64,000 nt of DNA from Alphaproteobacteria bacterium (GTDB taxonomy: Bacteria > Pseudomonadota > Alphaproteobacteria > UBA828), in contig CAXXMU010000002.1 in assembly GCA_963667785.2 (NCBI GenBank), positions 160,001 through 224,000 on the forward strand, read 5' to 3'. How positions within the stretch are numbered: position 1 is the first letter of the stretch; every line of letters starts with the position of its first letter. Under the pieces are notes generated by a model that saw only the letters and a program-made list of their open reading frames with translations, was not told where the DNA came from and did no database searches. This document shows positions 1 to 64,000 of this stretch, one piece after another. The translations under genes and the position numbers were made by a program.

Positions 1-1109
1 AGGGCCATGTGCCGGAGGTGGACGCGCCCGTCATCGGCCGGCTGGAGGGTGCCGGCGCCATCGTCCTCGGCAAGACCACCACGTCGGAGTTCGGCTGGTC
101 GGGGGTGAGCCACAGCCCGCTCACCGGCATCACGTCGAACCCGTGGAAGGAGGGCTACAACACGGGCGCCTCCTCGGCCGGCGCCGGCGCGGCAGCCGCC
201 GCCGGCTACGGGCCGCTGCACCAGGGCTCGGACGGCGCCGGCTCGATCCGCATGCCGTCGCACTTCAGCGGCATCTTCGGCCTCAAGCCGACCTACGGGC
301 GGGTGCCGAACTGGCCGGTGCCGAACAACGACCAGGTCTCCCACGTCGGGCCGATGACCCGCACCGTGGGCGATTCCGCGCTGATGCTGCAGGCGATGGC
401 AGGCCCGCATGCGTGGGATCACACCAGCCTGGAGGCCCCGCCCGCCGACTACCCAGCGCGGCTGGATGAGGGCATCGCCGGCCTCAGGGTCGCCTACAGC
501 CCCGACCTCGGCCACGCCAGGGTCGACGATGAGGTCGCGGCCCTGGTCAAGAACGCCGCCAAGGCGTTCGAGGGCCTGGGGTGTACGGTGGAGAGCCCCG
601 CTCTCCCCTTCGGCCCCGAGGGGCCGGAGATCATCCGCCTGCTCTGGCCGATCCACCTCCACGCCTACCGCCCGCTGCTTGCCGAGTTCGAGGACCGCAT
701 GGACCCCGGCCTGGTCGCTTGCATCCGCGCGGCCGACGGGATCAGCGGCGCGACTTACCTGGAGACGCGGGCGCGCAAGCTCGCCTACGTGGAATCGGTG
801 CACCGCTTCTTCGAGGATTGGGACCTGCTGCTCACGCCCGCCGTCTCTGTGCCGGCGTTCCCGGCCGAGCGGCTGCAGCCCGCGCACTGGCCCTCCCATC
901 CCTGGGACTGGATCATGTGGGCCGAGTTCTCCTACCCCTTCAACTTCAGCCAGAATCCCGCCGCTTCCGTGCCCTGCGGCTTTACCGACGCGGGCCTCCC
1001 GGTGGGGCTGCAGATCGTGGGCAGGCGCTTCGCCGACCTGACCGTGCTGCAGGCGGCGCGGGCCTTCGAGCAGGCACGCCCCTGGGCGGATCGTCGCCCG
1101 GCGCTCTGA
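1..1109 (+). CDS. Amidase signature family protein (5' end lies outside the window)
   Basis: LGKTTTSEFG and Gly/Ser-rich signature GASSAG...GSDGAGSIRMPS...GLKPTYGRVP, C-terminal GLPVGLQIVG; the frame is open from the window edge and the N-terminal catalytic Lys region is missing. Confidence 0.9.
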   Translation, partial: GHVPEVDAPVIGRLEGAGAIVLGKTTTSEFGWSGVSHSPLTGITSNPWKEGYNTGASSAGAGAAAAAGYGPLHQGSDGAGSIRMPSHFSGIFGLKPTYGRVPNWPVPNNDQVSHVGPMTRTVGDSALMLQAMAGPHAWDHTSLEAPPADYPARLDEGIAGLRVAYSPDLGHARVDDEVAALVKNAAKAFEGLGCTVESPALPFGPEGPEIIRLLWPIHLHAYRPLLAEFEDRMDPGLVACIRAADGISGATYLETRARKLAYVESVHRFFEDWDLLLTPAVSVPAFPAERLQPAHWPSHPWDWIMWAEFSYPFNFSQNPAASVPCGFTDAGLPVGLQIVGRRFADLTVLQAARAFEQARPWADRRPAL

Positions 1110-1180
1110 TCCGAGGAGACGGCATCCGGACGCCTATCGGACTTGCGATGCCGCTGCGCCGGCGGCACGACAATTTCCTG

Positions 1181-1244
1181 TTGACAGCCGGCGATGCACC
1201 GGCCACGTTTATCAACTAACAAAAAGAGATTGCGTAAATCGCAA
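1181..1244 (+). promoter_or_regulatory. Putative sigma70 promoter (TTGACA-N17-CACGTT) with a downstream palindrome TTGCG-N5-CGCAA, a candidate IclR-type operator
   Basis: TTGACA at 1181-1186, CACGTT at 1204-1209, inverted repeat at 1230-1244 in an AT-rich intergenic patch ahead of the 1331 operon. Confidence 0.5.
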
Positions 1245-1330
1245 GTTCGATGCCGCGTGCGGCACGCGAGGAGGATGGCTGCGAGGGCCGGCGGACGGCA
1301 GCCTGACTCCCGGCATCCGGAGGCAGCGTC

Positions 1331-3346
1331 ATGCCGAAGGGTTGGCAGGTCGGGATCGATGTCGGTGGCACGTTCACCGACGTGATCGCCGTGAGCCGGG
1401 CGCATGGCGAGGTCCGCGTTGCCAAGGTCCCCTCCCGCAGCGACGACCGCATCGCCGGTCTGATGGCGGCGCTCGCAGCCGTCGATCTCGACTGGTCGGC
1501 GGTGGACGATCTGATCCACGGCACGACCATCGTCACCAACGCCATCGTCCAGGGCCAGCACGCCAGGGTCGCGCTGATCGCCACCAAGGGGTTCTCGGAC
1601 ACGCTGGCGATCGGGCGCCAGAACCGGCGCCACCTCTACCGGCTCGACCTGCCGCCCAAGCTCCCGCCCCAGGTCCCCGCCGAGCGCCGCTTCGAGGTGA
1701 CCGAGCGGCTCGACCATGAGGGCCGGGTGCTGGTCGCGCTGAACCCGGACTCGGTAGACGACGCCGTCGATAGCATCGCGGCGTGCGGCGCCGAGGCCGT
1801 CGCCGTCTCGCTCCTCCATGCTTACGCGAACCCCGCGCACGAGGAGGCGCTGGGTGCGCGGCTGCGGGCGCGGGTTCCTTACGTGGCGCTCTCGCACCGG
1901 GTGAACCCCGAGGCGCGGGAGTACGAGCGCACGGCGACGACGGCGCTCAGCGCCGGCGTGATGCCGCTGGCCGCGTCCTATCTCGACGAGCTGGAGGAGG
2001 CGAAGCCGGCGGGCTCCGGCCTGCATCTCTTCCATTCCGCGGGCGGCATGGCATCGCCCGCGGCGCTCCGCGACTTGCCGCTCGGCCTCGCCGCCTCTGG
2101 CCCCGCCGCCGGTGTCGCTGCCGCAGGCCGCATGGCCCGCGCGCTCGGGCTGGAACGCGCCATCAGCTTCGACATGGGCGGAACCACTACCGACGTCTGC
2201 CTGATTCTCGACGGCGAGGCGCAGATTTCGAGCGACCGCTCCCTCGGCGGGCGGCCCCTGCGCCAGCCCATGGTGGCGGTGGAGTCCATCGGCGCGGGCG
2301 GCGGCTCCATCGCCCGGCTCGATCACGGCTCTCTCGCGGTCGGGCCGGAAAGCGCCGGCGCGGACCCGGGCCCGGCCTGCTACGCCAGGGGCGGCGACCG
2401 CCCCACGGTGACCGACGCCAATCTGGTGCTCGGCTATATGGACAAGGAGCGTGTTCTCGGCGGCGGCCTCAGCCTCGATGCCGCCGCCGCCCGCGACGCG
2501 CTGGCGCCGCTTGCCGCGGGCATGGAGATGGCCGTGGAGGGTGCCGCTCTGGGCGTCGTCAGGGTGGCCAACGCGGCCATGCTGCGCGCGCTGCGCCGGG
2601 TTACGGTGGAGCGCGGCGTGGATGGCCGCGGCTGCACGCTGCTCGCCTTCGGCGGCGCAGGCCCGATGCATGCGGTGGCGCTGGCGCGCGCCTTCTCCAT
2701 CGCCGACGTCGTGGTTCCCGCCCACTCCAGCATCTTCTCTGCGCTCGGCTGCGTCGGCGCGGAGATGAGCTACGCGCAGCAGCGCACGCTGCGCATGGCG
2801 TCGGACGCCTGGGACGGAACGCGCGTCGACCGGGTGCGGCGGGAGCTGCGCGCCGATCTCGCCGCGCCGCTCGCAGCCGCCGGCCATGACGAGGGCGAGC
2901 TTTCGGTGGAGGAGGTGGCATCGGTCCGCTACCGCAGCCAGAGCTACGCCATCGAGGTGGCGGATGCGTCGTTCGACGACCCGGCCCGCCTGGGCCGCGC
3001 CTTCAGGGAGCGGCATCGGGCGCTCTACGGCTTCGCGACCGAGGAGCCGTGGGAGCTGGAATCGATCCGCATGCGCCTCGCTGCGCCCCGCAACGGCCTC
3101 GCCCATCCGCCCGCCGCCGCGGCCAACGAGGCGCCCGAGCCGGTCGAGACGCTGCCGTGCACGTTCGGGCCCGGCGCGCCGCTGCTGACGCCCCGCTACG
3201 ACCGCGCCGGCCTCGGCCCCGACGTGCCGCTGGCGGGGCCCGTCATCGTCGACGACGCGTGGTCGACCGTCGTGGTGCCGCCCGGTGCGACGCTCACCGC
3301 CGATGCCGCCGGCCATCTCCACATCGCCACGGGGGCGGGCCGGTGA
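1331..3346 (+). CDS. Hydantoinase/oxoprolinase subunit A (HyuA/OplA-like, ATP-dependent)
   Basis: GIDVGGTFTD, HGTTIVTNA, SGPAAGV, FDMGGTTTD, IGAGGGSI, GPESAGADPGPACY, PTVTDAN, AFGGAGPMH motifs. Confidence 0.92.
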   Translation: MPKGWQVGIDVGGTFTDVIAVSRAHGEVRVAKVPSRSDDRIAGLMAALAAVDLDWSAVDDLIHGTTIVTNAIVQGQHARVALIATKGFSDTLAIGRQNRRHLYRLDLPPKLPPQVPAERRFEVTERLDHEGRVLVALNPDSVDDAVDSIAACGAEAVAVSLLHAYANPAHEEALGARLRARVPYVALSHRVNPEAREYERTATTALSAGVMPLAASYLDELEEAKPAGSGLHLFHSAGGMASPAALRDLPLGLAASGPAAGVAAAGRMARALGLERAISFDMGGTTTDVCLILDGEAQISSDRSLGGRPLRQPMVAVESIGAGGGSIARLDHGSLAVGPESAGADPGPACYARGGDRPTVTDANLVLGYMDKERVLGGGLSLDAAAARDALAPLAAGMEMAVEGAALGVVRVANAAMLRALRRVTVERGVDGRGCTLLAFGGAGPMHAVALARAFSIADVVVPAHSSIFSALGCVGAEMSYAQQRTLRMASDAWDGTRVDRVRRELRADLAAPLAAAGHDEGELSVEEVASVRYRSQSYAIEVADASFDDPARLGRAFRERHRALYGFATEEPWELESIRMRLAAPRNGLAHPPAAAANEAPEPVETLPCTFGPGAPLLTPRYDRAGLGPDVPLAGPVIVDDAWSTVVVPPGATLTADAAGHLHIATGAGR

Positions 3347-4938
3347 GCGGCGCCGTCGATCCCGTGACCCTCGAGGTGATCCGCCACGCGCTGACGGCGA
3401 CGGCGGAGGAGATGTCGCTCGTGGTCATGCGCTCGGCGCGCTCGCCGCTGCTGCGCGAGGCCGGCGACCTCTCGTCGGCGCTGACCGATGCCGACGGCCA
3501 CCTCATCGCCCAGGGCCGCGACATTCCCATGCACATGGGGGTGATGAGCTTCACCGTCCGCGAGTTCCTGAAGCGGGTGCCGCGCGAGCGGCTGGAGCCC
3601 GGCGACGTCTGGTTCCTCAACCTGCCGGAGGTCGGCGGCAACCACCTGCCGGACGTGAAGGCGATCCGGCCGATCTTCGTGGACGACGCGATCGTGGCCT
3701 TCGCGGCGAGCCTCGCCCACTGGGCGGATATCGGCGGCGCCGTGCCCGGCAGCTACGTCGCCGGCGCCACCGACGCCTGGCAGGAGGGCCTGCGCATCCC
3801 GCCCTTCCGTCTCTTCACCGCCGCCGGGCCCGACCGCGAGAAGCTCGACATGATCTGCGCCAACGTGCGCGGCGCGGACGAGCGCGAAGGCGACATCCTG
3901 GCCCAGGTCGCGGCCAGCCGGGCGGCCGAGGAGCGCGTGCACCAGATCTGCGCCGAGCACGGCACCGAGACGGTGACCGCCGCCATCGCCGCCATCCACG
4001 ACCGGGCCGAGGCGCAGATGCGCACAGCACTCGCGGCGATCCCCGACGGCGACTACGCGGGCGAGGACTGGCTCGACGACGATGCCGGCGGCGGCGGCCC
4101 CGTCGCCGTCCGCGTGCGCGCGACCATCGCGGGCGATCATGCGCGCTTCGACTTCTCGGAGACCGACGACGCGGCGCGGGGGCCGGTGAACACCACGCCC
4201 TTCATCGCCGCGGCCTCTGTCTTCTACGTGGTGAAGGCGCTGTTCGGTCCCGACATCCAGCCGAGCGGCGGCTGCTACCGGCCGCTGGAGATCGTGACCC
4301 GGCCCGGCTCGCTGCTCGATCCCGGCCCGGAAAGCCCCGTGGTGGGCGGCAATCACGAGACCTCGCAGCGGATCGCCGACGCCGTGTTCCGGGCGCTGGA
4401 GCCGACCGGGCCGGAGCGGCTCACGGCCGGCGGGCCGACCACGTCCGGCCTGGTGCTGTTCGGCGGCAGGCGGAGCGACGGTGCCTGGACCACGCTCTAC
4501 GAGGTCCACGGCGGCGGTGAGGGCGCGCGGCACGACCGCGACGGGGCGCCGGTGATCCGGGTCCACATGTCCAACGTGATGAACACGCCGGCCGAGGTGG
4601 TCGAGGCCGAGTATCCCATCCGCATCGAGTGCCAGCGCCTGCGCCGCGACTCCGGCGGTGCCGGCCGCCACCGCGGCGGCGAGGGGCTGCATCGCGAATA
4701 CAGGGTTCTGGGCGACGACATGTCGGTGACCTCGATGTTCGAGCGCCGCGTGGTGCCGCCCTACGGCCTGCAGGGCGGCGAGGAAGGCGCGCCCTTCCGC
4801 GTGACCGTCGTCCGTGCGGAAGGCCGCAGCTACGACATGCCGGGAAAGGCGAACCTCCGGCTCGGCGAGAACGACCTGGTCGTCGTCGAGAGCTGCGGCG
4901 GCGGCGGATACGGGCAGCCAGAAAGCGAAGGCCGATGA
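3343..4938 (+). CDS. Hydantoinase/oxoprolinase subunit B (HyuB/OplB-like)
   Basis: GTG start overlaps the upstream TGA; DPVTLEVI, RSARSPLLREAGDLS, GGNHLPD, AHWADIGG, QEGLRIPP, NTPAEVVE, GGGGYG. Confidence 0.92.
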   Translation: MSGAVDPVTLEVIRHALTATAEEMSLVVMRSARSPLLREAGDLSSALTDADGHLIAQGRDIPMHMGVMSFTVREFLKRVPRERLEPGDVWFLNLPEVGGNHLPDVKAIRPIFVDDAIVAFAASLAHWADIGGAVPGSYVAGATDAWQEGLRIPPFRLFTAAGPDREKLDMICANVRGADEREGDILAQVAASRAAEERVHQICAEHGTETVTAAIAAIHDRAEAQMRTALAAIPDGDYAGEDWLDDDAGGGGPVAVRVRATIAGDHARFDFSETDDAARGPVNTTPFIAAASVFYVVKALFGPDIQPSGGCYRPLEIVTRPGSLLDPGPESPVVGGNHETSQRIADAVFRALEPTGPERLTAGGPTTSGLVLFGGRRSDGAWTTLYEVHGGGEGARHDRDGAPVIRVHMSNVMNTPAEVVEAEYPIRIECQRLRRDSGGAGRHRGGEGLHREYRVLGDDMSVTSMFERRVVPPYGLQGGEEGAPFRVTVVRAEGRSYDMPGKANLRLGENDLVVVESCGGGGYGQPESEGR

Positions 4939-5750
4939 ACGCACGAACGAAGCAGGGGAACGGTGCAGTGAAGCTGGATGGCAGGAAGGCAATCGTCACG
5001 GGCGCGGCGAAGGGCATGGGCGCCGCCATCACGACGACGCTGGCGCGCGAGGGCGCCGACGTCGTGCTGACCGCCCGCGACACCGAGCCGCTCGAACGGG
5101 TGGCGGAGGATGTCCGGGCGCTGGGGCGCACGGCCCACGTGATCGGCTGCGACGTGACCGAGGATGCCGAGGTCAAGGCCATGGTCGATGCGGCGCTCGG
5201 CGCCTTCGACGGGCGCATCGACATCCTGGTCAACATCGCCGGCGTCACCGGGCCGATCGAGACGCCGGTGCAGGACATCGACGTGGCCGACTTCGACTAC
5301 GTCATCACCGCCAACGAGCGCGGCACCTTCCTGCCCATCAAGTATGTGGTGCCGACCATGATCGCCCAGCGAAGCGGCAAGATCGTCAATATCGGCGGCA
5401 CCTCGGGCCTGCGCGGCTACGCCATGCGGACCGCCTACAGCGCGTCCAAGTGGGCGGTGCGCGGGATCACGCGCACCGTCGCGCTCGAGGTCGGCAAGTA
5501 CAACGTCAACGTCAACGCCGTCTGCCCCGGCATCGTCGAGACGCCGCGCATGCAGAAGCTCTGCGAGGAGAAGGCCCGCGTGCGCGGCTGGACGGTGGAC
5601 GAGGTGTACGACGAGTACGTGCAGGAGATGTGCCTCAAGCGCGTCACCACCTGCCAGGACGTGGCCAACGCCGTGCTCTTCATGGCGAGCGAGGACAGCC
5701 GCCAGATCACCGGCCAGGCCATCACGGTCGACGGTGGCTGGGACGTGTGA
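4935..5750 (+). CDS. Short-chain dehydrogenase/reductase (classical SDR)
   Basis: TGAAKGMG Rossmann motif, NIAG, YSASK catalytic motif, VNAVCPG, ITGQAITVDGG; ATGA overlap (alternative GTG at 4968). Confidence 0.9.
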   Translation: MNARTKQGNGAVKLDGRKAIVTGAAKGMGAAITTTLAREGADVVLTARDTEPLERVAEDVRALGRTAHVIGCDVTEDAEVKAMVDAALGAFDGRIDILVNIAGVTGPIETPVQDIDVADFDYVITANERGTFLPIKYVVPTMIAQRSGKIVNIGGTSGLRGYAMRTAYSASKWAVRGITRTVALEVGKYNVNVNAVCPGIVETPRMQKLCEEKARVRGWTVDEVYDEYVQEMCLKRVTTCQDVANAVLFMASEDSRQITGQAITVDGGWDV

Positions 5751-5784
5751 GGCGGCAGCGCAGGCGATAGCGGGAGGCGTCACG

Positions 5785-6651
5785 ATGTACGCGCCGTTCG
5801 AACTGGACATTCCGAACGATCTGGCGGGCGCCTTGGCGGCGCTCGCGAACGGGGCCGGCGAGGCGGTTCTCCCCCTCGCCGGCGGCACCAACCTCATCGT
5901 CGACATCCGCGCCGGGCGCGAGCGGCCCGACCGGATGGTGGGCCTCGACGGGGTCGACGAGCTCAAGGGCATGGAGTTCGGGCCGGAGCGCGTCACCATC
6001 GGCGGCCGCACCACGGTGAGTGACCTGCTGCGCTCGCCCGAGATCGCCCGGGAGGCGCCCTCGCTGGTCGAAGCCGCGCGCCTCTTCGGCGGCCTGATGG
6101 TGCGCAACACAGGCACCGTCGCCGGCAACATCGCCAGCGGCTCGCCGGCGGCCGACCTGGTGCCGCCGCTGCTCACGCTCGACGCCGAGTTGGTGCTTCA
6201 GAGCGCCGCGTCCACGCGCACGCTGGCGCTGGACGACTACTACCTCGGCTACAAGCAGGACGCGCGGCGGCCGGACGAGCTGATCACCCGGATCTCGTGG
6301 CCGCGCCTGCCGGAGAACGCCGTCAACACCTTCTACAAGCTCGCCCGGCGCAAGGGCGACGCGATCACGGTGACCGGCGTGGCGGTGACGCTGGCGGCGG
6401 CGGGCGGCACCTGCACCAGGGCGCGGATCGCCCTCGCCTCCGTCGCGCCGGTGGTGCGCCGCGTCAAGGAGGCCGAGGCGCTGCTGGAGGGCCGGGCGCT
6501 GACGCCGTCGCTGATCGACGAGGCGGCGGAGGCGGCGGCGGAGGCGTGCACGCCCATCGACGATATCCGGGCCTCCGCCGATTACCGCCGACACACAGTC
6601 CGGGCGCTGACCCGCCGCCTCGTTGCCGGGGCGTGGGACCGGCTGGCCTAG
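5785..6651 (+). CDS. Molybdenum hydroxylase FAD-binding (medium, CoxM/XdhB-like) subunit
   Basis: LAGGTNL, VRNTGTVAGNI, SPAADL, PIDDIRASADYR; GGGAGG RBS before ATG 5785. Confidence 0.9.
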   Translation: MYAPFELDIPNDLAGALAALANGAGEAVLPLAGGTNLIVDIRAGRERPDRMVGLDGVDELKGMEFGPERVTIGGRTTVSDLLRSPEIAREAPSLVEAARLFGGLMVRNTGTVAGNIASGSPAADLVPPLLTLDAELVLQSAASTRTLALDDYYLGYKQDARRPDELITRISWPRLPENAVNTFYKLARRKGDAITVTGVAVTLAAAGGTCTRARIALASVAPVVRRVKEAEALLEGRALTPSLIDEAAEAAAEACTPIDDIRASADYRRHTVRALTRRLVAGAWDRLA

Positions 6652-6664
6652 GGGAGTGACGCGC

Positions 6665-7153
6665 ATGTCCGAGACAAGAAACATCACGCTCCGCATCAAC
6701 GGCCGCGAGGAGGAGGGGCGCTTCCCCGCCCATCGCACCCTGCTGGAGGCGCTGCGCCAGCTCGGCCACATGGAGGTGAAGTGCGGCTGCGAGAAGGGCG
6801 ACTGCGGCGCCTGCGCCGTGCTGCTGGACGGCATGGCCGTGGACAGTTGCCTGACGCTGGCCTGGATGGCGGCCGGCAAGGAGGTCACCACCGTCTCCGG
6901 CCTCGGCGATCTCGATGCGCCCCATCCCTTGCAGGAGGCGTTCGCCGACAGCGGCGCCGCGCAGTGCGGCTACTGCATTCCGGGGATCATCATCGCGGCC
7001 CAGGCGATTATCGGCGAGAACCCGGAGCCGACGGAGGACGACATCCGCCTCGGCCTCAGCGGCAATCTCTGCCGCTGCACCGGCTACACCAAGATCTTCG
7101 AGGCCATCGCCGACGCGGCCAGAGAGATGCGCGCCGAGGGAGGTGAGCAATGA
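6665..7153 (+). CDS. Molybdenum hydroxylase 2Fe-2S (small, CoxS-like) subunit
   Basis: GCEKGDCGACAV...C and QCGYC...GNLCRCTGY cluster ligands. Confidence 0.93.
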   Translation: MSETRNITLRINGREEEGRFPAHRTLLEALRQLGHMEVKCGCEKGDCGACAVLLDGMAVDSCLTLAWMAAGKEVTTVSGLGDLDAPHPLQEAFADSGAAQCGYCIPGIIIAAQAIIGENPEPTEDDIRLGLSGNLCRCTGYTKIFEAIADAAREMRAEGGEQ

Positions 7154-9492
7154 CCTACACCGACATCGATCCGGGGGCGCTGGCCAACGTCCAGTTCCGG
7201 CAGGTCGGCAAGCCGCTGACCCGCACCGACGCGCCGGGCAAGGTCACCGGGCGGACGCCCTACGCCGGCGACTACGTGATGCCGGGCATGCTGCACATGC
7301 GGGTGGTGCGCGCCGACATCGCGAGCGCCCGCCTCGTCCAGCTCGATGTCTCCCGCGCCAGGGCGCTCAAGGGTGTCGCCTGCGTGCTGACCGCCGCCGA
7401 CATGCCCGACCGCACGTCGGCCACCGACATCCCCGGCCAGACCGGCCAGAAGAGGCTGGATACCGACCAGCCGGTTCTGGTGAAGGATCGGGTCCGCTAC
7501 TTCGGCGAACCGCTCGCCCTGATCGCGGCGGAGACCCGTGACATCGCCGACCACGCGGCGGCGCTCGTCGAGTTCGAGCTTGAGCCGATCCCCGGCGTCT
7601 ACGATCCGCTGGAGGCGCTGAAGCCCGGCGCGCCGCAGGTCTATGGCGCCGACAACATCGTCGCCACGCGCAGGATCAGGAAGGGCGATGTCGAGGCGGG
7701 ATTCGCCCGGGCCGATCTCATCGTCGAGAACACCTACAAGACGCCGTTTCAGGAGCACGCCTTCCTGGAGCCCGAGGTGGGCCTCGCCTGGGTGGACGAG
7801 AACGACGTGGTCAACATCCGCGTCTCGACCCAGGTGATCGAGCACTTCCGGCCCATCGCCGACGCCATCGGCGTGCCGCACAACAAGGTCCGCGTGCGGG
7901 GCGCGCTGGTGGGCGGTGGCTTCGGCGGCAAGGAGGACATGACCGTCGAGGTCTATCTCGCGCTGCTCGCGAAGCACACGGGTAGGCCGGTGCGGCTCGA
8001 ATACTCGCGCGAGGATTCCTTCGTCGGCCACGGCAAGCGCCACCCCTTCATCCTCACCTACCGCACCGGGGTGACGAAGGAGGGCAAGATCACCGCCCTC
8101 GAGGTGACGATGATCGCGGACGCCGGCGCCTACGTCTTCCTCAGCCCCTACGTCATCCTCTACGCGCTGGTCGCAGCCCCCGGCCCCTACCGGGTCGACA
8201 ATCTCAACGTCTTCGCGCAGGCGGTCGCCACCAACAACATGTACACGAGCGCCTTCCGCGGCTTCGGCGCGCTGCAGGCCTGCGCGGCCTACGAGCAGCA
8301 GATGGACGAGATCGCGGACGCGCTCGGCATCGACCGCCTGGAGCTCCGCCGGCGCAACTTCCTGAAGACCGGCGAGCCCATGTCCACCGGCTTCGTCCCG
8401 CCGAGCGCCATCTGGACCGAGCAGTGCGCGGAGAAGGCCTGGGCCGGGCTGGGCGAGCCCACGCCGGCGCAAGGCCCGATACGGACCGGGCGCGGCCTCG
8501 CCTGCTACCAGCAGAGCTACGGCCGCCTCACCTTCCTGCACGACACCTCGGAAGCGTGGGTCGGCGTCGAGATGGACGGCACCGTCGTGGTGCGCTCCGG
8601 CGTCACCGACATCGGTGCCGGCCAGATTTCGGCGCTCGGCCAGATCGCGGTGGAGGTGCTGGGCGTCACGCTGGACAACGTCGTCATCTACAACAGCGAT
8701 TCCGCCGTGACCCCGCTCGCCGGCACCACGACCGCGACGCGCGCGCTCTACATGACCGGCAACGCCGCCAAGCAGGCGGCCGAAGGGCTTCGCGCCCGGC
8801 TGGTCGAACGCGCGGCGCAGGAATTCGGCGTGGCGCCCGACGAGATCGACTTGGGCTTCAACGAGGTCTTCGTCATCGACAGGCCGGAGAAGACCATGCC
8901 GCTGGTCGAGCTGGTGCGGATCTGCGCGGCTGAAGGCATCCACCGCTCGGAACTGGCCATCTTCCGTGCCCCGTTCGGCGATTTCCTCGATCCCGAGACC
9001 GGCCAGGGGCAGGCCCATCCCGACTATGCCTACGGCGCCCACGCGGTGGAGGTTTCCGTCGACGTGGAGACCGGCGAGGTCGAGGTGCTGAAGAGCGTGG
9101 CCGCGCACGATGTCGGCCAGTGCATCAACCCGGCGGCCGTTGAGGGCCAGATTCAGGGAGGCGCGCAGAACGGGCAGGGCTACGCGCTCAGCGAGGAGAT
9201 GCTCTACGAGGAGGGCCGCCTGGTCACGCCGTCGTTCAGCGAGTACCTGATGCCGACGGCCATGGACATGCCGAAGGTCGAGTGCATCATCCTCGAATCC
9301 CGCAGCGGCGTCGGGCCCTTTGGCGCCAAGGGCATCGGCGAGCCGGCCATGACTGCCGTGGCGCCCGCCATCGCCAACGCCGTCGCCGACGCCATCGGCG
9401 TGCGCGTCTTCGAGATGCCGATCACGCCGGAGCGCGTGGTCCGGGCGTTGCACGGGAAGAGCGCTGCGGAACAGGGCCGGGATCCGGCGTGA
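7150..9492 (+). CDS. Xanthine dehydrogenase-family molybdopterin-binding large subunit
   Basis: QEHAFLEPE, GGGFGGKE, SAFRGFG, GQIQGG, GAKGIGEP motifs; ATGA overlap with the small subunit. Confidence 0.92.
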   Translation: MTYTDIDPGALANVQFRQVGKPLTRTDAPGKVTGRTPYAGDYVMPGMLHMRVVRADIASARLVQLDVSRARALKGVACVLTAADMPDRTSATDIPGQTGQKRLDTDQPVLVKDRVRYFGEPLALIAAETRDIADHAAALVEFELEPIPGVYDPLEALKPGAPQVYGADNIVATRRIRKGDVEAGFARADLIVENTYKTPFQEHAFLEPEVGLAWVDENDVVNIRVSTQVIEHFRPIADAIGVPHNKVRVRGALVGGGFGGKEDMTVEVYLALLAKHTGRPVRLEYSREDSFVGHGKRHPFILTYRTGVTKEGKITALEVTMIADAGAYVFLSPYVILYALVAAPGPYRVDNLNVFAQAVATNNMYTSAFRGFGALQACAAYEQQMDEIADALGIDRLELRRRNFLKTGEPMSTGFVPPSAIWTEQCAEKAWAGLGEPTPAQGPIRTGRGLACYQQSYGRLTFLHDTSEAWVGVEMDGTVVVRSGVTDIGAGQISALGQIAVEVLGVTLDNVVIYNSDSAVTPLAGTTTATRALYMTGNAAKQAAEGLRARLVERAAQEFGVAPDEIDLGFNEVFVIDRPEKTMPLVELVRICAAEGIHRSELAIFRAPFGDFLDPETGQGQAHPDYAYGAHAVEVSVDVETGEVEVLKSVAAHDVGQCINPAAVEGQIQGGAQNGQGYALSEEMLYEEGRLVTPSFSEYLMPTAMDMPKVECIILESRSGVGPFGAKGIGEPAMTAVAPAIANAVADAIGVRVFEMPITPERVVRALHGKSAAEQGRDPA

Positions 9493-9517
9493 GCGCCGGC
9501 CTGCGGCGAGCCGAGGC

Positions 9518-10279
9518 ATGTCCGAGACCAACGACAAGCCGCTGAGCCGGTACATCCGGGTGCTGGAGACGGTCGCCCACGCCAGGACGGGCGTGACGCT
9601 CACGGACATCGCCAGGGAGCTGGAGCTGCATCCGGGGACGGCGCATCGCCTGATCCGCGGTCTCGTCGCTCTCGACCTGCTGCACAGTCCGGCCGGAACC
9701 AAGAGCTACGTGGCCGGTGCCAGGCTTCAGTCTCTCCTCCACGCGACCATGGACCGCGCGGGCTATGCGGCGTTCGCGAAGTCCGTCCTCGACGGGCTCG
9801 TGGCGGAGTTCGGCGAGACCGCCCATCTGGCGCGGCTGAGCGGCGACTTCGCCGAGTCCGTGCTGATGGAGCAGCCGTCGGGCTCCGACCGCGCCTTCGT
9901 GCAGCCGGGGCGCCAGCTTCCGTTGCACGCGGCGGCGTCGGGCAAGGCGATCCTCGCCTTTCAGGACGAGGACTTCGTGGCGCGCTATCTCACGCGGCCG
10001 CGCGAGCAGTTCACGGAAAGGACCAAGGTCGGCGAGACCGCCATCCGCAACGAGATCGACCGCATTCGCGCCGACGGGATGGCGGTCTGCGACAACGAGC
10101 TCGACAGCGGCGTGCTCAGCTACGGGCACCCGGTGCGGATCGGCGGCGGTCAGGTCCTCTATTCGGTCGGCATCACCGGGCTCGCCGACCGCTTCCGCCC
10201 CATCGATCGCTCCAGGATCAAGCTGAGGCTCTCGGAGGCGGCGGCCGATCTCGGCAGGAGGCTCGGGTTCACAGGCTAA
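9518..10279 (+). CDS. IclR family transcriptional regulator
   Basis: N-terminal HTH (TLTDIARELELHPGTAHRL), GETAHL, PGRQLPLHAAASGKAILA. Confidence 0.9.
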   Translation: MSETNDKPLSRYIRVLETVAHARTGVTLTDIARELELHPGTAHRLIRGLVALDLLHSPAGTKSYVAGARLQSLLHATMDRAGYAAFAKSVLDGLVAEFGETAHLARLSGDFAESVLMEQPSGSDRAFVQPGRQLPLHAAASGKAILAFQDEDFVARYLTRPREQFTERTKVGETAIRNEIDRIRADGMAVCDNELDSGVLSYGHPVRIGGGQVLYSVGITGLADRFRPIDRSRIKLRLSEAAADLGRRLGFTG

Positions 10280-10285
10280 GGGAAT

Positions 10286-11233
10286 GTGTCGATGGTCGAC
10301 TCACGCTTGGCGGACATCGTTCGAAACTGCCGGAACACGACGGCCAGCAGCTGCGGCGGCTATCTGGAGCCGACGGCCACGGGTCAGCCGGGAGCCTACG
10401 TCTCGACGATTCTGCTTTCGACCGGCAGCGTCAATCTCGAGCAGTTTCCGGGCTACCCGTTCGAGGAGGATCTGGACCAGGGCATGGCCGAGATCGTGTC
10501 CTACGACCGCGCCGAGTGTAACGATTCCTATATCGGCCAGGTCAACATGCTGCAGGCGTCGTCGTTCAGCGGCGTCAACGGCGCCATCTGGGGCTACGAC
10601 CTGGCGATCGAACCCCGCATCGGCAAGACCTATCCCGTCGGCCGCATCGAGAACATTCCCATCTACTCGCTCATTCCCCTGCGCGACGCCACCCGGCAGC
10701 TCTTCGGCGTCGCCGAGAGCCGGCACTTTCCGCCGCAGGAAGGGGCGATGGTCGTCTGTGCCGAGAAGTACCGGACGAGCACGGTCTCCGACGGCAATCT
10801 CTGGATCTGGTGCGCGCTCGGCTTCGCGATTGCGGAGGATCGCGAGAACCATGCCTGCCTGTTCATGGAAGATACGGGCTCGCTGGCGCTGGGGCCGGAC
10901 GGGGGACAGGCGGTGCGGGAGAGGCTCGACGACAGGCTCAACAGGATCGCCTACGCGGCGTACCTCTGCGGCGTGAACCAAGGCGCGACCTACGAGAAGA
11001 TCTATATCGGCTGGAAGGCGTCCCACATTCCCGAGAACCATGTGGGCTGCGCGCTCGCCTGCGCGCCGTACGTGACGCTGCCGACGGGCGCGTTCAGGAA
11101 CATCACGCCGGAGACGGGCATCCTGGAGCTTTCGACGGACGAGTGGCTGTCCCGGGTCGGCCACTCCAGGGTGGACGAGCCCGACTACGAGCTCGAGACC
11201 CTGACCGGGCCGAACATCCCGGCCGTGCAGTAG
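10286..11233 (+). CDS. hdcA: Pyruvoyl-dependent histidine decarboxylase proenzyme (HdcA-like)
   Basis: IVSYDRAE, YIGQVNMLQAS/SFSG self-cleavage site (Ser-Ser codons 10559-10564), IWGYDL, VVCAEK, LFMED and ACAPY match the recalled Lactobacillus-type HdcA pattern; start may be ATG 10292. Confidence 0.85.
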   Translation: MSMVDSRLADIVRNCRNTTASSCGGYLEPTATGQPGAYVSTILLSTGSVNLEQFPGYPFEEDLDQGMAEIVSYDRAECNDSYIGQVNMLQASSFSGVNGAIWGYDLAIEPRIGKTYPVGRIENIPIYSLIPLRDATRQLFGVAESRHFPPQEGAMVVCAEKYRTSTVSDGNLWIWCALGFAIAEDRENHACLFMEDTGSLALGPDGGQAVRERLDDRLNRIAYAAYLCGVNQGATYEKIYIGWKASHIPENHVGCALACAPYVTLPTGAFRNITPETGILELSTDEWLSRVGHSRVDEPDYELETLTGPNIPAVQ

Positions 11234-11279
11234 GCAACGGCTGCCACTCCCGATGGGCCGCTGACCGGAGAGTCGTGCG

Positions 11280-12365
11280 TTGACCGAGACGAGCATAGCG
11301 ATCGACGTGCGTAACGCGGTGAAGCGCTTCGGCGCGGTCACGGCGCTCGCCGGCGCGTCGCTGACGATCCGGGACAACGAGTTTTTCACGCTGCTCGGCC
11401 CTTCGGGCTGCGGCAAGACCACCCTGCTCCGCCTCATCGCCGGCTTCGAGGAGATCACCGAGGGCGAGATCCTCCTCTACGGCGAGGACCTCGGGGCGCT
11501 GCCGCCCAACCGGCGCCCGATCAACACCGTCTTCCAGCACTACGCGCTCTTCCCGCACATGACGGTGGCGGAGAACGTGGCCTTCGGCATGCGGAGGCTC
11601 GGCTGGAGCAAGGCCGACATCGAGGACCGGACGCTGCGCATCCTCGATCTGGTGAAGCTCGGCGACCTCGCGGCGCGGAGGCCCGCCCAGCTTTCGGGCG
11701 GGCAGCAGCAGCGGGTGGCACTCGCCCGCGCCATGGCGCCCCGGCCGAAGGTGCTCCTGCTCGACGAGCCGCTGTCCGCGCTCGACCTCAAGCTGCGTCA
11801 GGCCATGCGGATCGAGCTGAAGCAGATCCAGAAGGATACCGGCATCACCTTCGTCTTCGTCACCCACGACCAGGAAGAGGCGCTGACCATGTCAGACCGC
11901 ATCGCCGTGATGTCGGCGGGCGAGATCCGGCAGGTGGGCACGCCACGCGAGATCTACGAGGCGCCCCTCGACCGCTTCGTGGCCGACTTCATCGGCGAGA
12001 CCAACGTGCTGGACGCGACCGTGCGGCGGGGGCCGGACGATGCACTGACCTGCCACCTTGCCAACGGGGCCGCGTTCCCGTGCCACGCGAGCGTGCCGCC
12101 AGGAGACGGGGCCTTCGCACACGTGCTGATTCGGCCGGAGCGCCTCTCCCTCGTGCCCGAGGCGGTGTGCGACACCGGCCTCACGGGCGTGGTCGACCAG
12201 GCCGTCTACCTCGGCACCGACATCCAGTACGGCGTGCGGCTGGATGGGGGGCCGGACGTCCTGGTCCGCGCGCAGAATGTCGGCGCCGACGCGGTGACCT
12301 ATCGCACCGGTGATCGCGTCGGGCTCGCCATCGCCCCCGGCGCTGCGCGACTGCTGGTGGACTGA
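11280..12365 (+). CDS. Polyamine-type ABC transporter ATP-binding protein (PotA-like)
   Basis: GPSGCGKT, LSGGQQQRVALARA, LLLDEPLSALD, VTHDQEEA, C-terminal TOBE-like region. Confidence 0.93.
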   Translation: MTETSIAIDVRNAVKRFGAVTALAGASLTIRDNEFFTLLGPSGCGKTTLLRLIAGFEEITEGEILLYGEDLGALPPNRRPINTVFQHYALFPHMTVAENVAFGMRRLGWSKADIEDRTLRILDLVKLGDLAARRPAQLSGGQQQRVALARAMAPRPKVLLLDEPLSALDLKLRQAMRIELKQIQKDTGITFVFVTHDQEEALTMSDRIAVMSAGEIRQVGTPREIYEAPLDRFVADFIGETNVLDATVRRGPDDALTCHLANGAAFPCHASVPPGDGAFAHVLIRPERLSLVPEAVCDTGLTGVVDQAVYLGTDIQYGVRLDGGPDVLVRAQNVGADAVTYRTGDRVGLAIAPGAARLLVD

Positions 12366-13291
12366 TGGCCGGCGAGCTCGCCAGCACGCGCGCGGTCTCC
12401 CGCACCTTCGCGCCGGTGCGCACCCACTTGCTGATCCCGACCTGGGTGATCATCGGCTTCTTCCTCGTGGCGCCGGTGCTGATGATGCTCGTCTACTCCT
12501 TCCTGACGAAGGAGTTTCGGGGCGGCGTGATCTGGGACTTCTCGCTCGCGGCCTACGACCAGTTCATCTTCGACCGCGGCCTCTTCGGCGACGATCCGCC
12601 GCAGATCGAGTGGACCTACATCGTCATCTTCGCGCGCTCGATCGTGCAGGCCGCCGTCGCCACCGTGCTCTGCCTCATCATCGGCTTCCCGACCGCCTAC
12701 TTCATCGCGACCCGCTCGCCCGCGACGCGCTCGATGTGGCTCTTCCTGGTGACGGTTCCCTACTGGGTGAACCTGCTCATCCGCACGGTCTCGATGAAGT
12801 TCCTCATCCGCGACAACGGGCCGCTCAACGAGGCGCTGCTCGGTCTCGGGGTCATCAGCGAGCCGATCGCGCTCATCAACACCGATTTCGCCGTGCAGCT
12901 CGGCCTCTTCTACTCGTATCTGCCCTTCATGGTGCTGCCGATCTACGCCTCGGTGGAGCGCTACGACTTCGCCCTTTCGGAGGCGGCGGCCGACCTCTAC
13001 GCCAACCGCTGGACGATCCTGCGCAGGGTGATCCTGCCGATCGTGCGGCCAGGCATCGTGGCGGGCTGCATCCTGGTCTTCGTGCCAAGCCTCGGCGCCT
13101 TCCTCGCGCCCGACCTTCTCGGCGGCGCGAAGAACTTCCTGATCGGCTCGCTGATCGAGGAGCAGTTCAAGGGCAACGCCGGCAACTGGCCCTTCGGCGC
13201 TGCCGCCTCGATGATCCTGCTCTCCCTCGTGCTGATCGCGCTCTTCATCTACGCGCGCCGGCAGGCGCTGCGCAGCGCGAAGGCCGCCTGA
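12365..13291 (+). CDS. Polyamine-type ABC transporter permease (PotB-like)
   Basis: Hydrophobic helices, [18 protein letters not shown] (EAA loop), NWPFGAA. Confidence 0.9.
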
Positions 13292-13292
13292 G

Positions 13293-14114
13293 ATGCGGCG
13301 CAGGCTCGACATCCGCCGCTATCCCGGCTTCCTGCCGGTGACGATCCTCTGCCTCGTGGTGCTCTACGCGCCGCTGCTGGTGGTGATGGTCTACAGCTTC
13401 AACGACTCGCTCTCGATCACCCGCTGGGGCGGGTTCAGCTTCCGCTGGTACATGGACATCTTCACCGGGCCGGAATCGGCCAAGTTCAAGGATGCGGCGT
13501 GGAACTCGCTCACCATCGCGCTCTGCGCGGCGACGGCCAGTACGACCATCGCCACCGCCGCGGCGGTCGCGATGGTGCGGGGCGGCGCCTTCCGCGGCAA
13601 GGCGCTCAACCTCGCGCTCATCAGCATGCCGATCATGGTGCCGGAGATCGTCACCGCGGTGGCGACGCTGGTCTTCTTCAGCGCCATCGGTTTCACGCTC
13701 GGCTATCTCTCCATTCTCGTCGCCCACATCGTCTTCTGCATTCCGTTCGCGTACCTGCCGATCGCGGCACGCCTGCAGGGGATCGACGGCAGCTACGAGG
13801 AGGCCGCGCAGGATCTTTACGCGAGCCGCTTCCAGGCGTTCCTGCGCGTTCTCATGCCGTTGATGGCGCCCGGCATTCTCGCGGGCTTTCTGCTGGCATT
13901 CATCATCTCGCTGGACGATTTCATCATCACCAACTTCATCAAGGGCGCCGGTATCGAGACCCTGCCCACGGCGATATTCGGGGCCGTGAAGCAGGGCATC
14001 AAACCCAACATCATGGCGCTCAGCACCATCATGCTCTCCGTCTCGATCCTGATCGTCACGCTCTCCTATTTCATCAGCCGGTACGGTCGTCAGGGAACGA
14101 AGGCGGAGGCGTGA
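13293..14114 (+). CDS. Polyamine-type ABC transporter permease (PotC-like)
   Basis: YSFN...W.GFS.RWY, PEIV, EEAAQDL, SLDDF, ETLP motifs. Confidence 0.9.
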
Positions 14115-14152
14115 GTTTTTTGCGGCAATCAAACTCAACCAAGGAGGCCACA

Positions 14153-15190
14153 ATGCGCTACTTGCTCAAAGCCGGAATGGCGGCGTTGGCCCTGACCCTT
14201 GTCGCAGGCGCGGCACAGGCGCAGGAGAAGCTCTCGATCTACCACTGGTTCGAGTACATCCCGCAGGAGCTGCTGGACAAGTTCTCCGCGGAAACGGGAA
14301 TCGAGGTGACCATGGACACCTTCGATTCCAACGAGGCCATGCTGGCATCGCTCAAGGCCGGCAAGCTCGGCTCCTACGACGTGGCGGTGCCGGGCGATTA
14401 CATGGTCGAGATCATGATCGGCGAAGGCATGCTCGACACCGTCGCGGACGGCGAGCTCGCCAACTTCGCGAACATCGAGCAGCAGTGGCTGGACGTGCCC
14501 TTCGACATGGGCCGCAAGCACTCGATCCCCTACCAGTGGGGCTCGACCAGCTTTTCGGTCAACCGGGACGTCTATCAGGGCGACATCAACGACACCGCCA
14601 TCGTCTACGACCCGCCGGACGAGCTTAAGGGCAGGATCAACGTGCTCGACTCCCAGGGCGAGGTCATGCTGCTGGCTGCCCTCCACCTCGGCATTCCGCA
14701 GTGCTCGACCGACCGCGAGCAGCTCAAGCAGCTCGACGCGCTGCTGCAGGCGGCGAAGCCGCACTGGGCCTCGTTCAACTCCGACGGCGCCAAGGACGTG
14801 CTGGTCTCCGGCGACGCCGCGGTGGGGATGATCTGGAACGGCTTCGGCGCCAAGGCACGCGCCGAGGGCGCCAACATCGAGTACGCCTACCCGCGCCAGG
14901 GTTATGTCGTCTGGATGGACAATGTCGTGCTGCTGAAGGACGCCCCCAACCGGGCCAGCGCGATCAAGTTCATGGACTTCCTGCTGGAGCCGGAGAACAT
15001 CGCCGCGGTCACCAACTACGCGCGCTATGCCGCCGGCGTGACGGGCGTGACTCCGCATCTCGATCCGGAGCTCGCCAGCCAGCCCGAATCGGTGCCGCCG
15101 GCCGACGCGCCTGCCGGCACCTTCGTCGCCGTGTGCGATCAGGCGACGCAGGAGGTCTACGACACCATGTGGACCCGCCTGAAGAAGTAG
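14153..15190 (+). CDS. Polyamine-type ABC transporter periplasmic binding protein (PotD/PotF-like)
   Basis: AAGGAGG RBS, signal peptide ending AQA, W.EYI, FDSNEAM, PYQWG, WNG, WMDN. Confidence 0.9.
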   Translation: MRYLLKAGMAALALTLVAGAAQAQEKLSIYHWFEYIPQELLDKFSAETGIEVTMDTFDSNEAMLASLKAGKLGSYDVAVPGDYMVEIMIGEGMLDTVADGELANFANIEQQWLDVPFDMGRKHSIPYQWGSTSFSVNRDVYQGDINDTAIVYDPPDELKGRINVLDSQGEVMLLAALHLGIPQCSTDREQLKQLDALLQAAKPHWASFNSDGAKDVLVSGDAAVGMIWNGFGAKARAEGANIEYAYPRQGYVVWMDNVVLLKDAPNRASAIKFMDFLLEPENIAAVTNYARYAAGVTGVTPHLDPELASQPESVPPADAPAGTFVAVCDQATQEVYDTMWTRLKK

Positions 15191-15274
15191 ACGTCCGTTA
15201 CCCGTTGCCGGGCGGCGCGCTCCAGCGGGGCGCGTCGCGCCGGCCACCCCTGTCTCGGCCGATCGGGTGATCCC

Positions 15275-17347
15275 ATGAGCGTTGATTCGCGTTTCGACAT
15301 TCTGCTTCAGCCCATCGAGATCGGGCCCGTCACCGCCCGCAACCGCTTCTACCAGGTGCCGCATTGCACCGGCATGGGCTACCGCGACCCGACGGCGCTC
15401 GCCCACATGCGCGGCGTCAAGGCCGAAGGGGGCTGGGCCGTGGTCTGCACCGAGCAGGTCGAGTTCCACTGGACCTCGGAGATCACGCCCTTCATCGAGC
15501 TCCGGCTCTGGGACGACCGCGACATTCCGATGCTCGCCAGGATGGCGGAGCACGTCCACGCGCACGGCGCGCTCGCCGGGCTGGAGCTTTGCTACAACGG
15601 CGCGCACGCGCCCAACTTCTATTCGCGCGAAGTGCCGCTGGCGCCGACGGGCCTGCCGGTCGCGAGCTTCAGTTACGAGCCCGTCCAGGCGCGCAGCATG
15701 GACAAGCAGGACATCCGCAACGTCCGCCGCTGGCACAGGGCGGCGGCGCTTCGCGCCCGGCAGGCGGGCTACGACCTGATCTACGTGTACGCCGGCCACG
15801 GGCTGAGCTTCCTCCATCACTTCCTCTCCAGGGAGTTCAATCACCGCACGGACGAATACGGCGGCTCGCTGGAGAACCGCGTCCGGCTCCTCAAGGAGCT
15901 CCTGACCGACACCAGGGAGGCGGTGGGCGACACCTGCGCCGTTCCCTGTCGCCTCTCGATGGACGAGCTGCGCGGGGGCGTCGGGCTGGAGAAGGCCGAG
16001 ACCGAGGACATGATCGGACTCGTGGCCGAGATTCCGGACCTCTGGGACGTCTGCCTCGCCTCCTGGGAGAACGACAGCATGCCGTCCCGCTTCGGCGAGG
16101 AGGGCGGGCAGGAGCCCTACATCGACGGCGTGAAGAAGCTCACCACCAAGCCCGTGGTGGGCGTCGGCCGCTACACCTCGCCCGACCGCATGGCGTCCAT
16201 CATCCGCAAGGGCATCGTCGACCTGATCGGCTGCGCGCGGCCCTCCATCGCCGATCCCTTCCTGCCGCGAAAGGTGGAGGAGGGGCGCATCGAGGACATC
16301 CGCGAGTGCATCGGCTGCAACATCTGCGTCTCCGGCGACTTCACCATGTCGCCCATCCGCTGCACCCAGAACCCGACCATGGGGGAGGAGTGGCGCCGGG
16401 GCTGGCATCCGGAGCGCATCCGGCCGAAGGAGAGCGACAAGCCCGTCCTCGTCGTCGGCGCCGGCCCCGCCGGACTGGAGGCGGCACAGGCGCTCGGCAA
16501 GCGGGGCTACGAGGTGACCCTGGCGGAGCAGGCCACGGAGCTCGGCGGCCGCGTGGCAAAGGAGTGCCGCCTGCCGGGGCTCGCCGCCTGGGGCCGGGTT
16601 CGCGACTGGCGCGTCGAGCAGCTTCACAAGCTGCCGAACGTGAGCGTCTACCTGGATTCACGCCTCGATGCGGAGGCCGTCCTTGAGTTCGGCTGCCCCC
16701 GCGTCGTCATCGCCACCGGGTCGCGCTGGCGCGGCGACGGGGTGGGCCGCCACTGGACGACGCCGGTGCCGACCGGGGACGGCGCGCAGGTGCTGACGCC
16801 CGACGACATCATGGAGGATCGTCTGCCGCAGGGCCGGCGCGTCCTCGTCTGGGACGACGATCACTACTACATGGCCAGCGTGATGGCCGAGCTCCTGGCG
16901 GAGAAGGGCTTCGACACCACCTACGTTACGCCCGCGTCGGAGGCCTCGACCTGGTCGCGCAACACCATGGAGCAGCACTTCGCGCAGGCGCGCATGCTGG
17001 AGAAGGGAATTCGCATCCAGCCGTTCCGGACGCTAAACCGCATCGCGCCGGGCGCGGTCGCGCTCTCGTGCGTTCACACGGGCCGGGAGGAGGAGCTGGA
17101 GGCCGATGCCGTGCTCCTCGTCACCTCCCGCACGCCGTCGGACGAGCTCGCGACCGCGCTCGCGCGCCTGCACGAGAGGTGGTCGGACGCCGGTCTCGAA
17201 GCCGTCGACGCCATCGGCGACGCGCTCGCGCCGGCGACCATCGCGCATGCCGTCTACGCCGGCCGGCGCTACGCGGAGGAGCTCGACGGCCCGGGGGTCA
17301 CGGGCGATGCGGTGCCCTTCAAGCGCGAGCTTGCCGAATTGATCTAG
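15275..17347 (+). CDS. Histamine dehydrogenase-like (TMADH/HADH family; 6-S-cysteinyl-FMN, 4Fe-4S)
   Basis: NRFYQVPHCTGMGYRDP (covalent FMN Cys), KAEGGWAVVCTEQVE, PFIELRLWD, CIGCNICVSGD...C cluster motif, GAGPAG; the GYRDP/PFIELR/SGDxTMSPIRC segments resemble recalled Nocardioides HADH more than TMADH. Confidence 0.8.
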   Translation: MSVDSRFDILLQPIEIGPVTARNRFYQVPHCTGMGYRDPTALAHMRGVKAEGGWAVVCTEQVEFHWTSEITPFIELRLWDDRDIPMLARMAEHVHAHGALAGLELCYNGAHAPNFYSREVPLAPTGLPVASFSYEPVQARSMDKQDIRNVRRWHRAAALRARQAGYDLIYVYAGHGLSFLHHFLSREFNHRTDEYGGSLENRVRLLKELLTDTREAVGDTCAVPCRLSMDELRGGVGLEKAETEDMIGLVAEIPDLWDVCLASWENDSMPSRFGEEGGQEPYIDGVKKLTTKPVVGVGRYTSPDRMASIIRKGIVDLIGCARPSIADPFLPRKVEEGRIEDIRECIGCNICVSGDFTMSPIRCTQNPTMGEEWRRGWHPERIRPKESDKPVLVVGAGPAGLEAAQALGKRGYEVTLAEQATELGGRVAKECRLPGLAAWGRVRDWRVEQLHKLPNVSVYLDSRLDAEAVLEFGCPRVVIATGSRWRGDGVGRHWTTPVPTGDGAQVLTPDDIMEDRLPQGRRVLVWDDDHYYMASVMAELLAEKGFDTTYVTPASEASTWSRNTMEQHFAQARMLEKGIRIQPFRTLNRIAPGAVALSCVHTGREEELEADAVLLVTSRTPSDELATALARLHERWSDAGLEAVDAIGDALAPATIAHAVYAGRRYAEELDGPGVTGDAVPFKRELAELI

Positions 17348-17366
17348 GGAAGCTCGCGGCTTCTCC

Positions 17367-18887
17367 TCAGCGCAGGAACAGGCGGTACGCGGGATTGTCG
17401 CTCTCGTCGCGATAGTCGTAGCCCACCTCGTCGAGAAACGACTGGAAGTCCGCGCGGTCCTCCTGCGGCACCTGCAGACCGATCAGCACCCGGCCGAAAT
17501 CGGAGCCGTGGTTGCGATAGTGGAACATGCTGATGTTCCAGGGCTTGCTCCCCATGCGCGTGAGGAAGTGCATCAGCGCCCCCGGGCGCTCGGGAAAGTC
17601 GAAGCGATAGAGCACCTCGTCGAGCGCACCGGGCGCCCGCCCGCCGACCATGTAGCGCACGTGGAGCTTGGCCATCTCGTTGTCGGTCAGATCGAGCACC
17701 GGGTAGCCGTCGCGCTCCAGCGCATCGATGAGCGAACGCCTGTCGGCGCCGGCACCGCTGATCTCCACGCCCACGAAGATGTGCGCGTCCGCGTCGTCGG
17801 CGAAGCGGTAGTTGAACTCGGTGATCGAGCGGTTGCCGATAAGCTCGCAGAACCGGAGCAGGCTGCCGGGGCGCTCCGGGATGGTCACCGCGAGCAGGAT
17901 CTCCCGCTGCTCGCCGAGCTGGGCCCGCTGGGCGATGTGGCGGAGGCGGTCGAAGTTGACGTTGGCGCCGCTCACCACCGCCGCGAAGCGCCCGCCGCCC
18001 TCCGCGCCCTCCCGCTCGACGTAGCGCTTGAGGCCTGCGACAGCGAGCGCGCCCGCCGGCTCGGCGATCGAGCGCGTGTCCTCGAAGATGTCCTTGATGG
18101 CGGCGCAGATCTCGTCGGTGGAGACCAGCACCACCTCGTCGACGCAGTGCCGTGCGATGCGGAAGGGCTCGGCGCCGATCTGCTTCACCGCCACGCCGTC
18201 GGCGAAGGTGCCGACCTGTTCCAGCACCACCCGCTCGCCCGCCGCGAGCGCCGCATGCAGCGTCGGCGTGTCGCGGGGCTCGACGCCGACGATCCGCGTC
18301 TCGGGCCACAGTGCCTTGATATAGGCGGCGATTCCGGCGATGAGGCCGCCGCCGCCGACGCTCACGAAGATTGCGTCGAAGGGCTCGCCCTGCTGGCGCA
18401 CGATCTCCATCCCCACGGTGCCCTGCCCGGCGATGATCTGCTCGTCGTCATAGGGCGGAATGAGGACCATCCCGCGCTCGGCGGCCAGCGCTTCCGCCCG
18501 CTCCTTCGCACCGTCGTAGGAATCGCCCGCGAGCAGCACCTCGGCGCCGAGCCTCTCGACCGCGTCCACCTTGATACGCGGCGCCGTCTCCGGCATGACG
18601 ATGAGCGCACGGGCGCCGAGCGTGCGCGCAGCCAGCGCCACGCCTTGGGCGTGATTGCCGGCGGACGATGCGACGACCCCCCGCGCCCGCTCCTCGGCGC
18701 TGAGCGACGAGAGCTTGTTGTAGGCGCCGCGCAGCTTGAACGAGAAGACCGGCTGCAGGTCCTCGCGCTTGAGCCATATCCCGGTTCCGAGCCGGGAGGA
18801 GAGCTTCGGCGCGTGCTCGAGGGGGGTCTCGCGCGCCACGTCGTAGACGCGCGCCTTCAGGATCTTCGCGACATAGTCTCGGGACAT
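17367..18887 (-). CDS. ilvA: Threonine ammonia-lyase, biosynthetic (long form with C-terminal regulatory domains)
   Basis: KREDLQPVFSFKLRGAYNK PLP-Lys motif, SAGNHAQGVA, PERPG repeats, FHYRNHG. Confidence 0.95.
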   Translation of the reverse strand: MSRDYVAKILKARVYDVARETPLEHAPKLSSRLGTGIWLKREDLQPVFSFKLRGAYNKLSSLSAEERARGVVASSAGNHAQGVALAARTLGARALIVMPETAPRIKVDAVERLGAEVLLAGDSYDGAKERAEALAAERGMVLIPPYDDEQIIAGQGTVGMEIVRQQGEPFDAIFVSVGGGGLIAGIAAYIKALWPETRIVGVEPRDTPTLHAALAAGERVVLEQVGTFADGVAVKQIGAEPFRIARHCVDEVVLVSTDEICAAIKDIFEDTRSIAEPAGALAVAGLKRYVEREGAEGGGRFAAVVSGANVNFDRLRHIAQRAQLGEQREILLAVTIPERPGSLLRFCELIGNRSITEFNYRFADDADAHIFVGVEISGAGADRRSLIDALERDGYPVLDLTDNEMAKLHVRYMVGGRAPGALDEVLYRFDFPERPGALMHFLTRMGSKPWNISMFHYRNHGSDFGRVLIGLQVPQEDRADFQSFLDEVGYDYRDESDNPAYRLFLR

Positions 18888-19011
18888 GGGGCGGGGCTCG
18901 TTCGTAGGGCGGCGCGCGGGCGCCGGCGCGTCCGCGTCGTGGAGCATGCACATGGGGGCGCGGCGCGGGCGAGTCAACACGCCGGGGCGGCTTGGCAATG
19001 GCGCCGCCTCG

Positions 19012-19041
19012 CTTGCCGGCTGCCTCTGCCTGGCGCTATAA
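19012..19041 (+). promoter_or_regulatory. Putative promoter of tRNA-Pro (CTTGCC-N18-CTATAA)
   Basis: Resembles the alphaproteobacterial CTTG-N-CTATA housekeeping promoter pattern; ~50 nt upstream of the tRNA. Confidence 0.45.
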
Positions 19042-19090
19042 GGAGCGCGCGCTCAGGCGGGGCTCCTCCCGCCCGGACGCACCCTTCGGC

Positions 19091-19167
19091 CGGAGTGTAG
19101 CTCAGCCTGGTAGAGCACCGTCTTCGGGAGGCGGGGGTCGGTGGTTCAAATCCACTCACTCCGACCA
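19091..19167 (+). tRNA. tRNA-Pro (anticodon CGG)
   Basis: CGGAGTG/CACTCCG acceptor stem, D-loop TAGCTCAGCCTGGTAGAGC, anticodon loop TT-CGG-GA, GGTTCAAATCC T-arm, encoded CCA. Confidence 0.97.
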
Positions 19168-19310
19168 GATTTCGGGACAGTTGACCCGTGCCGCGGGCGG
19201 TCCGCGCCGTACGGCTGCGACGGACACGGGCAATCGACAGCCATGATCCTTGCAGGGAGGCATCGCGCGGGAGCCTGCCTCCGGCCTTCTCCACGACCGG
19301 GGGCGGTATC

Positions 19311-20504
19311 GTGAACGTGAGCGGGACGGCGGATCACGCCGGGGAGCGCGACGCGGTCCTGCAGCGGGCCGAGGCCCTGCTGCCGAGCCTGCGCGAGCGG
19401 GCCGCGGCGACGGAAACGCTACGGCGCCTGCCGGCCGAGACCGAGGCCGCGTTCCACGAGAACGGGCTCTTCCGCGTGCTGCAGCCGGCCCGCGTCGGCG
19501 GCGCCGAGCTGGATTACGGAATCATGATCGATCTCGGCGCCATCGTCGCCCGCGCCTGCCCGTCCAGCTCCTGGAACCTGACCAATCTGCTCGCCCATCA
19601 CTGGATGCTCGCGCTCTTCGAGCCGGAGGTGCAGGACGAGGTCTGGGGGCCGGACCCGGACGTGCTGATCGCGGCCTCGATGATCTTCCCGGCAGGCAAG
19701 GCGCGCGCGGTCGACGGCGGCTACGTGATCTCCGGCCGCTGGCCTTTCGCCAGCGGCATCGATCCCAGCGCCTGGTGCATGCTGGGCGCGATCGTGGCCG
19801 ATACCGATCCGCCCGAGCATCGCATGTTCGTCCTGCCGCAGGCCGATTACGAGATCATCGACACCTGGCACGCGACGGCCCTGCGTGGCACCGGCAGCAA
19901 CGACGTGACGGCCGCCGACGTCTTCGTGCCCGCGCACCGCACGCTCGCGGTCGACGAGACCAAGGGGTGCCGGGGGCCCGGGCTGGCGGTCAACGACGGG
20001 CCGCTCTACCGAATCCCCGTCTTCGCGATGTTCCCCTACGTGCTGGCCGGCTGCGCCCTAGGGGCGGCGGAAGGCGCGCTCGAGGGCTATGTCGCCGCGA
20101 CCCGGAAGCGCGTCGGCTCCTACAGCGGCGTGCGCGTCGCCGAGCATGCGCCGGTCCAGATCAAGATCGCCGAGGCGGCGGTCAGGATCGAGGCGGCAGG
20201 CTCGCTCATGCGCGCGGCCTGCGACGAGGCGATGGGTTACGCGAGGGCAGGGACGGTCCCGGACTTCACGGCCAAGACGCGCTTCCGCCGCAACGGCGCC
20301 TACGCCGCCAACGAGTGTCGGCGGGCGGTCGACATCCTGTTCGAATCCGCCGGCGGTGCCGCTCTCTACGAGCGCAACCCTTTGCAGCGCTACTTCCGGG
20401 ACGTCCACGCGATCAACGCGCACATCTCGTTCAACTTCGACATCGCGGGCGCGCAATACGGCCGCGCCGTCCTCGGCTTGGAAGAGGGCGCGGGCTTGCT
20501 CTAG
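19311..20504 (+). CDS. Acyl-CoA dehydrogenase-fold flavin-dependent monooxygenase (group D, HsaA/C2-HpaH-like oxygenase component)
   Basis: LQPARVGGAE, SGRWPFASGID...W, DTWHATALRGTGSND, LQRYFRDVHAINAH; start codon uncertain (GTG 19311 or 19317). Confidence 0.85.
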   Translation: MNVSGTADHAGERDAVLQRAEALLPSLRERAAATETLRRLPAETEAAFHENGLFRVLQPARVGGAELDYGIMIDLGAIVARACPSSSWNLTNLLAHHWMLALFEPEVQDEVWGPDPDVLIAASMIFPAGKARAVDGGYVISGRWPFASGIDPSAWCMLGAIVADTDPPEHRMFVLPQADYEIIDTWHATALRGTGSNDVTAADVFVPAHRTLAVDETKGCRGPGLAVNDGPLYRIPVFAMFPYVLAGCALGAAEGALEGYVAATRKRVGSYSGVRVAEHAPVQIKIAEAAVRIEAAGSLMRAACDEAMGYARAGTVPDFTAKTRFRRNGAYAANECRRAVDILFESAGGAALYERNPLQRYFRDVHAINAHISFNFDIAGAQYGRAVLGLEEGAGLL

Positions 20505-20570
20505 ACTGGCCTGCACAGGAACTCGGGCGGCCCGCCATCCGGCGGCGGGGCGGAACAGGGGAGAGACCGG

Positions 20571-21434
20571 ATGAAACCGCCACCGTTCGACTATCACTGT
20601 CCGGAGACGCTGGACGAGGCGCTCGCGCTGCTCGCGGAGCACGGCGAGGCGGCCAAGGTGCTCGCCGGCGGCCAGAGCCTGGTGCCGATGCTCAACCTGC
20701 GGGCGGTGCACCCGGAAGTGCTGATCGACATCAACCGCCTGCCGGGCCTCGACCATGTGCGGATCGAGGACGGCGAGCTCAGGATCGGCGCGCTGGCGCG
20801 GCACCGGGCGGTGCTGGAGTCGCCTGCGGTGCGCGAGGCATCGCCCCTGATGGCCGCCGCCTATCCCTACGTCTCCCACGGGCCGATCCGCAATCGCGGC
20901 ACGCTGTGCGGCAATCTCTGTCACAACGACCCGGCCTCGGAGATGCCGGCGGTGGCGCTGGCGAGTGACGCGGAGATGATGCTGCAGAGCGCGTCGGGCG
21001 CGCGCACCGTCGGCGCGGAAGAATTCTTCACCGGCACGCTTTCCACCGCCGCCAGGGCGGACGAGCTCCTGGTCGAGGTCCGCGTGCCGCAGGCGCCGGC
21101 GGGGCAGGGCGCGGCCTTTCACGAGGTGAGCCCGCGCAAGGGCGACTTCGCCTACGTGGCGGTGGGCGCCGTAGTCTCGCTCTCGGGCGGCGCCTGCAGC
21201 GGCGCGCGGATCGTCTGCGCCGGCGTGGGCGACGGGCCGCACCGGGCGCGCGCAGCCGAGGACGCACTCGAGGGCGCGGCGCCGGGCGAAGACGCCTTCC
21301 GGCAGGCGGCAGCGGCTGCGGCCGACAGCATCGACCCCGGCGAGGACTTTCACGCGGACGCGGACTATCGGCGCGATCTGGTGCGCAGCCTGACCCGGCG
21401 CGCGCTCGCCGATGCCGCCTCCCGCTGTCACTGA
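20571..21434 (+). CDS. Mo-hydroxylase FAD subunit (CoxM-like), set 1
   Basis: MKPPPFDYH, LAGGQSLVPMLNLR, IRNRGTLCGN, DPASEMP. Confidence 0.92.
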   Translation: MKPPPFDYHCPETLDEALALLAEHGEAAKVLAGGQSLVPMLNLRAVHPEVLIDINRLPGLDHVRIEDGELRIGALARHRAVLESPAVREASPLMAAAYPYVSHGPIRNRGTLCGNLCHNDPASEMPAVALASDAEMMLQSASGARTVGAEEFFTGTLSTAARADELLVEVRVPQAPAGQGAAFHEVSPRKGDFAYVAVGAVVSLSGGACSGARIVCAGVGDGPHRARAAEDALEGAAPGEDAFRQAAAAAADSIDPGEDFHADADYRRDLVRSLTRRALADAASRCH

Positions 21435-21446
21435 AGGGAGGTGGAG

Positions 21447-21932
21447 ATGACGACACCACGCACGGTCGAGCTTGTCGTCAACGGCGAGCGTCGCGCCGCC
21501 GACGCCGAGCCGCGCACCCTGCTGAGCGACTTCCTGCGCGAAGGGCTCGGGCTCACCGGCACCCATGTCGGCTGCGAGCACGGAGTCTGCGGCGCCTGCA
21601 CCGTGATGGTCGACGGCGAGAGCGTGCGCTCCTGCCTGATGCTCGCGGTTCAGGCCGAGGGCTCTGAAGTCCGCACCATCGAGGGGCTAGGCGTCGCCGA
21701 CGACATGCACCCGCTGCAGGAGGCATTCTGGGAGAAGCACGGCCTGCAATGTGGCTTCTGTACGCCCGGCATGCTGATGACGGCGGTCGAGCTGCTGGAG
21801 AGCACGCCCGATGCCGGCATGGACGAGATCCGCGAGGCGATCTCGAGCAACCTCTGCCGCTGCACCGGCTACCAGACCATCGTCGAGGCGGTGCAGGCCG
21901 CGGCCGAACGGATGCAGGGAGAGGGGCAATGA
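21447..21932 (+). CDS. Mo-hydroxylase 2Fe-2S subunit (CoxS-like), set 1
   Basis: [33 protein letters not shown]. Confidence 0.93.
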
Positions 21933-24403
21933 CCCGCGAACGCCATTACATCCCCGAATCGCGGCAACGCGAGAAGCCCAAGTCCAAGTATTTCGCCATC
22001 GGGCACAGCATGAAGCGGGTGGAGGACACCCGCCTGCTCACCGGCTCCGGCACCTATGCGGACGACGTGTCGCTGCCCAACATGGCGCATGCCGCCGTGC
22101 TGCGCAGCCCGCACGCGCATGCCCGCATCGTGAGCATCGACAAGTCGAAGGCGGAGGCGCTGCCCGGCGTGCTCTGCGTGATGACCGGCGCCGAGGCGGC
22201 GGAGGTCACGGGACCGTGCGCCGACTTCTCCAGCCCGCCGACGACGCAGCACTGCATCGCCGTCGACAAGGTGCGCCACGTGGGCGAGGCGGTGGCCGCC
22301 GTGGTGGCTGAGAGCCGCTACATCGCCGAGGACGCCTGCGAGCTGATCGAGGTTGAGTACGACCCGCTGCCGGTCGTGGTCGATCTGGAGGAGGCGGTGA
22401 CGTCCACGGGCGATGCCGTGCTCCATCCCGAGCGCGGCGATACCAACGTGGCGCTCCAGCGCACCATCACCTTCGGCACGGTGGACGAGGACTTCGCCGC
22501 CGCCGATCTGGTGATCGAGCGCAGGCTGCGCTGGCCGCGCTCCGGCGGCACGCCGATCGAGACCGTCGGCGCCACCGCGCACTACGACCGCGGCACCGGC
22601 AAGTTCACGATCCACGCCAACACGTCGATGTACAACTATGTCGGCTGGCTGATCGCGGTCTCCCTCAAGGTCGACCCGCACCGGCTCAACATCGTGCCCA
22701 CCGACGCGGGCGGCAGCTTCGGCAGCAAGCTCTTCTGCCACAAGGTCTGCACGCTCGCCGGCACGCTCGCGCGCGCCGCGGGCCGGCCGGTCAAGTATCT
22801 GGAAGACCGCATCGACAACATGACGAGCGGCGACGCCCACGGCTCCGACCGCCTCTACGACGCCCAGCTCGCGCTGAAGCGCGACGGCACGATGCTGAGC
22901 ATGCGGCTCAAGGTGATCGACGATTACGGCGCCTACTTCCAGTACGGCGTCGGCCAGCACGGCAACGCCATGGCGCAGGTGACCGGCCCCTACGGCATCA
23001 CCAGCGTCGAGGTCGATCTCACCGCCGTTCTCACCAACAAGTGCCAGCAGGGGGCCTATCGCGGCTTCGGCTCCGAGGTCGGCAACTTCGTGATCGAGCG
23101 CCTGGTCGACGCCGCCTGCGAGGAGCTCGGCCTCGATCCGGTCGAGATGCGCCGGAAGAACCTCATTCCCAAGGACGCGTTCCCCTACATCATGCCCACC
23201 GGCAACATGTACGACAGCGGCGACTACCACGCCGTGCTCGACGAGGCGCTCGGCATGATCGACCTCGAGGGCTGGCGCAAGAAGCAGGCCGAGGCGCGCA
23301 AGGAGGGCCGCTACATCGGCATCGGCATCTCCACCTGCCAGGAGCGGAGCGTCTTCAGCGCCACCGAGTTCTGGATGTGGAACCCGAACGAGACCCCCGG
23401 CTTCACGCTCTCCAGCTCGCCGGAGAGCGTCTCCGTCAACATCGACCCCACCGGCAAGGCCTTCATCACGCTGAACGCGCCCTTCTGGGGCAACAGCCCG
23501 GAGACGATGGCCGTCCAGGTTCTGGCCGAGAAGCTGGAGATGGATCCGGCGGACATCTCGGTCGGCTACGCCGATTCCGACAAGGGGTTCAACTCGTCGG
23601 GCCCCGGCGGCAGCCGCTTCACGGTGATGATCGCGGGCGCGGTCAGCGGTGCTGCCGACGTGATCCGCGAAAAGATGCTGCGGGTCGCCAGCCACATGCT
23701 GGAGGCGGACCCGAGCGATCTCGAGTTCCGCGCCGGCAAGATCGGCGTGCAGGGCGTGCCCGGCAAGGAGAAGACGCTCGCCGAGGTGGCGCTCCACGCC
23801 CACTACTTCCGGCTGGACCTGCCGGAGGACCACGACCTCACCAGCGGCATCGACGCGGCCTACGTCTACGACCATCCGGTCACGACCATGCCGTCGGAGG
23901 ACCGCTCCGACCTCGGCATCTTCTATCCCATCGTCGGCCACATGTGTCACATCCCGGTGGTCGAGGTCGATGTCGAGACCGGCAAGGTCGATTTTCTGGA
24001 CTACGTGGCGGTGCACGACTGCGGCACCATGGTCAACCCGATGACGCTGGCCGGCCACGTGCGGGGCGGCACCGTGAACGGCATCGGCAGCGCGCTCTAC
24101 GAGCACTTCCACTATGACGAGAGCGGCCAGCTCCAGAACGCGCTTTTGAGCGACTACCTGCACCCGACCCTGATGGAGACGCCGGTGGATATCCGCGTCG
24201 GCCACGTCGAGACGCCGTCGCCCTTCACCGAGTACGGCATCAAGGGCGGGGGCGAGGGCGGGCGCATGGGCGCGCCGCCGGCGATTGCCGCGGCCATCGA
24301 GGACGCGCTGAAGCCGCTCGGCGTCAAGGTGGATTCGCTGCCGCTCACGCCCAAGGTGCTGCGCGGCATGATCCGCGAAGCGGAAGCGAACGGCGGGGGC
24401 TGA
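21929..24403 (+). CDS. Mo-hydroxylase large subunit, set 1 (N-heterocycle hydroxylase-like, AYRGFG)
   Basis: [48 protein letters not shown]; ATGA overlap. Confidence 0.9.
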
Positions 24404-24462
24404 AAGACGCCCAGCCGCCGGGAGGGGCGGCGCGCACGCGGGCAGAGCAGGGAGGGGGTCCC

Positions 24463-26832
24463 ATGTATGTCGGTCAGGCGATCCTGCGCCGGGAGGACGA
24501 GCGCTTCCTCCGGGGCCGCGGGCACTACGTCGAGGACATCACCCTCGACGAGCCCATCGCGCATGCCGCCTTCGTCCGCAGCCCCCATGCCCATGCCGCG
24601 GTAACGCGCATCGATACCGCGAAGGCCCAGGGGATGCCGGGCGTGCTGGCGGTGCTCACCGGCGCGGACTGGACCGCCGCCGGCTACGGCGAGGCCGAGG
24701 GCGTCTGGCCGGTCAAGGACATGAGCGGCGCCGCCGCCCGCACCGTCAACCGGCCCTTCATCTGCACCGACGGCGTCGTGCGTTGCGTCGGCGAGATCGT
24801 CGCCATGGTCGTCGCCGAGGACCGCCACCAGGCGCAGGACGCCGCCGAGGCCATCGCGGTCGATTACGAGGAGAAGCCGGCCAACACGATCACCGCCCGG
24901 GCGCTCGACCCCGACACGCCGCTGGTGCATCCCGCGCACGGCACCAACGAGGTGTTGGTCACCGAGCACGGCCTCAAGGAGGAGACCGAGGCGGCGCTGG
25001 CCAAGGCGCATCACGTTACCGAGGTCGTGGTCCCCACCAACCGCGTCACCGCCGCCTCCATCGAGCCGCGCTGCTACATGGGTCACCACGACACGGTCAA
25101 CGACCGCTACACGGTGTGGACCACCAACCAGGCGCCGCACATCGTGCGCCGCTACTTCACCAAGTCGCTGGGGATCCCCGAGCACAAGCTCCGGGTGATC
25201 GCGCCCGACGTCGGCGGCGGCTTCGGCATGAAGCTCTACCACTATCCCGAGGAGCCGCTGGTGCTGTGGGGCGCCATCGTCTCGCGCCGGCCGGTGCGCT
25301 GGGTGGGCACGCGCTCGGAGTGCCTGCTGGGGGACACGCATGCCAGGGACCACCACACGGTGGGCCGCATGGCCTTCGACGAGGACGGCAAAATCCTCGG
25401 TGTGAAGTTCGAGACCCTCGGCGCCTTCGGCGCCTACGAGAGCCAGTGGAACGCCAGCATCACCAACGCCTACCACTTCACCATGCTCTCGCTCGCCTAC
25501 GACATCCCGGCGATCCACACCACGGTGCGCGGCGTCTATACCAATGCCACGCCGGTGGACGCCTATCGCGGCGCGGGCCGGCCCGAGACCATCTATCAGG
25601 TCGAGCGCCTGATCGAGAACGGGGCCCACGAGATGGGCATCGACCCGCTGGAGCTGCGCGCCCGCAACCTGATTCCGGCGGAGAAGTTCCCCTACCAGAC
25701 CGCCATCGGCATCACCTACGATTCCGGTGACCCGCCGGCGCTCGTGGAGAAGGCCCGGGCGCTCTGCGACTACGACGCGCTCCGCGCCGAGCAGGCCGCA
25801 CTCCGGGCCGAGGGCCAGTGGATGGGCATCGGCATCGTGGCCTTCTTCGACATGGCCGGCGCCGGACCGGTCAAGATGATGAACGACCTCGGCGCCAAGA
25901 TCGGTTGCTACGACGTGGCCAGTGTGCGCGTGCATCCCGATGGCCGGATCACCGTCTTCGCCGGCAGCCACAGCCACGGCCAGGGCCACGAGACGACCTG
26001 GAGCCAGATCGCCGCCGATCGCCTCGGCTGCGACATCGACCATATCGACCTGGTCGAGGGCGATACCGACCGGGTGCCCATGGGCATCGGCACCTGGGGC
26101 TCGCGCTCGCTGTCGACCGCCGGCATGGCGGTCTACACCGCCGCTGACCGGGTGGTGGCCAAGGCCAAGCGGATGGCGGCGCACATGCTGGAATGCGCGG
26201 CCGAGGATCTGGACCTGGCCGACGGCGAGTTCACCGTCAAGGGTACGGACAGGAGACTCTCGTTCGCGGAAGTGGCGAACGCGTCCTACCACTCCGGCGA
26301 CCGCCCGGCCGATCTCGAGATCGGCCTGGAGGAGACCTCGTTCTTCGATCCGGCCGACTGCACCTATCCCTCGGCGGTGCATGTCTGCGTCGTGCTGGTC
26401 GATCCCGAGACCTGCGCCGTGACCCTCCGCGACTACTGGGCGGTGGACGACGTCGGCACCGTCATCAACCCGATGGTGCTGCACGGGCAGGTTCATGGCG
26501 GACTGGTCCAGGGTATCGGCCAGGCGCTGATGGAGGAGTGCGCCTACGACCCCGAGTCCGGCCAGTACCTCGCCGGCACCTTCATGGACTACGCCATACC
26601 CCATGCCGAGGACGTGCCGTCCTTCGGCCTCGATTCGCACTTCACCAGGGCGCTGGGCAACCCGCTGGGCGCCAAGGGTGCAGGCGAGAGCGGCACCATC
26701 GGCGCGCCCGGCTGCGTCGCCAACGGGGTGATCGATGCGCTCTGGCATCTGGGCGTGCGCCAGATCACGCAGCCGATGACGCCGAAGAAGATCTGGCGCG
26801 CCGTCGAAGACGCAAGACGGGCGCAGCAGTAG
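24463..26832 (+). CDS. Mo-hydroxylase large subunit, set 2 (CoxL form II-like, AYRGAGR)
   Basis: [49 protein letters not shown]. Confidence 0.9.
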
Positions 26833-26869
26833 CGCCCGCGGCAACCGGAACGATCGCGGGAGAAAGGCG

Positions 26870-27343
<474 letters not shown>

Positions 27344-27356
27344 GGGGGAGGGGCCG

Positions 27357-28157
27357 ATGTATCCGTTCACCTACCACCGCCCGGCCTCGCTCGACGATGC
27401 CGAGGCGCGCCTCGCCGCGAGCGAGGACGGCCGGCCGCTCGCCGGCGGCATGAGCCTGATCCCGACGATGCGCTTTCGCCTCGCCTCGTGCTCGGACCTC
27501 GTCGACCTCAACGGCATCGACGGGCTGGCCGGGATCGAGCGGCACGAGGGCGGCATCCGGATCGGCGCGATGACGCGGCACGCGGCCGTCGAGGCCTCGG
27601 CGGAGGTGCAGGGCGCGATCCCCGCGCTTGCGACGCTCGCCGGCTCCATCGGCGACGTGCAGGTGCGCAACCGCGGCACCATCGGCGGCTCGATCTGCTT
27701 CGCCGACCCGGCGGCGGACTACCCGGCGGGCATCCTCGGCCTAGGCGCCTCGGTCAACACCGACCGGCGCTCGATCGCCGCGGACGGCTTCTTCACCGGG
27801 CTCTACGAGACCGCGCTGGACGACGGCGAGCTCGTGGTCTCGGTCGATTTCCCGGTGCCCGAGCGGGCGGGCTGGGCCAAGTTCGGCAACCAGGCCTCGC
27901 GCTTCGCCGTGGTCGCGGTGATGGTCTCGCTTGCCGGCGGCGCGGTGCGCCTCGCCGTCACCGGCGCGAAGTCCCACGTCTTCCGCGTGCCGGAGATGGA
28001 GGCGGCGCTTGCCGCCGATTTCTCGGCCGAGGCGCTGGAGGGCATCGCGGTCGCGAGCGAGGGGCTCAACGAGGACCTTCACGCCGACGCAGCTTACCGC
28101 GCGCACCTGATCGGCGTCATGGCGAAGCGCGCGGTCCGCGCCGCCCTCGGGCAATGA
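27357..28157 (+). CDS. Mo-hydroxylase FAD subunit (CoxM-like), set 2
   Basis: MYPFTYHRP, LAGGMSLIP, VRNRGTIGGS, DPAADYP, ASRFAVV. Confidence 0.92.
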   Translation: MYPFTYHRPASLDDAEARLAASEDGRPLAGGMSLIPTMRFRLASCSDLVDLNGIDGLAGIERHEGGIRIGAMTRHAAVEASAEVQGAIPALATLAGSIGDVQVRNRGTIGGSICFADPAADYPAGILGLGASVNTDRRSIAADGFFTGLYETALDDGELVVSVDFPVPERAGWAKFGNQASRFAVVAVMVSLAGGAVRLAVTGAKSHVFRVPEMEAALAADFSAEALEGIAVASEGLNEDLHADAAYRAHLIGVMAKRAVRAALGQ

Positions 28158-29011
28158 AGCCGCCGCGCTTCCGCTACCTGCGCGCGGAGAGTGTCGACGG
28201 CGCGCTCCAGGCGCTCGCCGACAACCCCGATGCCCGTCCGCTTGCGGGCGGCCAGAGCCTGATCGCCATGATGAACCTCAGGCTGGTCAGGCCGGCCTGC
28301 CTCGTTGACATCAACCGGGTCGCGGGCCTTGCCTACGTGAGGGAGGATGGCGACGGTGTCGCCATCGGCGCGCTGGCGCGGCACAACGACGTCAAGCACT
28401 CGGACCTCGTCCGCGCGCGCTGCCCGCTGCTGACCGAGGCCTACGAGTCCATCGCGCACCACACCGTGCGGAACCGCGGCACTCTCGGCGGCAATCTCTG
28501 TCACGCCGATCCCTCGTCGGAGACGCCGGCGGTCATAGTCGCGATCGGCGCCACGCTGGTGCTCCAGAGCGTGGGCGGGCGCCGCGAGGTCGCGGCGGAG
28601 GACTTCTTCCACGGGCCCTACGAGACCGCGGCGCGGCAGGACGAACTGCTGGTCGAGATACGCCTTCCCGGCCGCGGCGCCGACGGCTGGGCCTTCGCCG
28701 AGGTCAGCAACCGCCACGGCGACTTCGCCATCGCCGTCGTCGCGACCACGCTGCGGCTCGCGGACGGGCGATGCGAGGCGGCGCGCGTGGTGGCGAGCGC
28801 GGTCGGCGAACACGCGGCCCGGCTCAGGCCGGCGGAAGACGCGCTGGCGGATGGCGCAATCGACAATGCTGCCATCGAGCGCGCGGCGGAAGCGGCGGCG
28901 GGCGCGATCGACCCGCACAGCGACAGCCACGCGGACACGGCCTACCGGCGGGACGCGGTCGCCGCGCTCACCCGGCGCACGCTGCGCTGCGCCGCCGAGC
29001 GCTGCGGCTGA
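28154..29011 (+). CDS. Mo-hydroxylase FAD subunit (CoxM-like), set 3
   Basis: ATGA overlap; MKPPRFRY, LAGGQSLIAMMNLR, VRNRGTLGGN, RHGDFAI. Confidence 0.9.
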   Translation: MKPPRFRYLRAESVDGALQALADNPDARPLAGGQSLIAMMNLRLVRPACLVDINRVAGLAYVREDGDGVAIGALARHNDVKHSDLVRARCPLLTEAYESIAHHTVRNRGTLGGNLCHADPSSETPAVIVAIGATLVLQSVGGRREVAAEDFFHGPYETAARQDELLVEIRLPGRGADGWAFAEVSNRHGDFAIAVVATTLRLADGRCEAARVVASAVGEHAARLRPAEDALADGAIDNAAIERAAEAAAGAIDPHSDSHADTAYRRDAVAALTRRTLRCAAERCG

Positions 29012-29022
29012 GGGAGGGGGCG

Positions 29023-29505
29023 ATGGAGCGCGAGACGATCAGCGTGACCGTCAACGGCAGGGCCTACGAGCGCGTGGTCGAGCCGCGCCGGCTGCTCAGC
29101 GACTTCCTGCGCGACGACCTGCGCCTCACCGGCACCCATGTCGGCTGCGAGCACGGGGTCTGCGGCGCCTGCACCGTGATGATGGACGGCGTCACAGCCC
29201 GCTCCTGCCTCACCTTCGCGGTGATGGCGGACGGCGCCGAGATCGAGACCATCGAGGGCCTCGGTTCGGTCGACGCCATGCACCCGGTGCAGCGGGCCTT
29301 CTGGGAGAAGCACGGGCTCCAGTGCGGCTTCTGCACGCCGGGGATACTGATGACCGCCGTCGAGCTTCTGGAACGGAACCCCGACCCCTCCGTGGACGAC
29401 ATCCGCGACGCCATATCCGGAAACCTCTGCCGCTGCACCGGCTATCAGACCATCGTCGACTCGATCCGGCACGCGGCACGCCTGATGCGGGAGGACGGCG
29501 CATGA
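29023..29505 (+). CDS. Mo-hydroxylase 2Fe-2S subunit (CoxS-like), set 3
   Basis: GGAGG RBS; [33 protein letters not shown]. Confidence 0.93.
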   Translation: MERETISVTVNGRAYERVVEPRRLLSDFLRDDLRLTGTHVGCEHGVCGACTVMMDGVTARSCLTFAVMADGAEIETIEGLGSVDAMHPVQRAFWEKHGLQCGFCTPGILMTAVELLERNPDPSVDDIRDAISGNLCRCTGYQTIVDSIRHAARLMREDGA

Positions 29506-31964
29506 GCGAGCGCGGCCACATCCCCGAGAGCCGGCAGCGCGAGAAGCCGCGCGCCGATCTGAAGTGGATCGGCAGGAGCATGAAGCGGGTGGAGGACCCG
29601 CGCCTCCTCGTCGGCAAGGGGCTCTACACGGACGACGTGAACCTGCCGGAGATGGCCCATGCGGCGGTGCTGCGCAGCCCCCACGCGCATGCCAGGATCG
29701 TCTCCATCGACGTGAGCAAGGCGGCGGCGCTGCCTGGCGTGCTCTGCGTGATGACCGGCGCCGATGCGGCGGCGGTCTGCGACCCGCTCCCCACCTGGGC
29801 GAGCCCGCCGGTGCTCCAGCCGGCCATCGCCCACGAGCGGGTGCGCCACGTCGGCGAGGCGGTGGCGGCGGTGGCCGCGGAGGACCGCTACATCGCCGAG
29901 GACGCCTGCGAGCTGATCGAGGTGGAGTACGCGCCGCTGCCGCCCGTGGTCGATCCCGAGGAGGCGCTGGCGTCCACGGGCGATGCCGTCCTGCACCCGG
30001 ACCGGGGCGACACCAACATAGCCCTCGAGCGCAAACTCACCTTCGGGCCGGTGGAGGAGGACTTCGCCGCCGCCGACCTGGTCATCGAGCGCCGCTTCCG
30101 CTGGCCGCGCTCCGGCGGCCAGCCGCTGGAAACGGTGGGCGCGGTGGCGAGCTACGACGAGGGCTCGGGTCGCTTCACCATCCAGTGCAACACCTCAATG
30201 TACAACTATTGCGGCTGGATGATCGCCGACACGCTCCGCGTGGCTCCCCACAAGCTCAACATCGTGCCGACGCTCGCCGGCGGCAGCTTCGGCAGCAAGA
30301 TGTTCGTCCACAAGGTGCCGATCATCGCCGCGGCGCTCGCGCGCGCGGCCGGCCAGCCGGTCAAGTTCATGGAGGACCGGATCGACAACACCACGAGCTG
30401 CGACAATCACGCCTCGGACCGCGTCTACTACGCGAAGCTCGCGCTCAAGCGCGACGGCACGCTGCTCAGCCTCAAGACCCGGATCATCGACGATTACGGC
30501 GCATACTTTCAGTTCGGCGTCGGCCAGCACGGCAACGCGCTCTCGCAATGCGTCGGCCCCTATCGCATCAACAGCGTCGAGGTCGACCTCGCCGCCGTGC
30601 TCACCAACAAGTGTCAGCAGGGCGCCTATCGCGGCTTCGGCTCCGAGGTCGCGAACTTCGTGATCGAGCGCCTGGTGGATGCCGCCGCCGGCGAGCTCGG
30701 CATGGACCGCATCGCGCTCCGGAGGCAGAACTTCATCCAGCCGGACCAGTTCCCCTATCTGATCCCGACCGGGAACATGTACGACAGCGGCAACTACCAG
30801 GCGGTTCTCGACGAGACGCTGAAGCTCGCCGACATCGAGCACTGGCGGGCGAAGCAGGCGGAGGCCCGGGCGGAGGGGCGCCATATCGGCATCGGCGTCG
30901 CCACCTGCCAGGAGCGGAGCGTCTTCAGCGCCACCGAGTTCTGGATGTGGAACCTGGAGCCCGGCGTCGAGTGGACCAGTTCGCCGGACGGGGTCTCGGT
31001 CAAGATCGACCCGACCGGCAAGGCCTTCGTCACGCTGCATTCGCCCTTCTGGGGCAACAGCCCGGAGACCGTGGCCGCCCAGGTGCTGGCCGAGCAGCTC
31101 ACCATCGACCCGGCGGATATCGAGATCACCTATTCGGACACCGACCAGGGCCTCAACTCGACCGGGCCGGGCGGCAGCCGCTTCACGGTGATGGTCACCG
31201 GCGCCATCGTCGGCGCCGCCGGCAAGATCCGCGAGAAGCTGCTGCGCATCGCCGCCCATCTGATGGAGGCCGACGTGCGCGACCTCGCGCTCGAGGACGG
31301 CGCGGTGCACGTCAAGGGCGTGCCCGACATGAAGATGAGCATCGCCGAGCTCGCCGACAAGGCGCACTACTACCGGCTCAGCATGCCCGACGATCTCGAT
31401 CTCACCAGCGGGCTCGACGCGACCTACGTCTACGACCATCCGGTGACGACCCTGCCGGACGCCGACGAGCGGCACATGGGAATCTTCTATCCGATCATGG
31501 GCCACAGCTGCCACATCCCCGTGGTCGAGGTCGATATCGAGACCGGGCAGGTGCACTTCCTCCACTACGCCGCCGTCCACGACTGCGGCACCATGGTGAA
31601 CCCCATGACGCTCGAGGGGCACATCAGGGGCGGCACGGTGAACGGCATCGGCACCGCGCTCTTCGAGGAGTTCCGCTACGACGAGGCCGGCCAGCTCACG
31701 ACCGCGCTCTGGACCGACTACCTGATCCCCACCATCAAGGAATCGCCGGCGGATATCGTCGTCGGCCATGTCGAGACGCCGTCTCCCTTCACCGAGTACG
31801 GCGTCAAGGGCGGCGGCGAGGGCGGGCGCATGGGCGGCCCGCCGGCGATCGCGGCCGCCATCGAGGATGCGCTGAAGCCTCTCGGCGTTACCATCGACAG
31901 CCTGCCGCTGCCGCCGAGCCGGCTGCGCGCCCTCATCCGCGAGGCCCAGGCGAAGCAGGCCTGA
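29502..31964 (+). CDS. Mo-hydroxylase large subunit, set 3 (close paralog of 21929-24403)
   Basis: [12 protein letters not shown]-terminus, [40 protein letters not shown] shared with set 1. Confidence 0.9.
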   Translation: MSERGHIPESRQREKPRADLKWIGRSMKRVEDPRLLVGKGLYTDDVNLPEMAHAAVLRSPHAHARIVSIDVSKAAALPGVLCVMTGADAAAVCDPLPTWASPPVLQPAIAHERVRHVGEAVAAVAAEDRYIAEDACELIEVEYAPLPPVVDPEEALASTGDAVLHPDRGDTNIALERKLTFGPVEEDFAAADLVIERRFRWPRSGGQPLETVGAVASYDEGSGRFTIQCNTSMYNYCGWMIADTLRVAPHKLNIVPTLAGGSFGSKMFVHKVPIIAAALARAAGQPVKFMEDRIDNTTSCDNHASDRVYYAKLALKRDGTLLSLKTRIIDDYGAYFQFGVGQHGNALSQCVGPYRINSVEVDLAAVLTNKCQQGAYRGFGSEVANFVIERLVDAAAGELGMDRIALRRQNFIQPDQFPYLIPTGNMYDSGNYQAVLDETLKLADIEHWRAKQAEARAEGRHIGIGVATCQERSVFSATEFWMWNLEPGVEWTSSPDGVSVKIDPTGKAFVTLHSPFWGNSPETVAAQVLAEQLTIDPADIEITYSDTDQGLNSTGPGGSRFTVMVTGAIVGAAGKIREKLLRIAAHLMEADVRDLALEDGAVHVKGVPDMKMSIAELADKAHYYRLSMPDDLDLTSGLDATYVYDHPVTTLPDADERHMGIFYPIMGHSCHIPVVEVDIETGQVHFLHYAAVHDCGTMVNPMTLEGHIRGGTVNGIGTALFEEFRYDEAGQLTTALWTDYLIPTIKESPADIVVGHVETPSPFTEYGVKGGGEGGRMGGPPAIAAAIEDALKPLGVTIDSLPLPPSRLRALIREAQAKQA

Positions 31965-31988
31965 GCGTCTCGCACTGCGCCTGCACCT

Positions 31989-32708
31989 ATGTCAGATGTC
32001 CAGCAAGTCCTCGACCACGTACGTCGACTGATCGATCTCGATGCCGCTGCCCTCGACGACGAATTCTACCCGGCTCACCTGTCTGTAGCACTCATTGACG
32101 CGGTCTTTACTACGAGATTATCTTATGAGAAGCAAGTAATCCCGGTCATCAATAGGTATTGTCGTCGCTTTAGAGTTCGCCGAGTGAGAGCCGACCGTTG
32201 TTCTCTTCCTGCCACCGAAGAGCAGGAAACATTAGTCGATCTTATTGGTCATTACGATGAGCTCGGTCGGAGTGGGATGCAGGAGCAAGTCTTTAGGGTC
32301 CGGTACTGCTCCCCTGGTACCAAGATTCTGAAATCAGAGAACGTCCTCAACGCAGCGCTCGCGCTTAGGGGTATAGGAATCGACACGCTCCAAGACGCTG
32401 CATCCAAGACGCCGCAGGAAGTGAAGTGTGTACTTCGTCCTCTTCATGGAATTGGTGACCGGACCATTCACATGCTCTTGATGTACACGGGCAACGACGA
32501 CTTCGTGAAGGGAGATGTCCATATCTGCAGATTTGTAGCCAACGCACTTGAACGAGGGAAGGTTTCGGCTGAAGAGGCAGAGCGGCTTGTCCGCGAGGCT
32601 GCAGAAGCGTTGTATATTGCTCCTCGGCTACTGGACTACGAGATTTGGAAGTTCGGGGCTATGCAAATAAGTGGCAAAGAGAAAAGAATCTGTGCCGGTG
32701 TCAGGTAG
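31989..32708 (+). CDS. HhH-GPD superfamily (DNA glycosylase-like) protein, low GC
   Basis: LHGIGDRT..MLL helix-hairpin-helix, VKGDVHICRFV (GPD-like Asp), LLDYEIW; AT-rich codons (tta, att, gta) unlike the flanks. Confidence 0.6.
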   Translation: MSDVQQVLDHVRRLIDLDAAALDDEFYPAHLSVALIDAVFTTRLSYEKQVIPVINRYCRRFRVRRVRADRCSLPATEEQETLVDLIGHYDELGRSGMQEQVFRVRYCSPGTKILKSENVLNAALALRGIGIDTLQDAASKTPQEVKCVLRPLHGIGDRTIHMLLMYTGNDDFVKGDVHICRFVANALERGKVSAEEAERLVREAAEALYIAPRLLDYEIWKFGAMQISGKEKRICAGVR

Positions 32709-32793
32709 CTTCGTTAACTCAGATCGTACTCTTTAGACCGCAACTCTCTCGATTCTCTTTGGGCGGTAGTTGCGGCCATCAACGTCAGCAAAC

Positions 32794-33723
32794 TCATGCG
32801 AAGCTCCTAGTGTTGTCCGCTCGCCTTGCCTCCGGCGTCGCCTGGCCGAATTGCGCCGCCTCCCAGCCCAGCATGACGCGCTTTCTAGCGGGGCCCCACT
32901 CGTAGTTGGAGATGCGGCCCGTGCGCCGTATCACCCGATGGCACGGGATCAGGTAGGAGATCGGGTTGGCGGCGACGGCGCCGCCGATCGCGCGCGCGCC
33001 GCGCGGCAGTCCCAGCGACCCGGCCAGCGCCTGATAGGAGGTGACGCGGCCGGGCGGAATGCACAGCAGCGCCTCCCACACCTTGAGCTGGAAGTTGGTG
33101 CCGCTGACGGCGAGGCGGAGAGGCTCGCGGCGGGCCTGCTGCGGATCGAAGATACGCGCCGCAATGGCGGCGGTGGTGCCACGATCTTCGCGGAAGCGCG
33201 CGGCGGGCCAGCGCCGCTCGAACTCGGCGCAGACGGTGTCCGTGGTGCTGGCGCCGTCGCCGTCGGCGAAACCGAGCGCGCAGATGCCGCGCGCCGTGAG
33301 GCCGACGAAGCAGGGGCCGAACGGGCTCGGGTGCATGCCCCAGGCGATCTCCACCCCCTCGCCGCCGCGCTTGAAGGCACCGGGGCTCATCGCCTCGTAG
33401 GTCACGAAGAGATCGTGCAGCCGGGCCGGGCCGGAGAGGCCAGTGTCAAAGGCGGCATCGAGGATCGAGGCCGACGCCGCGAGCTGCGCCTTGGCGTATT
33501 CCAGCGAGAGATACTGGCCGAAGCGCTTGGGCGAGATACCCGCCCAGCGCCGGAACAGGCGTTGGAAATGGTAATGGCTGAGCCCTGCTGCATCCGCTAC
33601 CTCATCGAGGCTCGGCTGATCGCGGAAGTGCGCCTCGAGGTAGAGGATCGCGGCCTCGATGCGGGCGTAGTCGCGGGCGTTCCCCGCGATGTCCCGGTCG
33701 TTCTGTGTGGCTGTCGTCGTCAT
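32794..33723 (-). CDS. AraC-HTH / O6-methylguanine-DNA methyltransferase (Ada-like, no N-terminal Zn domain)
   Basis: QPSLDEVA..AGLS.YHFQRLF..WAGISPK, GTNFQLKVWEAL, IPCHRV active site. Confidence 0.9.
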   Translation of the reverse strand: MTTTATQNDRDIAGNARDYARIEAAILYLEAHFRDQPSLDEVADAAGLSHYHFQRLFRRWAGISPKRFGQYLSLEYAKAQLAASASILDAAFDTGLSGPARLHDLFVTYEAMSPGAFKRGGEGVEIAWGMHPSPFGPCFVGLTARGICALGFADGDGASTTDTVCAEFERRWPAARFREDRGTTAAIAARIFDPQQARREPLRLAVSGTNFQLKVWEALLCIPPGRVTSYQALAGSLGLPRGARAIGGAVAANPISYLIPCHRVIRRTGRISNYEWGPARKRVMLGWEAAQFGQATPEARRADNTRSFA

Positions 33724-33890
33724 GGCGGCCCTCCTGAGCCGCCACCCTAGGGAGCGCGAAGGCGCCCCGCCACCCGATAGTTGCGCCGGCCGCACGATGG
33801 TCGAGACCGAGACACGGTCACGGGTTCGAGCAGACTCGGGTGAAGGTATTGGGAGCGGCGCAGCGTTCGGTTGGCGGCGGGATTGAAGCG

Positions 33891-33912
33891 GATTAATGTA
33901 GTAACATAAATC
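33891..33912. promoter_or_regulatory. Imperfect palindrome, candidate BrnA autoregulatory operator
   Basis: GATTAATGT-agta-ACATAAATC directly abutting the brnT ATG. Confidence 0.55.
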
Positions 33913-34185
33913 ATGCCGGTAGAGTTCGATCAGCGAAAGCATGCCGCGACCCTTCAAGCCCGGGGGCTGGACATGGGACGGGCCGGAGAGGTGTTCGCCG
34001 GCGCCACGCTGACCGTAGAGGACGACAGGCGAGACTATGGCGAGGATCGCTTCATCACCATCGGGTTCCTCGACAACACGATGGTGGTTCTGGCCTGGAC
34101 GCCGCGCGGCGGCGCGCACCGGATCATCAGCATGAGGAAGGCCAATGAACGGGAACGAGCGCTCTACGGCCCGCGATTCCGATAG
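33913..34185 (+). CDS. brnT: BrnT family toxin (ribonuclease)
   Basis: EFD..K, DDRRDYGEDRFITIG, RIISMRKANERE. Confidence 0.88.
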   Translation: MPVEFDQRKHAATLQARGLDMGRAGEVFAGATLTVEDDRRDYGEDRFITIGFLDNTMVVLAWTPRGGAHRIISMRKANERERALYGPRFR

Positions 34186-34402
34186 GGATGACGCGCCGGA
34201 TCTGACCGGGGACGGCTGGCCCGAGAAGTTCGCCAAGGCAAAGGTTCGCCGGGGGCGGCCGCCGGCCGCCAGGCCGAAGGTGTCGACCACGATCCGCCTT
34301 TCGCCGGATGTGATCGAACACTTCAAGGCCGAGGGCCGCGGATGGCAGACGCGGATCGACGAGGCGCTTCGCGAATGGATCAGGAAGCGCGGCGCGGCAT
34401 GA
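34145..34402 (+). CDS. brnA: BrnA family antitoxin (RHH)
   Basis: DDAPDL, RGRP, KVSTTIRLSPDVIEHFKAEGRGWQTRID; overlaps brnT. Confidence 0.88.
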   Translation: MNGNERSTARDSDRDDAPDLTGDGWPEKFAKAKVRRGRPPAARPKVSTTIRLSPDVIEHFKAEGRGWQTRIDEALREWIRKRGAA

Positions 34403-34415
34403 TCCTTGCCGCGCG

Positions 34416-35216
34416 CTAGTCTGCCGGCTTCACCGTCACGCCGTGGTTGATCGGCCCGTGGCCTGCGCCGTAGCCCGGCGCGGTCTCGATCGCCCGCCGC
34501 AGATAGGTCCGCGCCCGCGCGACCGCGGCGACGAGGTCCATTCCCTGCGCGATCCCGGTCGCGATGGCGGACGCGAGCGTGCAGCCCGTGCCGTGGGTGT
34601 GGCGGCTCGCGATCCTGGGCGCCTCGAAGCGCTCGAGTCCGCCGGGGTGGCTCAGGAGGTCGGTGACCAGGTCCGACTCCAGATGGCCGCCCTTGACCAG
34701 GACGGCGCGAGGCCCCAGCCGATGAATTCGCTCGGCCGCGCGGGCCATGCCGTCGACCGTGGCGATGGCAAGCCCGGTCAGCCGCTCCGCCTCCGGAATG
34801 TTGGGAGTCACCAGATCGGCCCGGCCGACGAGGCGGGTGGCGAGCGCGCGCATGGCAGACGGCTCCAGCAACGCCGCGCCGCCCTTGGCCACGAGCACGG
34901 GGTCGACCACGAGCGGCACGTCGGCGCCGTGCTCCGCCGCGGTGTCCGCGATCGCCTCGATGATCGGCACGCTGTGGATCATCCCGGTCTTGATGCAGTC
35001 GGCGCCGATGTCGGCGAGGACCACGCGCATCTGCCGGGCGACGAACGCCGCCGGCACCGGGTGAACGTCGTGCACGGTGCGGGTGTCCTGCGCGGTCAGC
35101 GCGGTGACGGCGGTCGCGGCATAGCCGCCGAGCGCGGTCACGGTCTTGATGTCGGCCTGAATCCCGGCGCCGCCACCGGAATCGGAGCCGGCGGCGATGA
35201 GCACCCGGCCCTTCAT
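34416..35216 (-). CDS. thiD: Hydroxymethylpyrimidine/phosphomethylpyrimidine kinase
   Basis: [44 protein letters not shown]. Confidence 0.95.
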
Positions 35217-36622
35217 TGCGCGGCCGCGCCGGTGCGCTCCCCCGCCTGCTCGGCCGCCTCGATCACGGCGGCGGCAACGTCGTCGATCACCGCCGAGACC
35301 AGCGCCTCGTCGTCGCCTTCGGCCATCAGGCGGATCACCGGCTCGGTGCCGGACGGGCGGACGACGAGGCGGCCGCGATCGCCGAGCCGTGCCTCGGCCG
35401 CTGCGATCGCCGCCTGCGCGCGTGGGCTCCGGAGCGGGTCCCCGCCCGTGACCCGGACGTTGCGGAGCAACTGGGGCAGGGCGTCGAAGAGGCGCGTCGC
35501 GTCGCTCGCCCGGCGCCCGGTCGCCGCCAGAGCCGCCAGGGTCTGAAGCGCCGCCATCAGGCCGTCGCCGGTGGTCGAGTGGTCGCCGAGCACGATGTGG
35601 CCCGACTGCTCGCCGCCGAGGTTGAACCCGTGTTGCCTCATGTGCTCGACGACGTAGCGGTCGCCGACGCGGGTGCGCGCGAGAGCGAGGCCGCTATCCG
35701 CCAGGTAGCGCTCGAGCCCCAGATTGGACATGATCGTCGCGACCACGCCGCCGCCCTTGAGCCGTCCCTCATCGGCCCAGTGCGAGGCGATCAACGCCAT
35801 GATGTGGTCGCCGTCGATCGCTTTCCCGTTCTCGTCGCACATCACCACCCGGTCGGCGTCGCCGTCCAGCGCGATTCCGATGTCGGCGCCGCGCTCGACC
35901 ACGGTGCGCGCGAGCAGGGCCGTGTCGGTGGAGCCGCAGCCTTCGTTTATGTTCAGCCCGTCCGGCTCGGCGCCGATCGTGACGACCTCGGCGCCCAGCT
36001 CCCACAGCACGGTGGGCGCCACCTTGTAGGCGGCGCCATGGGCGCAGTCGATCACGATGCGGCTGCCCTCGAGCCCGAGCGGCCGCGGAAAGCTGTTCTT
36101 GACGAACTCGATGTAGCGGCCCTCGGCGTCGTCGAGGCGCCGCGCGCGGCCGAGCGCTTCCGGCGCCGCCAGTCCCTGCACGCCGGCAGCGACGCCGGCC
36201 TCGATCCGCGCCTCCATCTCGTCGGAGAGCTTGTAGCCGTCCGGCCCGAAGAGCTTGATGCCGTTGTCGGCGAACGGGTTGTGCGAGGCGGAGATCATGA
36301 CGCCGAGATCGGCCCTGAGCGCGCGGGTGAGCATCGCCACGGCGGGCGTCGGCATCGGCCCGACCAGGACGACGTCCATGCCGACCGAGATGAAGCCGGC
36401 CGTCAGCGCGGATTCGAACAGGTAGCCCGAGAGTCGCGTGTCCTTGCCGATGACGATGCGGTGCCGGTGGTCGCCGCGCAGAAAGAGGCTGCCGGCTGCC
36501 GCGCCCACCTTCATCACGGTCTCGGCGGTCATCGGCTCCCGATTCGCGACGCCGCGGATGCCGTCGGTGCCGAAGAGGGGCCGCGGCGTCCCGCGCGCGC
36601 CATCGTCGCTGGCGCGGCTCAT
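35213..36622 (-). CDS. glmM: Phosphoglucosamine mutase
   Basis: [25 protein letters not shown] phospho-Ser motif, DGDADR, GGEQSGH, RPSGTEP. Confidence 0.95.
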
Positions 36623-37731
36623 CGGGGCGCACTCGCGGCAGCCGAGGCGGGATCGCGAATGCCGCGCCACAGCGCAAGCGCCTGGCGCGTCTCCGCCACG
36701 TCGTGCACGCGCAGGATATGCGCGCCTTCGCCCAGCGCATGCAGCCCGGCGGCGAGCGAGCCCGGCAACCGCTCCTTGGGCGCTTCGCCCGCGCTGAGGC
36801 GGCCGATGAAGCTCTTGCGCGAGACGCCGGCCAGCAGCGGGCAGCCGAGGCCGTGGAAGAGCGTGCAGTCGCGCAGGAGCTCCAGGTTGTGGCGCGCGGT
36901 CTTGCCGAAGCCGATACCGGGATCGACGATGAGCCTGTCGCGCGGGATTCCGGCCGCCTCGGCCGCGCGAACGTGCGCCGCCAGCGTGTCGAAGACGTCG
37001 AGGCTCGCGTCGACGTAGCGCGGCTCCCGCTGCATCGTCTCCGGCGTCCCCTGCATGTGGACGAGCACGGCCCACGCACGATGCCGGGCGACGACCGCGC
37101 GGGCCCGGTCGTCGTGGCCGAGCGCGCTGACGTCGTTCACCATGCGGGCGCCGGCCGAGAGCGCGGCGTCCATCACCGCAGCGCGGCGGGTGTCGACGGA
37201 GACGAGAATCCCGGCCCCGGCGAGCGCGCGCACCACCGGCAGCACCCGGCGCATCTCCTCTTCCTCGCTCGGCGGCTGCGAGCCGGGGCGGGTCGATTCG
37301 CCGCCCACGTCGACGATGTCCGCGCCGGCCTCGGCCATGGCACGGCCGTGCGCGATCGCATCCCGCTCGGCGGCATGGTCGCCGCCGTCGGAGAAGCTGT
37401 CGGGCGTCACGTTGAGGACGCCCATCAGCCGCGGCCGGTCCAGGGCAAGGCCGCCGACCGGGCCGCGCGGCGCGGCGAGGCGAGCGTTGAGCGCGGCGAT
37501 GTCGTCTGCGACGCCCGGGGCATTCTTCTCGGCCCAGCGGGCGAGCACGGCATGCTGCAGCCGCACCCGCCGGCGCTCGGGCCGGCCGCGGAACAGCACG
37601 TCCACCAGGTCGAAGGCGAGCGTGGCGCCGGCGACCGGGTTGCAGGGCCTGAGGTAGACAGAGCCTTCGCGCGGCTGCGGCTGGGCGCCTTCCTCGGCCG
37701 CCGCCGGCTCTCTCAGGGGAACTGCCGGCAC
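36619..37731 (-). CDS. folP: Dihydropteroate synthase with N-terminal extension
   Basis: [42 protein letters not shown]; start approximate. Confidence 0.9.
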
Positions 37732-37747
37732 GACAGCCGGGCCGGGA

Positions 37748-39676
<1,929 letters not shown>

Positions 39677-39798
39677 CGCTCGGCCTCCGGTCGTTCGTGC
39701 GCCCGCCGCTCGCAGGCGCTTCAACTATTGCCGCGGCCAAGTACTGGCCGCCCGTGCGCCCAGTGTACGCCGCGCATCCAGTGTACACGACAATGACT

Positions 39799-41259
39799 TC
39801 ACGGGCGATCAATAGTCTCGTCACTGCTTTCTTCCTGTTTCGGCAGGACGCGGAGCGTTGCCGGAAGACCGGATGCCAGGGGATGCGCGGGCCGGAACGA
39901 CGCCGTGAACGCTGCGGCGCCGGCCTCGTTCCGCTCCACTTCCCTCGTGAACTGCAGGTGGGGTGCGGAGAGCGGGCCGTCAAGGTCGAACAGCGCCGGC
40001 AATGCCGGTCGCGCCGGCGCCGGAACGTGGCCGGTCCAGAGCGGCATGCCGGCATCGCGCGCCAGCGCTCGCGCCTGGGCAAGTCCATCGAGTCCGAGTC
40101 GGCACACGACGAACGGCCCCGGCCCGGCAGCGCGGCCAAGGGCGACGACGAAGCGGCGGTCCCAGAGGACCCTCTCGCCCGGCGCGAGCGGGCGCACCTC
40201 TGCGGCCGCCGCCGGCTCGCGACAGACGATAAGCCTGCCGTCCCGCGGGACGACGCGGCAGCCGCCGAGAGTGGCGGCGCTGTCGCGCTCGCCGAGCACT
40301 CGGTCCGCAAGCCGCTCCAGCCGCTCCAGCCGCGGGGGATGAGGGGCGCCGGAGACCATGGTGACGGCGCGGCCGAGCGCGCGAAGCGCCAGCGCCGGCG
40401 GCGCCCGGCGCAGGCCGTCCGGGTCGAGGGTCACGAAGCCCGCAGGCGAGGGGTGCGCGCAGATGGCCAGCAGATCGCCGACGAGTCGGTCGAGCGCAGC
40501 CCGGTCGCGTGCGGCCCGGCCTGCGCTCCGCGCCAGCCGCGTGGCACTCAGCCCTTCCGCCCCGAGATGCGCCAGCGCGCGCGCGAGTCGCGGTCGCGCA
40601 TGGTGCATGTCGCGGTTGGACCGGTCGTCGATCCAGGGCTGGTCCCGGCGGGCCAGTGTCGCTCCGAGCGCCTCGCGCGGCACGGGAAGAAGGGGGCGAA
40701 GCAGGCGGACGCCACCGCCCGCCGGCTCCAGTGCCAGGCGAACGGGCGCCATGGCCGCAAGCCCGTCGATGCCGCTCCCCCGGACGAGCCGCTGCAGCGC
40801 CGTCTCCGCCTGATCCTCCCGCTGGTGGCCGAGCAGAAGGTGGAGCACGCGCGCACGCCAGCACCAGCCGGTGAGCAGTGCAAGGCGCGCGACCCGTGCC
40901 TCCTCCTGAATCCGGCTGCGGCGCCGCGTGCCGCGCCAGCGCAGCGTGCTGTGGGCGATGCTGCGGGCGGCGAGCCAGTGCCCCACCTGGCGTGCCTCGG
41001 CGCCCGATTCCGGGCGCAGGCGATGATCGACCGTCAGTGCATGGACCGTGCCGCCGCGCGCCCGCGCCCAGCGATCGGCGAGCAGGCAGAGGGCCAGGCT
41101 GTCGCAGCCGCCGGACACTGCGACGGCGATCCGGGGCCTGGGCTCGAACGGGCCGAGCGGCGCCATGAGCGCCTCGAATGCGGCCGACTCGACCGGCGTG
41201 GCAGTGAGAGACGCGCTCTCCGGCGGGACGATGCGGGGCACGGTCACGCGCGGAGACAC
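39799..41259 (-). CDS. tilS: tRNA(Ile)-lysidine synthetase
   Basis: AVSGGCDS PP-loop, VDHRLR, GH..EDQAET, RPLL; conserved position between cpoB and ftsH; start approximate. Confidence 0.9.
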   Translation of the reverse strand: MSPRVTVPRIVPPESASLTATPVESAAFEALMAPLGPFEPRPRIAVAVSGGCDSLALCLLADRWARARGGTVHALTVDHRLRPESGAEARQVGHWLAARSIAHSTLRWRGTRRRSRIQEEARVARLALLTGWCWRARVLHLLLGHQREDQAETALQRLVRGSGIDGLAAMAPVRLALEPAGGGVRLLRPLLPVPREALGATLARRDQPWIDDRSNRDMHHARPRLARALAHLGAEGLSATRLARSAGRAARDRAALDRLVGDLLAICAHPSPAGFVTLDPDGLRRAPPALALRALGRAVTMVSGAPHPPRLERLERLADRVLGERDSAATLGGCRVVPRDGRLIVCREPAAAAEVRPLAPGERVLWDRRFVVALGRAAGPGPFVVCRLGLDGLAQARALARDAGMPLWTGHVPAPARPALPALFDLDGPLSAPHLQFTREVERNEAGAAAFTASFRPAHPLASGLPATLRVLPKQEESSDETIDRP

Positions 41260-41266
41260 CCCACGC

Positions 41267-42307
41267 TCAGGGGCAGTTCGCCTGCCGCTGCCCCTGCTGC
41301 GCTGCCCGGCGGATATTGAGCGGCGGGTCGGGAAAGGTCTGCTCGAGCTGCGCGAAGGTCCGGCAGGCCTCGTCGCTGCGTTCCAGCCTGATCAGTGTCA
41401 TGCCGAGCTTGACCATGTTGTCGGGTGCCTTTCGGCCCTCCGGGAAGTCTCGCAGGTTGAGGGCGTAGCAGCGCGCCGCCTCGCCGAACATCTTCCTGGC
41501 GTAGAGCGTCTCGCAGCGCCAGTAGCTCGCGTTGGGCGCCAGCTCGTTCGCGGGATGGATCTCGAGGAAGCGCGTGAGCGCGTCGTATGCCTCCTGGAAG
41601 CCGCCGGCTTCGAGGATCGCGAACGCCTCCTTGTACCGCTCGTCGGGCGTCAGCGCCCGTTCCGGCTCGCCGCCCGCCGGCTCGTCGGCCGGAATGAGGC
41701 CGAGGGTCTCGACGGAACTCGCCGGCCCGTCGCCGGCTTGCCGGTCGGGCTCGATGCCGGCAACGACCTGGCTGGTCGCGGGCTCTGCCGTGGGCCCGTC
41801 GTCGGTGGTGGCGGCGGATGCCGTGCCGGATACCTGCCCCGGTCCCCGCTCGAGAGCGGACAGCCTGAAGTCCACATCGGCGACGAGCCGTTCGATGCGG
41901 CCCTCGATTCGCCGCAGCTTGTTGTCGAGCTCTTCGAAGCGGCCGGTGACCACCCGCCGCCACTCCCTGGTCTCGTCGATGGCGGTCTCGAGCTCGGCCA
42001 GTCTCCGGCTGTTCCGCTCCCCGATCGCGTCGTTCGGCCCGGCCTGGGGCGCGGCGGCCTTCGGCTCGGCGCGGGTGTGAACCACCCTCTCCAGATCGGC
42101 GAGCTGCGCGCGCAGGCTGACGACCTGGTTCTTCAGTTCGTTGATCTGGCTGTTGAGATGGGCAGGGGACTGGGCATCCGCCGTGGTCGCGCCCAGCGTT
42201 GCCGCCAGCGCCGCGATCACGACCAGCGCCGTCGCTGGCCACGCCCTCGTGCGCCGCCGCCCGGGTCTCGCCGCCCCGTCCGACGAGGCGGCCGCGTTGC
42301 CGCGCAT
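41267..42307 (-). CDS. cpoB: Tol-Pal system protein YbgF/CpoB (coiled coil + TPR)
   Basis: Signal peptide, coiled coil, LAPNASYW...KAPDNMVKLG...EAC TPR region; follows pal. Confidence 0.85.
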   Translation of the reverse strand: MRGNAAASSDGAARPGRRRTRAWPATALVVIAALAATLGATTADAQSPAHLNSQINELKNQVVSLRAQLADLERVVHTRAEPKAAAPQAGPNDAIGERNSRRLAELETAIDETREWRRVVTGRFEELDNKLRRIEGRIERLVADVDFRLSALERGPGQVSGTASAATTDDGPTAEPATSQVVAGIEPDRQAGDGPASSVETLGLIPADEPAGGEPERALTPDERYKEAFAILEAGGFQEAYDALTRFLEIHPANELAPNASYWRCETLYARKMFGEAARCYALNLRDFPEGRKAPDNMVKLGMTLIRLERSDEACRTFAQLEQTFPDPPLNIRRAAQQGQRQANCP

Positions 42308-42329
42308 CGCCCGTCCGACTCCCGTCCGG

Positions 42330-42893
42330 CTAGTTCAGCTCCTTGACCGAGACGGCGCGCCGGTTGAGAGCCCACGCCTCCTCGTTGTGATCGAGGGCAT
42401 AGGGCCGTTCCTTGCCGTACGAGATCGTCGTCAGGCGCGATGGCGCGATGCCCTGGGTGATCAGATACTCGCGCACGGCGTTGGCGCGGCGCTCACCCAG
42501 CGCGAGGTTGTATTCCCGCGTTCCCCGCTCGTCGCAATGGCCCTCGATGATCAGGGAGTTCTCCGGGAACAGCCTGAGCCATTCGGCTTGTCGCTCCAGC
42601 GTCCGGCGTGCATCCGCGTCGAGGACGGCGCTGTCGAGCGCGAAGAAGACGCGGTCGCCGACCCTCTGAACCAGATCCTGGTGCGATCCCGGCTCCGGCA
42701 GGGCCGGATCGGGGGGTTCTGCCAGCGGTTCCTCGGGCTCCACGACGACGACCTCCGGCTCAGGGGCCGCCGGCTCAAGTTCCTGTTGGAGCTCGACACC
42801 TTCGCTCACGGCGGAGCTGTCTTCCTCGGGCGTGCTCTCGCATGCAGCCAGGGCGAACACCGCCACAAGCGGCACGATCAGTCTCAGTCGCAT
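42330..42893 (-). CDS. pal: Peptidoglycan-associated lipoprotein
   Basis: Lipobox LAAC, GDRVFF, IEGHCDERGTREYNLALGERRA, SYGKERP, NRRA. Confidence 0.95.
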   Translation of the reverse strand: MRLRLIVPLVAVFALAACESTPEEDSSAVSEGVELQQELEPAAPEPEVVVVEPEEPLAEPPDPALPEPGSHQDLVQRVGDRVFFALDSAVLDADARRTLERQAEWLRLFPENSLIIEGHCDERGTREYNLALGERRANAVREYLITQGIAPSRLTTISYGKERPYALDHNEEAWALNRRAVSVKELN

Positions 42894-43101
42894 TCAGACG
42901 CTCTCCTTCATCAATGAGCGGGGAGCGGAACCCTCGAGGTCCCGTCCATGTCCGGCCGGCTTCCCACCGATCATCAGGCGACAGAGCGCGGCACAAAGCA
43001 TTTCGGAACGCCGCGGAACGGGGCCGCTGCCATGGCGGCGGCCACAATGGAAATCGAGGCGACTATAGCTTTGCGTCATGACCCTATCAACGGCAGCCAT
43101 G

Positions 43102-44454
43102 CTAATTCAGCGGTGACCAGGCGGGATCCGATGCCGCCGTGCTGGTAAACAGGATGCGCTCGTTCCGCCCCGTCAGGTCGATGGTCACCAGCTCGGCGCT
43201 GTCGGGATCGCGCGAGCTGGAGCGGAAGAACATGAGCACGCGGCCGTTGGGCGCCCAGGTCGGGCCCTCGACCAGATAGTCCCGCGACAGGATTCGCTCG
43301 CCCGTGCCGTCGGGGCCGATGACGCCGATCGAGAACTGGCCGCGGTGGCTCTTGGTGAACGCGATCAGGTCGCCGCGCGGAGACCACACCGGAGTCCCGT
43401 AGCGCCCTTCGCCGAAGGTGATGCGGCGCACGTCGCTGCCGTCGCGCCGCATGACGTAGATCTGCTGGCTCCCGCCCCGGTCCGACTCGAAGGCGACGAA
43501 TTCTCCGTCGGGCGAATAGCAGGGCGCGGTCTCGATGGCCGGGTTGTCGGTGAGCTGCGTGACCCCGCGCGAGCGCAGGTCCATCTCGTAGATGTCGGAA
43601 TTGCCGTTGCGGGCGAAGGTCATGATGACCTTGTTGCCGTCGGGCGAGAAGCGCGGCGCGAAGGTCATGCCCGGAAAATCGCCGAGCACCTCCACCTGGC
43701 CCGTGTCGATCTGGCGCAGATACACCTTGGGCACCCCGCGCTCGTAGGAGAGATAGGTGATCTCCGGAGCGGTCGGCGAGAAGCGGGGCGTCAGCACCAG
43801 ATGCTCGCCGTCGGAGAGGTAATGCAGGTTGTGGCCGTCCTGATCCATGATCGCCAAGCGTTTGATTCGCCGATCCGGCGGTCCGGTCTCGGCGATGTAG
43901 ACGATGCGGGTGTTGAAGTAGCCGCTCTCGCCGGTCAGCCGCTCGTAGATCTTGTCGGACATGGTGTGGGCGATGGGTCGCCAGGCATCGGCCCCGCCGC
44001 TCAGCTTCAGCCCCACCAGCTGCTGCTCCGCGAACACGTCCCAGAGGCGGAACTCGACGGTGAGCCGCCCGGCGCCGCTCGGCACGACGCGGCCCGTCAC
44101 CAGCGCCTGCGCGTTGATGATCCGCCAGTCCTGGAAGCGCGGCCGTACCGTCATTCCCTCCGGCTCGCCGATGAAGGCCGCCGGGTCGAGCGGGCGGAAG
44201 AGGCCGGAGCGTTCCAGGTTGCGGGTGATGATCTCGGTGATCCTGCGGCCGACCTTCGCATCCGCCTCGCTCTCGCCGGCGAGGTCGACGAGGGCGATGG
44301 GCAGAGGGTCCGCGTGGCCGCGCGTGATGTCCACCCTGAGCTCGTCGCTCTCGTCGCTGGCGGTGGCGGCGGCCGCGAGGATCGTCAGCGCGAGGACGAG
44401 GGCGGCAGGCAGGGCCAGGGCGCGGTGCGCCGTGCGCGCAATCGGTCCGCTCAT
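43102..44454 (-). CDS. tolB: Tol-Pal beta-propeller protein TolB
   Basis: [14 protein letters not shown], repeated P.FSPDG/WSP motifs, DPAWSP C-terminus. Confidence 0.95.
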
Positions 44455-44525
44455 TGTCAGCTCTCGTCTCATCGTCGCACCGTTGCTTCCTGTCCTTCGA
44501 TTGGGCCCAAATTATGGCAGGCGCT

Positions 44526-45506
44526 TCATACCGGCGGTGTGAAGGTCATCGTGATGTTGCGCCAACCTTCGTAGGTGTTCACATGCTCCGTCAAGAACCG
44601 GAAGGGGCTGGCCTGCAATACGGCCCGGCGGGCGCTTTCCGCCATGGTGCGGTAATTGGCTCCCTCGCCCGCGTCGACGATCTCCACGTGGCGGACGGAG
44701 CCGTCCTGCGCCAACCGGATCCGTAGCGTCACGATCAGTTCGTCGGCATCGAGGGCCCCGGCCGGGACGTTCCACTTCGTCTCGACCTTCTGCCTGATCC
44801 TGTCGGCGATGGTCTGCCGCCAGAGTCCGCTCAACAGCGCCGGCGTTTCGGCTTCGGCGGGCGCGGTGTCCTCCGGGCCTGCGAGTTCCTCCAGCAAGTC
44901 ATCGAAGGGTTTCTCCTCCTCTTTCGTCGCCTTCGGTGGTGCAGGCGGCGGCGAAGGCTCCTCGTCGGTGAGGTCGCGCAGCAGCGTCTCGAAGCTCGGC
45001 TTCTTCACGGGCGGCTTGACGAGCGGCAGGGGCGGGGGGTCTTCCGCAACGGGCTCGGGCTCGGGCGCGGGGGCGGGCTCCGGCGTGGGTTCGGGCACCG
45101 GTTCGACGACAGGCTCCGGTTCGGGCTCCGGCTCTGGCTCGACGACCGGCTCGGGTTCTACCACCGGCTCGGGTATCGGTTCCGGCTCAGGTTCCGGCTC
45201 GATGACCGGCTCCGGGTCCAGCGCGGCGACGACCGCGGGCTCGGGCTCCGGCTGCGTCTCGACGACCGGCTCGGGTTCCGGCTCGACCACGGGCTCGGGT
45301 TCCGCAACCGGCTCCGGCACGGGCTCGGGCGGCGGGGCCGGCTCGGGCGCGCTCGCCTCGTCGGCGATCTCGACCAGGCTGACGACGATCGGACGGTCCT
45401 CGGGCACAAGCGCATCGCTCTCGAACACCTGCGGCAGACCCAGCACCGCGGCCACGATCACGCCGACATGCAGAAGGCCGGAGAAGAGCCAGCCGCGCTT
45501 ACTCAT
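44526..45506 (-). CDS. tolA: TolA-like cell envelope protein with Pro/Glu-rich linker
   Basis: S..LH TM motif, long PEPEPV linker, C-terminal WNVP...AESARRAV domain; between tolR and tolB. Confidence 0.8.
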
Positions 45507-45963
45507 CGGCCTCGTCGTCGTCCGCTTGGCGCCGATCCGTCACCAGCGCGACATTGTTGAAGCCCGCGCCGTTGAGCGCGCCCATCACCTCCATCACCCG
45601 CCCGTAGGCGATGTCGCGGTCGCCCCGGATGAAGATACGCACGTCGGGTCGGCGCTCGGTGATCGCCCGGAGCTTGGGGATCAGATCCCCGACCTCCACC
45701 TCGGTCTCCTGAAGATAGGTAGTGCCGTCGCGGGTGATCGTGATCGACAGCGGCTCGTCGTCGCCGGAAATGGGCGGCGAGTCGGTCTCCGGCAGGTCGA
45801 CCTCCACGCCGACCGTGAGCAGGGGCGCCGTGATCATGAAGATGACCAGGAGCACCAGCATCACGTCGACGAACGGGGTCACGTTGATCTCGCTCATCGG
45901 CGCCCGCCGCCGGCGTCCGCTGCGCATGCGTCCGGCGAATGCCCGCTGCCGCGCGGTCGCCAT
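45499..45963 (-). CDS. tolR: TolR
   Basis: [34 protein letters not shown]. Confidence 0.93.
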
Positions 45964-46697
45964 CAGCCGGCGTGCTCCTCGAGCTGGCGGCCGAGAAGGG
46001 CGCGGAACTCGGTGCCGAACGCCTCCAGCCGGCCGGCATAGCGATCGAGGTCGCTGCTGAGCTTGTTGTAGGCCACGACCGCCGGGATCGCGGCGACCAG
46101 GCCGAGCGCGGTCGCGAACAGCGCCTCGGCGATGCCGGGCGCCACCACGGCGAGCGAGGTGTCCTTGCTCGCCGCGATCGACTGGAAGCTGTTCATGATC
46201 CCCCAGACGGTGCCGAAGAGGCCGACGAACGGTGCCGTTGCGCCCACCGTGGCGAGGAAGCCGAGATAGCGCTCGAGTTGGTCGAGTTCGCGGTTGAGCG
46301 CCGCGTCCATGGCATAGGAGATGCGGCGCTGGAGGCCCTCCAGCCGGTCGGCGGAGAGATGGGTGCCGCGGCTCGCGAACCGGCGCCACTCATCCATCGC
46401 CGAGATGAACAGCACCGTCATCGGGTGGCTGCGCTGCCCGTCGATGTCCTCGTAGAGCTGATCGAGGGAGCCCCCCGACCAGAAGGCGGTCTCGAACTCC
46501 ACGGCCAGCTTGCGCGCACGCGCGTAGCGGAGCGACTTGTCGAAGATGATCGCCCAGCTCCACAGCGATGCGATCAGGAGGACGACGATCACCGCCTTGA
46601 CGATGATGTCGGCCTGTAGGAACAGGCCCCAGAGCGAGAAGTCCTCGGCCACCGCGTTGGCGCCGATCTCGACGGCGTGCAAAAGGTCGGATTCCAT
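45963..46697 (-). CDS. tolQ: TolQ
   Basis: FLATVGATAPFVGLFGTVWGIM, VVAPGIAEALFATA. Confidence 0.95.
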   Translation of the reverse strand: MESDLLHAVEIGANAVAEDFSLWGLFLQADIIVKAVIVVLLIASLWSWAIIFDKSLRYARARKLAVEFETAFWSGGSLDQLYEDIDGQRSHPMTVLFISAMDEWRRFASRGTHLSADRLEGLQRRISYAMDAALNRELDQLERYLGFLATVGATAPFVGLFGTVWGIMNSFQSIAASKDTSLAVVAPGIAEALFATALGLVAAIPAVVAYNKLSSDLDRYAGRLEAFGTEFRALLGRQLEEHAG

Positions 46698-46707
46698 GCT
46701 GTCTCCG

Positions 46708-47196
46708 TTACCGCTGGCCCGCTGGTGCCAATGGGGAAAGCGCCTGGCGCAACGGCGCTGGCAGCCGCACGGCGCGGCCGTCCCGCCCGACGCAGCCGAG
46801 CCTGAGCCCGATGGAGGCCAGCAGCTCGCCCGCGCGCTCGACGCGCTGCACGGCCTCGATATGCGCGCCGGCGACGGTGCCGATCGTCGTCCGCACTTCG
46901 ATCACGTCGTCGAGCAGCGCCGGCCGCCGGTAGTCGACGACGCAGCGGCTCACGACGAACGCCGCATCGTGGCCGTCGAGCAGCGCGCCGTGGGAGATTC
47001 CCGCGCCCCGCATCATCTCGGTCCGCGCACGCTCGGCGAACTTGAGGTAGTTGGCGTAGTAGACGATGCCGCCGGCGTCCGTGTCCTCGTGGTAGACGCG
47101 GAGCGGATAGACGTGCTCGGTCCCCTCGAAGCGGCCGCCGGGGGCAGGACCGGGTGCGCCGACGCCTGTGCCCGTGTCCGCGTCAGTCGCTGCCAT
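46708..47196 (-). CDS. ybgC: Tol-Pal-associated acyl-CoA thioesterase
   Basis: [28 protein letters not shown]. Confidence 0.92.
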
Positions 47197-48232
47197 GTCG
47201 GTCTTCGAGCAGGGCGAGCTGGCGCGATGCCTCGTCCGCCGGCGGCGCCAGCCCCAGATGGTCGAAGCCGTGCGGGGTCAGGCGCCGGCCGCGCGGCGTC
47301 CGCTGGACGAAGCCGAGCTGGATGAGGAAGGGCTCGATCACCTCCTCCAGCGCGTCGCGCTGTTCCGAGAGCGCTGCCGAGACTGTCTCGATTCCCACCG
47401 GGCCGCCGCCATAGTTCTCGGCGATGCAGGCGAGATAGCGCCGATCCATGGAATCGAGCCCGCGCTGGTCGACCTCGAGCCGGTTGAGCGCCCGGTCGGC
47501 GATCGCGGCGTCGATGGTCTCGACCTCGGCGACGGCGGCGAAGTCGCGCACCCGGCGCAGCAGCCGGCCTGCGATGCGCGGCGTGCCGCGGGAGCGGGCG
47601 GCGATCTCCGCCGCCCCGTCGGTGCTCAGCGTCACGTCGAGGAGCGTCGCGTTGCGGCTCACGATCTCGACCAGCTCGTCCACCTCGTAGAAGTCGAGAC
47701 GGAGCGGGATGCCGAAGCGCTCGCGCAGCGGGTTCGTGATGAGCCCGGTCCGCGTCGTGGCGCCGACCAGGGTGAAGGGCGGCAGGTCGATCCGCACCGA
47801 GCGCGCGCCCGGCCCCTCGCCGATGATCAGGTCGAGCTGCGCGTCCTCCATCGCCGGGTAGAGGATCTCCTCCACCGCCGGGTTGAGCCGGTGGATCTCG
47901 TCGATGAACAGCACGTCGCGCTCGTTGAGGTTGGTCAGGATCGCGGCCAGGTCGCCGGCGCGGGCGATGACGGGGCCCGAGGTCGCGCGGATGCCGACGC
48001 CGAGCTCGCGGGCGACGATCTGCGCCAGCGTCGTCTTGCCGAGGCCCGGGGGTCCGTAGAACAGCACGTGGTCAAGGGCCTCGCCGCGATCGGCCGCTGC
48101 GGCGATGAAGATGCGCAGGTTCTCGCGCGTCGCGCGCTGGCCCACGAAGTCGTCGAGCTTGCGCGGCCTGAGCCCGCTGTCGAGCCGGTCTTCGGGCTCC
48201 GCCGCCCCGGCGACGACGCGGGCCTCGCTCAC
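47183..48232 (-). CDS. ruvB: Holliday junction branch migration helicase
   Basis: [39 protein letters not shown]. Confidence 0.97.
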
Positions 48233-48822
48233 TGCGAGAGCTCCTTCAGGCCGGCCCGGATCAGCGCCTCGACGGAGGCGTCAGCGCCGAGCGAACGCGC
48301 CGCGCCCGTGACCGCGCCGTGGGCCTCCGTCGGGCGGTAGCCCAGGTTGACGAGCGCTGCGACGGCATCGGCGTTGGCCGCGCCGCCGGCGGCAACGGGT
48401 GCTTGGATCGCCCCCGGCAGCGCCGGCACCTTGTCCTCCAGCTCGCTCAGGATCCGCGCCGCGAGCTTGGGCCCCACGCCCGGCGCGCGGGTGAGCCCGC
48501 TCCTGTCCTGCGCGGCGATGCAGGCGGCGAGCTCCGGCGCAGGCAGGGCGCCGAGAATGGCGAGCGCGAGCCGGGCACCGACGCTCTGGACGGTCTGCAG
48601 CAGGCGGAACCACTCGCGCTCCTGCTCGCCGGCGAAGCCGTAGAGATGTATGTGGTCTTCGCGCACCACCGTCTCGACGGTGAGAGTCACCTCCTGCCCG
48701 CGTGCCGGCAGCGCGGCCAGGGTGCTCGCGGAGCAATAGGTGAGGTAGCCGACGCCGCCGACATCGACGACCGCCCAGCCGTCGCCCAGGCTGTCGAGGG
48801 TCCCGCGCAGCTTGGCGATCAT
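48229..48822 (-). CDS. ruvA: Holliday junction branch migration protein
   Basis: [39 protein letters not shown]. Confidence 0.95.
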
Positions 48823-49340
48823 CGGGCCGGCTTCGCCGCCGCTTCCGCTGCCGGCTGCCAGCGGGCGTGGGTTCCGGCGGCGTGGGCGTGGCAGATCGCC
48901 GCCGCCAGCGCGTCCGTGGCATCCGCCGTCGCCTCGCCGACGCCGGGCAGCAGGTGGCGGACCATGAGCGCGACCTGCTCCTTGTCGGCATGGCCCGCGC
49001 CGACCAGCGCCTTCTTGATCCGGTTCGCGGCATATTCGTGGACGGGAAGGCCGGCGAGCGCCGGCGCGAGCAGGGCGACGCCCCGCGCCAGCCCGAGCTT
49101 GAGGGTCGAATCCGGGTTCCGGTTGACGAAGCTCTCCTCGACCGCGGCCTCGTCCGGCGCGAAGCGCGCGACGATCTCCACCAGCCCGTCGTGCAGCGCA
49201 CGGAGGCGTTCCGGCACGCTCGCGCGCGCATCGGTGTCGACCACGCCGTGGCCGACATGGCGCAGCCGGTTGCCGGCGATCTCGATCACGCCCCAGCCGG
49301 TCCGGCGGAGGCCGGGGTCGATACCGAGCACGCGGGACAC
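48819..49340 (-). CDS. ruvC: Crossover junction endodeoxyribonuclease
   Basis: [40 protein letters not shown]. Confidence 0.95.
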
Positions 49341-49355
49341 GCCGTCCGCCCCCGC

Positions 49356-50108
49356 TCAGGCCGACAGCGCCTGCAGGACATCGTCGCTCACGTCGTAGTT
49401 CGCCGATACCTGCTGCACGTCGTCGCTGTCGTCGAGCGCCTCCAGCAGTCTGAAGACGCCTTCCGCCTGGTCCTGGTCGATGGGCACCGTGGTCTGCGGG
49501 CGCCAGACGATCTCGACCCGCTCCGGCGCCCCGAAGCGCGCGCTCAGTGACTCGCTCGCCTCGCTCAGCGACCCCGGCTCGCAGAGCAGCTCGTGCCCGT
49601 CCGCCTCGCTCTCGCATTCGTCGGCGCCCACCTCGAGCGCAGCCTCGAACATGTCGTCGCCGCTCGCGGCATCCGCGGGGAAGCGGATCACGCCGACCCG
49701 GCGGAACAGGTAGCTCACCGAGCCGCTCTCCGCGAGGGAGCCGCCGTGCTTGCTGAAGATGGAGCGCAGGCTGGCCGCGGTGCGGTTGCGGTTGTCGGTG
49801 ATCGCATCGATGATGACGGCGACGCCGCCGGGCCCGAAGCCCTCGTAGCTCAGCGTGTCGAAGCGTTCCTGGCCGCCGTCCCCGCCCGCCGCCTTCTTGA
49901 TGGCGCGCTCGATGTTGTCCTTGGGCACGCTCTGCGCCTTGGCCGCCGCGACGGCCGTGCGCAGGCGCGGGTTGTGATCGGGGTCCGGTGTGCCCTCGCG
50001 TGCAGCGACATAGACCTCACGGATCAACTTGGTGAACCGCTTGGCCCGCCGGGCGTCCTGCGCGCCCTTGCGGTACATGATGTTGGCCCATTTGGAATGG
50101 CCGGCCAT
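49356..50108 (-). CDS. yebC: YebC/PmpR family protein
   Basis: MAGHSKWANI, NPRLR, YEGFGPGG, TDNRNRT, DDVQ. Confidence 0.95.
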   Translation of the reverse strand: MAGHSKWANIMYRKGAQDARRAKRFTKLIREVYVAAREGTPDPDHNPRLRTAVAAAKAQSVPKDNIERAIKKAAGGDGGQERFDTLSYEGFGPGGVAVIIDAITDNRNRTAASLRSIFSKHGGSLAESGSVSYLFRRVGVIRFPADAASGDDMFEAALEVGADECESEADGHELLCEPGSLSEASESLSARFGAPERVEIVWRPQTTVPIDQDQAEGVFRLLEALDDSDDVQQVSANYDVSDDVLQALSA

Positions 50109-50327
50109 GGGCGCTACCCGACGACGTGGGGAAACGGTGCGTGCGGAGACCCCGACGGGTGCCGCGTGATCGCGAAGTCTCTCATTGGTCTGCGTAGGCG
50201 GTCATTGTGGCCAGATTGGGGCAGCCGATCTTGGTGTTGGTACAACATCTTGTGGTTGGCGTCACCCCCGAAACCCTCGCTTGAGAGTTTCCTCGTCGCG
50301 CGGCGGCGTCCCCGCCTGCGGCGCCGT

Positions 50328-51155
50328 TCACTCCTCGGTGACGCGCAGGGCGACGAAGCGGAGGCGGGTGTAGTCGGTGACCCAGCGGCCGTCGGGGCAG
50401 AGGCGCTCGCGGGTCAGCGCCACCGTGCGCTCGATGACTGCGGGCACGCGCTCCGGTGGGGCCGCGTCGGTGAAGTTGCGGCCGAACATGGCGATCCAGT
50501 CGGCGAGCCCGTTGGGGCAATCGTCGAGCGGCGTCGGGCGTGCGAAATAGTGGAGGTGCGCGACCTCGAAGCCGCCCTCCTCCAGCAGCCCGACATAGCG
50601 GCTGGTGCGCGGAAAATACCAGGGAAAATCGACCGCGTCGGCAGGCACGCCTTCCTCGGCGAGCGCCTGGTAGAGCGCGTCCGTGATGATCCGCACGTTG
50701 CGGTGCGCTCCCATCTCGGCGACGAAACGGCCGCCGGGCCTGAGCGCGCGCGCGACACAGGCGATCACCCGTTCAGGGTCCTCCTTCATCCAGTGGAGCG
50801 CGGCATTGGAGAAGACGGCGTCGGCCTCGCCCTCGATCGCGAAGTCGCGCCCATCGGCATGCGCGAAGGCGAGGTGCGGGTACCGGGCACGCGCGCGCTC
50901 GATCATCGCCGCGTCGGCGTCGATGCCGATCACGTCTGCGCCGCGGGCGGCGATCTCGGCGCTCAGCGTCCCGGTGCCGCAGCCGAGGTCGACGATCCGC
51001 TCGCCGGCCTCCGGCGCGAGCAGGTCGAGCATATCGGTGCCGAAGGCCGAGACGAAGCCGAAGGAGCGGTCGTAGAGGGCCGCGTCCCAGGCCGCCGAGC
51101 CGTCGGCGCCCTCGGGCGCGTCGCTCCCGGCCGGCGACCGGCTAGTCGTCCGCAT
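50328..51155 (-). CDS. Class I SAM-dependent methyltransferase
   Basis: WDAALY, DLGCGTG motif I, DAVFSNAALHW, LRPGGRF, DYTRLRF; start uncertain. Confidence 0.85.
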   Translation of the reverse strand: MRTTSRSPAGSDAPEGADGSAAWDAALYDRSFGFVSAFGTDMLDLLAPEAGERIVDLGCGTGTLSAEIAARGADVIGIDADAAMIERARARYPHLAFAHADGRDFAIEGEADAVFSNAALHWMKEDPERVIACVARALRPGGRFVAEMGAHRNVRIITDALYQALAEEGVPADAVDFPWYFPRTSRYVGLLEEGGFEVAHLHYFARPTPLDDCPNGLADWIAMFGRNFTDAAPPERVPAVIERTVALTRERLCPDGRWVTDYTRLRFVALRVTEE

Positions 51156-51936
51156 CCTGATGGTCGCGGGCCGCGTCCAGCATGGCGCGGATCATCTTCG
51201 GCCGGGGCACCGCGGGCTTGGGATGCGCCACCGGGCTGTGGCTGTGGCCGAGGCCCAGCACCATCTCCACCATCTTCAGCGCGAGCGGGCCCGGATTGAC
51301 CACCGGCACCGGCAGGTTCTCCGAGAGGTAGGGCCCGGCCTGGGACAGCGTGGTGGAGCCGAGGACGATCACGTCGGCGCCCTTGGCGAGGCCCTTCTCG
51401 CAGGCGGTCTTCATCTTCGGGAAGACCTCGTCCTCGCGGCCCGTGAAGAGCGCCTTCATGTCCGACTGCGCCTCGAACAGCTCGATCGAGGTGCAGAACT
51501 GCGCGACCTCGAACTTCTTCATCAGGTTCTTGTAGAAGGCGAGCCAGGCATCGGTGTACTGCGGATAGGCCGGGTCGGTCTGGGCGATCACCGAGAAGCG
51601 GGTGCCGAGCGCGAGCGCATAGAGGAGCGACGACTTGCCGTTCGAGACCACGGGAATGTCCAGCACCGCGCGCAGCTCGGCAACGCCCGAATCGCTCAGC
51701 GTGTTCACCGTGATGGCGTCGTAGCCCTCCTCGGCCAGCGCGATGCCGGCCTCGAAGATGGCGAACTCGACCAGCATCTCGTCGTGCCGGCCGATGAAGT
51801 GCTTGGGTCCCGCCCTGAGCGGCTTGTAGTCGAAGGTGACGGCGCCGGAGAGCTCGACCTGGGCCATCTCCTGGCGCCTGTAGTCGAGGCCTTCCTCGTC
51901 GAACGGAAACGGCACGATCACGGCGGCGCGTGGCAT
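51142..51936 (-). CDS. Asp/Glu/hydantoin racemase-fold protein (catalytic Cys positions replaced)
   Basis: EEGYDAITVNTLSDSGV...LDIPVV, GADVIVLGSTT, PVPVVNPG...LGLGHS. Confidence 0.7.
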   Translation of the reverse strand: MPRAAVIVPFPFDEEGLDYRRQEMAQVELSGAVTFDYKPLRAGPKHFIGRHDEMLVEFAIFEAGIALAEEGYDAITVNTLSDSGVAELRAVLDIPVVSNGKSSLLYALALGTRFSVIAQTDPAYPQYTDAWLAFYKNLMKKFEVAQFCTSIELFEAQSDMKALFTGREDEVFPKMKTACEKGLAKGADVIVLGSTTLSQAGPYLSENLPVPVVNPGPLALKMVEMVLGLGHSHSPVAHPKPAVPRPKMIRAMLDAARDHQDADD

Positions 51937-52002
51937 GGCAGGTCCTCCCTCCGGTCCCTCTCGTCTCGTCGGCGCTTCCGGCGTGCCCGGCCTGCGCCGT
52001 CC

Positions 52003-52923
52003 CTATACCGGGTTCGCGGCCAGCCAGCGCGCGTAAGTTCGCACGCCCTCCTCGAACCCCACCTGCGGCCGCCAACCGAGCACGCGCGCGGCCGCCGAGA
52101 TGTCGAACCTCCCGTGGCTCTGGTCTTCCGGATCGGCGCCTTCGCCGAGCGCGATCCGCGCATCGGGCAGAACGCGTTCCACCGTGTCCACGATCTCGGC
52201 GAAGTCCAGCCGCTCGCCGCCCGTGACGTTGAACGCGCGCTGCGGCCCGATCTCGTCTGCATCGAGCGCGGCGATGACGGCGCCGACGACGTCGTCGATG
52301 TTCACGTATTGCCGCGTGAAGCCGCGGCCGAAGGGGAGCGTCGTGGCCCGCCCGGCCTGGGCGTCCTGGATCATGTCGCGTATCACGCAGGGCGTGCGGC
52401 GGCGGGGGCCGTAGACCCACGAGAAGCGCAGCACGACGGCGTCGATGCCGGTCTGCGCCGCATAGGCCCGGGTCAGGATATCGCCGGCTGCCTTGGTGGC
52501 GCCGTAGATGTCGTCGGCCGCGAGCGGGGCGTCCTCTGGCACCGGGTCAAGCCCGGCTGCGGTGTTTCCGTACGCCGAGGTCGACGAGCAGAAGACCAGG
52601 CGCACCCCCCGCTGGCGCGCGATCTCGAGCAGGTTGGCGGTGCCGGCGACATTGGTCTCGATCACCGCACGCGGGTTGTCGCGGCTCAGCATGGGGCCCG
52701 AGACCGCCCCGCAGTGGACGATCGCCGCGATGTCGCCGCTGCAGATGGCGTGCAGCTTGTGGACGTCCGTCAGCTCCGCGTCGATCGAGGGGAAGCCGGC
52801 GTCCTCGCGTGGCTGGATGCGGTCGGTGCCGATCACGGCGCGCCCTTCCGCCGCGAGTCGGGACGCGACGCCGAATCCGATCAGCCCCGCCGATCCGGTA
52901 ACCACGACTGCGCCGGTTGCCAT
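52003..52923 (-). CDS. NAD-dependent epimerase/dehydratase (extended SDR)
   Basis: VTGSAGLIG, SSTSAYG, YGATK, LRFSWVYGP. Confidence 0.88.
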   Translation of the reverse strand: MATGAVVVTGSAGLIGFGVASRLAAEGRAVIGTDRIQPREDAGFPSIDAELTDVHKLHAICSGDIAAIVHCGAVSGPMLSRDNPRAVIETNVAGTANLLEIARQRGVRLVFCSSTSAYGNTAAGLDPVPEDAPLAADDIYGATKAAGDILTRAYAAQTGIDAVVLRFSWVYGPRRRTPCVIRDMIQDAQAGRATTLPFGRGFTRQYVNIDDVVGAVIAALDADEIGPQRAFNVTGGERLDFAEIVDTVERVLPDARIALGEGADPEDQSHGRFDISAAARVLGWRPQVGFEEGVRTYARWLAANPV

Positions 52924-53048
52924 GCCGCCGTTCTCCTTCCGCCCGCTGCGCAGGGTGCGGCGGGGCGGACGAGCGCGTCAAGCACGCCGCCCTCGCATGC
53001 CCCGCGCGATCGTCTACAATCGATCTCCATGACGCGCCAGCACCACCC

Positions 53049-53393
53049 ATGACCGGCCGTGCCACACGCGATCCTGCGACGATCAGGCAGCGGCTCGAAC
53101 AGGAACGCGACGAGCTGCTCGCGCTGAGCGAGGCGGCGGCCGACGAGCGCCGCCCGGTCGCGCTCGACCAGCAGAGCGTAGGCCGCCTCTCGCGCATGGA
53201 CGCCATGCAGGTGCAGGCGATGGCGCAGTCGGTGGAGGCGCGCCGCCGGGCGCGGCTGCCGCTGATTGAGGCGGCGCTGCGCCGACTGGATTCGGGCGAT
53301 TACGGCTACTGCACCGACTGCGGAGAGAAGATTCCGGCCCGGCGGCTCGCCATCGACCCCACCATCGCCCGCTGCGTCGACTGCGCGGGTTAG
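53049..53393 (+). CDS. DksA/TraR family C4-type zinc finger protein
   Basis: VALDQQSVGRLSRMDAMQ, YGYCTDCGE.I...RL...P....CVDC. Confidence 0.88.
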   Translation: MTGRATRDPATIRQRLEQERDELLALSEAAADERRPVALDQQSVGRLSRMDAMQVQAMAQSVEARRRARLPLIEAALRRLDSGDYGYCTDCGEKIPARRLAIDPTIARCVDCAG

Positions 53394-53557
53394 CGCGTAT
53401 CCGTCTTTGACGGATACGCGACAGGCCGCAACTGCGGCCCGCCGCTTATGCGGCGCGCCCGCGCAGGCGCCGGTTGTCGCACGGTATCGCGGGACGGCCG
53501 GCTGCCGTGAGCGACAAAGAGGCCGGAGCGTTTCCGCATAAAGCGGACACGTTCTAG
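53390..53557. repeat. Structured intergenic repeat, copy 1
   Basis: Shares GACGG.T.CGCGACAGGCCGC...GCGGCCCGCCGC...GCGGCGC...GGCGCCGG...GCCGTGAGCGACAAAG...AGCGTTTCCG with 58154-58296 and 60249-60398. Confidence 0.9.
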
Positions 53558-54345
53558 CGACCGACCGAGATCGTCGCGTCCATGTAGAGCACCGCGCGGC
53601 CGGCGATGGAGACCCGCTCGCCCCGGTCCTCGCAGACCATCCACCCGCCGCGGGCGGAAAGCTGGCGCACCGCGAGCCGCCGCTTGCCGAGCCTCGCCGC
53701 CCAGTAGGGCGCGAGCGCGGTCTGCACGTTGCCGGTGACCGGATCCTCCGGCACCGCGTTCTTGGGCGCGAAGAAGCGCAGCACGTAGTCCGCATCGCCT
53801 GCGGCGCCCGGCGCCGTCGCCACCACGCCGCGTCGGTCGAGGGCGGTCAGCAGCGCTTGGTCCGGTTGCAGGTCCGCCACCTCGTCCGCGCCCTCGAACA
53901 CGGCGACCCAGTCTGCGCCGGCGAGCACGGCGGCCGGTTCCGCGCCGAGAGCGTTCGCCAGCACCGGCGGCGGCGATGCAGGTGACGCCGGCTGCGCCGG
54001 AAAGTCCATCACCAGCGCCTCGCCCTCGCGGGTGACCGTGAGTCGCCCGCTCTTCGTCTCGAACGCGACGCTGTCGGTGCCCGGCCGGAGCTCCTCGAAC
54101 ACGACGAAGGCGGCGGCCAGCGTGGCGTGGCCGCAGAGGTCGACCTCGACATTGGGTGTGAACCAGCGCAGGCCATAGCCCGCGCCGTCCGGCACCATGA
54201 ACGCGGTCTCCGACAGATTGTTCTCGGCCGCGATCGCCTGCATCGTGGCCTCGTCCAGCCAGGCAACGAGAGGGCAGACCGCGGCCGGATTGCCGCCCAG
54301 CACCCGGTCGGTGAAGGTGTCGATCTGCAGCAGTCTGAGCGTCAT
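53554..54345 (-). CDS. PhzF family isomerase/epimerase
   Basis: GGNPAAV, ENNLSETAF, LRWFTP..EVDLCGHATLA, EDPVTG. Confidence 0.92.
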   Translation of the reverse strand: MTLRLLQIDTFTDRVLGGNPAAVCPLVAWLDEATMQAIAAENNLSETAFMVPDGAGYGLRWFTPNVEVDLCGHATLAAAFVVFEELRPGTDSVAFETKSGRLTVTREGEALVMDFPAQPASPASPPPVLANALGAEPAAVLAGADWVAVFEGADEVADLQPDQALLTALDRRGVVATAPGAAGDADYVLRFFAPKNAVPEDPVTGNVQTALAPYWAARLGKRRLAVRQLSARGGWMVCEDRGERVSIAGRAVLYMDATISVGR

Positions 54346-55298
54346 TCGTCAGCCTCCTGTCGGCTGCTGCGGCGCTTCGACCAGGTGAGCACCGCGAGCC
54401 CCGCGAGCAGCAGGGCGGCGGCGATCCACGCCGAGCCGCTCAGCCGTTCGCCGAAGATCACCGCCCCCCAGCCGAATCCCGACAGCACCACGATATAGCC
54501 GAATTGGGAGAGGAAAAGCGGCCCGCCCAGCCGGAGAATCTCGAAGATGAAGTACCAGACCAGCGCGGTGACCGCGGTGGCGCCGAGGATCGCGAGGTCG
54601 CCGGCGAGCAGCGGGCCGGGGAAGAGATAGGTCTCGCCCGTGCCGATCATCACCGGGACGAGCACCACCGCGCCGCCGATCTGGATTCCGCAGGCGAGCG
54701 AGAGCGAGTGCGCCTTGGGCGGCCACAGCAGCGCGCCCGCGATGTTGAACGCGGCGAAGCAGACCGGCGCCAGCAGCGCCAGCAGCAGCCAGCTCACCTC
54801 GGCGAAGCTCGGCAGGGTGATGCCTGGCACCACGAGGATCAGGATCCCGGCGAGCCCCAGCGCCACGCCGCCTGTGCTGAGCAGCCGGAAGCGCTCCATG
54901 CGGAGCGTCATCGCCATCAGGTAGGTGCAGGTCGGCGAGAGCGAGGTGACCATGACCACGAGGCTCGCCGGCAGCCGGGGCGCGACATGGGCGAGCAGCG
55001 ACACGGGAATCGCGATGCCGACCGCGCCCGCGACGAGATAAAGGCGAAGGTGCGCACGGTCGAGCCCGACGGGCAGGCGTGCCGCAGCACAGCCGAGCCC
55101 GAGGATCAGGCCGGCGCCCAGCGTGTGCCAGAAGACGTAGGCGAGGCCCGGCACCTCGTTGGTCGTCGCGACCTTGTTGATCGAGAAGAGCAGGCCGTAG
55201 AGGGAGCCCGCGCACAGCAGGTAGACGACCGCGAGCGCGCCGACCCTGGGTGCCTTCGGCGCGGCGGCACCGGCCCGCGCGTCGCCCGCGTCGGTCAT
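54342..55298 (-). CDS. DMT/EamA family transporter
   Basis: About ten hydrophobic helices, two EamA-like halves, FGE motif near the C-terminus. Confidence 0.82.
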   Translation of the reverse strand: MTDAGDARAGAAAPKAPRVGALAVVYLLCAGSLYGLLFSINKVATTNEVPGLAYVFWHTLGAGLILGLGCAAARLPVGLDRAHLRLYLVAGAVGIAIPVSLLAHVAPRLPASLVVMVTSLSPTCTYLMAMTLRMERFRLLSTGGVALGLAGILILVVPGITLPSFAEVSWLLLALLAPVCFAAFNIAGALLWPPKAHSLSLACGIQIGGAVVLVPVMIGTGETYLFPGPLLAGDLAILGATAVTALVWYFIFEILRLGGPLFLSQFGYIVVLSGFGWGAVIFGERLSGSAWIAAALLLAGLAVLTWSKRRSSRQEADE

Positions 55299-55375
55299 CG
55301 ACTGGGTGTCGGAGCGCCGGTGCGCCGAGGCGCGCTACGATGCGGGTGCCGGCCGTTGCGTGCCGCCGGCGGCGT

Positions 55376-55858
55376 CTACCACTTCGCGTGCTTGTAGCGG
55401 CCGGCCCAGTCCACGCCCTGCCAGGTCATCTGCGAATCGGGCTTCATGAAGATGAGCCAGCGGGGCTCCACCAGGGTCGGCTCCAGATACTTCGGTCCGT
55501 TCTCGCCGAGGTAGCGGAGCGACATCTCGGTCGCGATCTCGACCCACTTGCCGCCGGTGTTGGGCTCTTCGACGATCTCGGCCCTGCCCTTCGCCATGAC
55601 CTTCTGCATCGTCTCCCAGATATCCACGCAGATGTGGACGCGCGGGTCGCGCTGGATGTGCCTGGCCCAGACCGAGCGTGCGCGGGGAATGACGTAGTAG
55701 CCGCCGTCGCGATACTGGTACCAGAGCGGCACGATGTAGGGCCAGCCTTCCTCGTCGAGGCAGGCGAGCCGGCAGAGATGTGGCCCCTTGAGGAACTCGC
55801 CGACCTCCTCGTCGGTCATGCCTCCGACCTTGCCGCGCCACGCGTCACCCTCTGCCAT
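55376..55858 (-). CDS. Pyridoxamine 5'-phosphate oxidase-like split beta-barrel (FDOR-like) protein
   Basis: EFL..PHLCRLACLDEEGWPYIVPLWY, I.RDPRV.ICVD, GRAEIV; AGGAGA RBS; divergent from the F420 operon. Confidence 0.78.
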   Translation of the reverse strand: MAEGDAWRGKVGGMTDEEVGEFLKGPHLCRLACLDEEGWPYIVPLWYQYRDGGYYVIPRARSVWARHIQRDPRVHICVDIWETMQKVMAKGRAEIVEEPNTGGKWVEIATEMSLRYLGENGPKYLEPTLVEPRWLIFMKPDSQMTWQGVDWAGRYKHAKW

Positions 55859-56001
55859 GCCGTCTCTCCTTCGACTTGCCGCTGCGCCCTTCCGCCCGCC
55901 GTGGTCCGGCGATGCCGCGCCGATGGGACATGATAGCATGAGCGCAGCGGGCCGGCGGCCATGCCGGCCATGCATGCAACCTGGATCGAGGGAGGCTCCG
56001 A

Positions 56002-56865
56002 ATGCAGTTGGGCGTCGTTTTTCCACAGACCGAGATCGGCAACGATCCCGCCATGGTCCGCGACTACGGGCAGGCGGCCGAGGGGCTGGGCTACGAGCAC
56101 GTCCTCGCTTTCGATCACGTGCTCGGCGGCAACGCCGCGACGCACGATCTGCGCGGGCCCTACAAGCACACCGATGCCTTCCACGAGCCCTTCGTGCTGT
56201 TCGGCTTCCTCGCCGCCGTCACCCGGCTCGAATTCGTCACCGGCATCATCATCCTGCCGCAACGGCAGACCGCGCTGGTCGCCAAGCAGGCGGCGGCGCT
56301 CGACGTGCTCTGCGAAGGCCGACTCAGGCTTGGCGTGGCCGTGGGCTGGAACCACGTCGAGTTCGAGGCGCTGGGGATGGACTACTCCGACCGCGGGCGG
56401 CGCATCGAGGAACAGATCGAGGTCATGCGCCTGCTCTGGACCAGCAAGCTCGTCACCTTCGAGGGGCAGGAGCACCGGATCACCGACGCCGGCCTCAACC
56501 CGCTGCCGGTCCAGCGCCCCATTCCCCTCTGGTTCGGCGGCCACGCCGATACCGTGCTCAGGCGCACCGCCCGGATCGGCGACGGCTGGTTCCCGCTGTT
56601 CACGCCGGACGAGGAAGGCGCGGCCGAGGTCGAGAAGTTCCGCGGCTATATCCGCGAGGCTGGCCGCGATCCGGCGGAGGTGGGAATCGAGACCTGGCTC
56701 AACATGGAGGACAAGACGCCCGAGCAGTGGCGCGCGGAAGCCGTCGGCTGGAAGGCGCTGGGCGCCACCCACTTCTCGGTCAACACGATGAACTCGGGCC
56801 TGGCCGCGCCGCAGGACCACATCGCGGCCATCGGACGCATCAGGGAGGCGCTGGCGGATATCTGA
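56002..56865 (+). CDS. LLM-class (luciferase-like) probable F420-dependent oxidoreductase
   Basis: DHVLG, FHEPFVLFGFLAA, ILPQRQTALVAKQAA.LD, GRLRLGVAVGWN, P.PVQRPIP.W.GG; adjacent to cofE/cofD. Confidence 0.85.
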   Translation: MQLGVVFPQTEIGNDPAMVRDYGQAAEGLGYEHVLAFDHVLGGNAATHDLRGPYKHTDAFHEPFVLFGFLAAVTRLEFVTGIIILPQRQTALVAKQAAALDVLCEGRLRLGVAVGWNHVEFEALGMDYSDRGRRIEEQIEVMRLLWTSKLVTFEGQEHRITDAGLNPLPVQRPIPLWFGGHADTVLRRTARIGDGWFPLFTPDEEGAAEVEKFRGYIREAGRDPAEVGIETWLNMEDKTPEQWRAEAVGWKALGATHFSVNTMNSGLAAPQDHIAAIGRIREALADI

Positions 56866-56883
56866 GCCGCGCGGCGCGCCGCC

Positions 56884-57375
56884 ATGGGTGAGGGCGAGGG
56901 CAGCGCGGCCCTTCTCGGCGACGCCGAGCGCGCCTTCCTGGAGGGCGCCCGCGTCGCTCACCTCGCGACCGCCGATGCGGCCGGCGTTCCCCACGTCGTG
57001 CCGGTCTGCTTTGCGGTCGCCGGCGATACCGTCTACATCGCCATCGACCGCAAGCCGAAGAGCGGCAGGCCGCTCAAGCGGCTCCGCAACATCGCCGAGA
57101 ATCCGTCCGTGGCACTTACCGCCGACTGCTATGACGATGACGACTGGCAGCGCTTGCGCTGGGTCATGCTGCGCGGCCGCGCGGAGATTCTGGAGGGCGG
57201 GGCCGAGCACGCCGCGGCGCACCGGCTCCTCCGTGCCAAGCACAGGCAGTACCGCGCGATGGATCTGGCGCCGCTGGCGGTGATCGCCATCAGGATCGAG
57301 CGGGTCACCCACTGGGGCGCGGCCAGCGTCGGCGGCGCGCGTGACGGGACCGGCGGGCGGGACGCCGCGCGATGA
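56884..57375 (+). CDS. PPOX-class probable F420-dependent enzyme (Rv0121-like)
   Basis: ARVAHLAT.D..G.PHVVPVCFA, IDRKPK...L.RLRNI.ENP.V, YDDDDW..L.WV. Confidence 0.82.
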   Translation: MGEGEGSAALLGDAERAFLEGARVAHLATADAAGVPHVVPVCFAVAGDTVYIAIDRKPKSGRPLKRLRNIAENPSVALTADCYDDDDWQRLRWVMLRGRAEILEGGAEHAAAHRLLRAKHRQYRAMDLAPLAVIAIRIERVTHWGAASVGGARDGTGGRDAAR

Positions 57376-58157
57376 CCGGCAAGGCGCACCGCCCCCGCGC
57401 GCTCTCCCTCTTCGCGCTCCCGGGCATTCCCATGGTGAGGCCGGGCGACGACCTCGCAGCGCTGATCGCGGAAGGATTCGCCCGCACGGGCGAGGCCGCG
57501 GCCGCCGGCGACGTGCTGGTGGTGGCGCAGAAGATCGTGTCGAAGAGCGAGGGACGCTACGCCGTCCTCGCCGCCGTCGAGCCCGGCGAGCGGGCGCGCG
57601 CGCTCGCCCGGCACACCGGCAAGGATCCGCGTCTGGTCGAGCTGATCCTCGGTGAATCGCGGCGGGTGGTGCGCCATCGCCCCAACGTGATCATCGTCGA
57701 GCACCGGCTGGGATTCGTCATGGCGAACGCCGGCATCGACAGCTCCAACGTCGAGCCCGAGGGCGGCGAGGAGCGGGTGTTGTTGCTGCCGCGCGACCCC
57801 GACGGCAGCGCGCGGCGCCTGCGCGAGGACTTGCGGGAGCGCTTGGGCGCGGACTGCGCCGTCATCGTCAACGACAGCGTCGGCCGCGCCTGGCGAGTCG
57901 GCACGGTGGGCCTCGCCCTGGGCGCCGCCGGGCTGCCGTCGCTGCTCGATCTCCGGGGGCGTGACGACCTCTTCGGCCGGCCCCTCGAGGTCACCCTGGT
58001 GGGGCTCGCGGACGAGCTCGCCGCCGCCGCCTCGCTGCTCCAGGGCGAGGCCGACGAGGGCATGCCGGTGGTGGTGGTGCGCGGCCTCAGCCCCGCCGGG
58101 CCAGGCAGCGACGGGACCGCGCTGATCCGCGACGAGGCCGATGACCTCTTCCGCTAG
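57372..58157 (+). CDS. cofE: Coenzyme F420-0:L-glutamate ligase
   Basis: PGDDL, VVAQKIVSKSEGR, ANAGID.SN, LLP.DPD.SA, DS.GR.WR.G, D..GR.LEVT, ADELAAAA, DLFR. Confidence 0.92.
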   Translation: MTGKAHRPRALSLFALPGIPMVRPGDDLAALIAEGFARTGEAAAAGDVLVVAQKIVSKSEGRYAVLAAVEPGERARALARHTGKDPRLVELILGESRRVVRHRPNVIIVEHRLGFVMANAGIDSSNVEPEGGEERVLLLPRDPDGSARRLREDLRERLGADCAVIVNDSVGRAWRVGTVGLALGAAGLPSLLDLRGRDDLFGRPLEVTLVGLADELAAAASLLQGEADEGMPVVVVRGLSPAGPGSDGTALIRDEADDLFR

Positions 58158-58296
58158 AGCGAGCCGGTCTTCGACGGGCTCGCGACAGGCCGCGACCGCG
58201 GCCCGCCGCCCCTGCGGCGCGCCCGCGCAGGCGCCGGCCGGAGGCCGGTCGCCGTGAGCGACAAAGTGCTAGAGCGTTTCCGTGAAGAGCGGAACG
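58154..58296. repeat. Structured intergenic repeat, copy 2 (between cofE and cofD)
   Basis: See copy 1; begins CTAGAGC, which supplies the cofE TAG stop. Confidence 0.9.
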
Positions 58297-58312
58297 ACCA
58301 CGGGACTCCGGG

Positions 58313-59272
58313 ATGAGTGCGAGCTATGTGGCGCTCTCGGGCGGGGTGGGCGGCGCCAAGCTTGCGCTCGGGCTCTGCGAGGCGCTGGAGGATCCCCGCC
58401 GGCTCACCGTCGTGGCCAACACGGGCGACGACTTCGAGCATCTCGGCCTGCGCGTCTGCCCCGACCTCGACACGCTGACCTACACGCTTGCCGGGCTCGC
58501 CAACCCGGAGACCGGCTGGGGCAGGGCGGGGGAGAGCGGCGCCTTCATGGAGGCACTCGGCGCGCTAGGCGGGGAGACCTGGTTCTTCCTCGGCGATCGC
58601 GACCTCGCCATTCACGTCGAGCGGACCCGCAGGCTGCGGGCGGGCGAGAGCCTGAGCACCGTCACGGCAGCTCTCTGCGCGCGCCTCGGCATCCGCGCCC
58701 GCATCGTGCCCATGAGCGACGAGCCGGTGCCGACCGTCGTCGAGACCGACGAGGGTTCGCTTGCCTTCCAGCACTATTTCGTCCGCGAGCGCTGCCGGCC
58801 GAAGGTGCTGGGCTTCCGCCACGAGGGGGCCGAGCGGGCGCGGCCCTGCGCCGCCTTCCTCGACGCGCTCGCCGCATCCGATCTCGGCGCGGTGATCGTC
58901 TGCCCCTCGAATCCATATATCAGCATCGACCCCATTCTCGCGGTCCCCGGCGTCCGCGCCGCGCTCGCCGCCTGCCGGGCGCCGGTGATCGCGGTCTCGC
59001 CCGTCGTCGGCGGGCGGGCGCTCAAGGGGCCCACGGCGAAGATGATGGCCGAGCGCGGCGTCGAACCGGGCGCCGCCGCCATCGCCCGTCACTATGACGT
59101 GCTGATCGACGGCCTCGTGATCGACGAGGCAGACCGGCAGGAGGCAGCCGCCGTCGCCACGACCGGCGTCGCGGTGGAGGTCGCGGCCACGGTGATGACG
59201 AGCCCGGGGGAGAAACGGGCGCTCGCGCAGGCCGTGCTGGCCTTCGCCGAACGGCTCGGAGGGGGAGGCTAG
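58313..59272 (+). CDS. cofD: 2-phospho-L-lactate transferase
   Basis: LSGGVGGAKL, NTGDDF, PDLDT, WF.LGDRD.A.H, PMSD, FQ.YFV, PSNPY.SI, KGPTAK.M. Confidence 0.93.
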   Translation: MSASYVALSGGVGGAKLALGLCEALEDPRRLTVVANTGDDFEHLGLRVCPDLDTLTYTLAGLANPETGWGRAGESGAFMEALGALGGETWFFLGDRDLAIHVERTRRLRAGESLSTVTAALCARLGIRARIVPMSDEPVPTVVETDEGSLAFQHYFVRERCRPKVLGFRHEGAERARPCAAFLDALAASDLGAVIVCPSNPYISIDPILAVPGVRAALAACRAPVIAVSPVVGGRALKGPTAKMMAERGVEPGAAAIARHYDVLIDGLVIDEADRQEAAAVATTGVAVEVAATVMTSPGEKRALAQAVLAFAERLGGGG

Positions 59273-60225
59273 TCGAGCTCGACCGCGTAGGCCGAGGCCG
59301 GCAACGCCTCGGGGATCAGCCCCTGGGCCTGGAGGAAGGTCGCGAAGCGCTCGTAGCGGGCGCTGTCCAGTGCCGCCGGCCTGAGCGCGAAGCGCGGCAG
59401 GGTGTCGCGCCAGGCGCGCTTGTTGAGCTCGTCGTCGAGCTCCTCGCGTCCCCGCAGGAAGAGCCGCCAAGATTCGTCCGGGTGGTTGATGAGGAACTGC
59501 ACGCCGCGCTCGAGCGCGTCGACGAAGCGGCGCAGTGCCGGGTCGTCCCGTCGACCGGTATTGGCGACGACGATCAGCTCGTCATAGGGGGGCACGCCCT
59601 CCTCCTCGATGTAGAAGGCGCGGCCGGGGCGGCCCTCGATGTCCATCTGGTTGAGCTCGAAGTTGCGGTAGGCGCCGATCACCGCATCCACCTGGCCTGA
59701 GATCAGCGACGGAGAGAGGGAGAAGTTGACGTTGACCAGCGTCACGTCGTCGACGCTCAGGCCGTGGCGCTGCAGCATGGCGCCGAGCAGCGCATCCTCG
59801 AAGCCGCCGACCGAGTAGCCGACCGTGCGCCCCTCGAGGTCGGCGATCGACTGCACCGGGCCGTCTGCGAGCACCAGCAGCGTGTTCAGCGGGGTCGCCA
59901 CCAGGGTCGCGATGCGCACGAGCGGCAGCCCCTCCGCCACTTGGATATGGAGTTGCGGCTGATAGGAGACCGCGAGGTCCGCCCTGCCGGCGGCGACCAG
60001 CTTGGGCGGGTCATTGGGATCGGCCGGGGCGATGAGCTCCACCTCCAGCCCCGCCTCGGCGAAGTAGCCGTTCTCCTGCGCGACGAAGAGCGGCGCGTGG
60101 TCGGGGTTGATGAACCAGTCCAGCATCAGGGTGAGCTTGTCCGCGGCGCCCGAAGGCCTGGGCGCGATCGCCAGAGCCAGCGCCAGCGTCAGCGCGGCCA
60201 GGAACGTCGTCGTCGTTCGTTGCAT
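59269..60225 (-). CDS. thiY: NMT1/THI5-type ABC substrate-binding protein (ThiY-like, HMP/thiamine-precursor uptake)
   Basis: LDWF.NPDH, AVSYQP, GAYRNFE, GVP.YDEL; downstream of a TPP riboswitch. Confidence 0.85.
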   Translation of the reverse strand: MQRTTTTFLAALTLALALAIAPRPSGAADKLTLMLDWFINPDHAPLFVAQENGYFAEAGLEVELIAPADPNDPPKLVAAGRADLAVSYQPQLHIQVAEGLPLVRIATLVATPLNTLLVLADGPVQSIADLEGRTVGYSVGGFEDALLGAMLQRHGLSVDDVTLVNVNFSLSPSLISGQVDAVIGAYRNFELNQMDIEGRPGRAFYIEEEGVPPYDELIVVANTGRRDDPALRRFVDALERGVQFLINHPDESWRLFLRGREELDDELNKRAWRDTLPRFALRPAALDSARYERFATFLQAQGLIPEALPASAYAVELD

Positions 60226-60248
60226 CGATCAGCCTCCCTGTCGAAGAG

Positions 60249-60398
60249 CCAGAGCGAATCCGTCATTGACGGATACGCGACAGGCCGCGACCGCGGCCCG
60301 CCGCTTATGCGGCGCCCTCGCGGAGGCGCCGGTCGTAGGCCGGCCGCCGTGAGCGACAAAGTGCTAGAGCGTTTCCGTGCAAGACGGGAACGCTCTAA
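60249..60398. repeat. Structured intergenic repeat, copy 3 (between thiX-like and thiY-like genes)
   Basis: See copy 1; ends in CTAGAGCGTTTCCG...GGGAACGCTCTA palindrome that supplies the permease stop codon on the - strand. Confidence 0.9.
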
Positions 60399-61135
60399 GC
60401 GTCGGCCTGCCAGTGGAGTGCGCGGCGCAGCACGTGGTCGATGACGAAGTAGATCGCCACCGCGAAGACCGCCAGCGTGAGCAGCGCGGCGAACATCAGG
60501 TCGATCTGCATGCGCCCGTTGGCGTGCAGCATGAGGAAGCCGAGGCCGGCGCTGGACCCCACCCACTCGCCCACCACCGCGCCGATGGGTGCCACCGCCG
60601 CCGCGACGCGCACGCCCGATGCCAGCGCCGGCAGCGCCGCCGGCACGCGGATGTGCCACAGCGCCCGCCAGGGACTTGCGCCCATGGCGCGGGCGAGGTC
60701 GAGCCAGCCCGGCTCGGTCCTCCTCAGCCCGTCGAAGAAGTTGGCGGCGACGGGGAAGTAGATGATGAGCGTCGCCATCGCGACCTTGGAGGCGATGCCG
60801 TAGCCAAGCCAGAGCACCAGGATCGGTGCCAACGCGAAGACCGGCACCGCCTGGGACGCGACCAGCACCGGCAGCAGCCAGAGCCGCGCCGGCCGGACGT
60901 AGGTGAGCACCAGCGCGCTGATCACGCCCAGCAGGGTGCCGAGCGCGAGTCCGAGGGCGATCTCCAGCAGGGTGGTCTGGGCATGGCCGAGGATCAGCCC
61001 GACATGCTCCCACCAGGTGGCTCCCACCCGTGCCGGCCCCGGCAGGATGTAGTGCGGCGTGTCGGCCAGCCAGACCACCGCCTGCCAGATCAGCACCAGA
61101 ATGCCGCAGACCGCCGTCAGCCTGAGCGCGCGCAT
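60395..61135 (-). CDS. thiX: ABC transporter permease (ThiX-like)
   Basis: LPGP, QAVPVFALAPILVLW.G.G, PAALP, GEWVGSS.GLG. Confidence 0.82.
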   Translation of the reverse strand: MRALRLTAVCGILVLIWQAVVWLADTPHYILPGPARVGATWWEHVGLILGHAQTTLLEIALGLALGTLLGVISALVLTYVRPARLWLLPVLVASQAVPVFALAPILVLWLGYGIASKVAMATLIIYFPVAANFFDGLRRTEPGWLDLARAMGASPWRALWHIRVPAALPALASGVRVAAAVAPIGAVVGEWVGSSAGLGFLMLHANGRMQIDLMFAALLTLAVFAVAIYFVIDHVLRRALHWQADA

Positions 61136-61150
61136 GCCGGGCCCCGTCCA

Positions 61151-61918
61151 TCAGCCGGGCCGCGGAAAGGCCGCGGCGTCGTCGGCTGCCGTGAGCCGTT
61201 CCAGCAGCTCGGCGTGCAGCGCCTGCAGGGTGCGTTCGCCCGGCCTGCGGGGCGGTGGGCCGTCCGGCGCGGGCGCGGGCTGCAGCGTCGCCGGCCGACC
61301 GGCCATGACGTAGATGCGCTCGCCCAGCCTGAGCGCCTCCAGCGGGTCGTGGGTGACGAGCAGCACCGTGCGCCCGGCGAGCAGGCCGGCGGCGAGCTCC
61401 TGCAGCCTGGCTCGGGTGATCGCGTCGAGCGCGGAGAAGGGCTCGTCCATGAGCACGATGGGCCGGTCCTCCATCAGGGTGCGGGCGAGCGCCACCCGCT
61501 GACGCATGCCGCCGGAGAGCGTGCGCGGCAGCGCGTCCGCCTCGGCGCCGAGGCCGACGCGCTCCAGCAGCGCGAGCGCCCGCGCCCGGTCGGGCCTCTC
61601 GCCCCTGAGCCTCGCGCCGAGAGAGACGTTGCCGAGCGCGCCCAGCCACGGCATCAGCAGGTCCTGCTGCGCCATGTAGGCGACAGGCGCGTCGTCCCGC
61701 ACGGCGAGCGCGCCGCCCTCCAGCCGTTCCAGGCCTGCGATGACCCGCAGCAGGCTCGACTTGCCCACGCCGCTCGGCCCCAGCAGGCAGGTCCAGCGGC
61801 CCTGCTCGAGGGCGAGGTCCAGCCCGTCGAAGAGCAGCGCGCCTTCGAAGCCGAAACGCGCGCCCTCGATGCGGACGGCGTGGTCCGGGCGGGAATGGGA
61901 GTCTGCTGGCGGGGTCAC
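61151..61918 (-). CDS. thiZ: ABC transporter ATP-binding protein (ThiZ-like)
   Basis: GPSGVGKS, LSGGMRQRVALAR, MDEPFSALD, VTHD. Confidence 0.85.
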   Translation of the reverse strand: MTPPADSHSRPDHAVRIEGARFGFEGALLFDGLDLALEQGRWTCLLGPSGVGKSSLLRVIAGLERLEGGALAVRDDAPVAYMAQQDLLMPWLGALGNVSLGARLRGERPDRARALALLERVGLGAEADALPRTLSGGMRQRVALARTLMEDRPIVLMDEPFSALDAITRARLQELAAGLLAGRTVLLVTHDPLEALRLGERIYVMAGRPATLQPAPAPDGPPPRRPGERTLQALHAELLERLTAADDAAAFPRPG

Positions 61919-62012
61919 GTCTCGTTTCCTACGCCGGTCCTAACCGGATCAGGTTCAAGGGGTCGTCGGGGCGGGTCCGACCTCTCAGCCGCGATGGGCT
62001 CCCCCAGAGCGG
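61919..62012 (-). ncRNA. TPP riboswitch
   Basis: Minus strand reads GGGGGAGCC...GGCTGAGAGGTCG...GACCCCTTGAACCTGATCCGGTTAGGACCGGCGTAGGAA, the THI-element consensus, upstream of thiZXY-like genes. Confidence 0.93.
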
Positions 62013-62080
62013 CTCCGATCATGGCGGAGCGGTCGTTTTGTTGCAAGCGCGCTGGCTTGCTTCTTCAGATCCCTCAGTCG

Positions 62081-62187
62081 CCGGGCGCTCGCTCCGCTCG
62101 CATCGCGCGCCCCCGCGCGCGTATCGGCGCGACGCTACGCGCCTTCGGCGCGCGGCGCGGTCGCGCCGTCCGGGCCTGCGGCCCGGC
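62081..62187. repeat. GC-rich multi-hairpin (REP-like) element between the thi leader and recO
   Basis: Nested stems GGCGCGAC/GTCGCGCC, CGCGC-CTTCG-GCGCG, CCGGGC-CTGCG-GCCCGG; single copy in the window. Confidence 0.4.
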
Positions 62188-62247
62188 TCCTCTCATGTGC
62201 TACACCTCGACTGCCGCCGGTCACCGGCACCGATTCGAGGACAGGCG

Positions 62248-62991
62248 ATGGAATGGAGCGATACGGGCATCGTCCTCTCCGCCCGCCGCCACGGAGAGAA
62301 CGCCGCCGTCGTCTCGCTGCTGACCGAGCATCACGGCCGCCACGCCGGCCTCGTGCACGGCGCGCGCGGCCGCCGGGCGCGCGGGCTCTACCAGCCGGGC
62401 AACACGCTGGCCGCCCGCTGGCAGGCGCGCCTTGCGGAGCATCTCGGCCGCTACACCTGCGAGCTGGTGCGGGCGCGAACAGCCGTGCTGCTGGACGATG
62501 CGCCCAGACTCGCCGCGCTCGCAGCCGTCTGCGCGCTGGTCGAGGCGACGCTGCCCGAGCGGCATCCCTACCCGCAGGTCCATGGCGCTCTCCTGCACCT
62601 GCTCGACGACCTGGAAGCGGGCGAGCGCTGGGCCGAGACGGTGGTCCGCTGGGAGCTCGCCCTCCTGGCGGAGCTCGGCTTCGGCCTCGACCTCTCCGCC
62701 TGCGCGGCCACCGGCACGATGCAGGACCTCGTCTACGTCTCGCCCCGCAGCGGGCGCGCCGTCTCGCGCGAGGCCGGCGCGGCCTACGCAGAAAAGCTGC
62801 TACCGCTCCCGGCCTTCCTGGCGTGGCCGGGAGACTCCCCCGGCGCCGCCGTTCCCGCCGCCGACATCGTCGCAGGGCTCAGGCTCACCGGCTGGTTCCT
62901 CGAGAAGCACGTGTTCGCAGGACAGGGCGGGCGCATGCCGCCGGCCCGCGAACGCTTCGTCGATCGCCTGCAGGCGGGCTCCGAATCCTAA
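62248..62991 (+). CDS. recO: DNA repair protein RecO
   Basis: MEWSD.GIVL..R.HGE, GR.AGLV.G, QPGN, W.ARL.EHLG, LGFGLDL..CA.TG, YVSPRSGRAVS. Confidence 0.95.
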   Translation: MEWSDTGIVLSARRHGENAAVVSLLTEHHGRHAGLVHGARGRRARGLYQPGNTLAARWQARLAEHLGRYTCELVRARTAVLLDDAPRLAALAAVCALVEATLPERHPYPQVHGALLHLLDDLEAGERWAETVVRWELALLAELGFGLDLSACAATGTMQDLVYVSPRSGRAVSREAGAAYAEKLLPLPAFLAWPGDSPGAAVPAADIVAGLRLTGWFLEKHVFAGQGGRMPPARERFVDRLQAGSES

Positions 62992-63021
62992 ACCGTGCCG
63001 CGCTATGCTATAGCGGCGGCC

Positions 63022-64000
63022 ATGGCGCGAATCGCATCGGACGACGCGAACGGGGGCACGGTCCAGCCCGTGCCCTTCGGCGATGCGCTGAGCGAACGCT
63101 ACCTGGCTTACGCGCTCTCCACCATCACCGCGCGCTCGCTGCCCGACGTGCGCGACGGGCTCAAGCCGGTCCAACGCCGCCTGCTCTATGCGATGCGGGC
63201 GCTGAAGCTCGACCCGGACGCGGGCTTCAAGAAGTGCGCACGCGTGGTGGGCGACGTGATCGGCAAGTATCATCCCCACGGCGATGCGGCGGTCTACGAC
63301 GCCCTGGTGCGGCTCGCGCAAACCTTCGCCGCGCGCTACGCCCTGGTCGAGGGGCAGGGCAATTTCGGCAATGTCGACGGCGACAACGCCGCGGCCATGC
63401 GCTACACCGAGGCGCGGCTGACGGCGGTGGCGCAGGCCCTGCTCGACGGACTCGACGAGGACGCCGTCGATTTCCGCGAGACCTACGACGGCGGCGATGC
63501 CGAGCCGGTGGTGTTGCCGGCCGCCTTCCCCAACCTGCTCGCCAACGGGGCGACGGGCATCGCCGTCGGGCTCGCCACCAGCATCCCGCCTCACAATGCA
63601 GGCGAGCTCTGCGATGCGCTGACGGCCCTGCTGAAGGACTCCCGGCTTTCCGCCGACGCCCTGGTGACGCTGGTGCCGGGGCCGGACTTCCCCACCGGCG
63701 GCGTGCTGGTAGAGGACCGCGCGCAGGTCGCCGAGGCCTATGCCACCGGCCGGGGCGGCTTCCGCGTCCGCGCCCGCTGGGCGAGGGAGGACCTGGGCCG
63801 CGGCCAGTATCAGGTCGTGGTTACCGAGATTCCCTATCAGGTGCAGAAGGCGCGCCTGATCGAGCGCATCGCCGAGCTTCTCCAGGCCAAGAAGCTCGCG
63901 CTGCTGGCCGACGTGCGGGACGAATCGGCCGAGGACGTGCGCATCGTGCTCGAGCCCCGCAGCCGCACCGTCGACGCCGGGCTCCTGATGGAGATGCTGT
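63022..64000 (+). CDS. parC: DNA topoisomerase IV subunit A (runs off the window)
   Basis: Manual translation: [71 protein letters not shown]; recO-parC linkage typical of alphaproteobacteria. Confidence 0.92.

What the first reader, a model, noticed from the sequence alone, without database searches (positions are those of the whole stretch)
1331..17347. Putative undescribed histidine/histamine catabolic operon: pyruvoyl histidine decarboxylase + histamine dehydrogenase + Mo-hydroxylase + ATP-dependent cyclic amidohydrolase
Seen: 13 co-oriented genes with overlaps or gaps of at most ~85 nt (hyuA-hyuB-SDR-coxM/S/L-like-iclR-hdcA-potABCD-like-HADH), with an amidase just upstream. Known: HdcA makes histamine; HADH oxidises histamine to imidazole-4-acetaldehyde; xanthine oxidase-family enzymes oxidise aldehydes and hydroxylate N-heterocycles with water-derived oxygen; HyuAB/OplAB open cyclic amides and ureides using ATP. 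The described routes I know are hut (via urocanate) and the Pseudomonas hin pathway (aminotransferase plus flavin enzyme); no hut or hin genes are recognisable here. Inference: His -> histamine -> imidazoleacetaldehyde -> imidazoleacetate or an imidazolone (Mo enzyme, SDR) -> ring opening (HyuAB) -> amide hydrolysis (amidase). This would be an oxygenase-free route pairing a histamine-producing with a histamine-consuming enzyme. The substrates could instead be methylated histidines or histamines.
Basis: partly seen in the sequence, partly recalled or inferred. Interest (0 to 1): 0.85.

Follow-up and report, generated by a model that had tools for sequence, protein, structure and literature searches.

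The report
Histamine operon with molybdenum ring-opening module
A marine alphaproteobacterium joins genes for making, importing and oxidising histamine to a conserved six-gene set (molybdenum hydroxylase, dehydrogenase, ATP-driven ring-opener) that probably breaks the imidazole ring without oxygenases, a route not yet described.

Summary
In detail: 13 co-oriented, tightly packed genes (1331-17347) encode HyuA, HyuB, an SDR, a three-subunit xanthine-dehydrogenase-family enzyme, IclR, a pyruvoyl histidine decarboxylase, a PotABCD-type importer and a histamine dehydrogenase scoring ~890 bits against two crystallised enzymes. The cluster fuses two units. HyuAB-SDR-XdhMSL is a conserved block found without histamine genes in five other alphaproteobacterial genomes and in metagenome loci. 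In this genus and two more distant metagenome contigs it is joined to pot/HADH. hdcA is a genus-specific add-on, lost in some relatives. The upstream amidase is not conserved. Three lines point to imidazole-4-acetate as the block's substrate: linkage to HADH survives four rearrangements; one distant locus embeds an omega-aminotransferase and an aldehyde dehydrogenase in the block; the closest other XdhL relatives (57-63%) sit in anaerobic clusters with a HisC-like aminotransferase, IOR, ADP-forming acyl-CoA synthetase, a D-hydantoinase-like enzyme and an aspartate-carbamoyltransferase-like enzyme. The usual hin genes are not linked to HADH here. The likely route is histamine to imidazoleacetate to hydantoin-5-acetate to N-carbamoyl-aspartate. 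No step is biochemically shown. Earlier notes of this scan recorded the six-gene block as an orphan; this window supplies a substrate lead.

The parts
1181..1245 (+). Promoter/operator-like region upstream of hyuA: TTGACA at 1181-1186, then an AT-rich stretch with the inverted repeat TTGCG-N5-CGCAA at 1230-1244. GGAGG at 1319-1323 precedes the ATG at 1331.
   Evidence: TTGACA and the ribosome-binding stretch are invariant in 9 of 9 aligned relatives, while sequence further upstream is unalignable. Function is inferred.
1331..3346 (+). hyuA, ATP-dependent hydantoinase/oxoprolinase family, A subunit
   Evidence: PF01968 272 bits and PF05378 174 bits. Best solved relatives are N-methylhydantoinase 7hk5 (369 bits) and caprolactamase 6yra (323 bits). 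Caprolactamase equivalog scores 425 bits against a cut-off of 1000.
3343..4938 (+). hyuB, B subunit; overlaps hyuA by 4 nt
   Evidence: PF02538 597 bits. 6yra_B 217 bits, 7hk5 213 bits; carboxylases much weaker.
4974..5750 (+). Classical short-chain dehydrogenase/reductase (start codon uncertain)
   Evidence: PF13561 and PF00106. TGxxxGxG and YxxxK motifs are visible in the sequence. It travels with hyuAB and xdhMSL in other lineages.
5734..6651 (+). xdhM, FAD subunit of the Mo hydroxylase (likely start ATG 5785)
   Evidence: PF00941 and PF03450
6623..7153 (+). xdhS, 2x[2Fe-2S] subunit (likely start ATG 6665)
   Evidence: PF01799 and PF00111
7150..9492 (+). xdhL, molybdopterin subunit; candidate imidazole-ring hydroxylase
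   Evidence: PF02738, PF20256 and PF01315. It falls below every NCBIfam equivalog cut-off. Best solved relative is 4-hydroxybenzoyl-CoA reductase at 362 bits. E262 (GGGFGGKE), R370 (FRGFG) and E731 (GIGEP) are kept in all 24 close and 56 more distant relatives examined.
9518..10279 (+). IclR-family regulator
   Evidence: PF09339 and PF01614. An IclR gene also accompanies the six-gene block in other lineages at 40-44% identity.
10286..11233 (+). hdcA, pyruvoyl-type histidine decarboxylase proenzyme
   Evidence: PF02329 148 bits. TIGR00541 scores 149 bits against a cut-off of 347. S92-S93 align to the S81-S82 cleavage site of 1pya/1hq6; I, Y, D, E, F and E align to residues 59, 62, 63, 66, 195 and 197.
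11280..15190 (+). potA, potB, potC, potD-like ABC importer (ATPase, two permeases, periplasmic binding protein); candidate histamine importer
   Evidence: Pfam. The binding protein is 72% identical to the one in the Leisingera HADH/hin-type cluster. The PotD equivalog scores 212 bits against a cut-off of 582.
15275..17347 (+). Histamine dehydrogenase (TMADH family; 6-S-cysteinyl-FMN, 4Fe-4S)
   Evidence: 894 and 890 bits to 6de6 and 3k30. C31 and the CxxCxxCx12C motif are present. 6 of 8 proposed histamine-site residues and the Tyr/His/Asp triad are kept.

Best explanation
This is a composite, probably IclR-controlled operon for using histamine, and through HdcA also histidine, as a nutrient.

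First half. The PotABCD-type importer takes up histamine. HdcA decarboxylates histidine to histamine. HADH oxidises histamine to imidazole-4-acetaldehyde. The enzyme classes are shown by sequence; the substrates are inferred from close, characterised relatives.

Second half. The conserved block HyuAB-SDR-XdhMSL replaces the oxygenase-dependent hin branch. All steps here are inferred.
1. The aldehyde is oxidised to imidazole-4-acetate, by the Mo enzyme or by a housekeeping aldehyde dehydrogenase.
2. The Mo hydroxylase adds water-derived oxygen to a ring carbon next to nitrogen, giving an imidazolone.
3. The SDR performs the second two-electron oxidation, on the hydrated imidazolone, giving hydantoin-5-acetate (5-carboxymethylhydantoin).
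4. HyuAB opens that ring at the cost of ATP, giving N-carbamoyl-L-aspartate. This is a central metabolite that unlinked carbamoylases or pyrimidine enzymes can use.
For: (1) HADH scores 894 and 890 bits against the two crystallised histamine dehydrogenases. It keeps the FMN-linking Cys, the 4Fe-4S motif, the catalytic triad and 6 of 8 proposed histamine-site residues.

(2) PotD is 72% identical to the binding protein of a Leisingera cluster. That cluster combines HADH with aldehyde dehydrogenase, a HinF-like flavoprotein, RidA, DUF1028, ArgE-like and AspA genes, the known hin logic.

(3) In this genome those hin genes are not linked to HADH. The only DUF1028 gene (C5) has no HinF, RidA, ArgE or ALDH homologue within about 12 kb on either side.

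(4) hyuA-hyuB-SDR-xdhM-xdhS-xdhL is one conserved block. It is present in 5 of 5 other alphaproteobacterial genomes with enough flank (XdhL 62-76%). The SDR is present in 12 of 13 metagenome loci with at least 2 kb upstream of xdhL, and hyuB in 9 of those. The 13th has an ALDH at its contig edge.

(5) Linkage of the block to HADH survives four gene orders: iclR-hdcA-pot-HADH, iclR-pot-HADH (G432, L027), iclR-HADH (L026) and iclR-pot-HADH-hdcA (G422). It reaches relatives with only 69-71% identical IclR and HyuA.

(6) L038 (XdhL 76%) embeds a class-III omega-aminotransferase (NF004767, 680 bits against a cut-off of 517) and an aldehyde dehydrogenase in the block. This is the non-homologous amine-to-aldehyde-to-acid equivalent of HinC/HinD. 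ALDH is also embedded in L030 and L041.

(7) The nearest other XdhL clade (57-63% identity, 56 loci) shares E262, R370 and E731. It sits beside a second Mo hydroxylase, a D-hydantoinase-like enzyme (380 bits), an aspartate-carbamoyltransferase-like enzyme (371 bits against a cut-off of 237), IOR, an ADP-forming acyl-CoA synthetase and a HisC-family aminotransferase (356 bits against 277). This layout fits histidine to imidazoleacetate to hydantoin acetate to carbamoyl-aspartate.

(8) HyuAB belongs to the hydrolase branch, not the carboxylase branch. A carbamoylase-family amidase lies next to xdhL in L031, and two lie elsewhere in this genome.

(9) Contigs from one RNA library, from a close relative, bridge the iclR/hdcA and potC/potD junctions. 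This is weak, because DNA carry-over is not excluded.
Against: No step of the second half has been tested biochemically, and no characterised enzyme lies closer than about 360 bits to XdhL.

The block occurs in most lineages without any histamine gene and with other neighbours: Liv-type ABC transporters, a dimethylglycine-dehydrogenase-like gene plus MttB, and a dienelactone hydrolase. Its usual substrate could therefore be something else.

The closest plasmid-borne HyuAB (Tistrella; 55% and 67% identity) sits with a class-III aminotransferase and no Mo enzyme, which looks like a lactam context. G444 has xdhMSL at 75% identity without hyuAB or SDR within the 20 kb fetched.

All HADH-linked versions may descend from a single fusion event. 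In 8 genus genomes HADH lies elsewhere, beside amidase genes.

HADH positions 115 and 181 differ from the Nocardioides enzyme (His and Leu).

The cluster has no aldehyde dehydrogenase gene. The role given to the SDR is chemical reasoning only.

The reading of the anaerobic clusters is itself untested. Earlier notes of this scan reach the same reading, but they are not independent evidence.
Confidence: 0.5

Rival explanations
1. Two unrelated units happen to lie together. pot-HADH(-hdcA) handles histamine, and imidazoleacetate is excreted or degraded elsewhere. The HyuAB-SDR-XdhMSL block degrades a different, unidentified N-heterocycle or cyclic amide.
For: The block stands alone, with other transporters and neighbours, in 5 of 5 other alphaproteobacterial genomes and in most metagenome loci. 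In other lineages IclR belongs to the block, not to pot/HADH. HADH is unlinked in 8 genus genomes.
Against: The junctions are 6-25 nt with no terminator-like site. Linkage to HADH persists through four rearrangements and down to 69% IclR identity. The genome has no linked alternative route for imidazoleacetate. L038 couples the block independently to an amine-to-aldehyde-to-acid entry. The sister XdhL clade has a histidine-type context.
Confidence: 0.22
2. The imidazole ring is opened one oxidation earlier. The Mo enzyme makes 4-imidazolone-5-acetate and HyuAB hydrolyses it to N-formimino-aspartate, as HutI does in the Hut pathway. The SDR serves as the imidazole-acetaldehyde (hydrate) dehydrogenase. 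An amidase or deiminase finishes the job. This is.
For: The cluster lacks an aldehyde dehydrogenase, so the SDR or the Mo enzyme must cover that step. An amidase lies just upstream in this genome. The known hin route passes through imidazolone acetate (pathway details recalled).
Against: The SDR stays in the block in lineages that have their own embedded ALDH (L030, L038). The amidase is not conserved. The sister clusters carry two hydroxylases plus hydantoinase-like and ATCase-like genes, which points to a ureide and not a formimino product. A carbamoylase lies next to xdhL in L031.
Confidence: 0.12
3. An amine-to-lactam route for a diamine or agmatine-type compound. The Pot importer brings in a polyamine, the TMADH-family enzyme makes an aminoaldehyde that cyclises to an imine, the Mo enzyme and SDR oxidise it to a lactam, and HyuAB acts as an ATP-dependent lactamase giving an omega-amino acid.
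For: The transporter is of the PotABCD family. HyuAB is as close to caprolactamase as to N-methylhydantoinase. The Tistrella HyuAB relatives sit with an aminotransferase. Characterised HADHs also accept agmatine (passages).
Against: HdcA keeps the histidine-contact residues. HADH keeps most histamine-site residues. PotD is 72% identical to the one in a hin-type histamine cluster but far below the PotD equivalog cut-off. No omega-amino-acid aminotransferase is in the cluster. XdhL carries the Glu/Arg pair typical of hydroxylases of oxo-N-heterocycles (roles recalled). The sister clade context is ureide-type.
Confidence: 0.07

Closest known systems
Histamine (hin) pathway of Pseudomonas putida U / P. 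aeruginosa, and its HADH-initiated versions in Leisingera and Ideonella replicons
   Same: Both start with histamine uptake and oxidation to imidazole-4-acetaldehyde and imidazole-4-acetate, and both probably end at aspartate. HADH and PotABCD here are 57-64% and 60-72% identical to those of the Ideonella and Leisingera clusters.
   Different: The imidazoleacetate branch is missing from the locus: HinF flavin monooxygenase, HinL/RidA, HinH/DUF1028, HinG/ArgE-like and HinI/AspA. A Mo hydroxylase, an SDR and ATP-dependent HyuAB stand in its place. A histidine decarboxylase is added. The hin gene roles come from passages of PMC8231116 and PMC6467879. The primary paper (de la Torre 2018) was not seen.
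Anaerobic indoleacetate (iaa) pathway of Aromatoleum/Azoarcus
   Same: The same logic: a heteroaryl-acetate is hydroxylated next to the ring nitrogen, and the resulting lactam is opened by a HyuAB-type ATP-dependent hydrolase. HyuAB-like '2-oxoindoleacetyl-CoA gamma-lactamases' and IaaCE are named in passages of PMC5214803 and PMC8453981. The Mo-enzyme step is recalled; the primary paper was not held.
   Different: The cluster has no CoA ligase, mutase or beta-oxidation genes. The ring is imidazole, not indole. An SDR is an integral part. The product would be a central metabolite.
N-methylhydantoin amidohydrolase (creatinine route), caprolactamase and carboxymethylhydantoinase (EC 3.5.2.4)
   Same: HyuAB is a two-subunit ATP-dependent cyclic-amide hydrolase. 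Its nearest solved relatives are 7hk5 and 6yra. The proposed reaction, 5-carboxymethylhydantoin to N-carbamoyl-aspartate, is that of EC 3.5.2.4 (recalled).
   Different: It falls below the caprolactamase equivalog cut-offs. There is no creatinine deaminase or sarcosine enzyme in the operon. EC 3.5.2.4 is known (recalled) as an ATP-independent activity.
Twin Mo-hydroxylase clusters of anaerobes
   Same: The Mo subunit next to the ring-opening enzyme is 57-63% identical to XdhL and shares E262, R370 and E731. The logic is the same: two oxidations, then ring hydrolysis.
   Different: There the second oxidation is done by another Mo hydroxylase instead of an SDR. Ring opening is by a metal-dependent D-hydantoinase-like enzyme instead of HyuAB. 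The entry is a HisC-like aminotransferase, IOR and acyl-CoA synthetase instead of HdcA and HADH. An ATCase-like gene is present.

Membership tests
Pyruvoyl-dependent histidine decarboxylase (PF02329 / TIGR00541) | Family profile match | tested here: met
   PF02329 scores 147.7 bits against a gathering score of 25. However, the TIGR00541 equivalog scores 149 bits against a cut-off of 346.65, so this is a divergent member.
Pyruvoyl-dependent histidine decarboxylase (PF02329 / TIGR00541) | Ser-Ser self-cleavage site that yields the pyruvoyl group | tested here: met
   NMLQAS92-S93FSGVNG aligns to NMTTAS81-S82FTGVQG of 1hq6/1pya.
Pyruvoyl-dependent histidine decarboxylase (PF02329 / TIGR00541) | Histidine-contact and catalytic residues (Ile59, Tyr62, Asp63, Glu66, Phe195, Glu197 of the Lactobacillus 30a enzyme; roles recalled) | tested here: met
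   All six are identical in the HMMER alignment.
Pyruvoyl-dependent histidine decarboxylase (PF02329 / TIGR00541) | Decarboxylation of L-histidine | not testable with these tools
   Needs an enzyme assay.
Histamine dehydrogenase (TMADH family) | Close full-length similarity to characterised HADH, rather than to TMADH | tested here: met
   894 and 890 bits to 6de6 and 3k30, against 537 bits to TMADH 1djn.
Histamine dehydrogenase (TMADH family) | Cys for 6-S-cysteinyl-FMN and the 4Fe-4S Cys motif | tested here: met
   C31 aligns to Cys35. CIGCNICVSGDFTMSPIRC starts at residue 345.
Histamine dehydrogenase (TMADH family) | Proposed histamine-site residues of the N. simplex enzyme (Gln65, Ile74, Phe77, Glu79, Asn115, Tyr181, Trp267, Asp358; list from passages of PMC10180351) | tested here: inconclusive
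   6 of 8 are kept; Asn115 is His and Tyr181 is Leu. Leu at 181 is shared with the hin-linked Ideonella enzyme.
hin-type imidazoleacetate branch (HinF, HinL, HinH, HinG) | Flavin monooxygenase, RidA, DUF1028 and ArgE-like genes linked to the histamine genes | tested here: not met
   None is in the cluster. The best genome hits are scattered: FAD oxidoreductase 37% at C2:421438 and ArgE-like 44% at C2:126868. The single DUF1028 gene (C5) has no such neighbours.
Hut pathway | Urocanase and histidase genes in the genome | tested here: not met
   hutU has no match; the hutH model scores 71 bits against a cut-off of 539. The genome is 98% complete. hutU is also missing from 40 of 44 genomes of the family.
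Xanthine oxidoreductase family Mo hydroxylase | FAD, 2x[2Fe-2S] and Mo-pterin subunits, with the catalytic Glu | tested here: met
   Pfam domains. E731 aligns to the catalytic Glu of D. gigas aldehyde oxidoreductase, in GxGE (role recalled).
Bona fide xanthine dehydrogenase / CO dehydrogenase / 4-hydroxybenzoyl-CoA reductase / PaoABC | Score above the curated equivalog cut-off | tested here: not met
   pucD 530 against 784; XdhA 501 against 780; 4-HBCR 494 against 995; CODH 327 against 950; PaoC 301 against 1180. The CODH loop motif (recalled) is replaced by SAFRGFG.
ATP-dependent hydantoinase/oxoprolinase (HyuA/HyuB) hydrolases | Both subunits present and closer to the hydrolases than to the acetone or acetophenone carboxylases | tested here: met
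   Pfam. 7hk5 and 6yra score 369/323 bits (A subunit) and 213/217 bits (B subunit), against 209-210 bits (A) and 47-114 bits (B) for the carboxylases.
Caprolactamase CapAB | Equivalog cut-off | tested here: not met
   425 and 260 bits against cut-offs of 1000.
Anaerobic indoleacetate (iaa) cluster | CoA ligase or transferase, B12 mutase and beta-oxidation genes beside the Mo enzyme and HyuAB | tested here: not met
   None of the 13 genes carries such domains.

The most novel reading that the evidence does not exclude
XdhMSL of this clade is an imidazole-4-acetate (or imidazolone) hydroxylase. Together with the SDR and HyuAB it forms an oxygenase-free pathway from imidazole-4-acetate to N-carbamoyl-L-aspartate. 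This would be the respiratory counterpart of the widespread anaerobic twin-Mo-hydroxylase clusters. The two together would define a third general route of histidine/histamine catabolism, besides Hut and hin. In this sponge-associated genus the route is completed by a catabolic pyruvoyl histidine decarboxylase.
Probability: 0.4. Interest if true: 0.85.

Novelty: new variant of a known kind. Interest (0 to 1): 0.72.

Why it matters
Histamine and imidazoleacetate are signalling molecules and food toxicants. Only one bacterial route for the imidazoleacetate ring is described, and it depends on O2.

If the reading holds, it assigns a substrate to a conserved orphan gene block, and by extension to a large family of anaerobic twin Mo-hydroxylase clusters. 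It adds a new reaction type to the xanthine-oxidase family, namely imidazole hydroxylation. It gives ATP-dependent hydantoinases a physiological substrate. It would also show a pyruvoyl histidine decarboxylase, usually an acid-stress or amine-producing enzyme, used for catabolism.

The window is useful because it ties the orphan block to an enzyme family with solved structures and known substrate. That makes the hypothesis directly testable.

Tried and rejected
Plasmid and chromid records held no XdhL orthologue; the best match was 37% identical.

Pyruvoyl HDC genes of other alphaproteobacteria (Salipiger, Rhizobium) lie in unrelated contexts, so the HdcA/HADH pairing is not general.

The sigma-70 promoter and terminator scan was uninformative in this 70% GC DNA.

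The idea that absence of Hut points to an HdcA route was dropped as an argument. hutU is absent from 40 of 44 family genomes. It is present in two hdcA carriers (G423, G427) as well as in the hdcA-less G432.

The upstream ArgJ gene (bona fide, 514 bits against a cut-off of 351), the enolase-superfamily gene and the amidase were considered as pathway members and rejected, because they are not conserved.

The three further Mo large subunits at 21.7-32 kb are only 27-30% identical to XdhL. They are not the 'first hydroxylase' of the anaerobic clusters.

The distal HADH copies of relatives have no hin genes nearby; they sit beside amidase-family genes.

Parts of the stretch without long RNA-library contigs in X1 say nothing either way. 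The depth figures from contigs were not used.

Six paper searches on histamine or imidazoleacetate catabolism, Mo hydroxylases, hydantoinases and hydantoin acetate found no description of a Mo-hydroxylase/HyuAB route for imidazoleacetate, nor of an hdcA-HADH operon. The library lacks most subscription journals, and supplements could not be read.

Ebenau-Jehle 2012 was not held.

Looking up earlier findings by the XdhL sequence returned nothing.

Full report
WHAT IS THERE

The window is about 70% G+C and is G000:C2:160001-224000. Thirteen + strand genes run from 1331 to 17347 with overlaps or gaps of at most 84 nt. Pfam and NCBIfam give the following:
- HyuA and HyuB;
- a classical SDR;
- the FAD, 2Fe-2S and Mo subunits of a xanthine-oxidoreductase-family enzyme;
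- an IclR regulator;
- a pyruvoyl histidine decarboxylase;
- a PotABCD-type ABC importer;
- a TMADH-family flavoprotein.

A convergent threonine dehydratase gene ends the unit at 17367. Upstream on the same strand lie a bona fide ArgJ, an enolase-superfamily gene and an amidase-signature amidase. The one correction is that the Mo enzyme is not CoxL-like in any specific sense.

THE HISTAMINE HALF

The last gene scores 894 and 890 bits against the crystallised histamine dehydrogenases of Rhizobium sp. (6de6) and Nocardioides simplex (3k30). It scores 537 bits against trimethylamine dehydrogenase. It keeps the FMN-linking cysteine, the 4Fe-4S motif and the Tyr/His/Asp triad. It keeps 6 of the 8 residues proposed to line the histamine site; Asn115 is His and Tyr181 is Leu (residue list from passages of PMC10180351).

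HdcA is divergent. It is about 30% identical to the Lactobacillus 30a enzyme, and TIGR00541 scores 149 bits against a cut-off of 347. Even so, it has the Ser-Ser cleavage site and identical residues at positions 59, 62, 63, 66, 195 and 197 (residue roles recalled).

On replicons of Ideonella and Leisingera, HADH homologues (64% and 57% identical) sit with an aldehyde dehydrogenase, an FAD oxidoreductase, RidA, DUF1028, an ArgE-like gene, AspA and a PotABCD-type importer. This is the hin logic described for Pseudomonas (passages of PMC8231116 and PMC6467879). The window's PotD is 72% identical to the Leisingera binding protein. It is far below the spermidine/putrescine PotD cut-off. I therefore read the pot genes as a histamine importer; this is an inference.

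THE SECOND HALF IS A SEPARATE, CONSERVED BLOCK

XdhL has many relatives at 80% identity or more, far more than HdcA has.

In an even sample of 400 other genomes of the class, 6 have an XdhL at 62-76% identity. All 5 of those with enough flank carry hyuA-hyuB-SDR-xdhM-xdhS-xdhL in the same order, and 3 have an IclR gene beside it. None has hdcA, the pot genes or HADH. Their neighbours differ: Liv-type ABC transporters, a dimethylglycine-dehydrogenase-like gene plus MttB, and a dienelactone hydrolase.

A metagenome scan with XdhL returned 80 loci. Of these, 24 have XdhL at 70% identity or more. In that group the SDR was seen in 12 of the 13 loci that have at least 2 kb upstream of xdhL. The 13th, L041, has an aldehyde dehydrogenase at the contig edge. 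hyuB was seen in 9.

Exceptions were recorded. G444 has xdhMSL at 75% identity without hyuAB or SDR within the 20 kb fetched. A Tistrella plasmid has HyuAB at 55% and 67% identity with an aminotransferase but no Mo enzyme.

HOW THE TWO HALVES ARE JOINED

HdcA relatives above 80% identity are confined to one genus. They occur in 16 of 44 genomes of the family, all in genus g1, in 0 of 23 genomes of nine sister genera, and in 1 of 401 genomes (the own genome only) in the class sample.

A DNA search of the 21 genomes of the genus finds the hyuA..potD block in 18; G424 holds it only in fragments. It is not found in G428, G429 and G436.
- HADH follows potD in 9 genomes.
- HADH lies elsewhere, as a copy about 77% identical in DNA and beside amidase genes, in 8 genomes.
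- G432 has iclR-potABCD-HADH without hdcA.
- G422 has hdcA after HADH.

Two metagenome contigs of a more distant lineage (HyuA 71%, IclR 69%, HADH 75-77% identical) carry block-iclR-potABCD-HADH (L027) and block-iclR-HADH (L026), both without hdcA. L025 has an hdcA remnant that lacks residues 50-208.

The stable association is therefore block + IclR + histamine uptake and oxidation, and hdcA is a later add-on that can be lost again.

Upstream of hyuA, a TTGACA box and the ribosome-binding stretch are invariant in 9 of 9 relatives, while sequence further upstream is unalignable. No amidase was seen upstream of hyuA in L109, L025 or L036, the loci with enough upstream DNA to show one. The operon most likely starts at hyuA.

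WHY IMIDAZOLE-4-ACETATE IS THE LIKELY SUBSTRATE OF THE BLOCK

(a) HADH produces imidazole-4-acetaldehyde, and the genome shows no linked hin branch to deal with the acid. The Leisingera DUF1028 query found nothing. The Pfam model finds one DUF1028 gene on C5, with no HinF, RidA, ArgE or ALDH homologue within about 12 kb on either side.

(b) In L038 (XdhL 76%) the block has a class-III omega-aminotransferase in front of hyuA and an aldehyde dehydrogenase between the SDR and xdhM. An ALDH is also embedded in L030 and L041. This is an independent, non-homologous way of turning a primary amine into its acid directly upstream of the block, like HinC/HinD.

(c) The other 56 metagenome loci carry an XdhL of 57-63% identity with no SDR. 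Only L063 has a distant hyuAB. Within the limits of contig length, the counts out of 56 loci are:
- IOR alpha-like in 29;
- a D-hydantoinase-like amidohydrolase directly after xdhL in 13;
- POR gamma in 13;
- ADP-forming acyl-CoA synthetase in 13;
- a HisC-family aminotransferase in 9;
- an aspartate-carbamoyltransferase-like gene in 8;
- a second, different Mo hydroxylase upstream.

An aminotransferase that belongs to the imidazole-recognising HisC family, an arylpyruvate oxidoreductase and an acyl-CoA synthetase would turn histidine into imidazoleacetate. Two hydroxylations, a hydantoinase and a carbamoyltransferase specific for aspartate would then fit hydantoin-5-acetate and N-carbamoyl-aspartate. 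I reached this reading before consulting the scan's earlier notes. Several of those notes propose the same thing for such clusters. They are AI notes and not independent evidence.

(d) XdhL and both groups of relatives share GGGFGGKE, FRGFG and GIGEP. These are the Glu/Arg pair and the catalytic Glu of hydroxylases that bind oxo-N-heterocycles, in 24 of 24 and 56 of 56 sequences. The 19 'first hydroxylases' of the anaerobic clusters differ at these positions (residue roles recalled).

PROPOSED MECHANISM (INFERRED)

Both kinds of cluster provide two two-electron oxidations followed by ring hydrolysis. Here the steps would be as follows.
1. The Mo enzyme hydroxylates a ring carbon next to nitrogen.
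2. The SDR oxidises the hydrated imidazolone to the hydantoin.
3. HyuAB opens the hydantoin, with ATP, to N-carbamoyl-aspartate. HyuAB belongs to the hydrolase branch; its nearest solved relatives are N-methylhydantoinase and caprolactamase.

That product needs no dedicated downstream genes, which would explain why the block is self-contained. The genome has two unlinked carbamoylase-family amidases, and one such gene lies next to xdhL in L031. Oxidation of the aldehyde is unassigned; it could be done by the Mo enzyme, the SDR or a housekeeping ALDH.

A precedent for 'Mo hydroxylase, then HyuAB-type lactamase' on a heteroaryl-acetate is the anaerobic indoleacetate pathway. The HyuAB part is confirmed in passages of PMC5214803 and PMC8453981. 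The Mo part is recalled, because the primary paper was not held.

EXPRESSION

One run labelled as a sponge metatranscriptome (X1) holds contigs 90-97% identical to the stretch. One contig spans 10087-10344 (the iclR/hdcA junction) and another spans 13914-14760 (potC/potD). These are contigs of a relative from an RNA library. DNA carry-over is not excluded, so this is only a weak hint of transcription across those junctions.

WHAT WEAKENS THE CASE

- No biochemical data exist for any member of the block.
- Most carriers of the block have no histamine genes.
- All HADH-linked forms may go back to one fusion event.
- Absence of hutU and hutH in this genome is the family norm and carries little weight.
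- Six literature searches found no description of this route or of an hdcA-HADH operon. The library omits most subscription journals, and supplements were closed.

VERDICT

The histamine half is a new arrangement of known enzymes. The second half is a conserved, uncharacterised block for which this window provides the best substrate lead so far. I class the finding as a new variant of a known kind: histamine catabolism, and Mo-hydroxylase plus ATP-dependent ring opening. I put about 0.5 on the block acting on histamine-derived imidazoleacetate and about 0.4 on the full novel reading of a hydantoin-to-carbamoyl-aspartate route that mirrors the anaerobic clusters.

Noticed in passing
window 19188-31964 (+): A second island of xanthine-oxidoreductase-family genes follows an acyl-CoA-dehydrogenase-like gene. 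It holds an FAD subunit (20571-21434), three Mo large subunits (21749-24403, 24463-26832, 28851-31964) and a 2Fe-2S subunit (26870-27343). The Mo subunits are 27-30% identical to the cluster's XdhL, and two of them are 70% identical to each other.
   Followed up: partly
G000:C7:1-14963 (L107): A 15-kb contig of the same assembly carries a second copy of xdhS-xdhL-iclR-hdcA-potABCD-HADH...ilvA, 85-93% identical in protein, with HADH split over two frames. Given 6.6% contamination, a co-binned related strain is likelier than a true duplication.
   Followed up: partly
L025:10920-11366: A metagenomic relative keeps only residues 2-49 and 209-311 of hdcA between iclR and potA. It has lost the Ser-Ser pyruvoyl site, so this is a deletion remnant.
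   Followed up: yes
L047-L104 (e.g. L049:4290-21773, L076:1179-14928): Recurrent anaerobic-type clusters have this layout: IclR or GntR, ATCase-like, a first Mo hydroxylase with a fused FAD/FeS subunit, a second xdhMSL, D-hydantoinase-like, IOR, POR gamma, ADP-forming acyl-CoA synthetase, and a HisC-family aminotransferase. The layout fits histidine to imidazoleacetate to carbamoyl-aspartate.
   Followed up: partly
L038:354-17150: A variant of the six-gene block has a class-III omega-aminotransferase before hyuA and an aldehyde dehydrogenase between the SDR and xdhM. A Liv-type ABC transporter follows it.
   Followed up: partly
G430:C4:740574-742656, G428:C19:67578-69661 and others: Three tandem DUF1028 genes (240-250 bits each) occur in four genomes of the genus. 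In G430 they lie about 20 kb from the cluster, next to ABC transporter genes.
   Followed up: no
G000:C6:767558-772413 (L108): Two further TMADH-family genes lie in tandem (40% and 51% identical to HADH). The closer one differs at several histamine-site positions.
   Followed up: no
G432 (family-wide search): hutU occurs in only 4 of 44 genomes of the family. One of the four is G432, the complete genome whose cluster lacks hdcA. Two hdcA carriers (G423, G427) also have hutU, so the two genes are not cleanly complementary.
   Followed up: yes

Follow-up and report, generated by a model that had tools for sequence, protein, structure and literature searches.

Pyruvoyl-dependent histidine decarboxylases (HDCs) are described in the accessible text of PMC8465708 as acid-resistance or histamine-secreting enzymes. 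The gene occurs in hdcP-hdcA-hdcB-hisS clusters such as that of L. reuteri pLRI01, and HdcB is termed essential in S. thermophilus in the accessible part of PMC4410942. The survey in PMC8465708 counted antiporter-linked genes only; what is accessible of it places pyruvoyl HdcA in six phyla, including the Proteobacteria, with hdcB nearby only 'occasionally', and Alphaproteobacteria are absent from those of its supplements that can be searched. No hdcB lies beside the S. capitis hdcA gene, and source records name pyruvoyl HDCs in Roseibium, Yoonia, Palleronia, Theionarchaea and Methanosarcina. An earlier note on the present DNA, drawn from the sequence alone, called these enzymes classically Firmicute; their occurrence in other phyla, like that of loci free of hdcB, is already known.

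Histamine breakdown is represented by the Hin genes of P. putida U and P. aeruginosa (hinABCD, hinFLHG), the functions of which, and the hinFLHG order, are set out in the accessible parts of PMC8231116 and PMC6467879. The Hut route (HutH, HutU, HutI, HutF/G) uses histidine as a carbon and nitrogen source and starts by deamination. Histamine dehydrogenases of Rhizobium sp. 4-9 (PDB code 6DE6) and Nocardioides simplex (3K30) have been solved.

The locus considered here lies in a stretch of 64,000 nucleotides (the window) from an alphaproteobacterial genome that is 98% complete. A gene for a pyruvoyl HDC proenzyme (10286..11233, + strand) is the eighth of 13 co-oriented, tightly spaced genes (1331-17347) in the order hyuA, hyuB, SDR (short-chain dehydrogenase/reductase), three Mo-hydroxylase subunits, IclR, hdc, potA-D and histamine dehydrogenase (HADH). 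The operon points to an undescribed route of histidine breakdown rather than to acid defence. We read the HDC as a genuine member of a known enzyme family, placed in a conserved arrangement that is new and appears catabolic. As the first catabolic step it would reverse the usual role of such enzymes, and carriers of hdcA would not all be histamine producers. Among the matches listed in open-access full text, neither an HDC-HADH operon nor imidazole degradation by a Mo-enzyme and hydantoinase was found.

The histidine decarboxylase

The open reading frame 10286-11233(+) is uninterrupted and encodes 315 amino acids. The earlier note had proposed a family profile search, and PF02329 matches with 147.7 bits (cut-off 25) over positions 18-290 of 294. 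The score with TIGR00541, the HdcA equivalog, is 149.1 bits, under its cut-off of 346.65. The sole matches in a sequence search of the PDB are the alpha (E 7.8e-22) and beta (E 1.5e-4) chains of the Lactobacillus 30a enzyme. An AlphaFold model (pLDDT 79.6), compared to structures by Foldseek, has 1pya_B as the top match (E 9e-14, TM-target 0.77) and pyruvoyl arginine decarboxylase trails at 7e-6. Profile and fold rule out identity with the latter, and a closer structural resemblance to some other pyruvoyl enzyme, which the earlier note had named as fatal to its reading, is not what is found. The value of dN/dS is 0.116 over 16 orthologue pairs, similar to that of neighbouring genes, and together with the profile match it rules out a pseudogene or chance frame. 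At the level of sequence, a real and intact member of the pyruvoyl HDC family under purifying selection is confirmed.

Translation probably starts at the ATG at 10292, which all 14 relatives examined share together with the purine-rich stretch before it; the GTG at 10286 lacks such conservation. The intact NMLQAS/SFSG site described in the earlier note is present in the open frame. Its assignment to Ser92-Ser93 is right when counted from 10286, but since the conserved start is ATG 10292 the native cleavage pair is probably Ser90/Ser91, with predicted chains of about 9.7 and 24.5 kDa. In the alignment this pair corresponds to Ser81-Ser82 and falls where the beta chain of 1hq6 ends and its alpha chain starts. 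The SYDRAE, CAEK and FMED motifs listed in the earlier note are also there (as IVSYDRAE, CAEK and FMED).

The HDC resembles HdcA of Lactobacillus 30a (1PYA) in fold, Ser-Ser cleavage site and substrate-binding residues. The alignment comprises 121 sequences, 22 of the window's clade and 99 others. Asp53, Ile59, Tyr62, Asp63, Ser81 and Ser82 are kept in 22/22 clade members, as are Glu66, Phe83, Lys155, Phe195, Glu197 and Tyr262, which we take to have active-site roles. Asp198 is present in the window's enzyme, and roles for Asp53/Asp198, Ile59, Tyr62, Asp63 and Ser81/82 are given in the accessible text of PMC8465708. None of the 22 clade sequences has Gly at position 58, where Glu, Gln or Asp is found instead; 85 of the 99 others do have Gly there. 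The clade also reads CAEK where others have CANK. A G58D mutant HDC reportedly matures slowly. Compared with S. capitis HdcA, the window's HDC is 28% identical, falls in a separate clade and has Gly58 replaced.

L-histidine is the likely substrate. The clade-specific changes by the pocket (G58 to E/Q/D, CAEK for CANK) might instead suit a modified histidine or histamine, N-methylated for example, handled by the same architecture. The named imidazole-binding residues of the HDC are nevertheless all unchanged, and we regard a modified substrate as unlikely; further evidence on it comes from the dehydrogenase and from the module's neighbours, below.

Relatives and distribution of the decarboxylase

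In a quick tree of 24 rows the HDC groups with that of another alphaproteobacterium (G379) and with Theionarchaea-like sequences (SH-aLRT 97). The same quick tree rejects a grouping of the HDC with HdcA of L. reuteri and S. capitis (AU p 0.0097), and with it transfer from Firmicutes. The phylogeny proposed in the earlier note does not bear out Firmicute kinship, and the label 'Gram-positive-type' is not supported. Recent acquisition is unlikely, because GC3 of the gene (0.895) is near that of its neighbours (0.91-0.95) and the HDC tree broadly follows that of the cluster.

The HDC is found in 15/20 genomes of the genus, in 0/28 other genomes of the order and in 1/400 sampled from the class (G379). 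A profile search gives 418 HDC clusters at 50% identity. At the best 80 of 219 confirmed metagenomic HDC loci, an HdcP-like neighbour occurs at 10 and an HdcB match at none, many of the loci being short. HADH, HyuA/B and the Mo subunit are likewise absent from these best 80 of 219, which are many of them short and belong to other clades. Pairing of HDC with HADH as a general feature of the family was considered and rejected, being unseen at these best 80 of 219 loci and in the annotated flanks of HDC loci from Salipiger, Methylocystis and a Rhizobium plasmid. Loci of the Roseobacter group (L043:10689-11972; L048, L049) show a different hdc partner: ahead of the HDC they encode a conserved protein of 427 aa, weakly matched by transglutaminase (TGL) and 46% identical from locus to locus.

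Operon organization

All genes of the operon are on the + strand. HyuA (1331..3346; PF01968, PF05378) and HyuB (3343..4938; PF02538, 597.9 bits; nearest structures 6yra and 7hk5) are the A and B subunits of an ATP-dependent hydantoinase/oxoprolinase. They are followed by the SDR (4935..5750; PF13561), for which the structure search found no close characterised structure, and by the FAD (5785..6651; PF00941, PF03450), 2Fe-2S (6665..7153; PF01799, PF00111) and molybdopterin (7150..9492; PF02738, PF20256, PF01315) subunits of a Mo-hydroxylase. The last contains GGGFGGK, AFRGFG and KGIGEP, to which we presume the roles of xanthine-oxidase-family motifs, and scores under every NCBIfam equivalog cut-off; no close characterised relative was found for it or for HyuB. 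An IclR-family regulator (9518..10279; PF09339, PF01614) precedes hdc. Downstream are a PotA-like ABC ATPase (11280..12365; TIGR01187 over cut-off), PotB-like (12365..13291; PF00528) and PotC-like (13293..14114; PF00528) permeases, and a PotD-like amine-binding protein (14153..15190) with spermidine/putrescine-binding proteins as its best PDB matches (E 3e-58). The histamine dehydrogenase-like flavoprotein (15275..17347) completes the series. The earlier note named an importer and a dehydrogenase as the neighbours of hdc: potA is indeed directly downstream, but the gene directly upstream encodes IclR and the dehydrogenase lies further out. As it also noted, hisS is missing, here from all 13 cluster genes scanned. 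The PotD-like protein is of the amine type, and therefore the operon does not account for the source of histidine.

A probable promoter with an AT-rich operator region and inverted repeats is located at 1181..1251(+), with TTGACA at 1181-1186. In a 16-sequence alignment TTGAC, read as a -35 box, and a palindrome, TATCGAA..TTCGATA, are conserved upstream of hyuA, and we consider the palindrome a putative IclR operator. The pattern is unique to this site in three genomes (G010, G017, G018); G003 has one extra site at two mismatches and G015, which lacks the cluster, has no match. The window's own operator (1181-1251) fails to match the genus pattern even at two mismatches. The palindrome is near-invariant in other members of the genus, and the window's IclR is 80-83% identical to theirs. 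A promoter/terminator scan gave a chance-level result.

The HDC gene sits inside the cluster in 15/15 HDC-bearing genomes of the genus (G001 and G006 have clusters cut by contig ends), with 78-97% identity per gene, and the genes flanking the cluster differ between genomes. In G018 hdc is relocated behind the dehydrogenase, still within the operon; G002 keeps the cluster and lacks the HDC. Neither HDC nor a hyuB orthologue is present in the near-complete genomes G012, G015 and G016, and G009, in which HDC was not found, is 62% complete. The dehydrogenase is part of the cluster in 7/15 HDC-bearing genomes and absent in 7/15, the cluster of G001 being cut short by the contig. The seven clusters without it form one clade and therefore reflect one loss event; these genomes carry a sister dehydrogenase elsewhere (73-75% identity) with an altered pocket (E60/V69), and the operator motif was not found at this gene in G010 and G017. 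The window's genome has a second copy of the cluster on a whole 15 kb contig (G000:C7, L011), at 82-97% protein identity and with a frameshifted dehydrogenase, which is probably from a contaminating relative because trees group it with G019/G020 (genome contamination 6.6%).

The histamine dehydrogenase and Hin-type genes

The HADH matches 6DE6 and 3K30 over the full length (893.8 and 889.6 bits), against 729 for 6L6J and 538 for TMADH. These two solved histamine dehydrogenases are its nearest characterised relatives (the HADH tree is a quick tree); the window's enzyme differs from them in being co-encoded with an HDC. Of the 18 pocket residues that the accessible part of PMC10180351 lists in the Rhizobium enzyme, 12 are identical in the window's enzyme; the differences are N110H, A173G, F176L, T262S, D265N and M355F. 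That text calls F176 and D265 sensitive to substitution. The residue after D265N aligns with the Asp of the Nocardioides enzyme.

N110H and F176L, like E60/V69 in the relocated sister enzyme, could indicate a substrate other than plain histamine. Set against this, Leu176 and Asn-Asp at 265-266 are common to the window's enzyme and those of an Ideonella plasmid and of G122, a genome of another family, both linked to Hin-type genes. The Ideonella protein is the closest plasmid HADH (64.5%); itself uncharacterised, it agrees with the window's enzyme at 16/19 pocket positions. Its neighbours encode an aldehyde dehydrogenase, a LysR regulator and an FMO-RidA-DUF1028-ArgE run, which has the order and families of hinFLHG and is therefore read as Hin-like, DUF1028 presumably being HinH from its place in the order. 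In G122, RidA, DUF1028 and aldehyde dehydrogenase come before potA-B-C-D-HADH, which stand in the window's order (54-62% identity). The G379 HDC, of the window's own subgroup, adjoins aminotransferase-ALDH-M20-RidA-DUF1028 on the opposite strand, a complete Hin-like set that also comes with PotABCD, LysR and FMO; this link, and that of G345 described below, is each from a single genome. These neighbourhoods, with the histamine dehydrogenase and importer co-encoded in a conserved cluster, support the catabolic role that the earlier note gave to the HDC, and catabolic coupling of the decarboxylase is likely.

Three tandem DUF1028 genes occur in four genomes of the genus, at G004:C4:740574-742656, G008:C7:630161-632243, G012:C19:67578-69661 and G020:C5:352925-355008. 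Aspartate is the Hin end product; on the Ideonella plasmid a canonical panD (L160:6388-6792, over the TIGR00223 cut-off) ends an ABC-GMC operon by the Hin-like genes.

Antiporter, Hut and Hin genes in the genome

The absence of an adjacent antiporter or hdcB, remarked on in the earlier note, extends to the whole genome. Two HdcP queries gave no tblastn match, L. reuteri HdcB gave none at E 0.01 (a single short query, with which distant forms could be missed), and APC permeases (PF13520) gave none. Set beside the hdcP-hdcA-hdcB-hisS clusters, the window places its HDC without antiporter or HdcB in a catabolic operon. Maturation may be self-sufficient, as the earlier note proposed, or may depend on a non-homologous activator. 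Classical acid resistance, with proton-motive force from decarboxylation and antiport, draws on the same enzyme family and on the retained Asp53-Asp198 pH pair. It is extremely improbable, since neither HdcP nor an APC antiporter was found in the 98%-complete genome, and the cycle would be undone by an importer that spends ATP on the product and a dehydrogenase that oxidises it.

The same searches bear on the suggestion, made in the earlier note, that the HDC modulates a host signal. Histamine would be made and released for host or community, with importer and dehydrogenase tuning the pool. Related sequence across all 30 bins is present in one RNA run labelled 'sponge metagenome' (word share 0.10, contigs only); because only contigs are available, this shows presence and not transcription. 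The accessible text of PMC10570526 puts forward amines made by symbionts, through PLP enzymes, as signals in sponges, and one subclade keeps the HDC having lost the adjacent dehydrogenase. That subclade still has the sister dehydrogenase, no exporter lies in the cluster and no APC antiporter was found in the genome, and hdc is on the same strand as degradative genes, behind a common upstream operator. With an importer and a histamine oxidiser encoded instead, the signalling role finds no direct support and is improbable.

Hut genes were not found: urocanase (PF01175) has no match in the genome, nor do HutU, HutH, HutI and HutC by tblastn at 1e-10. One PF00221 protein is present, far under the hutH cut-off. 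This aromatic amino-acid lyase family protein (L041:1378-2829, G000:C1) apparently lacks the Ala-Ser-Gly cofactor motif. Urocanase occurs in 3/20 genomes of the genus, two of them HDC-positive, was not found in G379, and is missing from the cluster-less genomes too; with only 3/20 carriers, an anti-correlation of Hut with HDC is uninformative and was set aside. As for Hin, the operon contains none of hinC, hinD and hinFLHG. With G379 proteins as family-level stand-in queries, the best genome-wide matches are 35% for FMO, 33% for M20 and 32% for ALDH; an aminotransferase matches at 58% from another locus, and DUF1028 is represented only by a divergent 110-bit copy. The genome also has four matches to PLP-dependent group II decarboxylases, among them a strong one at G000:C2:942255-943406 (PF00282, 397 bits).

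Proposed pathway

We favour, with moderate confidence, a route from histidine through histamine to imidazole-acetate, followed by Mo-dependent hydroxylation and ATP-dependent opening of the ring. The pathway would begin with formation of histamine from cytoplasmic L-histidine by the HDC, which is predicted to cleave itself, and PotABCD would import external histamine or a similar amine. Oxidation of the amine by HADH would give imidazole-4-acetaldehyde, which the Mo-enzyme, together with the SDR, would oxidise to imidazole-4-acetate and then hydroxylate on the ring with water, giving an imidazolone or hydantoin-5-acetate. HyuAB would open the ring with ATP, probably to N-carbamoyl-aspartate, from which a carbamoylase encoded elsewhere would release aspartate and ammonia. 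IclR would control this imidazole-catabolic operon. Hydroxylation of N-heterocycles and aldehydes with water is a known reaction of the xanthine-oxidase family, and hydantoins are opened by enzymes of the HyuAB type. Carbamoylase homologues are present elsewhere in the genome (best 47.5%). Because the genome also has histidinol dehydrogenase homologues, a futile cycle would have to be prevented by regulation. The tentative part of the scheme, somewhat less likely than not, is the ring chemistry assigned to the Mo-enzyme and HyuAB.

In common with Hin, the route would import histamine and oxidise it via imidazole-acetaldehyde in the direction of imidazole-acetate, and the Pot-HADH block joins Hin-type genes in G122. 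It differs in having a flavin dehydrogenase in place of the HinC aminotransferase, ABC in place of APC uptake, and a decarboxylase that supplies histamine from histidine. The cluster lacks HinD, HinF, HinL, HinH and HinG and has the Mo-enzyme, SDR and HyuAB instead; the Mo-enzyme and HyuAB would replace HinD and HinFLHG, and the whole would stand in for Hut and for the Hin monooxygenase route. Hut would be matched in its end, histidine as carbon and nitrogen source, with no enzyme shared: the window's route starts by decarboxylation, Hut by deamination. That this is a third bacterial route for histidine or histamine, neither Hut nor Hin, is possible, though we would not yet lean towards it.

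If the scheme is correct, hydroxylation of the imidazole ring by the Mo enzyme uses water in place of O2, and ring opening falls to an ATP-dependent hydantoinase. A substrate could then be assigned to the orphan hyuAB-SDR-Mo module found across Alphaproteobacteria, and this host-associated genus would act as a histamine sink. The operon provides a testable set of enzymes for oxygen-independent degradation of the imidazole ring and a candidate substrate for the uncharacterised Mo-hydroxylase/hydantoinase module. It adds to the known histamine dehydrogenases, and supplies an HDC without HdcB on which maturation can be studied.

The hyuAB-SDR-Mo module in other genomes

The upstream module predates the operon, orthologues of hyuB (66-80%) being present in 13/400 genomes of the class. 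Neighbourhoods were examined for 11 of the 13. The hyuA-hyuB-SDR-Mo order is complete in 6/11, the contig of a seventh stops after the SDR, and two others are on contigs shorter than 3 kb. These seven have neither hdc nor HADH nearby, and in the six with the full order HDC, HADH and Pot genes are all absent within 10 kb of the module.

The module standing alone in six other genomes could mean that the operon is a mosaic, in which HDC, Pot and HADH stop at the aldehyde or acid, for nitrogen scavenging, and the module degrades an unrelated heterocycle. More distant hyuAB relatives adjoin aminotransferases, not imidazole genes. The HADH family is matched in 6/7 module genomes against 39/400 overall (Fisher p 4e-6), but five of the six enzymes have clearly different pockets; as the genomes are kin and not independent, and genome size confounds the comparison, we set this co-occurrence aside. 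Several points oppose a mosaic. Wherever the contig is long enough, genus copies keep module, IclR and Pot genes together; close Hin ring-cleavage genes that could process the product further were not found in the genome; and in G345 the hyuA and hyuB orthologues (58% and 68%) are encoded directly after hutC, opposite hutI-hutH-hutU and with a carbamoylase nearby. A mosaic is improbable.

In G117 and G174 the hyuAB-SDR(-Mo) module (L156:14869-17054 and 2821-5271; L154:3825-5996 and 10705-13149) has as neighbours an MttB-family methyltransferase, a corrinoid protein and a GcvT-type oxidase, a hint that an N-methylated imidazole or betaine is broken down. Such neighbours suggest N-demethylation and would fit a modified substrate; the window's cluster, however, has no demethylase gene.

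The G345 locus also encodes an 808-aa protein (L153:3142-5565) whose C-terminal half is HutI, probably fused to a second amidohydrolase; its gene sits in the hut operon ahead of hyuAB. The window's genome contains 33-37 HyuA/HyuB-like matches and several HADH/TMADH paralogues, and within the window itself 20571-31961 is a dense array of xanthine-oxidase-family subunit sets with three large subunits.
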